Positions 1-64,000 of a stretch of 64,000 nt of DNA are shown here, piece by piece. Location of the stretch: the NCBI GenBank assembly GCA_001938485.1, contig MQRK01221314.1, positions 20,675-84,674 on the forward strand, in the 5' to 3' direction. How positions within the stretch are numbered: position 1 is the stretch's first letter; every line of letters begins with the position of its first letter. The translations under genes were made by a program, and so were the position numbers. The notes beneath the pieces are model-generated. The model made no database searches. It had not been told where the DNA came from and saw nothing but the letters and a program-made list of their open reading frames with translations. Source of the DNA: Girardia tigrina. Its lineage: Eukaryota.

Positions 1-2699
1 TGGAAAATTATCATGAATAATTCTGCTAATAATAATTTTCCATATGAATTATTATTAATATAAATATCTACTTACAATTGTAAGTAGATAATATGAGCGT
101 TAGTGAGGCAGTGAGGCAACTCTATATAATTATATCCAGTGAGTGACTTGGGCTTTTATAAGATAAGATTACAGTAAAATATCAAATGCAGTATTATCAA
201 TTGTCTGACAAATTAAAATGTCTCCACTGCGATTCTCCTTCAATTTGCTTGACTTTCTTCAATTTAAATCAAACTCAATCAATAAACAATGAAAGCACCA
301 AGATACAGCCCTACCTCAGAATCGGGATCGCATAGAAAAAAACAAGAAAGGACAACTAAAATCATAAAACAATTTCATTCTCGAACAGAAAATAATCTGA
401 AAGAAAGATTTAAAGGATATTAGTAATTGTTTTAGTAGATAATTGGTGAACAGATTGAATGAATATTTGATTTTGTCACTGTTTCACTTTTGGAACCGAT
501 GTAGATTTATAGGAATTAAGTGTAAGATAAAGGGTTGAAGAAAGTTTGAAGAAGGACAAAGACTCTTCTTGATTAAAAAAGAAGTAAAGAATTTTCAAAA
601 TTCAGACTGATAATAAATCAAAAGATGTATGTTAAATTATACCAAGAAAAAGTCCTTTCACTAAATTAAAAATGCATTTATGAATTAATTAATAAATAAA
701 AGAACTACATTTACTTAATATGACTCTCTGAGTTGCCTCTCTAAAGTTAAGGATTCAAATTCTTCCTTTCATTCTGTAGTATGTCTTGAAAGTTAAGAAC
801 TTGTCCCAATCTTCGAAAGGTTTTTTTCACGAATTATGTCCATTTGAAAACAGCATTTTGATTCCATTCTATTTGTTGTCAAAAACATTCCATTTAGTGA
901 ATGTTCCCACAAAATAAAAGAAATTAATAATGATTCTTTAAAATATATTTATGCCTAAACCAATACTTATAATCTCATACAGAAAATCCAAATCCAGCGA
1001 ACCTTAACCAAATAAAAAATTACGTAGTTCAATTAAAAGAGTCTTTATAAGGTTCATCTACAATAAGTCTCAAAGAATAAGAAAAGCAAATTAGAATACA
1101 TAAGATACTTTCTACAAATTTAAATTAATATTTCCAATTACTTGACAATACCAAAACAATCACTATACAATCCATCTACAATACCTAAACAATCCCAGTA
1201 AATCCCTCGACAATATTAAACTATTGGGGTCGAATTCTGAATTCATGTTCATGACAAAATTTTATTTCTATCACATTAACGATTTTAAAACAAATATTTC
1301 TGAGGAACTTCAGCACTTTCTTTTCTTTACACAAACCATTAAAAATAAAAATAAACATAAATTCATATATTGTTATTTTATTAATTACGAATTTTAATTT
1401 TATAATCGTGTTTAAAATTATAAAGATCTTTTATTAAAATTTTGTCACAAAGATTTCGTTTCATCTTTTGTTAAATTTCCCTTTTAAATTACATTTTCAA
1501 TTTAAGTATTTAAATTACATTTTTATTTCGATAAAATTATATTTTCAAAAATAAAATAAAAATTACATTTTCATTTTGTCTCAAAACAATTATATTTTAA
1601 TTTAAAAATTTTTGAATTCAAATGATATTTGATTTGTTTTATATTTAAATAAAAGTTACTAAATAATTTTTTAGTGTGTTATCATTTCAAATTTTAAATA
1701 TAACATTATATATAGAATTAAAAATTTACTTTATTAATAAATCTGTTTATGGATTTTGTGTTAAACCTTAAAAATCTACCTTAAAATTTATTGTTAAATA
1801 AATTAATTTTTACGTTATTCTATGAAAATCTTATTTTAACATAATTTATAAATCTACCTTTTGAAATGTAATTTTTTCGTTATTAAATTGACTAGAATTT
1901 AAATTCAAAAATTTAATGAACTCGCCAAAGCTCTTAACATAAACAATCCCAGATAATTCATGGACAATACCCAGCCAATCCATAGTCAATCTCGATTCCC
2001 AATACTTGACGCATTGAGCTCAACAGCGCATAAACATTTTAGAGCAGACAAAATTTACTCATTATCCTAATTGTATCGTTGTTTTATACTTGATTGACTC
2101 CATAGAGTTTATTGTTGATTATGAATATGTTTACTCTATGTGTCTCAAAACAATAACCTTATAAATAATTAACATAATAAGCAGAACTCATGTGCCAATG
2201 GGGGGTCCCACATCCTCCGCCGCCTCTGGCTCATGTCAGCACATACGCGAGTCCGCGTATTAAAAAAAATTCAATAAGTAATAGCAAATATTCCTTTTAA
2301 TTTAATTTATTCGGTCATTATTATTATCATTTTAAATTAAAACAAATTTTATTTGAATTAATATTGTGGCCAAAATGAGAGATTATTACAGCAGAATTCG
2401 AGGGGGGACAGCGACAAGAGATGTGGAGTCGCGTCACGCTCTCGGGCAGAGAATGGCGTCCAGACAGAGGAGAAAATACACAAATGTTCTCTTTATATTC
2501 ATGAGAGTCTAAAAATAATAGAACTTCTGCCGTGTGTCGCTGCAATGCAAAGTGAATATTTTTTTATTTGTGAGTGGTGAGTGAGACGTACAAAAATAAT
2601 AATAATAAATTATTGATTAAATGAACCGAGATCAAAATTGAGATCATAGTTTCATACAGAATAGAGTCTAATTATGGTAACAGATCACGGTCGCAGTGA

Positions 2700-2826
2700 G
2701 ACATTGACTGACCAATGACGATTCGACCAATCATATTGCGTAGCACTCACACACACTCATGTCGACTAAAACGACCGCTGTATCGATCGATTCATCACTG
2801 TTCGCGCAGCAAACAAACCGCAAAAG
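2700..2826 (+). promoter_or_regulatory. Putative promoter/5' UTR of the receptor gene
   Basis: CpG-rich island in an AT-rich background with two CCAAT boxes (about 2712 and 2727) roughly 100 nt upstream of the ATG. Confidence 0.4.
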
Positions 2827-3523
2827 ATGATCTCATCGGTTCTCTTCCTCGGCGTCGTCGTCGCGCTCGGATCAGCGACCCGGGAACGATACGGCCTCGA
2901 GTTCCGCAAGCCTGGCGCCTTCATTGACGCTGTCTATTCGACTTTATGTGAAGAATCGGCTGTGAAACTTGAATTGTTCGTCAATCGAACGGTTGGCGTT
3001 GTGATGTTTGCAGAGAATCGGGCTCGAAACGCAACCGTTCTTGTGTATTTGAAACAGCCGGGTGTTTATATGAATATCACATACGGGTTGAAAAAATACG
3101 AAGTGTCATATACGTTAGACTTCTTTGACAATGAATGGAATGGGTGGCACGAGATTGAGATAAGGGTTGGCGAGACGAGATTCGGGTTTGTGTTTGATGG
3201 AGTCACAAGGGAGGGTGTAATGGAAGAGGGGCTACTCTTCCCTGAGAGATATATCGAGGAAAATAAGATTGTGTTCGGGTTGAACTTGAAAGAGAAAAGG
3301 GGAGCAATACCGGGCTTCCAAGGGTTTATGAGGAACTTTCAATACAAAAGTTGTGGTTGTGTTCACTGGCGACCGATAAAGTTCGTGAAGAATGAAGGAA
3401 TTTCTTTTGACAGACTCGGAGAATGCGGATCCCCCTTGGCTTGTCCTGTAAAATGTTCATGTTTATTGTTTAATTCGGGTGGAAAGAGGTGCGATTGCTC
3501 CGGGCTCCAATGTCCGGCGGCGG
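2827..3523 (+). CDS. Exon 1: signal peptide, LamG domain, EGF-like module
   Basis: [17 protein letters not shown] signal peptide; LamG motifs NGWHEIEIR and GFQGFMRNF; Cys cluster CGSPLAC...CDCSGLQC; donor G|GTCAGT (phase 1). Confidence 0.9.
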
Positions 3524-6500
3524 GTCAGTTTTCTGTTGAATATTTTATAAATGTGTTTGATATTTTTTATTATAAAATTCTAATTTAAAATATACAAATA
3601 TATATATTGAAAAAATGAAAATTTTTTTATAAAAATGTATTCTTTAATCCAAGCAAATCCTCATTCTAGCTCTAAGGATATCTGAACGCCCTCAACCGAG
3701 CAAAAAACTTGGATTCTTGGTCACAACAAAAAATGATACAAATTTTTTAATAAGAATTCTAATAATTATAGTTTTATGGTTCATTCCATTATTATCTCAA
3801 TGTGATTAAGATTGTATATACAAAGGTGAAAATAGAGATTGAACCCTTTTTCATCAATCTAAACGTGCTCAAAGTCTCTCAAAAGTTGCGTGATGTTCCA
3901 GACAATCCTTCCCTGATGGGCTTCCAGCTGAATTATATTTGTAGTTCGTTATTTTGCTTATAAAATTGATAATCTGAATAATCCAATTCATAAATCTTGA
4001 AGGCGGGTTCACTGCGCTTTGAGTCTCAAACGCAATACATTGATTTACAACCACGACGTCCTTCGGAGTACTTCAATATTGGACATCTGCAGTCAATTGT
4101 TGCTAACTATGAGGAGTTAGTTAATGTTCATTTCGCTGATCGAGATTTTACTACTGCAAAACATAAATATTTAATTTTGACCTAGATTTAATAGTTTATA
4201 AATTTATTTTAAGATCAAAGTAAAATATTTTTCTAATTTTTTAATGATTTAGATTTAAATATTTTAAATAATATTTTAATTTGAATTAAAAAAAATTATA
4301 ATTTATTGTATAATTAAATATTATTTTAGGATAAATAATATTAAATTAAAACAGAATAAATTAATGATTTAAAGCAAGAAATTTTAATTAAAATTGGATG
4401 AAATATTATTTTTAGTTTGTGATCTTAAAATAAAAGATTGTTTAAATAATAAAAACTGAAAAATCGATTATTAAAGTAGGAAAACAAGTAGAATATTTTT
4501 TTCGGATTTCGTATATAATAAAAATTATTATTGGGCTTATTAAGAACATTAATTGGGTTTTCTGTACATTTATTTATATCACAATTTGAATTGCCACTAC
4601 AATAATTTACTAATTTGAATTACCGATACAGTCTTCTGTCAGTGTAAAAGAAATAGTCCGAATATTATTTCCTGACATAATGCAGTGATGCAGATTGTCG
4701 ATGAAACAATATTATTGGAAAAATCAATCTTACAAATAATTAAAGACCGTAAGTATTGTCGTTTGACTCGAAAAACAGCGTTGAAGTACAAATATTCAAT
4801 AAAAGTTCAAAAGAGCTCTGGCTGATCGATGTCAAAACACTTACAACACGCTTAAAACTCTTAAGAAAGCAAGAATTGACAATGAGGCAAAACATAAAAA
4901 GCTGAAAGATGATGCCTAAAAGCACCACATAGGATGTAAAGTTCGATTAAACCCCATTGTGGTAGGTTACTTGGGTTCCTGGCCGAATGAAAACGAAACA
5001 ATTTTCAAAACATTTAAGCTCTCAGAGACGACAATAAAAAAATCTGAGATGCATGCCTGTTGTCTCCAATGTCAACTATTGTACTCTGATATTGAGCAGA
5101 AACAACACCGGCCAGAGGAACCCCCTCACGTCGAATACAGTGACTATTGCTCCGTAACAGTTACGACAGATGCACCGATAGTAGGGCAGAGAGAAGATGC
5201 GAGTAATGCACTCCAATGAACAACTCTAGCTTGGAAAGTTTGCCTATTATCCGAGGATAATGATAAGTATTCCGAACAGGAACGTGGTTTTTTACATGTA
5301 CTTTGATAATAAAATACTTTAATAGAACTCATATAATTTTAGTAATTTTATTTATAAAAAGATGACCCCTCAGGCTTGTCCCCTGGATCCGCCCTTGACT
5401 AACAGTGACGATTTCTCTAGAATTTTATGTTAGTATTTATTGACATAATCGATATTATTTTCAAACAAGTTTACATTTGATAATAAATATTAATTTATAT
5501 TTCATTAATTAATAAGAATATAATAAATTTGCTGAATACATTTCATATAAGGAGGCATTGAACGAATTGTAATGCGAAACCCATAGTCCTCGAAAATAAA
5601 ATGCAAATTCCAACAAAATGTATTTTAATAAAAACAAATAAATAATTTAAATCTGCTTATTTTTCGGAACACAAAAAAGTCCGTCCATTGTAAATGTAAA
5701 TTTTTATTTTTCTGTTTATGTTTGTCTCTCATGTATTTTTGTTGTCCTTATTTTTATATTTGTTTTTGTAGGAATTTGAATTTTTTTATCTTTATTAGCA
5801 AGACTTTGTTTGACCTTGAAGAAGAAAAGAGAAAGAAAGAAAACAGAAAAGAAGAAAAATTATATAAAATTATATAATTAAACAAGCAAGATAATTATAG
5901 TAATAATTATCTTATTGATGACAAAAAAGTGATCAATAAAATTGCCGGAAAACCTAAATCATAATCTGTTTCCAGGATTTTCAATCCGTTTTGTCAGCAA
6001 ATTTCCCTATTCACAAATAGTTCCGCAAAGTGCAAAATTACTAGAAGATCCAGACAAATATCATCTTTTGACTATTATTATCCGGCTCATTCCATTATCC
6101 AAGTCAAGTGCTCAAGAATCTTATATTTTTGTAGTTACGGCTGTTTGACCTATTATTTGATTTCCAAACGATATAAAGTTATTTGTTTTGGAAACGTTGA
6201 TATATGTTTTGGTCTGAAGTTAATTGGTTCCTAAATATTAAAATTTACTTAAGTAGCGGTTGAGTTTTTTTTTGGTTGATCATTTGTTTTAAAAAAAGTA
6301 TTATTTTTTTTCTAAACAACTAAATTCATCTAAGTAGATTACTACTTTAGGTTAATTTAGTTTATTATTAGTTTATTTTGGTTAGCCGAATACATTTTTT
6401 AAAGTGATAACTTTTAATTTTCGCTAACCTAATCTAGTCATTTTAAAATCAGACGAATTACATTCGTACACTCGGTCCATCAACAACATCCATCAATATT

Positions 6501-7739
6501 TATAAGTTTACCTACTTTGTTAATGAGAATAGTTACCTAAACCCCGGTTGGAACATTATACTGAGTCAAAGAGGTTTCTGGACTTAAGGTGGCAATAAGT
6601 AACCAACATGGAATGAATATCTTTAAGTTCCTGAAATGTTTGTAAAAAATTTACAAAAATATTAAAAAAAACATTTTTGATTTAGATAATGAAGTCTTCT
6701 ACAAATTCGACAACGAAGATCTCGGTTCTTATAAAAAGCAGTTAACGGTTGTCAGTAAATCCGAGAGGTTGACCTACGGGCTCGGAATATTTGGTCAGTC
6801 TCTGAAGATGGACGAGGACCACTTCTTGGTACTATCTGCGGAACGAAGCAAATCATGCTTTAAGAATACTTTCTTTTGCGAAAGCGGTAGGAGATTTTTA
6901 TTTAATTTGTCATATGAAATGAAATAAAAAAATAAGCTTGAATTAGAGAAGGGATCCACACTTGAGGTCTCGCCTTCTGTTGTATAATTATTTCCGGCAA
7001 TTGTTGTGAACGTTTATGTCAGGAAATATTCAATCAATATTATAAATTATTAATTAAACCATTACTTTCCATGGTCCTTTGATTATTATTCTAGAAAACA
7101 AATTCATAAATATTATTTATGGTCTCCCTTTACCCATCTCTCAGTATATTTGTTCAAGCGAATTTGGAATCTGCATTGTACGCCGGGAATATGTAGGGAA
7201 AATACTTTTCGAATTTCATGTTACAAAAACTCTTGCTCTGGTTGTCAAAAAGGATTCAGATATATTTGATTTATAGCTTGAAAACAATAAATGGTTTTCG
7301 ATCTATTTTCCGATTTTTGCAATCAATTTACCAATACATATTACATTTTAAAATTTAAAAAATATGGAGGGAAAAAAGTTATAAAAATTATAATAATTAA
7401 AAATAATAACAAAGTAAATATTTTCCAAAAATAATTACACTCAATCCAAAACGTCCATGATCTTCCCACTCAATTCCTTTAGGTTAAGAAGGCAGTTGTC
7501 ATCAACCCTGTCTCTAACTTGTTGTTTTTGATTGTCATCAAGTTTGGTGTCGAAACTGTTCCGCCAGTGTCTCAAAAATCTTAATATTTTTGAACTGTCC
7601 AGTAATTCAGATCCAGCTATCAGCAATGACTTTGGTTGAGTGCTTTGCCGAATTTTACTAGCAATTTTGTCTTGGTCTTCCTGTGAAATTTTAATGTTCT
7701 ATCTCCAAATGTTCATGCTCATTCTCTTTTTTAAATACG

Positions 7740-7783
<44 letters not shown>

Positions 7784-10700
7784 TATTTATTGGAAAATAT
7801 ATCGATAAACCCTATAAATAATCCTAGATGAAGAAACTTAAACCTTATTCAGCTACATGTATGTAAAAGTAATGTCGTTCTTTTATGCTTCATTTTCGGT
7901 CGAATCTTGCAGGAATTGCACATAAATATAAAGTGAACGGCATTTTGTGCCCTATATAATCAGAAGGATTTGGAGGATAGAATACCAATGAAGCATAGCC
8001 ATAAATAATGAATTAATCGTTCATTTTCTATGTGTTTATCATTGTATTCTTTAACCCTACTCTGAAAGACCCTTTGTACATATAGGATAAAAATTATTAA
8101 TAATATACTAAAAGCACAAGAGCTAATTGTTTGAGAGCAGAAGATCGAATTCCGCTAGTTTATCATTTCTTTCCTGTTAGAAAAGGACGGTAAAAATTGA
8201 TGTCTTTACATTTGGGAGAATCTAACTTTAAATGTAGCAAAACAGCGCCCCCATAGACATACTTTATACTTAGGAATACCAACAAGTTAAGAATTTTATA
8301 ATACAAATAGTGTTGTTTTACTATTATTTCATTATTTGTATTATTCAGACATATATTATCAGTTCTGGATGAAGTCATACCCCTTGAATGGAAAGGATGC
8401 AGAGGCCGAGCTTCTGAAGCACGGAATGTCGAGGGACTCCACTTTCGGATTGGGGATCGCTCGCGTTCAGAACGTCTTTCAGTTTATTTATACAACTAAC
8501 GACAATAAGCAATACAAGATTGATGCCGTTATACCTTTACTAAAGTGGATCAGAATTACCCTTTCTTTTAACCAAACGTTTTTCCAGTTGTTTATCGATT
8601 CCAAATTATATAAAATCACGGGCAAATATAACGAACTGGTAGACGTAATTCCATCCATCATCAACACAAAGTTTTTATTTATTGGAAAAAGAGGAAGTAA
8701 AGGGAAAATTGAGATTGATAATTTTTATTTTTCCACCAACGAATCTGTAGTAAAGAGTCCTACAGTTGACGAATTACATATAGAGCAATATAAGAATGGG
8801 AGAAGGTCAAATGAAGATTGTGAACCACAGTTGAAAGGTCAAATGGTAAACATTAACAACTGCTACCTCAATGTATTTCAATCCTCAAATTTTTCTCTTG
8901 GATTTTTTGTGTCATTGATTTTTTCTACGGAACATTTGCAAGGATCTGTCATCCTCTTTGATTCTTCTTTTTTTAGGATATATTTGATGTCAAATGAACG
9001 AATTGAATTAAGATTGTATAACGATATGAGTTACTCAATAATATTGAGGAAGACCATCAACAATTTATGTCACTTGGAGATATCTGTAACCCCGGAAAAC
9101 ACGTTATTCGTATATCAAGACGTCGACTTTGAACTTACTAGTTTCCCTTTCCGAGTCAGTCTCTTTGAAGAGGTTGGACATAACATATATGTATTAATGA
9201 ATGGAGATAGCGACACTTTGAAGGAACTGAAACTGTTGAATGTGAATAAAGACATCGGAATTCGAGCGCTCAGAATACCAACAAGTAAAATATATTTTAT
9301 TTTATAATTCTTAGATTACTTTTTTATTCATTCCCCTTTACTGCAAACGCTCCTATTCATTAACTTAGGAGTTCATGAAATACTAAAGGGTAAAAGAGAA
9401 GAATGAATGTGTACTCTTCTTTTTATTATTGCTTGCCATTTATCTTATTATTAGTTTTTATTTTTATAACAGGTCGGATAACTTCTAACTCAGAAGACTT
9501 TGATAACTTTGACGCAAGTTCGTATGGATTAATTGAGCGCTCGGATGGCTACCTCGGTCGAGGGATTCAACTGAAATATCCGGTCACAAAGATCTCTCAC
9601 AACATCTTTCAAACATCTTGCATAAGAAATATAAAATTGTGTTACAACGGAATTACTCTTTCATTTTGGATGAAGTTAAACTCTCGTCCTAGTATTCCTC
9701 GAAATCGCTTCTTTTCCATCTTTTCTTCTGGAAAGACGGGAGTCAATTTATTGCTGAATTCAGAAAATGACTTTATTGTGGTGATTGAAAATCAGAAAAC
9801 CAAGAGATTTCCTGTTGCTGAATTTGATGCAATGATAAATAAGTGGTGCCTCATTGAATTATCCTTATCGAGTAATGGGATGGTCTTCCTATTCAAAGAA
9901 GGCATTGAACTGCAAGCTTTTGAAGAACTCTACAACGCAAAGATTGATGAGGAATGCGCAAAGATATGTTTCGGAGAGGACAACACGGATTTTGACAAAA
10001 TATCCATTTATATTGATGAGATTCTCCTTTTGGATGTTGGGAGATTATTTCTCTATGCCAACGGATTCTTGTCTAAAAGTAATTATAGTTTTAATTTATT
10101 CTGCAAATTTTTGTTTTCCTTTAACTTAGAAGATTTTTATTTCCCTTCTTCAGCACAACATAATAATGTAAAGGATGAATTTTCAATTCTGACTTCAAAT
10201 TTCGATATGCATTCGGATAGATAGTTTTGTGAGTCATTATTGATAAAACATCACACTAGCAAAGCTGTCATGTGTCATATATTTTTATTTAACATTGTGA
10301 TAAGTAAATTATATTTACATTTCAATATTTAACTATATTTTTTTTCTTATTATATTGTATTAAAATTATTGATATTTAATTTTTACAAACCTTTTTTAAA
10401 TGTTTATTTATTGATTACATTAGTAATAAATCTTAAATTTCATCAATTATTTATAAAATTATATTTCATTTTTAAATATTTTTATATTTACTAGAAATTA
10501 AATTTAAAATTATGTTTTACTTTATCATAAAAGTAACATCTTTGTATAAAAATGTTATTTAAATTTGATAATATGTATTAATTTTATATAACTAAAAATT
10601 TTATTTAATAGTTAAAATGTTTTAAATTTAAAAAAGTTATTTTTTTAAAAATATATATTTAAAATATTAGTATTTCAAAATAAATATTTTTTAGTATTTG

Positions 10701-10898
10701 AAGTTATTTCTATTCAATCGGAATTTAACAAATATTCTGTGTTTGATCCAGACTACTTTGTGGTTTTATTTTGTAATATCACTTATCTGTTCTATTAATG
10801 AGCGACCTATCTGATGATGTTCTGATAAGAACGAAACATGTCGTGATTTTTGCAATAATAATTCAAAGATGTTTCTTCGTTTTTTACTATGCTAAATC

Positions 10899-10934
<36 letters not shown>

Positions 10935-11535
10935 AGGTGCAAAAGTTTGTGAACGCTTCTTTCTATAGTGCTTTTTGTTATTGCACTGCATGTTTGTGTA
11001 TTCCTTGTTAAATATACATAAAGCATTTAAATGATTAAATGCATATTTTATTTTTATTACTTTTCAAGTTATAAATTGTCCTTATTTATTTTAGAATCAT
11101 GCCTGTCCGCGACAAGAAGCTAACATCAGTACAGTGTGCAGCAGTTTTTGCATTGCAGAAGCACGGCGTTTCTTATCGACAAGTAGCTACAACTCTTAAT
11201 GTTTCTCTTGGATTTGTGTGTCAGACTGTTCAGAGAGAAAGGGAAACTGGTTTCTTATGTTCAAGATCTCGATCTGGTCGTCCAAGGTCAACCAGTCAAA
11301 GAGACGACAGAAAGGTTTTACAGGATGCTAAAAGAACCCATCATGTTACAGCAGTGCAACTTTGCAGTAGGCTGTCCCAGAACTTGCAAATCATCAGAAA
11401 ATGGTTAATCCGTCGCAGATTAGCTGATGGTCTCAGGTCCTTAAGCCAGCCAAAAAAACATTGCTATCTGCAAAAATTTAACAATTTAACAATTTGACAA
11501 TTTAACAACAAGTGTTCACAAATTTTTGCACCTGA

Positions 11536-11583
<48 letters not shown>

Positions 11584-14500
11584 NNNNNNNNNNNNNNNNN
11601 NNNNNNNNNNNNNNNNNNNNNNNNNNNNNNNNNTATATATATATACATATATATATGTATATATATATATATATATATATTCTATAATTTTAGAATCCAG
11701 TCAGCATCAGCTCTTCAGTTTCACTAATAACCAGTTTGGAAAAGAAATAACCCTTGAAGGATCTGCAAAACTTATAACCACAAAATATGGCCAAGGGGTT
11801 TCTCTCAATGGGTTTGGTATTAGATTTGCAAAAGTAAACATGAAAAATGTTCCCAAATGTTTCTCTTCAATATCTGACTGTCGTCGGGGAATACTTATGC
11901 GACTTGTCATAAGAATTGATAGTCTGGCCATAAACCATCAAGTATTTGTATCGAGTCCTCAAATTAGTATTGGAAGTAATGAACGACGTTTATTCGTTCG
12001 TTTAGTTTCCTCAAATAAATCTTGGTTCTTTATCAGCAAGGATATTTTACAAGTGTTTCTGTGGCAAATAATTGTGATATCTTGGAGACTTGATAATGGT
12101 TTGAAGGTATTTTTTAACGGTCAATTTATTGGTCACGTAAGAAATGGAAATGATTTCGAGCATACCAATCCTTTTTGGGATTCTCATCTTTATTTTGGCA
12201 GAGACTACGTTCTAAATTCTAGTGGCTATGCAACTGCCGTAATAGATGACATGGAGTTCTTTGATGCAGACAAGACTCATTTGGGGTTGGAAAAGTTTCA
12301 TTTTGAAAGTACATCTTTGGATATTTCGTTTTCTAAATTTATTTTTTATTTCAGATGTATCCTGTCTCATTCGATACACGTTCGATGAGAATAAAGATTC
12401 GCAAAGTAAAGTACAGTTGGGTGTCATAGGAAATGCGGGAAGGTTCAATGATCAACTCACTACAAACAGGACCATGAATGTTCCAAAGTGTTTTGATGAA
12501 CATTTTACTGGATGTAAAAGATGTTTAACATTGAGATTCTGGATTTATCTTAACAAAATCAATGTCACAATTTTACACGCCAGACACGTAAAACTTTCGA
12601 TTGAAAGAAGTGGTTTTCTTATAGATATTATAAATGGTCCTGAAATGTCCTCCGAAACGTATTTATGTGGATACGATTATCAAGAATTAATAAAAAACTG
12701 GAATTTGTTTGAGTTATCATTGGATATAGACGAAGGTCTCTTAATATTTGTGAACCGCGAATTATTATTCTGTAATCTGGTCAAAACCGACAATGCGCTT
12801 TCAATAGTAACAAAAGGAATAGAAATCTCCACCAGTTTTGATGGTTTCCTTGATGAAATGGAAATGTTTCTGAGTAGACTATCAATCTTGTATTGGAATA
12901 AGATTGTTGACGAAGGGAAAATAGAAAATTTGTTACAGAGATTAAAGGAAAACAAGAAACTTCTAAAAGAAATGACTAATTTGGCGTCTATTAGTCGAAC
13001 TGGGAAGATTAACATCACTGTAAAACATATAGAGTCATTTGAATTCAATGGAAGCAATTATTTGGAGTATAAAATGCCAGCCAATCTTGACTCTGGTATT
13101 ATGGGGAGCAAAGAAGAGATCGAGATCACCTTTAAAAGTCATGATATAATTGCCAGTGGCATTATATGGATATCCGATGGACAAAAATCTAAAGGCATTT
13201 TGTCTTTGAAGGTAATTTTAAATCTTTGGATTTGTTTCATTTACTTCTTAAATATAAAATTGTATCCCATTAAAAGTATTGAAAGCAATCATAAAGTTGG
13301 GCTTAAATTTTTACTTCCAACAATATTGGAATTACATCAACGATTTTTATATCCTCCATTATTTGTTATGGAGCATTTTAATCTTCATGGTCGAGAGTAT
13401 CACGGTGAGTAAATTATGTTACCATTATTACTTTTGGAAACCCGAAGTCCCTAAATGAAATACAGATCCATATTTTATAGAATAGACCATTCAAACTGAA
13501 TTGACCGTTTTACTGTTTAGTCCTCGAAATCGTATCATTTTAGAGTTATGAAAGCATTGTTATACGCTGTGATGTCAAAAGTACATAGACCATCAGATTA
13601 ATTAAAAATGTATGAGCCTGGATTTTAATACAAAAAAGTACATCTACGTAAGTAAAAATTATGGCATTTGTCTTAACCTTTGACTATTTCATCAGGCATA
13701 TTTCGCGATAATTCAATTTCACTTGATATGAGACATTGTAAGGAGTAGTGTAATAATGTTTTTGCTTATAACGAAATAATTCAGCAACTATGTGAGGTTT
13801 AAAATTCGCTGAAGAGACCATCCCTCAATAAAAAACTTACAAGTTAATTAAATAACTATTTAAATTATTATATAAGTGTGGCGTAATGAATGTGCACAAC
13901 GAGGAAAGGAGTTGGAAACCCCGAGAAATCGAACATGTTTGTGAAGAGAACATCAATATTTAGGCTTAAATTGGTACTCCATTTTTGGATGAGATGATGT
14001 CTGAGATCTTTTTTTCATCGTCAAAGGGTAGATTAAATTGATAACTTTGCTTAAATGAAATCTCGACCACTTTATTTTTGACTTCCTCAACAAGAATATG
14101 GTAGAACAATTGAAATCAATCGCATATTTCATTTGTAGCATTTGACGAAATCGATCATTTTGAAAATCAAATTAATCCCTTTTTATGATCAATAAAATGC
14201 ATCAATGACGAACTCCAAATAAAAGTCAGATTCGCCAGTATCTCTATCGTCTCGTTAATTTTTGATTCGGTAATCCATCATTAATATGTCCTTCATCAGA
14301 ATAGATCAATCAACCCAATTCACTTTTCCGTGTAAAATCGAATCGCAATTGTTGACAATACATTTTTATATAGTTTAGTTGATCACAATATTTAGTTGAA
14401 AATTCACATTATTTTTGTTTAAAAATCAAAACAAAAACCAATCTTCAGAAATGCTTTATTTTCATACTCATCCAAATTGAAATTATCGACTCTCCTTTTT

Positions 14501-17500
14501 TAATAACAATACAATCAACGCTGATCAGCAACAATTTAGATATATAAAATGTTCCGAATTTTTATAGATCTCGAAACAAAAGAAAAGCCTTTTTACACAA
14601 ATTCTCCCTATAAAGATTAAAATAAAATTTTTCGTTCATAATAATATTTCTTTTCTTTTTGTAATTGTGGTTTGGATGGGGATCCGTTATCGCCGCGTCC
14701 CCTACTTAATTTCTCAGAATCTGTGAGGCTCCGCGCGTCTGATAGACCCGTTTCTATTGGCGAAGGGGTTAGCCATCCGGTCGTAGGTAATGACGACGAC
14801 CGCGAAGTAGCCGTTCACATTCGACGCGTCGTCAGATCCTCCGCCAAGAAGGAACCGAGAGGATCATCCGTGTGCTTGAGCTCTAGAGAATCGCCGCTGG
14901 TTAGAGCTAGTACCAAACGCGCCTTTTGATGCGGAGTGCGGGAGATGAAATCAGGAACCGTGAATGAACGGCCAGTTCGATTCAACATCGTCGATCGATC
15001 ATAGACATCATAAGTCCCGAATAATAATGAAACATTCATTTTTAACATTTATCATTTATCAAACATACACATTTTAGAATTTTTTTCATCGTTCATAATT
15101 TCACTTTATTTATTTAAACAAAACTTTTTCTATAGTGTTTTTTACACACAATTATTATTGTTAATTTTTTGTCATTTAATTTTATTGATGGACACTACAG
15201 TACTAAAAATTGCTTATTATTAAATACGGAACAATGATTCTTACATAAACAAAGGAATTGAAATTCTGGCATCTTTATTCTAGAGTATCTTTGTTTGTAG
15301 TTTGGGGAGTTAACACAAATGTTTTAATTTTATTTATTTAAAATCTGTAAATAAAAATTTTCAAAATACTTAAAAAAATATGTCTTTATAAATAAAAACA
15401 TTGAGAAATTTTAGAGTTTAATATATTTTAAATTAAAGTCTAAAATGATAATTTTATTATTGAAAAATCATTATACAAATATGAAGAATTATTAAAATGA
15501 AATTGTACAAGAATCTAAAATAGAAGAAAACTTTGGTTTAAGATTTTTATTAAACAATTTTTCACACAATTTTTCTTTTATCTTCAAATTATTTAACCTA
15601 ATTAAAGTATTATGTTACTTGTTCAATAAAATAATACAAAATATAAGTAATAATGAACAAATAATGTTGATCGTCATTAGAATCAAGATATATAATCATA
15701 ATGATTCTTAGTATCGTTGACTTTATCGTAGATAATTGAAAGAAATCCATTATTTATATATTTTATAAAATTATAAGTCAATAATTTAAATAATTATTTC
15801 TGAACTCAGTGCGTCTCATAGTTTATTTGTATTAGTCGCACAAACTGATCGGATCATACGAATTATTTAAGATCATAAAAGATAATCGTTTTGGTCAACA
15901 AATATTTGTTTTGATTATATTAACTAAAATAAATATTTAAACTTATATTTATCCGTATTGATAAATGTAAAGATCGCGAGACTCCGGCATTGGAATGAAA
16001 GGGCGGCGGTGTTCCAGAATTATTTTATAGGACATTGGCTTTAGGGAAATACATTTATTTTGGAGGGCTTATCTTGACCAATGACAAATCAGCCGGTACA
16101 CTTTGAACTCTATCGGTGTACCGATACTCTCGAGTCGATACACGGATCTTTCCAAGCAACAATTCCCTGCACTTTTAAGGGATGATGGCCGCCACAACTG
16201 GATTCGGTGGCCGGCTTCTCATTTACCAAAATTAAAAAAAACTTTTATACTGTATAAATTATATGTAAATATATATACTGAAATATTTTGAAAATAAAAA
16301 TTAAAACGATTTTTAAAACTTTATACATCATAAAAAACGGACCAAGGGGTTTTATATGATCGCGAGTCAAAGGGCTTTACTCCACGGCGAAATTAATGTA
16401 AAGGTTCATTTCGGTGAGCTGTGATGTGACCTTGTCCGGTTTTCCCGGACGAGTGCAACATCAACCCGTCTGAAGGTGTTTGCATCTGGGCGGAGTTTGA
16501 GCGATCGTGTAAAGACCCGAAAGATGGTGAACTATGCTTGTGTAGATTGAAGTCAGAGGAAACTCTGATGGAGGACCGCCGCGGTTCTGACGTGCAAATC
16601 GATCGTCGGATATGAGTATAGGTGCGAAAGACTAATCGAACCATCTAGTAGCTGGTTCCTTCCGAAGTTTAGTTGAATAGCTGGTGTTTATGATTCCGTT
16701 GTTGAACCTTGTAAAGCGAATGATTAGAAGTATTTGGGGCGAAATGCTCTCAACTTATTCTCAAACTTTAAATGGGTTCGAAGTGCGCCTCCCTTTAATA
16801 TTTTTGTTGGAGGTGTACATCGAATACAAATGCCTAGTGGGCCATTTTTGGTAAGCAGAACTGGCGATGTAGGATGAACCAAACATAATTCAGTTGTGCT
16901 TTATATTTGTGTCACTCCTTTGACGGCGATTTTAAGATTCATCTTTGCAATTTTTGCTTTCTTTCTGTTATCTGAAACAAGTCCATTAGTTTATAGAAGA
17001 GTAAGTCTAAAGGGTAACCATGATGCTACTAATCAACCTCGACCATGTCGACATTTTATGCTGGATCTTCAGATAGAAAAAATGCTTATAATATTAGTTT
17101 GGGGAAAAAGAAATCCATTATTTTGGCGTGAAATTCAAAACTTTATTTAACATGTTTCGGATTGTCCTCTTGGAGTCAAATATGCACCGTTTTGTTGTAT
17201 AATTAGTTGCCATTTTGAAGGGTAGCTTCATAATGCCTCTCTCGTAGAAGTCTTCGTCCTTATTGGCGAAAAACTGTAGTAATCGATTTTCACAATCTTC
17301 TATTGATTCCAATTTCTTATCACTTACGAAATTTTGCAATGCGAGAAAAAGGTGGTAATCGCTTGGTGCCAGGTCCGGACTATATGGTGGATGCATTAAA
17401 ACTTACAAACCAAGCTCCCTGAGTTTCTGGCGAGTCACTACAGACGTATGTGGTCTGGCGTTGTCGTGATGGAACACAACGCCTCTTCTGCTGACCAATT

Positions 17501-20500
17501 CTGGTCGTTTCTCATCAATTGCTATCTTCAAACGGTCCAGTTGTTGACATTACAGATCTGAATTTAGTGTTTTGGCCATACGGTAGCAACTCATAATAAA
17601 TGATTCCTTTCCAGTCCCACCAAATACACAGTAGAACCTTCCTGGCCGTTAGTCGTGGTTTGGCGACCGTTTGAGGTGCTTCACCGTGCTTTGACCACGA
17701 TCGTTTTTGTACAATATTGTCATATGTGACCCATTTCTCATCCCCAGTAACCATCCGTTTAAGAAATGGGTCGATTTCATTTCGTTTGGCCAAGGCTTCG
17801 CAGATGGAAATTCGATCCATCATGTTTTTTGGTGTTAATTGGTGTGGAACACAAACATCAAGTTTATTTTTGAATCCTGCTTTGCCCAAATGGTTTAAAA
17901 CCGTTTTGTAGTCGATCTTCAGCTCCTGTGCGATGCTACGATGTCAACTTCAATCATTGCCGAGATTTTATCGACATTTTCAACGATAGGCCTGCCTGTG
18001 CGAGGTGTATCTTTAACATCAAAAATGCCTCCACGGAATCGACGAAACCATAATTGCGTGTAATTAGCTGTTACAGTATTGGCACCATAAACACCCTTCA
18101 CAATAACAGCCGCCTGGCTTGCATTTTCGCCTTTATCGAATAAAAACTGTAAAATGTACCGAATTTTTTCTTTGTTGACATCCATTTTTAACACCCTGTA
18201 ACTCAGAACTGAATAAAAAAAGCAAAACTTTTTTTGTGAAATTACTGTGAAATGTTACCTTGACAAAGAGCATAAATTTGAAATTGTTTTATCGATAAAT
18301 AATGAATTAAAATAATGGATTAAAATAATGGATTACTTTTTCCCCAACCTAATATTATACTTTTAAACTTTTAATTTTGGTAATATTTAATGTGGTAATT
18401 TATCCAATGTTCCACTGAGATTGCGAGTTTTACGAGCTATCAACATTGAACTAAATATAGAAACAGTACATAAACAAATATTATTATTGTGAGGTTTTGG
18501 CGCAGTCTTAAAATTTTTGAATATTTAAAATAAGCAAATATCTAAAATCAAAAGTCCTGAGAAGAATTATAATTGAAAATAAATTAAAGAAATTTTATTT
18601 ACTAAAAATGTAATTTTAAAAACAGATAATTTTGGAAATATTAAAACTACTTGAAAATGCTGTAAGTTTAAAATTATTTACTAAATAATTAATTTTTAAA
18701 AATATACAATCTTTTTTTTAAAAAAATAACCATTAATAATTTTATAATTAATATATGAATAGTTATAATTAAAACTAAAATTTATATATTTATATAAGAA
18801 AACTGATGACTGTCTTATGTATGTCTCGTTACCCCTTTTACTGAACATTTGGTTCGACCGAAAATTATTGAAAAATTATCAGTTCTGTAATTTGTGACTG
18901 ATGGTTTTGTGGAAATAGCTTGTAGTAGCTGAAGTGTGAAATTTTCCAATTCGTTTCTATGCTTTCTTGTGCGACTCTTCTTTCTTTAACAAAAATAGTC
19001 TATGGTGACATATGTTTCAAGGTGGAAGAGTGTTCTCACGTTGGACAGCTCTGATGCACGATTCATCAGGTATTTCTCATTCTTGCAAACGGTTAAAGTG
19101 TTTTCTAATCGACGTCGCCAAAGATCGTATTGCTTCGGTCTGTTGAGTTGTAAGTTCAAAGAAACCCAAAACAGTACAAATGAAACGTCTTTCCAAGTGG
19201 TTGACCACTATTACCTGGATGACTTCAAGCCATTTGTTCCAAATCCATTATTGTTGTAAATAAGTATTGATATCTAGTTCGATGTTTTTCTAAAGTTGTT
19301 GAATTAAGTTTGTAATTTAACTCTTGCTGCACAAATGTAATTATGAGGGGTTAGTTTAAATTTAAGTTACGCCAAAATAGTTTATTATTTTTTTTTAATT
19401 TGAAAATTTAAAAGAAATAAATTAAAAAATTAAAATGTAGAGTAAAAATATGATAAAATAAATACTTATTTAAAATATGCTTACAGTAATAACAATTGAT
19501 ATATTTTAATAAAAGTTATGAAATAAGTTTAAATAAATTTTAAAATAAGTAATTAATGGATCAATATTTTCAGAAATAATTTTTTTAATAAAAGGGTTTA
19601 TTGTATATTTAAATTAATTAGTTTTTATGATAAAGTTTCGTAAAAATGTTTAAATTATTTTGAAGTTTAAATTTTTTAAAATTTTCGTAAAAAATGTAAA
19701 TATATTTTAAAGTTTAAATTTTCAAAATTTAATCGAAAAAATTTAATGAATTAATTTTGGGCGAAATAATTGAATCAACAAGAAATTTGTTTAAATATGT
19801 GAATTATTGATATTTATAAATTTTGTGGTGTTAAATTATGATTTCGGAATTTGATAATAATGAAAGTGGAATAAACGCTACTTACAGTAATCATATGTGG
19901 TACTATCAGTATTCTGCCGATCTTAGAAGCCACAGAGTTTTATTTTTATATTTATTAAATAGTTTCATATTTTGAATAAGAGACATTATTGAGAACTAAA
20001 TTCAAAGTTATTGTTTCATTAATTAAAATATTATGTTCATAATAAAATAAATTATTTAATAATAGTCTAGGGATTTTTTGATATAGTAAGTTCTTTTGAT
20101 ATTTAATTAATGTTTAACGTGACAGAAGATCGTTTAGGATGGGGTCCAGAAAAGACTTAGCTTAAAAAACGTGATAGCAGCCGGGAAATCTCACCCGGTC
20201 CGGACACTGTGAGGATTGACAGATTGATAGCTCTTTCTTGATTCGGTGGGTGGTGGTGCATGGCCGTTCTTAGTTGGTGGAGCGATTTGTCATGTTAATT
20301 CCATTAATGAACGAGACTCTCACCTGCTAAATAGTACATTTGTGTTAAATCGCAAATGCTGACTTCTTAGAGGAATAAATAGCGTTTAGCTAAATGAAAT
20401 GGAGCAATAACAGGTCTGGGATGCCTTTAGATGTCCGGGGCCGCACGCGCGCTACAATGACAGTACCAGCGAGTTTTATTCCTAGCTAGAAATGGCCGGG

Positions 20501-20600
20501 TAACCTGCTGAATCACTGTCGTGTCAGGAATAGTGGATTGAAATTATCCCACTTGAACGAGGAATTCCTAGTAAGCGCAAGTCACTAGCTTGCGCTGATA

Positions 20601-20631
<31 letters not shown>

Positions 20632-23600
20632 TGATTGGAAAATATATTGATTATCTTCCAGGACCCATTCAGTCACCAAAAGGAAACTTTGTCAGACTCT
20701 TGATGTTTTTTTTCAAACTGATCAGACGTTACCACTTAAAGAAGCAGATATAATTCTGTGTCCCGTGTTACTGATAATTAGGGTAGAGCCTCAATCGATG
20801 AATATGTGCAGCTAAAAACAGCCAAAAGAGAAACGATGATCGAGACATAGTAAATCACGCACAATTTCTGAGTAACCCGCAATATATTTTTCACATTGCC
20901 AAAAGTGATGTAGTAACAACATTGAAGAAGACAAATAATTTCTTATTGAACAACACCATGAGGTATTGTAATTCATTATGCCTGGAGTTGATATCTTGCA
21001 GCCAGCCAAAGAGGATTGAAGATTTACTCAACAACAATTTATCCAAAAAAAGGACAACAAAATCCAGCGTAGAGCAAGAAGTTGATCCACACAACGACCT
21101 TCACAGTCCTCTAAATTCATCGTCGTCTCTTTCCTTAGATGACCAAGAGGTCAAAGAATTTGCACAAAATCCTTAACGTCAGTAGTGCAAGCAATCACAG
21201 TTGAATAATGTGAATGATCTCGTAGCCACGTACATTGTAGTAACAGCTGCAAAGCTTTTGGCCAAGATGCAAGTACCATGACGTTATGAAGATACTCCAT
21301 TAGACGTTCTCGGTAAGTAAACCGTAAAACAGGTATCAGTATATCAGGAATTTATCCACAATAAGCTACTTCTATTTCATTAATATGGTAAACTTCAATC
21401 TGATATTACAGACAGGAAACAGAGAGTGGGCAGAATTTCAGTACTGGTAACAAGTAGTGGTAAAGAGATGCTGCTTGGTCAAAATTGATCATGGAAATGG
21501 TAAAAAGGAAGCTGATGCATTCTTAGCAACGCTTTATGATTAAGAAATCAGACAACAAATTTGTGATCTAGTATTTGACACGATTGCTAGTAACACTTGA
21601 ATAAAGAATGGCATATATTCTTTCATAGCATGTTCTCTTGGACAAGACCTAGCTTGGTTAGCTTGCCACAATAATGTCATGGAATTAGTACTTCCTAGTG
21701 TTTTTACCACGTTTTTATTAGCTTGCTTTCTTGTCTGTTTGTCTGTTTGTCTGGAACAAATCTTGCGATTGATTTTTCGACCACTTTCAGTCATCCAATT
21801 GAGCTGAATTTTTTTATACAGGCTTGCTTCCGATGACAATACAATGTGATAAAAGAAATTTTGAAAAAAAATAATTTTTTCTAATATTTTTTGCAAAAAA
21901 CCACTTACGATTATCTACAAATTTATACACTGTATTAAATAGCAATCTTTTCGTAAATTTTCATGAATGAAGTTTTATACAGGTTTGCTTCCGATGACAA
22001 TACAATTTGATAAAAAAAATTTTGAAAAAAAAATTCCTAAATGATAACTAAAAATAGTTAAATAATATTATTAATNNNNNNNNNNNNNNNNNNNNNNNNN
22101 NNNNNNNNNNNNNNNNNNNNNNNNNNNNNNNNNNNNNNNNNNNNNNNNNNNNNNNNNNNNNNNNNNNNNNNNNNNNNNNNNNNNNNNNNNNNNNNNNNNN
22201 NNNNNNNNNTAGGTATAAAATTTCTCACATGTCTAGAAAAAAATTATTTTCCTCTTTTTAGTGCATTGGTAATGCTTGAAAAACGTGGTTGTTTTTATAA
22301 AAAAATTTTTTTATTAATAATATTATTCGTAGTTCGTTTGAACCAACAACATGACTGGATATACTCATTTTCAAACGAGTTTAATACGCCTGGCCCCATC
22401 CCGACCATTTGAAATATCATAAATATAATATTATATACATTTTAATTTTGGCAAAAATATTATTTAAATTATTATATTAAATCTTTGAAATGAACATCAA
22501 TTGTTATCTTTTAGAACCACAAGCTTTATTTCACGAGAATATATTTGCTATCGTCTCCCAATGGGACCAAACGAATATCCGAAGAATTAGAAATTCATCA
22601 AGATATAAAGCCGAATATCATTTACAATTTGAATATACATCAGAAATCTGGAAAGGTAAGCACTGGTTCATCTGGAAAGGCAATAATAATAAATGACCTC
22701 TTTAGTTGGTCATGAAGATTGTATCAATTAATGAGTCAAGTACTCAGTCCATGATCGGGAGGGAAACCCTTTTACCAATAAATAGCAATGTTTACTTTGG
22801 CGGATATAAAGGGAAAGCCAATTTAGATTCAAATATTTTCAATTCATCCTTTGTTGGAGTGATATACAAGGTGAGACTAATTTGGTTTCTAATTTACCAA
22901 AGGAACAAGGAGATGATTTCTGTTTCTTTTCCATTTTAATTTTTGAATTAAAATATTATCTAAATTCTTGAAGCCACCCAATTCATGATGAAGATAATTT
23001 TATAGGGTTACCCAAAAATGCGGCGCTTTTGTCATCGTAACTTAAATTCAGTTATTTGCGAAAAATAAAAATCAAAAAACATACGTGGAAATTAAAACTT
23101 CAATGAAATAAGAGATATAATTGATGCAGTTACAAATAGTCACGACCAGGAGATATCATTTGTCCTAGGTCCTCTCACCTCTTGCTGATCTATCAAATTA
23201 GTTTATAAAGAGTTTGCTTATGAACTGTTCTAAAAAATATTTCATTTCCTCAGTCGAGTTTGGTGTTTGCTGTCTTCTTAACGTCTACATGTTTTCAAGT
23301 ATGAATCAATCCATCAAATACGTATCAAGAGAGTAGAGTAGTTAACCTTCAAATCGGCCGAGGAAGTGAAATATTTTTTGAAAGTGCTCTTGTGTAAACA
23401 AACCCTTTATAAACTAACTTGTGAGATCAACGCTGTGGAATTCACAGAAGGCGGATTCTGTTCCATTAAGGTTTCTGTTATATTTCGCGTGGGCGGAGTG
23501 TATTACTGTGCACAATCATCAAATTACCTTTCCGAAAAAGTTTGGTTTTTTTCTAGGAAACCAATATATATTTGTGCATTGACTATTATGTCGTGGTCCA

Positions 23601-26600
23601 ACTTTTCAAAATAATTTTCACCACTGTGAGGAATATTTTGAATGTTTGATGTTTTGTGTTTGAATGTGTATGTTGATTTGGAATTGTGTCTCTCCTATCC
23701 AGATGGAGGATTAATATTTTAATTCTAATTATCTAAAAATATGTAATGTTTAAATTTATTTTTAATTTAAAATAATTGTAAAATTTTAAATAAATTAATT
23801 AATTTTTATATTTAATAAATAAATCAAATTAATATTTTTCAAATAATTAATAATCATTTTAATTTTTATCCAATAGGTTTTGAGTAAAAATTTTAATAAA
23901 ACATTTATTTCTCCATTTGCTAAAAAATAATAAAAATTAATTTATTAATCAATTTAGTTTAGAATGGAATCGTACGAAAGTTTTAAATTAAAAGAATTAA
24001 AACCCTTAAATTAAAACATGTTTTTTTAATAAAAAAAATGCAAAATTAAAAAAAACAGAATATAATTTTTCATTTGAAAAACAAATTTTAAAAACATTAT
24101 AAAAGGTTAAAATAAACAAAAAATTAAAAAAAATAAATATTTCCATTAAAAACTAAATATACTTAAATAAATAATTTTCATAAATATGTTTTAAAACTTC
24201 AATAATATTTTTATTACAATTTAAAGTAATTAAAAAAATATTTGAAAATAGAGATCGGCGGATTAAGCAAATAGTTGAAAAATTTGTTTGACAATTGTTT
24301 TATAATAGAGATATAATTTGAGTTAAAATAAATTCTGAAATTGATGTTACAACCACTTCTCACAATTAATATTTTCTTCTATTCTTGCTTCTCTCGGTCT
24401 TCCTTATCTTTGATCTTTTCTGAATTTATCTTTCTCTCCATAGACATATTCTTTTCAAAAATTTTTGACTCTTCTCAACGTTAAAACACTCTCCTCGCCT
24501 CATGAGGTAACTAACAGAGAAAGTATTTATGTAGTTTTACAATCACTCTTTCGTAATGTTGCAATGAAGAAATTCATGTTTTCCGTGGGAGGTTTCAAAT
24601 TTACACTCAGTAAAGAAAATAAATAAAAATAATTAAAAAAAACAACGTCAATACAAATAAATAAATTATAAAATCAATAAAGGAAAATCTAATGAAATTC
24701 AATTTTATAGCACAAATCAGACACGAAAGTTTATTATATTACCAATCGCATTAAAAGTGAAAATTCCTTTGCTATAAAAGCGCCGCTTTTTGGTCCCCCT
24801 ATAATAATGAATGAAAGAAAAAATCTTAAATTAAAATAAATACAGGGATCACTAAATAATGTTTGAAAACGAAGTCGTATGATAATTTAGAAGAGATTAG
24901 GCCGTAGGAAATTAATCAAAGCAAAGGGTGGACAGACATTCTAAAGGCAAAATAGAGGGAGAGAGAACATAGATGGAATGTAGATTATCAAAATAGATGG
25001 TCTGTTGGTCAATTGATAAAAATAATATAATAATTAATTACTTTATGGAAGTTGCTGTTTCTGTCAAGAAGCGTGGTCAGGAAATAATTTTAAAGAAACA
25101 TAAATCCTTCAACTGTCATTTTTGATAATTGTTTGTCAGAAGCCGTGTTTCCTTGTCCTAATTAATAATGATAGGGCTAACGAATTATTTGATCAAGGGG
25201 ACCGCGCCTCTTTTCCTCACTTTTTATCCGACTTTTCATCAATGTTCCTTCTGTTATTTTAATTATTCCTTACACCGAAACCTGTTTACAGTTACTTTAA
25301 TTTAGATATTTTTATTAATTACAAAGAATAATTGAATCGTTCACTTTTTAAGGCTCGGATTAAATCTGTCTTTAGTACAGAACCGGTGGATATTGTTCAG
25401 GAAATGGTGGCAGCAAGATCTAATCCAAACATTATCAACCATGGTAATGTCAAGGTCGTTATGAAAACAGCCGAAATTGGATTACCCTCGGAAGCGTCGT
25501 TTTTGGGAACACTTTTAGATAGGAAGATGTCGTTGACAATCAGCAATCCTTTGGTGTCAGTTATTCTTCCAAAATGGGATTTTGAATTGCTCGTTTCCTT
25601 TGAAATCGAATTCAGTACGTTTGAATCAGAAGGATTAATTCTTTTTATTGGGTATTCTTTTTGTTTATTTATTTCTTTAATTGATACTTCTTTTTGTTAG
25701 ATGTATTGACATTATCTTCCATGATGTTTGACTCAAGATTAGTGTTAGAACACAAGAATAATTTATAAAGATTTATTGAAATCAAAATTCAAAATTGTGT
25801 TCAACACTCAATTATTAAAACAACACACCATAAATTAATTTAATATTTAATTAAATTAATTTGGAGATACTTCAGAAAATTCTAGAACCGATTGTTAATT
25901 TTGATTTTAATAGATTATAGTATTAAGATAAATTATAATAAAGATAATTCCTCACAATTAGAATTCATAATTTCACACAAAAAAAATCATTAATGAAAAT
26001 TACGCAATAAATTCATAATAAATTTATATTTCATAATATTTAACAGAGACGTTGAGTGTGAAGCTTGAATATTTATCTTTGGGTCTATGGATCTTATTAC
26101 GCGGGTAATCTGTCGAAATTAAATTCAAAAATTAATATTCAAGCTTCACACTCAACTTCTCTGTTAAACATTTTCAAATAGAGCCTTTATTACATGATTG
26201 ATTGCATAATCATTATTTTATAATAAACGCTGCAAAGACTTAATTTATATAATTATAATTAATACTGTTACATTTCAAAGTGCAACTAAATTATATTTAT
26301 TAATAGTTTTATTCTCAAATAGACATTATAGTGAAAAATTATTGCTTTTCGCAGAGTTATGTTTAGTTTATGGAAGACTTTCCCGAAGGAACAGTCAGTT
26401 TAATTGAACATCATTTATAATTAACGACATGTGTAAAACTCCACCAGTTTCGGCGGCATTTGCGGCTGATCCGAGTAAGATTAATTAAATTTGGTTGTGC
26501 ACATTTTCCGATCATTTTATGAATACATTTCGAATGAATTACTTTTTTACACATGTACTTTTATACGACATTTGTGTCTTTTCGATCTACAAATAGCTCT

Positions 26601-29600
26601 TCTTTTTTGCCTTAAGATGAACTTAAAATATTTTATGGTTATTTTAACCAGTTCATTTGTACAGTCAATCAAGATGAATATTTTTATTATTATTACACAT
26701 TAAGGAATGAGTTTTGGAATTTTGGGACTCCAGATATTCATTGTAGGAATGTAAGAGTGATGAGTAAATATAGGTAGGATTTTGTAGACAAGTTCATTTT
26801 TTGGATTTATTATGCACATTTAAACCTTTTTTCTTTTTAAAGTCTTTCAATAGTAAAGTTGTAAATCACTGATGTTTTTGGTGTTGTTTTTGTTTTATAA
26901 GATTGTTAGTATACTAGGGAGCTGCCATTATTTTTTGAATTTTAGTATTTACCATCTCTGAAAGGAATTTTAAAAAAATATGTCTTTATAAATTAAAACA
27001 TTGGGAAATTTTAGGATTGAAAATATTTTAAATTAAAATCTAAAATGATAATTGAATTATTGAAATTGATCGTAAAGCGATCCTTATATCATGATCGCTA
27101 CTGATGAGTAACCCAGTCGGGGATAAATCTCAAAGATTCAGAAGACCAATACATCAAACAATTTTATTCCACAAGATCTATACAACTGTGAATATGTGTG
27201 GATCATACGTTAAACTAAAAGAGACCTTCAAAATCCATATGAAGGACCGTTCGAGGTTATCAGCCGAAGCACGGATTTGAAAACATTTGAAGTGAAAGTC
27301 TATGAAAATATCAAGCGCATTTCAGTAGATAGACTTAAACCCGGCTTCGGCCTACAATATCTTCAAATATGAGGGGGAGTTATGTAGAAACACATTTCTA
27401 CTTATAAAAAAATTAATAATTAAATTATTAATTTTTAAGTTTGTTTAAATATTCACTTTTTTTTAAAATAAAAAATTTTCAAGTCAAGCGAGTTTTTTTC
27501 TCATTTTATAAAATGTCTTCTTCACTCTGGAAGATTAGAATCACAACATACAAATTTAGCTAGACAACCAAAAGTCATGGTCCTAATGAAGACCAGTTTC
27601 CACTCTTATATGAATAGTTTGCCGCAAAATGCATCCTTGACCATGTCATCATCATTTTTGGGAATTTTATCAGGTATTTTATTACACATCGATTTACCGT
27701 CAACGGACTCGCGACAATTCGGAAAACTCACAAAACATCATCTGAGATTCAGTAGAATCGTCACGAACATTTTGATCCCATTGTAATAATTTATTTTCAT
27801 TACATGAATTATAATCCGTTTTAGGAATTAAAAATAAAGGAAAAATTTTTGAAATAAATAATATAAATTTACTTACCAAAACACCAAATAAGAAAACAAT
27901 AGACAATTGAGTTAAATTAAACTAAGTTAAATTAAATAATTAAATATAATTTTATAATCAAAATTTGAAAGCCAATTGAAAATATTTATTAATTTCGACG
28001 GTTTAACCGTCATCATCAGAACAAATGATTTTTCAAACGAAATTTACTTATATAGTGCAGTTAATGATTATGCAATCAATATGTAATCAGTACATAATTT
28101 AAAAACTCTCAACAAAGTTGTAGAGAGTGCAGTTTGAACGTTAATTTTAGGATCCAAAGATCTTATATATAACGCTTCACATGTCACTCTCTCCCAATAA
28201 TTTTTAAATTGAGTGCACAGAATTTTAAAGTGTTGTGAAGTTATATCTCCTTTACAATGTCTTCTATGTCCTGCAATGTTACTTCCACTTTCATTGCGAA
28301 TGTGTTCCTGGATTCTCTTACAGAGATGACGTGAAGTCTCTCCAATGTATGTGGCGTTACACCCATTACATGTATATTGATAAATGAGATTAAAGGTTTT
28401 ATTTTTCGCTCATGGACTCTTTCATCTACAAATAAAGGATGTAATGACAGCCTTAATAAATTAAACAAATTATTATATGATAACGGATATTCAAAATCGA
28501 TAGTGGAGAAATTAAGAAAGGAAACTATTGATAAATTAATTGACAAAAAAGTAATACTAAAATTTTAGATGTTCAAGATCAAGAGGAGATATAACTTTAC
28601 AACACTTTAAAATTCTGTGCACTCAATTTAAAAATTATTGGGAGAGAGTGATATGTGAAGCGTTATATATAAGATCTTTGGATCCTAAAATTAACGTTCA
28701 AACTGCACTCTCTACAACTTTGTTGAGAGTTTTTAAATGATGTACTGATTACGTATTGATTACATAATCATTAACTTCACTATATAGGTAAATTTCGTTT
28801 GAAAAATCATTTGTTCTGATGATGACGGTTAAACCGTCGAAATTAATTAACAAAAAAAACTTTAGTAAATTAGTTCCTCAAAATTTTTAAGAAATTATTA
28901 AATAAATAGGCTTTAAGTTAAGTGTAAATAAAATAAAAAAACAAATTTGTTTAACTTTTTGGTAGAATTGTGCCGGGAATCGAAAAGCAGCGTGATATTG
29001 AATTTGTCAGAATCATACATCAACCAATCAATCAATTCACAATCCAAGATTCCAAATCCTTTTCAATATCAGATAATTAATTGGATTTTAAAATTAAATA
29101 TAAATTATTTTTATGGATATTTGTTTTTCTCCGAGTGGTGTACCCACTGATACTAACAATCTGACTAAAACATTTTTTTCTGATTTCTTACATTCGATAA
29201 TCTGTTTGATAAATTGTAAAAACACATTGATTCTTACAATGTTTGATTTTTTTAATTTAATTCCAAAATTTCAAAAACTCATTTTTATCATTAATTAAAT
29301 CATCCATTTGAATATTGAGATCACATTTTTCTAGTAAGTCATTGTTGATTATATCTGGGACAGAAAGCAACTCGAATCCGTTTTCTATCAGAAAACTCAC
29401 AATATAACGCAAAAGCTCTCTTTCTAGTGACGCGAGATATCCATTGAAATAATATGCCCGATCCTCTGCACTAAGCGTAACGTTATGGATTTGCATTTGG
29501 CTTAATAATTTTCCGGTTTTTGAAGCAGTCAAGGAGAACTTATGTTTAATACTTTAATACTGATTTAATACTTCCCTAACGACTCCGGAATCGATTTCTT

Positions 29601-32600
29601 TACTGATCGGTGTCGCTAGAAAAAGAGAATTCTGTAAATTATTTAACAAATTAAAAATATTGTTTCTCAAACGCAAATTTCATTGGAAAATTCAGTTAAA
29701 CATTCGTAGAATCGATTCAATGAAACATGTTCATTTCATTGTAAAAGGCGATTTTGGATTTTTGTACGACCAAAATAGAATCCAAAAGTTTAATTTTGAT
29801 TCTCAAACAGAAACATCATTATAAAAAATCCAAAAGTTTGATGTAAGAATTTCTAAATGAAAACTTTATAATAAGACATTTGTAAAAGCAAGGGTAGGGA
29901 ACCGAAATTCTTTGACAAAATGTTTTTTGAAGAACAGGTTTAGATAAAGTTCAAAAGATTTATGTTATACTATTAATTTAATTAAATATTTGTAGAAGGT
30001 TTCACGGAAGATGTATCAGAAGTTACTTTATCATTTTACAAAGGCAATGTTAAAAATTATATATTAAATATTAATATAGATTAATATTTTCCCATATAAT
30101 AAGTGATCTATTTCAGAAATTCAAGCTCCTTTATAGCCGTGGAAATATTTGATTCAAAACTCTACTTTGTATACAAATTTCCGAAAACGTGGAAGAGAGT
30201 CGGCCTGGGCAATGGAGATTCTGTCGTTAATAATAACAATCTTCAGAATGTTTACTTCGGTCGAGATTTATCAGGAAATTTAAAAGTAAATATGTTTTAG
30301 ATATTATTTTGTGTTTTTAATTTATAATTTTTTTCTTCTTTTGTGTACTTTCTTATGATATAAACAGAATCTTTAATTTGTCATGTTCAATTTTGAATAG
30401 GTCGTGATGGGTTCTGAAAATTTAAAATCTGCTTTAAAATTTGACGCGAATAATTTTTAAAATTTTAAAAATCTTGTCTCCATTATTTTCAATACAGGGG
30501 CAATGTTTTTGCAACACTAAGTCTATCAGTCATTCAACTGGATTAAAAATACCCAGGATTATCATAGAGAGACGTGTCGTCCTCTCTGCAATCAAGACTC
30601 CAGGAACATAATTAAAAGAAATGGAAAAATAATATCAGTCAAAACTGGAAAATTGCTTAGATAGTAAACCTGATAAAAGTAATTAAAAATTATGTATTTC
30701 TGGCTTAATCATTACTGGGTGAAAGTGATCTATGTGACACAATAATTATAAAATCAAAAGATCTTTAAGTCAATGTACAAACTCCATCCTCTTCAACTTT
30801 ATTGAAACTATTTTTGTATAATGATTACAAAAACATCTCCGGATCGAAAAATTAGATAGATATGTCATTGTTTGTTTTGCGTGTGAATGGCAGCTAATCC
30901 ATCGAAATTAATAGCAATAAAATTTGAGGAGAATTATTTGAATTTAAATTATTATTTTTAATTAAATAATAATATTCAAAAAGTGAAAAAACTGCTTACC
31001 GCTAGAAACCAACAGGACGGTAATAGATTAAAGCTTTTCATAATTGTTTTCAAATTATACAAAATTTAACTTTTACCTTTTAAGGTTATAGATTAATACA
31101 TGCGAATTATTTTAAGTCGAATATTAATTAATGGGTAGTAGTGCCTTGTCAATAATGATTCACAGAACTGCCGCTCATAATGGGAATCAAAGCCCTTATG
31201 CAAAACAGAAAACTCATTTGAATAAAGACACCTTAATTCTTAAAATGGTTATTTAAATAAAAATTGTTATTATTGGCCAATAATATTTAGTGTTCTTATG
31301 TTAGCATAACTATTTTTTTGATATTTTATTCTAATTAATTCGTAATGAGATTATTTATGATCATGATACAAGAAAACACTGAAACATGTCCCATAATCAT
31401 ATTTTTAAAAATGCCTTTATTAAGTTATAAAATTATTATATAATTAAGTTATATAATAAATAATGAATAAATGGTTTCTTGGGATAATCGCGAATTAAAC
31501 GCAAACCTGTTAATTTAGATCTGCAATATATTTTATTAATTTCTTAATAATATTTAATAATTATTTGTGTTAAGAGAATTCACACATTTTACACATTTTT
31601 ACATTCACAGTTTTTATCATCTATTTGGAAATCAATAGAATTGCTCTCACTTAAATTCATCACGCAATGTTCAATACTTCTCATTCCAATCTGAATTAAC
31701 TTGAAAAGAATATTTCATTCTCTTCCATTAGTCCCCCGCTTTCGCAATCCTTTCAACATTTTTGTTCCACCCCTAAAACCCAAATCCCTAACCATCATGC
31801 CCCAATGTCTCAAGATGATCTCTTCCCCCCAATTCTACCACACAAAATCCCATTGGAACACCCTTATCTACATTAGAATCCCCACGAACATCCAATTGTC
31901 CTGTCTCCACATTTGAAAGTCCCTTTCCTAGCACTCAAGATATCAGTAATATCAACATATCCATCTCAGAAGCTCAAGTGAATAATATTATTGATAATAT
32001 TATATGCAAAATTCCAATTGATAGATATAGTTCACAAATAATCGACAAGGCTGTCAAGGTATTTAGGAGTAATCAAATTCCAAGGGGACCTGAGGATATT
32101 ATGTGTGCCCTCCTAAACATGTTCAGTAGAACTTATTCTATTCCTAAAGAAACACTTTTTAAGAATAGGAAATCATCGGCTACACACAGGAAATTTGTGG
32201 AGGCAGAAGTTCTTAAGCAACTTGAAACACCGAACTCGTCGGCCTGACTAAATAACTTCACGCCATTAAATAACCTAATTAGACTTTCCAATTCCTTACT
32301 TGATCTACCAACAGGCCTCCATAGCTCCCCAATTGCTGGTAGTGACATCGACAACTTTTTCAACCACTTCTCCAAAAACGATATTATACTATATATCCCT
32401 ACTGAAATTACATCAGAGCTTGCACTCATTCACCTAAATTCTCCAGAAATTTCGATCAAAAACACAATGCTTGCACACACATCTAAAATCATTATCCCAC
32501 TTAAAATTGAAGAACATCACTGGATCCTGATGATAATCGATTTTAACCATATGCAATCCTTCTGGATTGATCCATTAGGAAGCAAATCCCCCTTTTATCA

Positions 32601-35600
32601 CAGTACTGAAATAATATGTAAAATTATTTTTAATAAATTTTTAAACTATGATAAAATGTTTGGGATGTAAACTCCATTCTTTTACATGCTTGACTTTCCA
32701 CTCCAAGATAATCCTGCTGATTGCGAGTCCCTGATATGTTACTATATGCTACGGCTTTGTTTCCCAACTGTTGCGCCCCGTATTTCAGTTCTACAAATTG
32801 ATCATAATTGACCAGACATGAACACAAATACATATGTCTGACCGATGGATTGCCATCGGTTATTTGTACTCGAAGAATCTCACTCAGTGTCTACGGAGCA
32901 ATATCAGATCACTTCCAAGAAGAAAAACCATGTTATATAAATATAATTTTGAACATTTTATTTAAAATATTTAATTTAAATTTTATTGGCTAAAATAAAA
33001 TTACTTTTTATAATCATTTAAAGCATTAATTTGATTTTAATTAAACATTTACAAAAATAAATTCAGTAAAATTATTTATAATTTGCAATAAAAATAAATT
33101 AAAAATTTGAATAAACTAGTTTCAGATCATAAGCATTAAAATATTGATCATCCATCTGATTAGGAGAGACACAATCCCACATCAACACACAACATTTAAA
33201 CATGCAAACACAAAACAATACACAAAAACATCAACACACCAATAATGTCTAAATATATATCTATTCCGTATACTTTTGTATATATTTAATTTTCAGAAAC
33301 ACGTTACCCTTAGATGATCTTTTTGTCTAACATACTTTTTTATAACTGTTTATCTTTATTTATCTTTAGGTTTTTATCAACAAAAAAGAAATGCTAAACA
33401 ACGTACCAATTCCGAGAGAATTTGTCAATTCCTCTTCGGTCATCGGGTATTATGGTAATATCAAATTAATGCCACGAGAAATACTCTCAAAAAGTGGTTT
33501 CGTTGGATGTATCCACTTTGTTGGAGTAAACGACGTAGGATACCTCAATTTTTCCAGGTAATTATCTGTCTTAAATTTCATTGATAGTCTACATGATAAT
33601 AGATGGTCTCCAATCTTCAACCCTTCGTACGACTACTTCGGACTATCTCACCAATTGAATGGGATGTTTCTTATCGGAAACTGTCTGTTGTCCTCCACAA
33701 TGTCTTGTGAAGCCTCTCCTTGCCTGGGGGGTTGGTGTCAGACTACGTCAATTTCGGCCACCGGACAATTATTTAACAATTATAAATGCAATTGTCTTTA
33801 TTCTAGCAAATCATTAAGCAACAATTTTTATGGATCATCAGAAATTGATTATTTTAACATATGGATCAGAAATTATTTACTGGATTCCCGATCGAAGCCG
33901 TGTAGCGAAGGTAAAATAATATTAATTAATACAGTTTCGACTTTTTGATTTAGACAAATTTTAATAATTTTGTTTACATTAAAATTCATTACGATTTTTT
34001 GCATTTTTTTACTTTACCCGAGGAACAGCAAAACGTCTTATGGGATATTTGACATTTACGGATTGCAGTGGCAGTTTTTGTCTCGCCCATCGAGTATGGG
34101 AATGGGATCTGAAAACTGATTAGGGAGATCACTAGCAAGGAGGATTCATACTGTCTGCCTGCAGCATTTTGGTTGCAGGAACAATATTGAAATAAGAATT
34201 CTAACTATCTGATATATGTGTAATACAATTTGAGCAATGGTCTATTCCCCTCCTCTTGATTCGGGTTCTCGTCTCCGTGTATCTCACGCATATGCAATGA
34301 GCTCAATATACATATAGACCTTTGGTTTCTACACTTCTTGAGATTGTTTAAATTTAATCATAATCTTATAAAACGTCATCATTCTTTGAAAGAGTTTGTA
34401 AATTGAAGCATCGTTAAGAGGGTATTTCAAATATTTTTTAATATTTTCTGAAATTTATAAGAAGAATTTCGTAATAAAAACGAATGTTAGAGATTAATTA
34501 TATATCTTACACAAAGATTCAGTAAAAATTGACGGGGAATAACCGATGTGAAAGAGAACAAATTTTGACAATGATACAATCATTATAAAACGGATTCAAG
34601 ACAAAACTGGCGCCTGTTTTAGACGGCAACGAACTTCTGACTCATATTTAGTAATCAATAAATCTAGATTTTGGATAATTGTTTTTATAATTATTATATT
34701 TTATATCTTTTGTACGAATAAGTTTTTATTTGGTTGAGTTGTTATTTTTCTACAAGCAAGATACTGAAGACCATATGAACAAGATGTTTTGCAGAGTATT
34801 CTGTTATTTCGCTTTAAGTATATTTAATACTGTACTTAATTTGTGTTCCTTTATTTTTCTTATCATTTCATGTTACTAATTCATTCTATAATTAACAACC
34901 TAGAAAACACAAAAATAAGGGCTTTATTTTTCTAATGTGTACAAACTTTGTAGAGTACATATATTTATGTGTAATACTTGTGAGAACTTATGTGATAATT
35001 GGGTGCTTGACCTTTGCTTGACAATATTTGAGTTTACGGGTTATGTTAAATAAAAAGGTTGAAATGTAAGTTTGAAAATTTGTAAATATAAGGGTCAGTA
35101 AAAACTAGAGATGTTGCGAGTTCATATTGAAAATTGGGAGAATGGGATTCTGTTGAACATCTTTAATACTTAACAAACATTTGTATTATATTATATTATA
35201 TTTGGTAATATATTATATTATATTCATTTATGTATCAGTGGTGGATCTCATTCTTCTCAAACATTTGACATATTTAAAAACAAAAGACGGCTCGAATTAT
35301 ACGACAATGGTCAAAGCAGTTGGCTTGTTTCACGTATAAAAATATATGAAGATAGACCGAGACCCACATAAAGCACCATACGGCCAAAAGAAACTTGAAA
35401 GCCCGACAGCATTTGTTGTTCTTCTAAAATATTCCTGGACAATATTCAAAAATATTTCTTATTTATACACAAAGAACTTGTTATTTGTATCGAACTTTTA
35501 TGAGAAATAATCAATAAATAAAAATGAATCAAAATTCATAATAAAACAGTGATAAAAGTTATGAAAATTTAGTAGAAAATAATAAATTATTTAAACCAAA

Positions 35601-38600
35601 GAAGTATTTCTGTAAATAAATCTCGCAATATTTTCTATGTTGCTGCATGACAGAAAAATTAATTAATTAATTAAAATAAATAACTGCAGCGATTGGTCAA
35701 GTGGGGCAAGTTGCAAATGTTACTCCGGATGAACACAGATAGACGTGGCGGATCATGGAATTTAGGCGGTGAACTGTGGCATAGGTCGCTCGTTTCGATC
35801 CCCAGGATCCCCACAAACTGCCGCGTTGATATTTCGCTGATCCCGTTGATCTGAATATTTACTTCAGATTGCATTACGTATTTATTTATTTAGACGGGAG
35901 ATTTTGGGGTTTACCAGTGCCAGAAACAGATGGTCGTGGCAATATTTGTTGAGAATCTATCCAAATTATTTATTTATTTTAAAAACGTGTTTTATTAATG
36001 CAAAATATGCATATTATTTATTTTATCTTTACAGATTGCAGCTCTAAAAATTATTAGGTTGTCAAGTGTGAAATTTGTAGGCAGATTACAATCAATTCAA
36101 ATAGTTGTAATTTGACAATGACTTAACATTTTGTTGCTCAGTTGTTTTTGTTTGATTGCTACACATATTGGCTATTTAACACATGAATAAAAATTAATTA
36201 GCATTATGAATAACTTGTTTTAATAATAACTATTATAAAAAATGGATAAAGCAGGAAAACTATTAACTATTATTAAATATGAGTTCCCATTTGGAACCTC
36301 AGCATCAGAAACCATGAAAAGATCAATAGTGTATAATCCTACTATGCAGCAGACAGTCTCAAATCTTTTCAGGAAATTCGTGAAAGGTAATTTTAACCTG
36401 AATAATGAGTTTCAGGGTTGCCCAGGAAAACAGGTAAACAATAACGATCTGAAGGTAACCTAGGAGTCAGATCCATCACAAAGTGTTCATCATTTATTGT
36501 TAAAGTTTACTGTTAAAAAACAAACAATAATGAATCCCTTAGCTTAAATTGGTAATGTGAAAAAGTTAGATGAGTGGATTACATATGAGTTGAATGAAAA
36601 ATAGAAACAAAAGCATTTGGATGCATGCTTTCTCGTTATAAATGTGATCAATTTTTGAATCAAATAGTCATTAGTGATAAAAATTGGATCCATTATGATA
36701 ATTGCAAACGTTCAGCAAGCTTTATGAAAATGAATAAGGAACCAAAACACAGTCGAAACACAACATTAATCAAAGAAGCTGATTGGGAGTGTTTGGTGGT
36801 TTGCCGCAGGTTTAATCCATTATGACCTGGACTGTGTATTGAAGTGCCTACTAATTTGGTTGAAACTTTTCCCTGTGGAATTTGACACCCGATTTATGCA
36901 TGTTCTAATCCAATTTTTCTTTTTTCTTTTTACGATCCATAATTTTGCTGTTTCCTCGCCAGTGGTGATCGAAATAATTTGACGAACATTTCACAAATAA
37001 TTAAAAAAATAAAAACTATTATTAATATAAGGAAAATATATTTATTTTATTAAATACATTTTTTTCATGGAGATTCTAGTTTTGCCCGTCGGGCGAAGTG
37101 GGAGAATTATTATCGGTCAGATATTCCATCAGACCAGCACCCAACATCTTTCACAACAGATGCCTTCTGCAACCAATTGAAAGATATGAGATAGAAAATC
37201 AATAAAAAACAGCCGAGTTTGGTAAACAGTTCGACTTCCATCTTGTTTTATGACAATGCAAAACCATACACTCTACTCAAGACCGTGACAAAAAATACAG
37301 GAACTTGAATTGGAACTTCTGCACCATTATCCATACTCACCAGACCTAATCCCAACTTATAACCAGTTTTTCCTCAATTTGAACAACTTTTTGATAAGAA
37401 AGGAATTCTATTCCGAAGATATCCTAAAAATGGTCTTCCAGGAATTTATATGGGAGGAATATTTGGAATGTTGATGTATTGCGTAGTGTTTGCATGTTTA
37501 AATGTTGTGTGTTGATTTGGGATTGTGCCTCTCCTAATCAGATGGATGATTAATATTTTAATTCTTATAATCTGAAACTAATTTATTCAAATTTACATTT
37601 AATATTCAAAATTTTAATTTATTATTATTGTAAATTTTAAATAATTTTATTAATTGTATTTTTTTAATTTTTTAAATAATTCAATAAAAACTAATGCTTT
37701 TAAATGATTATAAAAAGTAATTTTATTTTAACCAATAAAATTTAAAGTAAATATGTTAAATAAAATAATCATTTTCAAGTTAGTTCAGATTTGGGATGAG
37801 AAGTACAAAACATTGAGTGATGCAATACTAAGTTAGAGCAATACTATCGATTATCATAGAGATGATCAAAATTGTGAATGTAATAAATGATCAGTCAAAT
37901 GTGTGAGTTCTCTTAACATTATAGATTCTCATCCACATAAGTTTTATTCAGATGGCCTCAATAAGCTGCCACTCAAATGGCAAAGGTTTCGATAATATGG
38001 TTTCGTACTTTGATGAATGACATAAATATTTGTATTAGTAAATTATCAATAAACATTGAATTTAGTTCTACAAGTTTCATACTTGCGACCTAATATTGTG
38101 TTTAAATTACAGTAAAGGTTCCAATAATTAAATCAATGTTTGTTAAAATGATTCTCAACAGTCATGATTACATTTTATAAAGAATGTACAAAAGTTATGG
38201 GGCTTCCTAAATGTTTCCTAATCGAATGCTGTCCGTGACGTACACAATATTTCTTGGATTTTTCCTTTTGTAATTGTTAATAAAAGATATATTATAAATT
38301 TTCATTAATTATCAGTTTTTTATTAATTTAATTTTCAATAATCATCAACTGTTAGTTTATTTGTTCAGAAACTGCTCAAATTTTAATAATAAAAAAGGGT
38401 TCCCTTAGTATAAATTTCAAAATCCCATTTCCATTTGAGTCCGTTGTTGATGTGGAGTTTATTTTGTTATTGCATCAGGAAGATGGATGCATTTTGAAGA
38501 TATCAGATGATCGATATGATTTAGAGGTAATGGTTGTCAAGGGGTCTATTAGGTTGAAGGTACCCGATCAACTGGTGAGTGTATTGAATTGAATGGTGTT

Positions 38601-40216
38601 CTATTATGATGATCTTTAGATATCTCTGGATGAATTAGTGATCAACGACAACCAATGGCACGGAATACATCTTAAGGTTAGATTCGGATTCGTTCAAATA
38701 AAGGTTGATAGTGTTATAAAAGGTATAAAATTACTTCTGTTATTTTTTTATAATGTATAATTTTGTAAAGTTTTCCATTATTCGAAATTTGTATTTTCAA
38801 TTGCTTCTTCAATAATCATCGGTCAATGTTCAAGTATCAAAGAATCTCATTTTGCCATAAAAAATCTTCTTTATAATCAATTGAATATTCTCCAAACTTT
38901 CTATGAGTCCCCACTTGACAAAAATCTTTTTTATGATATTCACTATGTATACCCGGACTCCCAAACCATTGGACCTATAAAGGGACGCCAATCCCATAAT
39001 TTCCCAATAACCTTTCTTAACAATTTTAACAATGCCAAGCTACAACAGCCCATGAAATTGTCATGGTCAAACGAAATAGAATTTCAAATGAAAACCTTTT
39101 CTTCTGGATCATTTTTGCATTTAACAAACAAGAAGAAAAAATTGTCTATAGTTTATTCTGATAAGGAAACTCTCACTTTTATTTACAAAAATGAATATTT
39201 TAATTCAGAAAAGTTTTCATTTTTGGTTGGGAACCACACAACCAGGGCAAGATTAATGTTTGACTTAATAAAAGGCGTCCTTCAGTATACAAATATTGTT
39301 ACAAACCGTACATATTTGATATCAAAAGATTTATTTTCTTGGAATATCGACGATGAAATGCAAATTGAATTTGGTAGAAATATTAACTACTCAAAGGATG
39401 TTTCTTCCAATTTTCTTCAAGATAATCTTTTAGGCGAAGTTATGAATGAATCGGTCATTGGATGTCTTCAAACCTTTTCAGTGAGAAACGATAAATCAAC
39501 TCTTAACATCAATGAAATGTGGACACAAATTATGCAAGTCAATCCTTCTTCATCAATAATCTTTGGAAAGTGCAAAAGTAATTTTCACTCATTGATACTC
39601 TCTTATTTACAATATAACGACCCTCATAATAAAAATAATAGTTTTGGAATTTTCAAAGTTATATATTTATATTATGTTCAGAATTTTTTAAAGTTTCCAG
39701 TTTGGTGTAACCTAAAAAAATGTAGGTGTACAGAATAACCTTTATATTTTTCTCTAAAATTGTTACATCACACATGCACACTGAATTTAAAGATTAAGAA
39801 CAAAAAAATGTCTTATACTTATTAAATAAGTATACAATTATAAATGACCTTGTGTAGTTGTGTGTATGTGCGAGAGGGAAAGAGAGTGGGTGGAAAGCAG
39901 TGTGTATCTTTTTAAGGAACCTTAGCTTTACTTATAAATACATAAATTTTTGGGTGTATATCTAAAAAAATTTGGTGTACATTGTACACCCAAAATGGCC
40001 TTAAAAACCCTGTTATATTTATTATTATTATTACTTTGAAACATTCTCTCTCACTGAAAATTGGATCGTTCGATCATTTCGTCTAATAAAAGAAAATCGT
40101 ATTATTTGATTGACAGTTTCACTGATCTTTTAACAGATGTCGCTGTATATATATAAACGATATAATTTATAAAGATATGTAATAATTAATTTAAAGTAAA
40201 TATTAACTAATTTAGT

Positions 40217-40247
<31 letters not shown>

Positions 40248-43200
40248 AGATATAATAATTGAAAAATAATTTAACATTGTTCATGTTTTAAATGTACAAT
40301 TAAATTAAAAAATAACGTCAAACCGAGTCAGTTATTACTTCATCGATTTCTTAGTTAATAACCGAGAGAATAGTTAATGTACCGGGTTTGAGAGACAGCG
40401 AATATATTGGCTTGCTGTGATTACTTAACCAATCAGAGCGCGTTTCACGTGACAATAAAAATTTTAGTGATTTAAAAACACATTTTGTTTTACAGTGTTG
40501 TGGTGGTCACTTATTCGATTTTTTTTGTATAATTTTAAAAATCGAATATATCTGAGTGATGTACGAGTTAATTTTAACTAAAGAATTTATTTAGTTTGTT
40601 TTGTGACTATAGTAAATAAAATAATTTTTGATCTCGAACCAAAATAAAATGATAATTGGTCTGAACAATTTAAAATGGGCTTAGCACGAAATTTCCATGC
40701 TATTGTGTCTATGCTACCACCGTCTGGTCTTTGAACAACCGGCAAACTTGATGAAATAGGAATATAAAAATATACTATTAAATAATTTTATCTAAAATAA
40801 AAAAGTACTAAAATCAATAATGATGCAAAAAATAATATAATATTTAATATAATAATAATTGAAAGTCCCCATGATTTCAGGTGTAACAAAGTGTCTTTCA
40901 GATTACTGTATAAATGGAATATGCAAAACTCATAACTTTACGGAAGTATTTTGTGATTGTTCTCTCACCGAATTTCAAGGAACTCGTTGTCACATTCCTA
41001 AATTAAAGTGCGATTTAAAAAGATGTAAAAACAACGGGAAATGTTTGGAAATCTCTGGAGATATTAACTGCCAGTGTAATGGAACTGGATTTAGTGGCCC
41101 TTCTTGTGAGGTACCTTTATGCCGAAATGAATCTTGTCTGAATAATGGAATATGTTACACAATTGGGAATTTACCTCGATGTAACTGTACAACAACTGCT
41201 TTCATGGGAAACCACTGTGAGATATCAAAATGTAATTCAGAAAGGTGTAGTGATCAGGGATCGTGTTCTGTCCATCCCAGATATAAAACGGTCACATGTC
41301 ATTGCAAATTGGGTTACTTTGGAAACAAATGCGAGGAAAATAGTTTTAAAAATTGCTTTGTTAAATGCCAAAATAAAGGTGTTTGTTCTCGTTACAGTCC
41401 TTTCGTCAAACTTTGTTCTGACAATTATTGTCAATCATCTGAAACATATTCCTGTGATTGTGATCATACAAACTTCCGCGGACCTTACTGCGATCAAGGT
41501 AATTTTTAAACGACATAAACCTTTTTGAAAATTCTTCAGCCGAAGTTGGATTCAACCCAGTCGATGATGGAGTGATAATAATGAATCAAATTTCCATTCA
41601 AAAATATAATTACCTTCGAATTTTATTTCAACAATTCGACAGTAAAAAAGGAGCGTCATTGATGCATATCGCGTACAAAAAGGATCATTTCCTGGATTTG
41701 TTTGTGGTAAACATTATTTGTTATACTTTTCTATTAGCTAGGTGATAATGTTCTGTCCATATATTCTGAGTTAAAACTATAGTTACAACTGTAAAACAGA
41801 ATATTTATTTGTGAACTGTCTTCTTTAAAAAGGTGATATATAGACCTAAAAATTTATTTCTTCTCTTACATCGATTTCGTATTTTAAGGTTTACGTGGTC
41901 AGTTAAAGAAGTACCTGACCTAAGGTAAAAAAGTATAACAGCAAATTTTAGTTTTTTGTGAGGTTAAATAAATTAATATATATTTTAATTTCAGTAATTA
42001 TTAAATTTAATTATATAATTAAATTTTGAATTTTCGTCAGTTCGATGATTTCAGGCGTGAAACATTGCAGCTTTATCAAATTCTTTGTCTCACAGAAAAA
42101 AGATGAGCAGGGAAATCTACAATCTTTTACAGTCAGCCTATCTACATGACTATCCATCTCTGAAAACTGTTAAATATTGAGTTTTTAAGATGATCGCACC
42201 TCTGTTTGAGAAAATAGTCCCAGAATAGCTTTGAATTACCATGAAAATGCTGTCGATGAAGATCAACATTATTGTTGGTATAGTCCACGCCAAATGGAAG
42301 TCTGTGGGTATCGGAAAACTGTGCTCCAGATTCATACCCCGCTTTTTAACTGGTAAAATAATGCTAAACAGCTTATAGTGTAGTCAGAATAACTTGAAAC
42401 TGTGGGACCAGAATGTGAAACCTTGGCAAATCAAATTACGGAGCATAAAGTCTCTCCGTATGTATTTATCGGGAATAAAGCGAGAGTTAGCAGAGTTGAA
42501 GATACCTGGAGGGATACACTCTTGGAAAATGCGAAAGGGAAAAGTCATGGACAAGCAATGATGTTTTCCCTTTTCTATCAAAAAGGTGTTATCTTCATGG
42601 ATTTCGTGGATAAAGCACTACCATCACCGCTGCCTATCACAGTCGATTCATGGCAACCAAGAGATATAAAAAGCACAAGCAGAAGAACATGTCACTGTGG
42701 TTTCTCCATGATTATGCACCAGTATACAGTGAACAAAAGTGGGCATCTTTCAGGCCATAATTGAAGGTGCTGAACTAGTGCTTGTGGGTCATCCATCGTA
42801 CAGCCCAGATTTTGAGCCGAGCAATTTTTATGTTTTCAGACACAAAAAAAGAATTTGAAAGAGATCTTGTTTGAATTCAAAGACAACATGAATGTTGCCG
42901 TAGAAGATTTCTTCCCTGCGTACCCCTAGAATCTTTCAAAAAGGCGTTTTCTGAGGTGATTATGTTTCTGGGAAGTTTGTAATGCGCAATGGACATTGTG
43001 TTGAAACATGCTGCATACCTACGTCTTTTTTTTCGTTTTTAAAATGGTCTGTTTTGGAATTTGTTTTTGTTGTCAGGTCTGGCACTTATTGAAAACACTA
43101 AGTAGCATTGTTTTCTTAAAGTGTGACCCATTTACGATTTGTTCCATCCGGTCGCTTTTTTGAAAAATTTGCCGCAAATAATCAGATTGCTGACATAATA

Positions 43201-46200
43201 TTATTTTGATTATTTTTCCCAAGGATAAATGCTTATGTGTACGGATCACAGCTTGATCTGTACTTTCTTATTTTCAATTTTCGCAGGTTCAAAATATGTG
43301 TACAATTCTTGTCCAGTCCTGACGACTTGCAATATATTTCATTGGGACTAGAACAACTTGATAGTTTCTAAACAATCGTCCTATCTCATTGGAATCATAC
43401 AGTATCAGATGCCTGAAAACTTTTTAAACTATTAGATTTTGGTTTGGTTTTAAGATTAAAGTCATTTTTACTGTATTTTGTTACACAGCCTAGATCTTCC
43501 TGATGATCTTTAAGACATTTTCTTCTCAAAAATTCGTGTAACCACAACTATTTAATGTTAGATCTCAGTTGTCAAAGTCGATTTCTCAAATGATATCAAA
43601 ATCTTGATGTACTGAAAAGAGAGACTAAAATTGTATGTCAATAGCGACTAAATCTTATAAAGCGGCAGAAGCAGTATCACCTATGTCATACTTCACATTG
43701 TATATAAAACTTTAAAATACGTTCTTTAGAATCAAAAGCAGTTATGGTTGCATTACGCCTCTCCTTTCAGTAAGAGGAAAAGGACATTTTTAATAGGGAA
43801 AACAGAGAAGACGAATGTTCTGTTGCTTGCAGAAGACAATTTGGAAATAAATTATTATTTTAATTCGAAATGGAAAAAAATTCTTTTATATCGTAAGTTT
43901 TACTTCATAATATTTTCACTAACGGATATTTCGTTTTTACATTCAGATCCAGTTGGAAGCAAAATTCGATTACGACGATGTACGTTTATAGCAATTTATT
44001 TTAATTAATTTGTGGAAGTTTTAATTAATTGTAATTTATTAATGGTGAAAAGGCACTGGAAAACAACAATTAATTTATTTCCGCTTAAAAATGATTATTT
44101 AAGGAAAAAACTCGCGAAAATATCTTCAATTAAATAAAAGGAATTTCCGGAACGGAAAATAAGTTAGATATTATAACAAGCGAATTAAATATTAAAAATA
44201 CTTTTTTTAAAAACTGTTCGTATATTGGATGAGTTTGTATTTTAATACGAATAATTATCATACATCGACTTATTGTGATTTTGATTGTCGTTTTCATTCT
44301 GGTTTTTCAATTAAGTTTGATAAATTAATCAACTAATTTGTGAATGTTTTGATAAATTATTAAAATGTAATTGAAAATTAATAGGTTTACCAAATTTTAG
44401 TTGGATCCGATGTTGATTAATTGGAGAAATGTGGGCAAAAAGATTTGTAACAGACTACTCGGCAAATGTGATCCCCAATACGAATTAGGTCATAGTTTAT
44501 AAATGTATTGTACATACGGTGTAAAAAAGATTAACATAAAAATCGCAAAATTTACGTATCTGAGGTGCCGGCGGCCACACCGAATGGCGGCGGCCAGCAC
44601 CTCTTACTTGTGCGGGAAATTACTGTTCGGCGGAACGGATCGGCCGGTCCAGTGCCGAGCAGAGTTCGACTATACCCGACCGATACCAGTCTATGCACCG
44701 CTGAGTAGCGGTCCCTTATCTGGTTTACAGTGGCTTCCCGTACCGCGTGCTTCTTTCCGTGACTGTCGATGCAGCTCGAAGTGTTAGATAATCGACTCGG
44801 TTCGTCGACCCGTGACCCGAATGCGCAGTTGGTGTGGTCGCGTAGATCCACCGTGCATCGCCAAATTATGTGAGGCGATGGTGCACGGGATCCGACAGAT
44901 CGGGGCCGCTGTCGGGCAGTGTAGTATGATTCCCTACTCATTCTAACGTGAGAATCAAATTTATCTATTATAATTTCGAAAAGACAAATAACATTTGGAC
45001 GGCATTTATTTTTTTATTCACATCATTAGAAAATTTTAATTTGTTACACTATTTATTTTATTTTTAATTTAATTAAACGAAAATCAGTTTTGAAAGTTTT
45101 TTTCAATGTCGATCATCGGATCACTACAGTATCAAAATGAAGTTTTGCATTATGTTCAATAAATTAACTGTTGAATAACTGAAATAATTTTCTTAATCAT
45201 TTTCCAAATATCGGGGTTCCTTAAAGGATTTACCGATTCTTGTTATCATATATATGTAAATGTTATAATTACGAACTACCGATCATGAACGACAGACAAC
45301 CTGACCGAATGGTTACAATAACCACGTGGGTCACTCTGTATGCCTTTGAACAACTCAAATTCGAGAATATATGTATTTATAAATGAAAACATCTCTTGTG
45401 GATTATTTTGCTCTGATTAGTAATCTGTTGATAACTAAATTCTCATTTATTTTTTAGCATGATGGTTCAATGTTCCACGGAACTGCGAGTCTTATTTGAG
45501 GAACATAACTTATACACGAAGTCCTATGAGCGCTGTTGATCTTGTTGTGGTCAAATGTAAATCTCCATGTTAATAAGCACATCTTCATAGTATCGAAGTT
45601 TGATTGCCTTAAGTTATTTTATGATTTTGAGGCACTTGCCTTGTGAGGAATATTTTTGAAGGATCTACGACAAAACTTCGCGGACAAAACGCCACGAACA
45701 AAAACGACGAAGTTAATAATTAAATTAATATTATTAATTGAAAATTTTTCAAAGAAAAAGGGCTTAAATTAAACTATAAATAAGTTGAAAATGTCATTAA
45801 ATCACAAAAAATTTCAATGCATTTTTATGGTGAAAAACTAAATTTTAGAAGATTAAAATGGGGCTCAATCCGTTTTGTAGATGGAATGTTAATAATTTGC
45901 TTTTAAGAAAATATTTGACAAAAGTCAAATATTTTTAAATAATAAAAAACATAAAAATATTATTTTATTCTAAAATGATAAATAATTATTTAAAAAACGA
46001 TAATCATTTAATTTAATTTTTTATTATTTAATATTTCGTTATTTACATATATATTTAAATATCAGCAAGCAATCATAAATTAACGATTAAAAAAAGTCCG
46101 AATCTTAATTGAAAGACTGTCTTTGCACAAAAGAGGAGACATTTGGAATATAAATAAAAATAACAACAAATATAAATTTAGCTTGAAATTTAGAAAGAGT

Positions 46201-47394
46201 TAGAATTAGTCTCAAGAACTGTTTCCAATAAAAAAGAGAAGGAAAACATTCAAATAAATCGAAATCTTTTGAGAACTGCGTTTAATTTAGATAGTTTAAT
46301 GTAATATGAATCAGCCTCGTCCAAATATCGTTTTTGAAATTCGAATTTGTTCCGAGACAAAAATATTATTCTTAGATGTCGGCCGTAATATTTTCACTTA
46401 CGTTGGACGAAATGTTGACAAAAATTATTAATTTTGATTAAAGATCAAATTATGTGAACAAGACCTAAAGAACGAGATGAGTGTTGAAGAAATCAAACTG
46501 GCTTGGTTAAGGTCCATAACTTACGGATGGCACCAGACTCGGTGTGAGAACAGTTTATGTTTCTAGTGATTTCTTTCTGAACAATGACCTTCAATGAACG
46601 CTCTGTTGACCGCGACTGGCCATGTCTGACGATGCACAACTTATTTCATGGTATGACCTAAATAATGATTGACCAACCTATTTCTACGCCTACGATGTCA
46701 TAAATAGACATATGAATGAGTAATGAGTATTTAGGTTTTGTTTTATTGAATCACTTGATGAACTCAAGTCAAAAACGATCCAGTTGTTGTTGATGATTTT
46801 GTATTTTTATTTGATTATTTTATTTCTTTGATTTGTGTTAATGCAAACATGCAAATAGCTCAAGCTAAAGTAGTTTAAAATATGTTGAAAACAAAACTTA
46901 TTCATATCCAAATATTTTTTAAAACAATGTTTCGATGAATCTACTTCGTCGTTACTGAACTAATTTATAAATTGTTCTTATTCTCTTTTCAATCATGTTC
47001 TTGAATTTGTTTACAGAGATGACAGAGGAGAGTCTCTCCAATGAGTCTGTAACTTCACATTTATTTCTTTTATATTGATACACGTTAAAGAAGGTTTAAT
47101 AGTATTTATTAAAGAACATAATTGAAAATAAATAATAATTAACTATCATTAAAAATTATAATTATTTTAGACAACTATAACCCAAAAATTATTTTGGGCG
47201 CCAATTTTGAGTTCAAAAATACTTTTGAAGGATTGATTGCAGGTAAATAATTTTATTATTATTAGTGTTGTGATCTACCTAATCTACAACATGTTTGTAT
47301 TTATATTAAAATTAAATATACTTTAGTTATAATTTTTCTTATTTTTATTCTGTCTCTATTTATTCTAGATTATCCTGTTCACTTATCGAAGTAC

Positions 47395-47464
<70 letters not shown>

Positions 47465-50400
47465 TATGCCAAATTCGTTAATCCAGTAAATGTTTGCCAA
47501 ATTTACGAACTCGGCAATTTTTAAAAAGAAATTTTTAATTCAATTATGAAATTGATATTATATTTAATATGAAAAATTGTATTTAATATAAAAAATGTCA
47601 TTTTAATATTAAAAAAATTTTTTTAAAATACATGCGTTTGCAATTCGGCTTGTCATGACGGAAGACGTTTTAACCACTATGAATGAAAATTTGAGATTTT
47701 GAGTATATTTTACACATTAAATTAAGATATTTTTCATATTTAATTTATATTTTTCATATGAAATTGATAATTTTTCATATTTAATACATATCTTTTTCAT
47801 ATTAAAGTGAAATTTTTTGATATAGATATCTAATTCTGCAAACACTGACTAGTACATGAATTCGGCAAAGTATATATACAATAGCGTACAAAAGTCTGTG
47901 GACCGTAAAAAAATCATAATTTTTTCCATTTAGTTAATAGGGTGGCAAGCCTAAATATGTAAAAAACCATATATGTAATTTCTATAAGCTTTTATGGTAA
48001 ATAAATCTTTTTTTTTAATTTTGTTAATATTTTGTATGACGAACATTCCATTTTCAAATTTTTACAAATGCAAAAGTCTGTGAATAATTCCTAATTAAAA
48101 TGAAAATTTGTCAAAAATAGATGGAAATTGTAAACTTTATTAATATTTGTAGCATTTTGGTGTATGCATATGTACATATATATTGGAATGTAATATTGTC
48201 AGAAACAGAAAAGTTGAATAAAGGCAAAAATTTACGAAAAAAATCTTAAATCGTTGACTCTACTTCTGTGGAGTGTAGACGTCGTAGGTGCTCAATTTTT
48301 TAAGAACATTTCCTTCTTGTCGGAATTTATCTGCAAATGTATCAAATTAAAGTGGCTGTCGTTAGCACAATCTACATTCCAAGAGCCAAACATCTAATGA
48401 TCACACAACTCGAAGCAACTTAACATTTTGATATTTTTACTACACGTTTTTGACGAACATTCATTTTTTTGTAATCGTGTTTAAAAACTTTGATTTTTCT
48501 TCCTTTTATTTTGTTCTTTGTTTTAATAGTTCATAATACATATTTTTAAACTAAATATTTATTTCATATAAATGAACTTTGACGGATATTAGTTACCTTC
48601 CAACTTCCTTTTTTAATTATTATTTATTTTAAACATATTCAACTGAAAAGAATTTTTAATAAATTCGTATTGAAAATATTAGGGTGAACCAAGTCTTCGT
48701 ATTTTTTATTAAAAATTTTAACATAATTTTACAACAAATACAAAACATTTAAGTGTCAAAGTAAAGGCCATTTGAATCTATAGCTTGAACCCATCTATGG
48801 GAAAGTTGTGCGATCCCGCTGCGGTACCAATCCTTGTTCTTAGTAGCGAAGAACTGGTGACACCCTTTTTCGACCTCGGCCAGATTATTGAAGCTGCGAC
48901 CACGAAGAAAGTGTGACATAGAGCGGAAAAGGTGATAGTCGGATGGCGCAAGATCCGNNNNNNNNNNNNNNNNNNNNNNNNNNNNNNNNNNNNNNNNNNN
49001 NNNNNNNNNNNNNNNNNNNNNNNNNNNNNNNNNNNNNNNNNNNNNNNNNNNNNNNNNNNNNNNNNNNNNNAAAGCAGGGTATTTCTCGCCAAGTGCCGCA
49101 TACATTCGATCAAGTTGGGCGCAGTAAAGGTCAGCGTCGATGGTACGACCATTTGGAACCAGCTCGAAGTGAATCACGCCATCGAAATTCCACCAAACGC
49201 ACAAAAGTGTCTTCCATAAAGAAACGATCTTCTTTTGCTACCGGTTTCGCCCTTTGTCCGGGGTCCAACCATTGATTTTGTTGGTTTGAATTACAGAAGT
49301 AAACCCACTTTTCATCGCAAGTTACAATTCGACTGATGAAACGGTCATTGCGCGGATTTTCAAGCAATTTTCGACAAGTTTCGAAACGCTTTTCGGCTTG
49401 AATTTGTGTCAATTCATGAGGCACTTCTCGACATCGTCTATTGACCTTACCAAGAGCGTGAAGATGTTGTAAAATGGATGTTTGAGGAATATCGATTTCG
49501 GCTGACAATCTGCGAGTACTTTTTGACGGATTTGTCTCGACGGCTTCATGAATTGCTCCGGAATCTACGGTGATAGGTCGGCCTGAAACGTCTTAGAGGT
49601 CAATATCGCTTTCGTTGAACCTTGTGAACCAATTTTGTGCAGTACGATTTGAGACCACATTATCGCCTTCAACTTCACATATCTTCTTTGTTGCTGCAGT
49701 TGCGTTTAAGCCCTGTTTCCAGTAATGGCGTAAAAGAACACGAATTTCAAAATTTTCCATGATTTTTCTAAAAGACCTTAAAAATTATATTAACGACTAA
49801 TTAGAAGTTTTAATATATATTGTGATAGAGCAGTTTAAGAGCTTTAAAAAAATATAACACATGCATACAAAATATCTTTATTTGGTAATAAGTGTGAAAT
49901 ACTAATCCCGTCTGTTTTGTATATGGATTACTTTTTCTTTTGTGGTTAGATGAGGGAATGAGTATTTGTTTTGGTTTGGCTTAAGTGTTAATTGTACAAA
50001 GTCTTAATCTCATTAGTTTTATTTTTGTGCNNNNNNNNNNNNNNNNNNNNNNNNNNNNNNNNNNNNNNNNNNNNNNNNNNNNNNNNNNNNNNNNNNNNNN
50101 NAAGAAACTATACAGTTTGAAAATGTAGAAGTTCAAAATGTTATTCACTTCAGGAGTTTTAGGACAACATTTATATAATCTAGTGATTGCTAAAATGCCG
50201 TTATCGGACAGTGATTATTTCGATTTGGAATTTATTAATAAAGAAGGTGTATCGTGTTGGTTGGAGCATCCGAAACAATTAGTCAAACAGTGTACTCAAA
50301 AGAAAAAATACATTTTTCAACATGATGAATATACAAGGTATCTGTCTGCGTTTCAAATCAAGAGAGATATATACCAGGGACTTCTGAAATGTGATCTACT

Positions 50401-53400
50401 CACCACAGCGTTTATCAGATTTGATGAAGTAGCAAAGCTTCTCTTTTCCTCAAGAAAGTATACCTTTAGCGGTGATTATATTATGTGAGCAAATTGCTGA
50501 AGACATTAACAAAACTAAAATCAATAAAATAATAACGATTAAAAATATACAAATTAATTAATTACTTACCGAGTATTTTGAGCTTGTTAGACATTGTTCT
50601 CTCTAATAAAAGTTTCTATCAAATGCACGGGTTACCTTTATCATTTTATTTATTAATTTTCTTTTGTTATTTACTTTGGTTGTAATTACGTTAAGAAAAC
50701 GTTATAATTTTTATTTATTTGTTAGTAAAATTTGTTATTCCACCATTTTCGGAATAATAACTTTTACAATAAGAAACAATTGAACAAAAAGACGTAGAAA
50801 ATACGAAAAGACTTTTGGTTCACCCTAATATCATAAATCATTCATACATCAAACTACTAAAGTTTAGTCATAGATGTCAAAGATATATATTCTTGTCAAG
50901 GGTTTTTTCTTTAATGGAAATTGTCTCTTTGATTTCGACTCATACTTTTAGTTAGCTTTCCTTCATAAAAACACAGAATGAAGAATGTTTGTTAAAATAT
51001 GAATTTGTACTTAGTATTGTTCTAGAAAATTAGTTTTTGAAAAATCTGACATGGAGGAAGACAAATGTCAAATACCTAAAACCGAACATTGAAAGGATAA
51101 TAGAAGTAAATCGGTAAACTACAGAGATTATAAATGCCGTCGGGGAAAATACTTTTAGGAGATGAATTAATTACAGTTGTACGTAAATCCCTTGAAGAAC
51201 TTTGAATACGGATATATTACAAGAGACCAGAGATAATAACTTTTAAATCTTGTGAAGATCTTATTTGTCACTGGCAGTTCTTCTACCTTTTTCTTCTATA
51301 TCTTTTGTCACCTCTCAAATTATCTGATCTTTTTTGTTGCTAATTGTTTAAACTTTGTAAAATTTAGGTTAAACTTTTTAAATGAAATTCGAAAAAGAAT
51401 TCCTAAAAGATTTAAATTATCATTATAAGAATGGCAAAAATATTTATTTTGTAAAATACTGAAACAGGCTTCCGTTGGAATGGTCGAGACCTGTTAAATC
51501 TGGACAACAAAGTCTTGAAAAGAGGACAGTCCTTATTCAACATTTCCATGCCTATGAGAATATTCCCGCATCAGTCTCCTCATTTAGTGATTCCAGGTTT
51601 GATGCATTATTGTACTGTTTGGATCAACTAATGTAAATGATTAGCTTTTCAGAATGTTGCCATCATCATTTTACTTTTTGTCTTATTTATTTCATTATGT
51701 CTCCAAATATTATTCTTTGCCATTCGAAGCCGCAGATGGACAATTCCAGATCCTATAATATGTAATTTATAATATCTTTTGCCCAATCAATTGATACCTA
51801 CCTTTAGATGTCAAGGAGAAGCAGTGTCTCATGGTTGTTATCTTTTTTTATTTTATTAGAATTTTATTTTTTAACGATAATATACTTTTGAACGATAATA
51901 AAAGATCTTTTTTATAGGAATTTTAAAATTTCCCATAACTGTTTGCTTAAAATGCAAACTAATTATCTAACCCTTCCATAGTTATGATGACATAGTTACA
52001 GCTAAAGAGTATTCGTTTCTAAAACATTTGGTGTGTGTTCAATTTTTCAGTAAATACAAAGCGAATGATCAATGTTAGTGTCGAATGCAGTTGGCACACC
52101 TTCTGAATTAGTAGAATCAGACATTTTGCTAAAATCTATTTTATCACACCCTTTTTGAAACTCAGTTAAAAAACACATATTTAAACAAAATTATTTTTAT
52201 GTTGAGGAACTTTCTTTTTTATAAAATTAAAACCGGAATAAATTATAATTATTTAAAAAATAAATATTCACATTTATTTAAAAATTTTCCTTTCCTTAAA
52301 CATTTCTTTTTTCAAATACTTTCACCTTCAAATTGCCAATTAAGTTTTTAAAGTCTTATCTTTTTTTAATCATTCCTTATTTATTTTATTTACACTTTAC
52401 ACTTTCAATGATTTATTTGTTTACTTTCCACATTTTTCAAAACTTTTCTACCTGGTTACTGATCTCTTAAACGTTACCATTATTTAGCAACGTTTACATA
52501 AAAATTTAAAATTAATTAAAACATTATACAACAATTTTTAGCAAGTACTTTGGGATAAATCATCAATTATGGTCATCATTTCCACAGAAATATTCATTTT
52601 TGACCCTAGTCATTGAATTCAGGGGTCAGGAAGGAAAAAGGAAGGCACTAACACCAACAACCAATCAGCGAAGGAACCTTTCCGGAAAATATATATTGAC
52701 TTCTTATTGATTATTCAAAAGAAATATAAATGAATATATTTGCAATAATTGACCAGATTAGTAGATAAATTAGTCTGAATGCAGCAGCTAGTCAAGATAA
52801 AAAACAGATAGAAAATTGCTATTGGATAGATGGATATGGAAATTCAGACAACCAAAAGAAATACATGTAGATAGAGGTAAAACATTTAAATCGGCTATGT
52901 CCAAAGACACGGTGAAAAAGTTCAAAGTTGAGGTATTCTATTCAAGTCCATATCATCATAACACAAATGGAATCGTGGAAAGACAATTGCTACGATCAGA
53001 GATACGTTGAATATTAGAATGAAGGATGGAGATCATAAAAATTGGACAGAAGTCGAGTTTATGTTAAATAGCTACGACAGGCATGTCACCATCCGAGGTA
53101 GTATTTGGAAGAAAACTGAGACATTGGTGGTAAACAATCACGAAGATAACAAAAATTTGATAGATGTTCAACAAGAAATAGAGACAAGAAGAATTTTGAA
53201 GTTGGAGACAAAGTATTGATAAAAAAGGAAAATGTCTCAAAAGAAGATGACCGTTACATAGGTCCCGCAACAGTGATGAGAAGAAATCATGAAAGAAGCT
53301 ACGTGCAAAGAGATGCAGGAATATAATTTTCAATGACTTTAATTATTGTTTAAATAATAAATAATTATATTATAAATAGAATTTTATGATTTATTCTTAT

Positions 53401-56400
53401 ACAAGTAACTGTACAATTATTGTGAGTTTTCATGCTTTATTTTATCGAGATCTGAACTTGCAAAATGAAACAATACTAATATAACAGCTTCCATTTTTTA
53501 AAACATAATAGTGGTCTTCTTTTTAAAACGGCGATCTTTCTTGAAAAGATATGTAATGCTCTTGAAAAACATTTAAAACAATAAGAACATTTATAACAAG
53601 ATGTGATGATCGGTTTTATTTGTTATATTTTAATATTTGAAGAATAAAGATATCGACTTTGAAGAGATGGATGGGGACATAAATCTAAAACTGGACAACA
53701 TTCAGGCAGAATGGATAACGACAACTTTTATTTCTCCAGTTAATCAAATGAAAGAGTTAGATTCAATTTAAATTAAATAAAAGTATACTTAATTATGAAA
53801 CAGGTTCCACAGCGTTATTTTAACAAGGGATACACCTCTAGTTGCAAATCTTGTGGTATTCGATATGCTAGTAATACCACGGACGGATGAAGTTGCTTTG
53901 GTCATCTATGGGGACTCTCCCATCCAAGTAAATCTTTGATGAATTCTTACTTCTAATTTTTTTGTGACAGTTCATTAGACCAAATCATGCAGATATATAT
54001 ATAGAAAATATGATTTGATTTATGCTTCTTTTAAATAATTATTGAACATGTTTCAATGTTACATACGTCATCATCAGCAATATTTGGAGATTAAGCGTTT
54101 GAATATTTGAATATTTGTTTTGATAAAATAATATAATTTTAAAACTTTTATTAATTTTTAAATGGTAAATATTTTTATTAACATTATTATTTTTTGAAAT
54201 ATTATTGGGTAATAATGGCAAAAAAATTTAATTAAAAATTTTAAGTATTGAAATGACTTTACTTTACCCATTCTGAATGTTAATTGATGGGTTGTAGTGT
54301 CTTATTAGTAGAGATTCACAAAACTGTCGTTCGTAATGTGAATCGAATCCCATTTGTAGAACAGAAAACTCATCTTTTGAAATGGATGAGGTTCTATCCT
54401 TACAACATAACCAATGATCAAGAACCTTACTCGATCGACTCATTTGCGAGTACTCCGTAATCCGGGTTTTGAGATGACGATTTATCTCTCTAATGTGATC
54501 TTGATCCTCCATTCGTATAAAGGTATTAAGTCAGAGGCTTTTTACGCGGTTCTGAGACCCTTATGGCTTCAAAAGGCGCTTCCTCCATGGGGGGATTTAT
54601 ATGCCTAAGTTTAAACGGTGAACCGGCTTTACAACACCCCTCACCAAGATTAGAAAACTTGTTTCATTGCGATGCAATCGACTGCAGGGTCACTACTCTC
54701 TACAGCCANNNNNNNNNNNNNNNNNNNNNNNNNNNNNNNNNNNNNNNNNNNNNNNNNNTATATATATATATATATATTATATTTATTATAATAAAAAGGT
54801 AAATAACTTTTATTGTACCTAATTAATTAAAACAAAATATTTAATTTTTTAATGTTTATTTTTTATATATCTAACATTTCGATGTTACATACGTCATCAT
54901 CAGCAATATTTGGAGATTTAGCGTTTGAATATTTGTTTTGATAAAATAATATAATTTTAAAACTTTTATTAATTTTTAAATGGTAAATATTTTTATTAAC
55001 ATTATTATTTTTTGAAATATTATTTGATAATAATGACAAAAAAATTTAATTAAAAATTTTAAGTATTGAAATAACCTTACTTTGCCCATTCTGAATGTTA
55101 ATTGATGGGTTGTAGTGTCTTATTAGTAGAGATTCACAAAACTGTCGTTCGTAATGTGAATCGAATCCCATTTGTAGAACAGAAAACTCATCTTTTGAAA
55201 TGGATGAGGTTCTATCCTTACAACATAACTAATGTTCAAAAACCTTACTCGATCGACTCATTTGCGAGTACTCCGTAATCCGGGTTTTGAGATGACTATT
55301 TATCTCTCTAATGGGATCCTGATCCTTCATTCGTATAAAGGTATTAAGTCAGAGGCTTTTTACACGGTTCTGAGACCCTTATGGCTTCAAAAGGCACTTC
55401 CTCCATGGGGGATTTATATGCCTAAGTTTAAACGGTGAACCGGCTTTACAACACCCCTCACCAAGATTAGAAAACTTGTTTCATTGCGATGCAATCGACT
55501 GCAGGGTCACTACTCTCTACAGCCATGAGACTCAGTTTTGCGACTGGGCCTTTAGGAAATTGGTTTGCTAGTCCAATAACGATATATCGGCTGCCGACCG
55601 TTCAAACAGCAAATGGCCCAGCTCAGGACGCTTTCGCCTAGAGAAGAGAACTCTAGTTTCCCAGGGATACCACGTGGAGGTACGTCCTAACTGGTCTAGC
55701 ACTCAGTGATCCATGCTCTCTAAAGTACGAGTTTTGACACTCGTGACAACTAAATTTATGTACCAAATTAACAGTGAAATCCACAAACTGTTTTCGATTT
55801 ATTTGAGAGGATACTTTGAACTTTGAATGTGACAGAGACTACTTTGGCACTACTTATCGTTATAGAAATACTCTTCTTAAAAGCTCTTAATCCTTCAGAA
55901 TATGGTATTTTAATGATTTTTTTGTAATATTCAATATTTTTTCTTTTAATTGTTTCTTAATCCGTGTACGTAATTTGTCTAATTTTACCCTAATGTTGTA
56001 TTTTATTTGTTTATTTGTATACATATTGTCCCTAAAGCGTCATCTAAGAATATTTAAACCCTAATTTTCAATTTCAAAATTGGACGTCAAATTCCAAACT
56101 CTGAACAAGGCCTTTTACTATATCATCTCTATTTTTTCCTCACAAAAACTCTGTGGTGTTGTGTAAATACATGTATCGGTTGCTTTTCTGAGTAATTCAG
56201 TTTTATAGCCTCCATTCTTTCTTGGGACAAGAATTTCCTGAAAGGGAATGTCGACCTCCAATTCTGTGGTAAATTTAATATTCGGATGAAGACCATTCAT
56301 GAATGTTAGGAATGGTTCTATGAGGGATTGATTTCTGAAAACCAAAAAGAAATCATCCACATATCTCTTGTATAACTTAGGTTTTCAACATGGTATATAT

Positions 56401-59400
56401 CAATTTTATCCTCATGTGACTTCATAAAGATTGATGCCAAATTTGGAGCTAAGGGGGAACCTATTGCGACACCGTCTTTTTGAATGTAAAATTCATCATT
56501 AAAAAGAAACGGTACATTTTTGGTAAAAAAATTAAGAAGTTCTTTCAGTGCTTGCTTGTTTATTATTTTATTCAGAGTTAGAGTTGTCATCCCATAATCG
56601 TTTACACAAATCGATGCTTTCATCGATGGGTAAATTCGTGAATAAACTGGAAACGTCAAATGAGACCATCTACATTGACTTCAGTCTTTATGAATTCACT
56701 TGAGGAAAGAATTTTATTTAAGGGCAAATGAAAATGTCGAAAACTTCCCTGGTTAATTTTTGACATTAACACAGGAGTTATTTGAAATTGTAGACATAAA
56801 ATCGTATAAAGCAATCTTTCTCAAACGTATTTCACCCATCGCCCTCTTTATGAGCACCATTTTTCTTAATGTCACCACCCATAATATTTATCAGGTTCTT
56901 TCGCCAAAAGTGGCCTTTTTAACCTGAGTGACTTTTAAACTACACTTGAGCCATATCTAAAATAATTATGCTTAATATTTCATTTGTTCTTACCTTTCCG
57001 GGATTGAAACCCAATTATATGTTCGTAAAAGATAGAACAAGAGAAATACAAATATAAGAATTTATTTTGCAACGACAGCTAATAATAACAATGAAAACTC
57101 AAATAGATTGGTGGCCATCCATGGGGCGATATAGCCTACTTAGAGAAACACTGGTATAAAGTAATAACAAGTAATACAAAATAAATTACCTTCTGAGTAG
57201 ATATTGTACTTTTAACTTATGATATTGGTAATTTATTCATCGTTACAAAAATAACTTTAACTGCTGAAAAATTCAAATATGTTAACTTAGACTGCTGAAA
57301 TGTTATATCCTGTGAATACCAAGGACCAGGAGTATACTTGCGTGAGCATTCACGCATCTGCTGATTACAGATACGCATACTGCCACATGAGACATAACTA
57401 TTTTAATGAGCACAATTTGGTTGAATTACAGGTACTGTTCACATTCGTAGATATTCATTCTTTATACATAGTCTTAGGTATGGGAGGTAAAAGACACTTG
57501 GAATCTTATATGCCGACCGCCAAATGTAAAATTCGATTTTTCAGTTTCTGTGCCTGGGTCTTCATCTCATTGTTTATTAGTCAATTGTTATTTATCTTCC
57601 ATTTTTATGTGGAATCTTGAGTCCTCTTCCATTATCCAGAAGATTACACTAGATTCCATACGCACTCTTGACTTAAACTCAATCACAGTATCTCAAAACT
57701 CGGAATTAATATTAATTAATGATGCAAATCTATTTCAAGTAATATCCCCTGAGACCGACTCAAGTCCCTTAGAAATCAAATTGTACAATTTTCCGGTTCC
57801 AGATGAATGCCAACAGGTTCTATCGGTACAACAATCAAATTTCCTCATATGTATTTCTTATTCTTTTATTCTATTATATTATTTTGTTTATTTCATTCTG
57901 AAAATATTAAATGTGTTTTTTGATTTATTATTAAGAATATTATGGATTTCAAGCAAGTGTTTATTCTATTCAAATCTTTTGAGGAAAAACTTTGAATTTC
58001 TACCCCATACAAGTGGTTGGATTAATCTCGGGTCAGAGACTCTAATTTTCCTGTATCTTTATCAAATAACTTTACTCTGTGGTTATGTTATCAATACGTC
58101 GTCATTGACAGATTGATCGTTCTTTCCTGATTCAATTGGTGGTGGTATATGGTCCTTCTTAATTCCGTTAACGAACACATCAATCTGCTGCTAAATAGAA
58201 CATTTGGTTTTAATGGCAAATTCTGACTTCTTAGAAGAATAAATAGCGTTTAGTAAAATGAAATGCAACATAAATAGGACTATGATGTGCTTAGATGTCC
58301 TACAAAAACAGAACAAGCGAGTTTTATTTCTGGTTAAACGGCCAGTAACTTGTTGAATCACTGTCGTGTCAGGAATAGTAGATTGAAATTATACCACATG
58401 AACAAAGAAGTTCTAGTAAAGGCAATTCATTAGCTAGCTTTCATTGCGTCAATGTCACTGTACAATCAATGGTTTCTTGTATCAGCGAGATCTTTGGATA
58501 CTGATCTAGAAGTGATAAATTTTCTATAATAAGGAAATGGCAATCAAATTTTATTATTTAGATAAATTAAAAGTTGTAACAATTAAAAAACTCGCTATAA
58601 AATTTGTAGTGACTGATATTCGGATGCTAATTTTAGAATACAGATATCCTACCGCATGAGATCTTATCACATGAGTAATCTTTCTCAATAAAGTATTTAA
58701 GGGGTCATCCTTAGTCCCGCGTTACATTTAATGTTTCTTTCAATTATTAAAAAGAAGCTTAAAAACGTTTTTGTGTTTGTATCAACTATTTGGCTAGTGG
58801 ACACAATTAAAAATTAATTAAAATTAATGATAACTTGTTCTAATAATCAGGGTTTTAAAAAATCAAAAAGACAGAAATTCGAATTATTAGGAAGTATGAG
58901 TTCCTATTTAGAACCATATCATCAGAAACCATGTAAAATATCAAAAGTGTGTTCGGAGACAATGCTACTATGCAGCAGATAGCCTCAATTTGTTCAGAAA
59001 ATTCTGGAAAGACAATTTTAACCTCAAAAATGAGTCTCAGGGTCGGTCAGGAACGCAGGTAGACAATGACGAGCTGAAGGTAACTGAAGAGCAAGATCCA
59101 CCACAAAGTGTTTATGATATTTCGTTAAAGTTAGTTGTTTCAAAACAAAAAATATTGAGTCACTTGGCTGAAATTATAAAAGTGAAAAAGTTGGATAAGG
59201 GGAATTCACATGAGTGGAGTGAAAAAGCAGAAACAAAAAAGTTGGCATTCTTGCTTGATGATACTTTCTCTTTATAAATGTGAACATGTTTTTAATCTGA
59301 TTGTCACTTATGATTAAAAAGGAATATAATATGATAATTTTTAAAGTTCAGTAAGCTGGATGGACATGAATTAAGAACCAAAATATCACTAGAAGCTGAT

Positions 59401-60590
59401 TGTATGTATTTTGTAGTTTGCTGCAGATGTAATTCATTGAGACTTCACAAAACCTGGTTCGTCGATCATAGCAGATGTCTACTACAACAAAATCGAAAAT
59501 ATGATGTGGAAACTCAAAGAAAATAACCGAGGTTGGTAAACAGGTCTACTCTCATCTTGCTCTGCAACAATTCAAAGCAAGATATTGCACTCAAGACGTG
59601 ATAAAGCTACAGGAATTCATACTCATCAGACCTATCTTCAACTTACTATCATGTTTTCCTCAATTTAAACCACTTTTGTAAGCAAAAAAATCAATTTCGA
59701 AGATGCTGTAAAAATGGCCATCCAGGCATTTATAGATTCTCATCCAAACAAATTTTATTCGAATGGCCTCAATAAGCTGTCGCTCAAATCGCAAAAAATA
59801 TGTTGCTAATATAAATGCATACTTTGATGAATGACATAAATATTTGTAATAATAAATTATCAATAAACTTTGATTTTAGTTCTACGAATTTCATATTTGA
59901 CAACCTAATATATATATATATATNNNNNNNNNNNNNNNNNNNNNNNNNNNNNNNNNNNNNNNNNNNNNNNNNNATATATATATATATATATATATATCAT
60001 AACAGTCTTTTAATTATTCATTAATTATATAAAAGGTTGATTAATATGATAAATATTTTATAAAGTAACCGAATCTCAAGACGTATACCTCTTTGATGCC
60101 AGGAATCAAAGTCTCACAAGAAGAGCGAGTGAATGGAAAATAGTATTGGTCAGTAAGGTTGATCTGAAAAACAGAACCCAGCTGGCTTTGGGAACAAATA
60201 CCGGAGAGATTTATTTCACTAATGACATCAGCAGAAATCAACATTCTATTCTCGGTCCGAAAAACAAGAGCCCGGTTTCTTATTTGTCAGTAAATTAATC
60301 TCATTAAAAGATAATTATTTCAGATCATCTGTGTTCAATTTTCTTCTGACGGCAGTTTCCTGTGCGCAGGGTATGAGAACAATATGATACATGTTTGGAG
60401 AATCAGGCCTGGCATTTCCATCTGCCATTTCCATGCGATCCACGAATCCGGGATTCTCAATGGACTGCATTTCAATGGCGATGCTACATTTATCATCGCC
60501 TCCTTCGTAATTTTCGGATCGTCACAAAATTCCCAAAACAAAATCGTTTTAAAATTAATTGACAGACAAAAAAATCAAAGATTGGCATAA
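2827..60590 (+). CDS. Multi-exon neurexin/CASPR-like LamG-EGF single-pass receptor with probable cytoplasmic WD40 region (whole-gene span, 31 exons, about 2990 aa; about 2665 aa if it ends at 54018)
   Basis: Manual splicing with all junctions GT-AG and phase-compatible: 2827-3523, 6686-6886, 8349-9284, 9315-9389, 9473-10078, 11694-12308, 12355-13211, 22515-22655, 22706-22870, 25353-25651, 30117-30285, 33370-33557, 33588-33910, 38369-38574, 38620-38722, 38771-39577, 40881-41498, 41540-41706, 43730-43892, 43947-43979, 47171-47242, 51468-51596, 51645-51761, 51808-51833, 53643-53755, 53804-53927, 57079-57153, 57324-57431, 57478-57850, 60066-60274, 60324-60590. Domains run continuously across junctions. 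The link beyond 53927 is less certain. Confidence 0.75.
6686..6886 (+). CDS. Exon 2: start of first LamG-like/pentraxin-type repeat
   Basis: TTTAG acceptor; open frame DNEVFYKFD...GIFGQSLKM...[11 protein letters not shown]; donor GTAGG; joins exon 3 (DIYYQFWMK). Not in the ORF track. Confidence 0.85.
7000..7700 (-). mobile_element. Degenerate IS630/Tc1-like transposase remnant
   Basis: [29 protein letters not shown] resembles the HTH of IS630-Tc1 transposases; remainder disrupted. Confidence 0.4.
8349..10078 (+). CDS. Exons 3-5: LamG-like jellyroll repeats A-C
   Basis: ORFs 8336-9307 and 9403-10224; introns 9285-9314 (30 nt) and 9390-9472; motif [20 protein letters not shown]...KWCLIEL...YIDEILL. 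Confidence 0.88.
10805..10847 (+). ncRNA. Minimal hammerhead ribozyme motif (Penelope-type)
   Basis: CTGATGA-T-GTTCT(GATA)AGAAC-GAAACATGTC; palindromic stem III ACATGT; GUC triplet; stem I weak. Confidence 0.6.
10930..11538 (+). mobile_element. Internally deleted Tc1-like element in a (TA)n tract
   Basis: TIRs (C)AGTCAGGTGCAAAAGTTTGTGAAC / GTTCACAAATTTTTGCACCTGACTG; ORF 11099-11497 has paired-like HTH and RSGRPR motif but no DDE domain. Confidence 0.9.
11694..13211 (+). CDS. Exons 6-7: LamG-like repeats D-E and start of a neurexin-type LamG
   Basis: ORFs 11840-12388 and 12246-13412 joined by a 46-nt intron (12309-12354); [42 protein letters not shown]. Confidence 0.88.
13270..13900 (-). mobile_element. 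Degenerate Tc1-like DDE remnant
   Basis: Fragments resembling VLFSDE and IWxCISxxGxG on the - strand with many stops and frameshifts. Confidence 0.35.
16335..16884 (+). pseudogene. 28S (LSU) rRNA gene fragment
   Basis: Conserved LSU blocks ACGGACCAAGG, GACCCGAAAGATGGTGAACTATGC, GCGAAAGACTAATCGAACCATCTAGTAGCTGGTTCC, GGGCCATTTTTGGTAAGCAGAACTGGCG; about 550 bp, intronic. Confidence 0.95.
17094..18352 (-). mobile_element. Full-length mariner element with frameshifted transposase (mellifera-subfamily-like)
   Basis: About 30-bp TIRs, TA on both flanks, 1259 bp; motifs CVPHQL (WVPHEL), [23 protein letters not shown] over three ORFs. Confidence 0.95.
20182..20631 (+). pseudogene. 18S (SSU) rRNA gene fragment, 3' half
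   Basis: GGTGGTGCATGGCCGTTCTTAGTTGGTGGAGCGATTTGTC, GCAATAACAGGTCTG, GCACGCGCGCTAC, CTTTGTACACACCGCCCGTC. Confidence 0.96.
20900..21705 (+). mobile_element. hATm-like transposase remnant
   Basis: [45 protein letters not shown] match the HWDGKL / FDTTASNTG / LACRHHxxEL pattern; several stops. Confidence 0.7.
21706..22410. repeat. Non-autonomous repeat with (CTGT/TTGT)n microsatellite and internal ~60-bp duplication, possibly Helitron/HINE-like
   Basis: TCTGTTTGTCTGTTTGTCTG near the start; unit TTTTATACAGG..GCTTCCGATGACAATACAAT at about 21812 and 21972; spans an N gap. Confidence 0.4.
22515..22870 (+). CDS. Exons 8-9: LamG domain
   Basis: [10 protein letters not shown]...HQKSGK, 50-nt intron 22656-22705, then NVYFGGY...SFVGVIYK; donors GTAAGC and GTGAGA. 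Confidence 0.85.
23005..24799 (-). mobile_element. TIR DNA transposon (Tc1/mariner superfamily-like), decayed, with nested solo LTR
   Basis: Inverted termini GGG..CCAAAAA(T)GCGGCGCTTTT with TA on both flanks; weak DDE-like remnants on the - strand. Confidence 0.6.
23625..24351 (+). mobile_element. Solo LTR (TGTGAGGAATAT family)
   Basis: TG...CA ends; perfect 5-bp TSD ACCAC (23620-23624 / 24352-24356). Confidence 0.85.
25353..25651 (+). CDS. Exon 10: LamG linker and start of next LamG
   Basis: [19 protein letters not shown] motif; phase 0 in, phase 2 out. Confidence 0.85.
26040..26168. repeat. Short inverted repeat derived from a Penelope-like element 3' end
   Basis: About 40-bp arms; encodes [13 protein letters not shown], similar to the GIY-YIG tail at 28690. 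Confidence 0.55.
27150..27390 (+). mobile_element. Gypsy integrase C-terminus, polypurine tract and LTR start
   Basis: PYEGPFEVI...ISVDRLKP (GPY/F module); PPT GAGGGGGAG at 27371-27379; TGTAG at 27383. Confidence 0.8.
27982..28025 (-). ncRNA. Minimal hammerhead ribozyme
   Basis: Reverse strand CTGATGA-T-GACGG(TTAAA)CCGTC-GAAATTAATA. Confidence 0.7.
28810..28854 (+). ncRNA. Minimal type I hammerhead ribozyme
   Basis: Stem I TTTGTT/AACAAA; core CTGATGA; stem II GACGG/CCGTC; GAAA; palindromic stem III ATTAAT. Confidence 0.85.
29300..29530 (-). pseudogene. Fragment of a mitochondrial seryl-tRNA synthetase-like (SARS2/SLIMP-type) gene
   Basis: [46 protein letters not shown] matches the class II SerRS motif-1 region; rest of the gene not found in the window. 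Confidence 0.75.
30117..30285 (+). CDS. Exon 11: LamG middle strands
   Basis: TTTCAG acceptor; [17 protein letters not shown]; phase 2 in, phase 0 out. Confidence 0.85.
31880..32770 (+). pseudogene. Ulp1/SENP (C48) cysteine protease domain remnant, probably transposon-derived
   Basis: One frame across 31978-32670 with an internal TGA: [19 protein letters not shown]...WIDPLG, then PLQDNPADC; possible decayed Zn finger upstream. Confidence 0.7.
32930..33245 (-). repeat. Partial copy of the TGTGAGGAATAT solo-LTR family
   Basis: Reverse complement of 37470-37760 (GATTGTGTCTCTCCTAATCAGATGGATGAT). Confidence 0.7.
33370..33910 (+). CDS. Exons 12-13: LamG end and EGF-like module
   Basis: [13 protein letters not shown]; intron 33558-33587 (alternative in-frame acceptor 33602); [11 protein letters not shown]...YKCNC...KPCSE. 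Confidence 0.85.
36054..38093 (+). mobile_element. Decayed mariner element with two nested insertions
   Basis: TIRs TTAGGTTGTCAAGTGTGAAATTTGTAG / CTACAAGTTTCATACTTGCGACCTAA; TA flanks; [21 protein letters not shown] motifs; inserts at about 36830-37130 and 37451-37918. Confidence 0.88.
37451..37918 (+). mobile_element. Solo LTR (TGTGAGGAATAT family) nested in mariner
   Basis: TG...CA ends; TSD TTATA (37446-37450 / 37919-37923); mariner sequence resumes on both sides. Confidence 0.85.
38369..39577 (+). CDS. Exons 14-16: two LamG domains
   Basis: Introns 38575-38619 and 38723-38770; [11 protein letters not shown]; [12 protein letters not shown]; IGCLQTF; FGKC. Confidence 0.88.
40881..41706 (+). 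CDS. Exons 17-18: five tandem EGF repeats and start of last LamG
   Basis: Repeated CxNxGxC...CxCxxTxFxGxxC; 41-nt intron 41499-41539. Confidence 0.92.
41894..43102 (+). mobile_element. Decayed mariner-like element
   Basis: Imperfect TIRs with TA flanks, about 1.2 kb; LHDYAPV (HDNAPxH) and [13 protein letters not shown] motifs. Confidence 0.75.
43730..43979 (+). CDS. Exons 19-20: last LamG middle plus 33-nt microexon
   Basis: NQKQLWLHY...KILLY; 54-nt intron with CTAAC branch point and TTCAG; microexon 43947-43979 ([11 protein letters not shown]), donor GTACGT. Confidence 0.75.
45661..46781 (+). mobile_element. MULE-like remnant
   Basis: GGATC...GATCC termini; subterminal ACAAAAC repeats; weak similarity to a MULE transposase C-terminus at 46300-46700; follows a TGTGAGGAATAT start at 45642. 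Confidence 0.35.
47171..47242 (+). CDS. Exon 21: last LamG C-terminal strands
   Basis: [24 protein letters not shown]; TTTTAG acceptor and CAG|GTAAAT donor. Confidence 0.85.
47398..47464. repeat. Compound (TA)n(GT)n microsatellite
   Basis: Direct reading; other (TA)n tracts at 7741-7779, 10902-10930, 11539-11680, 40217-40243, 59909-59997. Confidence 0.95.
49893..50768. mobile_element. LTR-like TG..CA element carrying a host gene fragment
   Basis: Ends TGTGAAA / TTTTACA; perfect TSD ATAAG (49888-49892 / 50769-50773); contains a 71-nt N gap. Confidence 0.7.
50105..50420 (+). pseudogene. FERM N-terminal domain fragment (FARP/CDEP or band 4.1-like)
   Basis: [51 protein letters not shown]; the conserved VKF(Y/F)xPDP segment is missing. 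Confidence 0.85.
51468..51833 (+). CDS. Exons 22-24: LamG end, transmembrane helix, juxtamembrane segment
   Basis: [12 protein letters not shown]; [25 protein letters not shown] followed by basic RSRR; introns 51597-51644 and 51762-51807. Confidence 0.82.
52620..53320 (+). mobile_element. Gypsy integrase remnant
   Basis: [39 protein letters not shown] (DDE core), GPA-like tail; frameshifted. Confidence 0.85.
53643..53927 (+). CDS. Exons 25-26: cytoplasmic region, first propeller-like strands
   Basis: [24 protein letters not shown]...; 48-nt intron 53756-53803; [10 protein letters not shown]...[12 protein letters not shown]; phases 0/2/0 compatible. Confidence 0.72.
53971..54018 (+). CDS. 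Candidate alternative terminal exon ([15 protein letters not shown])
   Basis: 43-nt intron-like segment 53928-53970 with T-tract and GACAG; in frame; ends in TGA. Confidence 0.35.
   Translation, partial: FIRPNHADIYIENMI
54040..54082 (-). ncRNA. Minimal hammerhead ribozyme (second, less complete copy at 54870-54908)
   Basis: Reverse strand TATTG-CTGATGA-T-GACGT..ACATT-GAAACATGTT-CAATA; stem I TATTG/CAATA; stem II has a mismatch. Confidence 0.7.
55312..55715. mobile_element. About 400-bp non-coding insertion splitting the GIY-YIG motif
   Basis: TSD CTCTCTAA (55304-55311 / 55716-55723); removing it restores SY(I)REINxHLKTR. Confidence 0.8.
57079..57850 (+). CDS. Exons 27-29: WD40-like repeats
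   Basis: 57079-57153 (less certain); 57324-57431 ([14 protein letters not shown]...VELQ); 46-nt intron; VWEV...[16 protein letters not shown]...[10 protein letters not shown]. Confidence 0.7.
58104..58582 (+). pseudogene. Strongly decayed 18S rRNA fragment
   Basis: Colinear with 20215-20631 (ATTGACAGATTGAT, GACTTCTTAGA.GAATAAATAGCGTTTAG, GAATCACTGTCGTGTCAGGAATAGT) and extends to AAAGTTGTAACAA; AT-shifted, with deletions. Confidence 0.85.
58730..59908 (+). mobile_element. Decayed mariner, same family as 36054-38093, left TIR lost
   Basis: Colinear homology to 36130-38093; right TIR CTACGAATTTCATATTTGACAACCTAA followed by TA. Confidence 0.85.
60066..60590 (+). CDS. Exons 30-31: C-terminal WD40 repeats and stop
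   Basis: [13 protein letters not shown]; [29 protein letters not shown] is a canonical WD40 blade; TAA at 60588-60590; AATAAA about 40 nt downstream. Confidence 0.85.
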
Positions 60591-60751
60591 ATAATATATT
60601 ATTTTAATTGATGTTATATTTTTTTTACTAATAAAATATTATTTGTTTTTTTTCGATGTAACTCTGCTACTTTATATTATATTTTCCTTTCGTTTTATAT
60701 AACATTAAATATTTTTTCTAATTTTATTTTAATTTAATGAATTGTTCTTTA

Positions 60752-60962
60752 TTAAGTTAGCAGATTGTTCTTTATTAAGTTAAGTTTCTGAAATTGGAAA
60801 TCGTTGGGATCATTTAAGTAACAATTGCTAGCGTAATACAAATAGGAAGATTTAACCTCATTATTAAGAACATTAATACCATTACCAATACTTTTATTGA
60901 CATCGCAACTCAAATTGATTCCAGTACAATTCTCCACAAAACCTTCGTAGTTAGACATCGTT
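60752..60962 (-). CDS. Possible terminal exon of a convergent neighbouring gene, product unknown
   Basis: Open frame of about 70 codons to a stop, preceded on the - strand by T-tract and TTTAG; no recognisable domain. Confidence 0.3.
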
Positions 60963-61009
60963 CTAAATTTATAATTTTTAAATTCTATTTCTAAACCTCT
61001 AATTATTCG

Positions 61010-61751
61010 TGTGAGGAATATTTTGAATGTTTGATGTTTTGTGTTTGAATGTGTATGTTGATTTGGAAATGTATCTCTCCTACCCAGATGGATGATTAAT
61101 ATTTGAATTCTTATTATCTAAAAATATGTAATGTTTAAATTTATTTTTAATTTCAAATAATGGTAAAATTTTAAATAATTTAATTAGTTTTTACAATTTT
61201 TAATAAATAAATCAAATTAATATTTTTTAAAAACAAATAAACGCCATTTAAAAATATATTTTAGGATAATATATTTCGACGGTTTAACCGTCATCATCAG
61301 ATCACTGATTATGTTCTTTTTTATTGCTTTTATATAAGAAAAGGATGGTTATGTAATCACTTACGTAAGTCTAATCGAAAACTCTTAACAAATTAGTTGA
61401 GAGTGCTGTTTGAACATTGATTTTAGAAATTGATTGTCGAAATATATTATCCTAAAATATATTTTTAAATGGCGTTTATTTGTTTTTAATAAAAAATTGC
61501 CATCTTTTTTCAAGTTTATTAATATTTTTTAAATAATTAATAATCATTTTAATTATTATCCAATAAGTTTTAAGTAAATATTTTATTAAAATATTTATTT
61601 CTCCATTTGCTAAAAAAATAATAAGAATTAATTCATTAATCAATTTAGTTTAGAATGCAAATGTACGAAAGTTTTGACAAAGATTGTCTTAAGGACAATC
61701 AAAATTGTTGTTTAAATAAAAATATGAAAAGTCAAATTGGTGTTCTTATTA
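61010..61751 (+). mobile_element. Solo LTR (TGTGAGGAATAT family) with nested Penelope fragment
   Basis: Close match to 23625-23980; TSD ATTCG (61005-61009 / 61752-61756); 3' CA read as TA; inverted PLE piece at 61229-61487. Confidence 0.75.
61265..61303 (-). ncRNA. Minimal hammerhead ribozyme
   Basis: Reverse strand GAT-CTGATGA-T-GACGG(TTAAA)CCGTC-GAAATATATT-ATC. Confidence 0.72.
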
Positions 61752-62499
61752 ATTCGAACAAATTTAAATTTTAATTCCTTACTAAAATATTTTCTAATTA
61801 TTTTCAAAATATTTTAATTTATTTAAAATACCTGATTTATGATTAAATATTTTTTGCGTTACGAGCCACTATTAAAATATTTAAAATCACTTTCAAATAT
61901 TTAAAAATTTAATGTATTTTGATTAAAATATTATTATATATTTATTGATTAAAATATAATAGTTTAATGTTAAAGTTGTAAAAAAATTTTCCGAATAATC
62001 CGACGGTTGAAACATTTAAAATATCAATCTTCCATTTGGTAACAGAAACACAATCCTAAAACAACATATCATACACAATAAACAATAAACACCATTCGAA
62101 AATATTCATCATACTTATCATTGAAAGTATTTGCTTATTATTCAATTTGTTAATTTTTTTCTGTAAAACTTTGGAAGGATTATGTGCAATCTTCTTACGA
62201 ACTGGCGCTTAACTTTTAAATATGATAAATAAAAGATAAAGCCATTATTGGCAACAGCACAATATGCGTGAACACATTTATTCACAACACAAACAGAATC
62301 ATTTTCAGTCGCACTTTCTGCTGGAAACATCGTTCTTGATTGATAATCAGCCTCCCACGATTGTTACGGATAACTGTGTATTATAAATAATAATCCGCAT
62401 TGGTGCACAGGTTAGTGAATCATAGAATCTTTATCGGATAGAAATCATTTGACAAATACAAAGTTTTCTGATACTCTCGCATGGCTTCAGATGCAAGAG

Positions 62500-63240
62500 T
62501 GTTAGCTTTCAATGCACTGGCATGCTTCGGCTTCCCTCTGAGAAAGGATCATTCATGTTCCTTCGCTCAATCATTCTGGAGACTTTTGACTGTATAAATG
62601 CACTTAGTGCAATGGGGAAATGGGCAATGAAACATTCCCTTATCTGTAATATTATCCAGCCGAAAATTCAGCACCATACTATGGATTACTCTTGGAAAGT
62701 TCTCATCAGTTACATCAACAGACAATGGTATATCATGTTCCGTGTTCAAGTTCAAAAGTCCAGTACATCTTTCTGTCTCTTCTCTTTGTACTACTTCGAT
62801 GTTCATATACCATGACCTTGGATTCGATGATCAATTAATGAATGTCGCTGTAGCCATCCATTAGTTTTATTACTTTTGTCGTAGTTCTTTATGCGACATA
62901 TGAATGAAGGACCACCTCTGTGTCGTCGGCGCCGTGGTCAGATGCACATTCTTAATGTGTCTTGTGAGTCATTTTGCTCAGAAAATTCTTTAAAGCAAGA
63001 AGGGAATGTGCAAGCTAATAGTTTGATGCGTGGCTGAATTATTTTCGGATATTCTTTCTCGTGTTCGATTTCCTCTTTCAGTCACTCAGATATGGTTCTT
63101 TTGATCAGGTGTTTAAATTCCTCATCATTGGCGAGAAGCCCTCTTTCGTTTAGATTTTCCCTGTATTCTGCTAAATCTGCCGGATCGTTTAATATCCAGA
63201 GCACATCGCCAGTAATGCGTTCTCTCATCAGTTACTTTTT
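62500..63240 (-). pseudogene. Disrupted ORF with three spaced C2H2 zinc fingers, possibly the N-terminus of an R2/NeSL-type retroelement
   Basis: CTFPSCFKEF..LTRHIKNVH; FICRIKN(Y)DKS..GWLQRH..DH; FHCPFPHCTK...EH; stops and frameshifts. Confidence 0.55.
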
Positions 63241-63259
63241 ACGACCACAGTCCATTTAG

Positions 63260-63810
63260 TGCACCATTGTGGTGATAGAACGCTTTTCACAGTTCGGAAG
63301 ATATAAGGAGCAGCAAACGAAAGTATGTTAGCTAAGGTAATAGCAGAATGTGATCGCTGTTTATCAATTGATCCGAAAGACGAACTAGAAGTACCGGGAA
63401 ATTATTAACACCTTGCTTGCGACATTACTCATTATGGTGGTGAAATATTCTTAACGTGTCGATTGCGGACCAAGCCGTTTTGCGATATGGAAGCGGTTGA
63501 GCAGCAAAAGTGTCGAAATCGATGCGGAAACATTGGTGGAAATTTTTTGAGGAAAGGGACCACCACAGGAATTGTTGTTTGATAATGAGAAATGTTTCCG
63601 GTCAGATATAGTACGAAGGTTGTGTAAATCGTGGAACGTACTAGTTAGATATCATTGTGCTTATCTCCTTTCGTGGAATGATATTGTCTAAAGAAACCAT
63701 CGCATGATAAAAAGAATGACGGCAAGATCTGGGAAAGACGTGTTGGATATGGTGTTTTATTACAATATAACACCAAAAACAGGGACGAGTAGCGAGTCGG
63801 TTCCTAGTGT
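63260..63810 (+). mobile_element. Gypsy integrase remnant
   Basis: HH..CDRC zinc motif; LACDITHY; DCGPSRFAIW; GPPQELLFDN; RNHRMIKRM. Confidence 0.85.
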
Positions 63811-64000
63811 AAAAGTCAGTTTATTAAGGGATAATTATCCTTTTAATGACAATTATCACCAAAACCAATTTTTACTGTTGATTATGAAATCTCAGTGTTA
63901 GAAGACTTCGAGACTGTCATAATATTTATTTAAAAGACAATAAAATGAGGAATATCATCAGTATATATACGTGTTAATATATATATATACGTGTATATAT

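What the first reader, a model, noticed from the sequence alone, without database searches (positions are those of the whole stretch)
2827..60590. Neurexin-like adhesion receptor apparently fused to an intracellular WD40 beta-propeller
Seen: 26 phase-compatible exons give SP-LamG/EGF ectodomain-TM plus about 100 cytoplasmic residues ending at a phase-0 donor (53927). Five further exons starting in phase 0 (57079-60590) encode clear WD40 blades with no obvious CpG-rich first exon of their own. The last pre-junction residues ([20 protein letters not shown]) already look like a propeller blade. Known: neurexins, CASPR/NrxIV and Crumbs have short tails with FERM/PDZ motifs and no folded cytoplasmic domain. 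Inference: a receptor coupling LamG adhesion directly to a built-in WD40 scaffold would be a distinct signalling architecture. Uncharacterised relatives may exist in other spiralians; I could not check this.
Basis: partly seen in the sequence, partly recalled or inferred. Interest (0 to 1): 0.9.

Follow-up and report, generated by a model that had tools for sequence, protein, structure and literature searches.

The report
Third planarian PHRED-family adhesion receptor
This flatworm gene really does encode a neurexin-like surface protein with a built-in WD40 scaffold inside the cell, but that design was described in 2017 (PHRED-1), and this is an unstudied sister copy.

Summary
The fusion is real; the architecture is known. 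A 29-exon, stop-free model gives about 2,950 aa: signal peptide, LamG/EGF ectodomain, one TM, about 430-aa tail. All six gaps lie in introns. SP-LamG/EGF-TM-WD40 defines the lophotrochozoan PHRED family (bioRxiv 10.1101/131789; Dev Biol 2017). The window gene is not phred-1 itself: this genome holds a separate phred-1 orthologue and a dd_4586 orthologue. It is the orthologue of Schmidtea mediterranea dd_13045 (2,958 aa, one TM, C-terminal propeller, weakly epidermal; listed in a supplement of PMC6453901; I found no functional study). The flagged junction is an intron inside the first WD blade, shared in position and phase by two paralogues. Likely role: an adhesion receptor whose propeller scaffolds cortical partners (inferred). 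What is new is modest: a three-member triclad family, with this member having a longer LamG array and a degenerate propeller.

The parts
2827..3523 (+). Exon 1: ATG, signal-peptide-like stretch, LamG domain, Cys-rich module
   Evidence: PF02210 E 7.2e-5; N-terminal hydropathy 1.72; 55 of 100 residues identical, ungapped, to S. mediterranea dd_13045 (counted by eye)
6686..13211 (+). Exons 2-6 (6686-6886, 8349-9284, 9473-10078, 11694-12308, 12355-13211): about five LamG_3/ConA-like modules, then the start of the LamG that matches PHRED-1 residue 250 onward
22515..39577 (+). Exons 7-15 (22515-22655, 22706-22870, 25353-25651, 30117-30285, 33370-33557, 33603-33910, 38369-38574, 38620-38722, 38771-39577): LamG, LamG, EGF-like, LamG, LamG
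40881..41498 (+). Exon 16: block of five EGF repeats (aa 2100-2305)
   Evidence: PF00008 E 1.5e-8; 32 Cys, 5 EGF patterns; dd_13045 EGFs start at aa 2101
41540..51596 (+). Exons 17-21 (41540-41706, 43730-43892, 43947-43979 uncertain, 47171-47242, 51468-51596): last LamG and stalk
   Evidence: Intron positions mirror paralogue L030 by eye; exon 21 on RNA contigs
51645..51761 (+). Exon 22: single transmembrane helix followed by a basic stop-transfer stretch
   Evidence: Kyte-Doolittle 19-residue maximum 3.12; no other exon exceeds 1.72; spliced on both sides in four runs; dd_13045 TM 2513-2532
51808..53927 (+). Exons 23-25 (51808-51833, 53643-53755, 53804-53927): juxtamembrane linker and first strands of WD blade 1
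   Evidence: Joints; exon 25 aligns with the first WD blade of paralogues L030 and L036 at 17% and 10% identity
53928..57290 (+). The flagged junction: a 3,363-nt phase-0 GT..AG intron swollen by retroelement pieces, a 690-nt duplicate and an assembly gap
   Evidence: Joint in X1 and X9 at 57291, in X10 and X6 with three variant letters at the joint; same-phase intron of 51 nt in L030 and 43 nt in L036; duplicate 665/689 identical
57291..60590 (+). Exons 26-29 (57291-57431, 57478-57850, 60066-60274 or -60289, 60324-60590 with stop): rest of the WD40-type beta-propeller
   Evidence: PF00400 above cut-off in exon 29; many WD40 structures in the PDB search; propeller clusters 0.90-0.93 in ESM Atlas, weak recognition; 990-1,005 nt predicted against 986, 1,010 and 1,059 nt of contig beyond 53927

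Best explanation
One gene (2827-60590, about 29 exons, about 2,950 aa) encodes a type-I membrane protein of the PHRED family: signal peptide, roughly eleven LamG-type domains and six EGF-like repeats, one TM helix, a short linker and a WD40-type beta-propeller in the cytoplasm. It is the orthologue of Schmidtea mediterranea dd_13045 and a paralogue of phred-1 and dd_4586. Shown: one spliced in-frame transcript from the last LamG through the TM into the propeller; orthology; a shared intron inside blade 1. Inferred (about 55%): it is an adhesion receptor whose long LamG/EGF rod binds matrix or a neighbouring cell, probably at epidermal or epidermis-muscle contacts, while the tethered propeller binds cortical or cytoskeletal partners in place of the FERM/PDZ adaptors that neurexins, CASPR and Crumbs recruit.
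For: Spliced joints in four studies and one 8,401-nt contig across TM and WD parts. Stop-free model of 2,954 aa with EGF block at 2100 and TM near 2500 against dd_13045: 2,958 aa, EGF from 2101, TM 2513-2532, propeller 2702-2937. Family definition and phenotype. Separate phred-1 orthologue at C222618 and dd_4586 orthologue at C251639. Compact paralogue C59343 runs EGF-LamG-EGF-LamG-TM-WD40 within 7 kb with the same phase-0 intron. Exon 27 is single-copy in the genome.
Against: The runs are contigs whose RNA status is a guess, and a contig is not one molecule. Only 51455-57454 was laid. The tail is just 10-20% identical to the paralogues' blades and exon 27 does not align with its counterpart. 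No usable structure (pLDDT 36.5). No kin found in the protein collections. No functional data on dd_13045; its epidermal assignment is weak (0.527). Comparisons with published Schmidtea sequences are by eye and cover at most the first 400 residues.
Confidence: 0.92

Rival explanations
1. Two neighbouring genes (a short-tailed neurexin-like gene and a WD40 gene), joined by mis-assembly or rare read-through.
For: An assembly gap and a duplicated block lie in the junction intron; contigs can be chimeric.
Against: GT..AG joint in four studies at depths like those of flanking joints; the intron splits a WD blade and is shared by two paralogues; the Schmidtea orthologue is one 2,958-aa ORF.
Confidence: 0.02
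2. The gene makes both a propeller-bearing form and a short-tailed form by alternative 3' ends.
For: Some intron-retaining contigs at low depth near 51808-52393 and 53345-53665; contigs drop rare variants.
Against: No joint or end supporting a short terminal exon is listed; the retained pieces have 3 to 20 times lower depth and may be pre-mRNA or DNA.
Confidence: 0.12
3. The receptor signals by cleavage: the ectodomain is shed and the propeller is released from the membrane, as with Notch or neurexin intracellular fragments, rather than acting as a tethered scaffold.
For: General knowledge of single-pass EGF/LamG proteins; a folded tail could act once freed.
Against: PHRED-1 runs as one band above 270 kD with an ectodomain antibody and sits on muscle fibres; nothing here points to a cleavage site or nuclear signal.
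Confidence: 0.12
4. It is a true neurexin (or CASPR/Crumbs) orthologue that gained a WD40 tail in this lineage.
For: LamG-EGF-LamG modules and a TM.
Against: Schmidtea has separate genes assigned to the neurexin family (dd_13697, dd_23270), and dd_13045 is not so assigned; no short tail, no PDZ-type end; the WD intron is shared across the three-member family.
Confidence: 0.04

Closest known systems
S. mediterranea dd_Smed_v4_13045 / SMESG000063654 (unnamed; Supplementary file 3 of PMC6453901)
   Same: Orthologue: about 55% identical over 100 N-terminal residues (by eye), near-equal length (2,958 against 2,949-2,954), same domain positions, one TM, C-terminal propeller.
   Different: Different dugesiid species; no function published that I could find.
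PHRED-1 (dd_Smed_v6_4789; Adler and Sanchez Alvarado 2017, bioRxiv 10.1101/131789)
   Same: Signal peptide, LamG/EGF ectodomain, TM, intracellular WD40; homologous LamG modules in the same order; shared intron positions with the family members in this genome.
   Different: Paralogue, not orthologue. About 450 aa longer, with an added N-terminal LamG/Cys module and about five LamG_3 modules against one; one LamG between EGF block and TM against LamG-EGF-LamG; short linker; far more degenerate propeller (E 4.6e-6 for dd_13045 against 1e-37); weakly epidermal rather than muscle.
S. mediterranea dd_4586 (SMESG000056635)
   Same: LamG/EGF-TM-WD40, epidermal cluster 24.
   Different: 1,994 aa, lacks the N-terminal LamG array; its orthologue here lies on C251639/C254372.
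Alpha-neurexin, CASPR/Neurexin IV, Crumbs
   Same: LamG and EGF ectodomain, single TM, adhesion role (own knowledge).
   Different: They have short tails with FERM- and PDZ-binding motifs; this protein has a tail of about 430 aa with a propeller and no PDZ-type end.

Membership tests
PHRED family | Signal peptide plus multiple LamG and EGF domains outside | tested here: met
PHRED family | TM followed by WD40 repeats in the same polypeptide | tested here: met
   Spliced in-frame joints and one contig across them; PF00400 above cut-off; one ORF in the Schmidtea orthologue
PHRED family | Sequence homology to PHRED-1 ectodomain | tested here: met
   Six exons hit the phred-1 orthologue contig C222618 at E 3e-5 to 0.015 in a small local database
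PHRED family | C-terminal WD40 region strongly conserved among members | tested here: inconclusive
   Shared intron position and phase and colinear motifs, but only 10-20% identity; exon 27 does not align. Homologous, not strongly conserved.
PHRED family | Lophotrochozoan host | tested here: met
   Orthologues of three S. mediterranea genes in the same assembly
PHRED family | Muscle expression and myofibre RNAi phenotype (PHRED-1 itself) | not testable with these tools
   Orthologue dd_13045 is assigned weakly to an epidermal cluster; no knockdown found
phred-1 orthologue | Closest match to dd_4789 in this genome | tested here: not met
   C222618 matches the published PHRED-1 stretch far better, about 60% by eye; the window gene matches that locus at 29%
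Neurexin / CASPR / Crumbs | Short cytoplasmic tail with FERM-binding and C-terminal PDZ-binding motifs | tested here: not met
   Tail of about 430 aa; last residues give no class I or II PDZ ligand
Neurexin / CASPR / Crumbs | Phylogenetic grouping of LamG domains with the family | not tested
   No outgroup proteins were reachable by reference
WD40 seven-bladed propeller | Closed ring of seven four-stranded blades | tested here: inconclusive
   One blade above Pfam cut-off; length of about 370 aa fits; single-exon fold unusable; the joined tail was not folded

The most novel reading that the evidence does not exclude
Triclads tripled the PHRED gene and split the copies between muscle (phred-1) and epidermis (dd_4586, this gene), so that they form heterophilic muscle-epidermis or epidermis-basal-lamina junctions; this copy gained a LamG_3 array that lengthens its reach and a remodelled propeller with new partners.
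Probability: 0.2. Interest if true: 0.45.

Novelty: new member of a known kind. Interest (0 to 1): 0.2.

Why it matters
The architecture itself is not news. The useful result is that PHRED-1 has two undescribed paralogues in planarians that share intron positions, so redundancy may mask phenotypes, and the role of the WD40 tail, left open by the 2017 paper, can be approached by comparing a conserved with a degenerate propeller. It also settles a gene model across six assembly gaps.

Tried and rejected
Representative search with exon 27 gave four repeat-rich non-relatives. Homologue search with exon 6 was blank, and with a paralogue WD exon gave one near-identical fragment; both are limited by length, so the range outside planarians rests on the 2017 paper. 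AlphaFold on exon 27 alone was unusable, so no fold search was run. Weak own-genome WD hits were not paralogues; the best was RACK1-like. Earlier findings: none. Literature searches for dd_13045, dd_4586 and the SMESG ids found nothing in main texts; the journal version PMC5497596 is not held. Rejected as exons: 57079 (not in joints, early stop), 58912-59274 (looks like a mariner transposase piece; no room in contig lengths), a hydrophobic ORF at 50610-50780 (intronic), and the FERM ORF at 50129. Left out by rule: any search or fold of the joined protein, and typing of published Schmidtea sequences, which have no reference here and were compared by eye.

Full report
Setting. The window is contig C221314 of a 1.43-Gb assembly in 255,254 contigs, about 30% GC, with six N gaps. 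Orthologues of three Schmidtea mediterranea genes make it a dugesiid planarian (inference; from memory the size fits a Girardia assembly, not checked).

Observation. Long plus-strand ORFs give LamG at 2827 (PF02210, E 7.2e-5), LamG_3-like modules at 8291 and 9394, EGF repeats at 40859 (E 1.5e-8) and a WD40 repeat at 60315 (E 2.7e-6, above cut-off). A model built from coordinates has 29 exons, all with AG/GT ends, compatible phases and no internal stop: 2,954 aa, or 2,949 with the more likely last donor at 60274 (49-nt rather than 34-nt intron). One exon has a TM-grade hydropathy peak (51645-51761, 3.12; all others at most 1.72). All gaps are intronic. No gap was filled.

The junction. Four runs from four studies were laid on 51455-57454. 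All show the joints around the TM exon, the 26-nt micro-exon, 53755>53804, and 53927 to the exon at 57291 (GT..AG, 3,363 nt; in X10 and X6 the first codon differs by a synonymous letter and the joint is listed at 57294 with three letters between). The 57079 candidate is skipped. Contig 19 of X9 (8,401 nt) carries exons 21, 22, 24 and 25 and 1,059 further letters on the 3' side; contigs of X10 and X6 have 1,010 and 986; the model predicts 990-1,005 coding letters. On the 5' side X9 has 6,830 and X6 7,492 letters, against 7,351 in the model. These lengths agree with a single mRNA, but only the central 6 kb was laid. The runs are contigs and their RNA status is a guess; exon 27 is single-copy in the genome, which argues against a processed copy.

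Independent genomic support. Contig C59343 (L030) holds a compact paralogue: EGF, LamG, EGF, LamG, TM, linker, WD40. Its first WD blade is split by a 51-nt phase-0 intron, followed by a 147-nt phase 0-0 exon; the window has 141 nt with the same first and last residues. Contig C167605 (L036/L037) has the same intron, 43 nt. Exon 25 aligns with those blades. So the flagged place is an old intron inside a blade, enlarged here by retroelement pieces, and not a border between genes. Identity is low (10-20%), and exon 27 does not align; the last two exons align weakly and in order.

What is known. Adler and Sanchez Alvarado described PHRED-1: 2,536 aa, signal sequence, 6 LamG, 9 EGF, TM, intracellular WD40, homologues only in lophotrochozoans (Schistosoma, Lottia, Octopus, Capitella), muscle expression, thickened myofibres after RNAi, one band above 270 kD (bioRxiv 10.1101/131789; Dev Biol 2017 per the reference list). 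The matrisome tables of PMC6453901 list two more such proteins: dd_4586 (1,994 aa) and dd_13045 (2,958 aa; LamG from 18, EGF from 2101, TM 2513-2532, propeller 2702-2937; epidermal cluster 24, weak). Exon 1 of the window gene matches dd_13045 at 55 of 100 residues without gaps (by eye), and exons 2-3 continue the match. C222618 matches the published PHRED-1 stretch closely and C251639 matches dd_4586. The window gene is therefore the dd_13045 orthologue and a third family member. By architecture C59343 is probably the 3' half of phred-1 and C167605 the tail of dd_4586; I did not link these contigs. The second TM predicted for PHRED-1 corresponds in L030 to a Gly/Val-rich stretch just before the true helix; the window gene has a single helix followed by basic residues, a clean type-I layout.

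How it likely works. Shown: one transcript and reading frame, topology signals, family membership. From the family: cell-surface protein needed for tissue architecture. Inferred: the ectodomain is a long adhesive rod, and the propeller is a tethered docking surface replacing FERM/PDZ adaptors (about 55%); release of the tail by cleavage (about 12%) and a minor short isoform (about 12%) are not excluded. The donor WD40 family is not identified: hits are generic.

Limits. Protein collections returned no kin, so the range beyond planarians is taken from the paper.

Verdict. New member of a known kind; interest 0.2.

Noticed in passing
window 50129-50485 +: ORF piece with a FERM N-terminal domain (PF09379, E 2.5e-8) inside intron 20, beside gap 50031-50101; looks like a decayed or processed copy of a FERM gene, not part of the receptor.
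   Followed up: partly
window 16351-16949 and 20120-20620 +: Fragments of eukaryotic LSU and SSU rRNA in intron 6 (Rfam); a further decayed SSU-like piece near 58230-58480 by eye only.
   Followed up: partly
window 54005-54708 and 54834-55525: 690-nt tandem duplicate, 665/689 identical, on either side of gap 54709-58; probably two haplotypes of one retroelement end joined by the assembler. Very high contig depth.
   Followed up: partly
window 17121-18254 -, 48752-49592 -, 42393-42761 +, 36239-36822 +, 58912-59800 +: Many mariner/Tc1-type transposase fragments in introns (by eye).
   Followed up: no
window 29260-29553 -: Antisense ORF piece that resembles part of a seryl-tRNA synthetase (from memory), possibly a decayed processed copy.
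   Followed up: no
window 31819-32900 +: ORFs resembling a Ulp1-type protease region, as carried by some DNA transposons (from memory).
   Followed up: no
L002 (G000:C125879): Identical copy of the last two exons on a 1.8-kb contig; likely a haplotig.
   Followed up: partly
L030 6042-6434: The paralogue's TM is followed by a Cys cluster, a likely palmitoylation site; the window gene lacks it.
   Followed up: no
L013 (G000:C232086:48578-51937): Intronless ORF of at least 1,287 aa with repeated LamG_3 modules, weakly like exons 4-5 of the window gene; a possible relative of the added N-terminal array.
   Followed up: no
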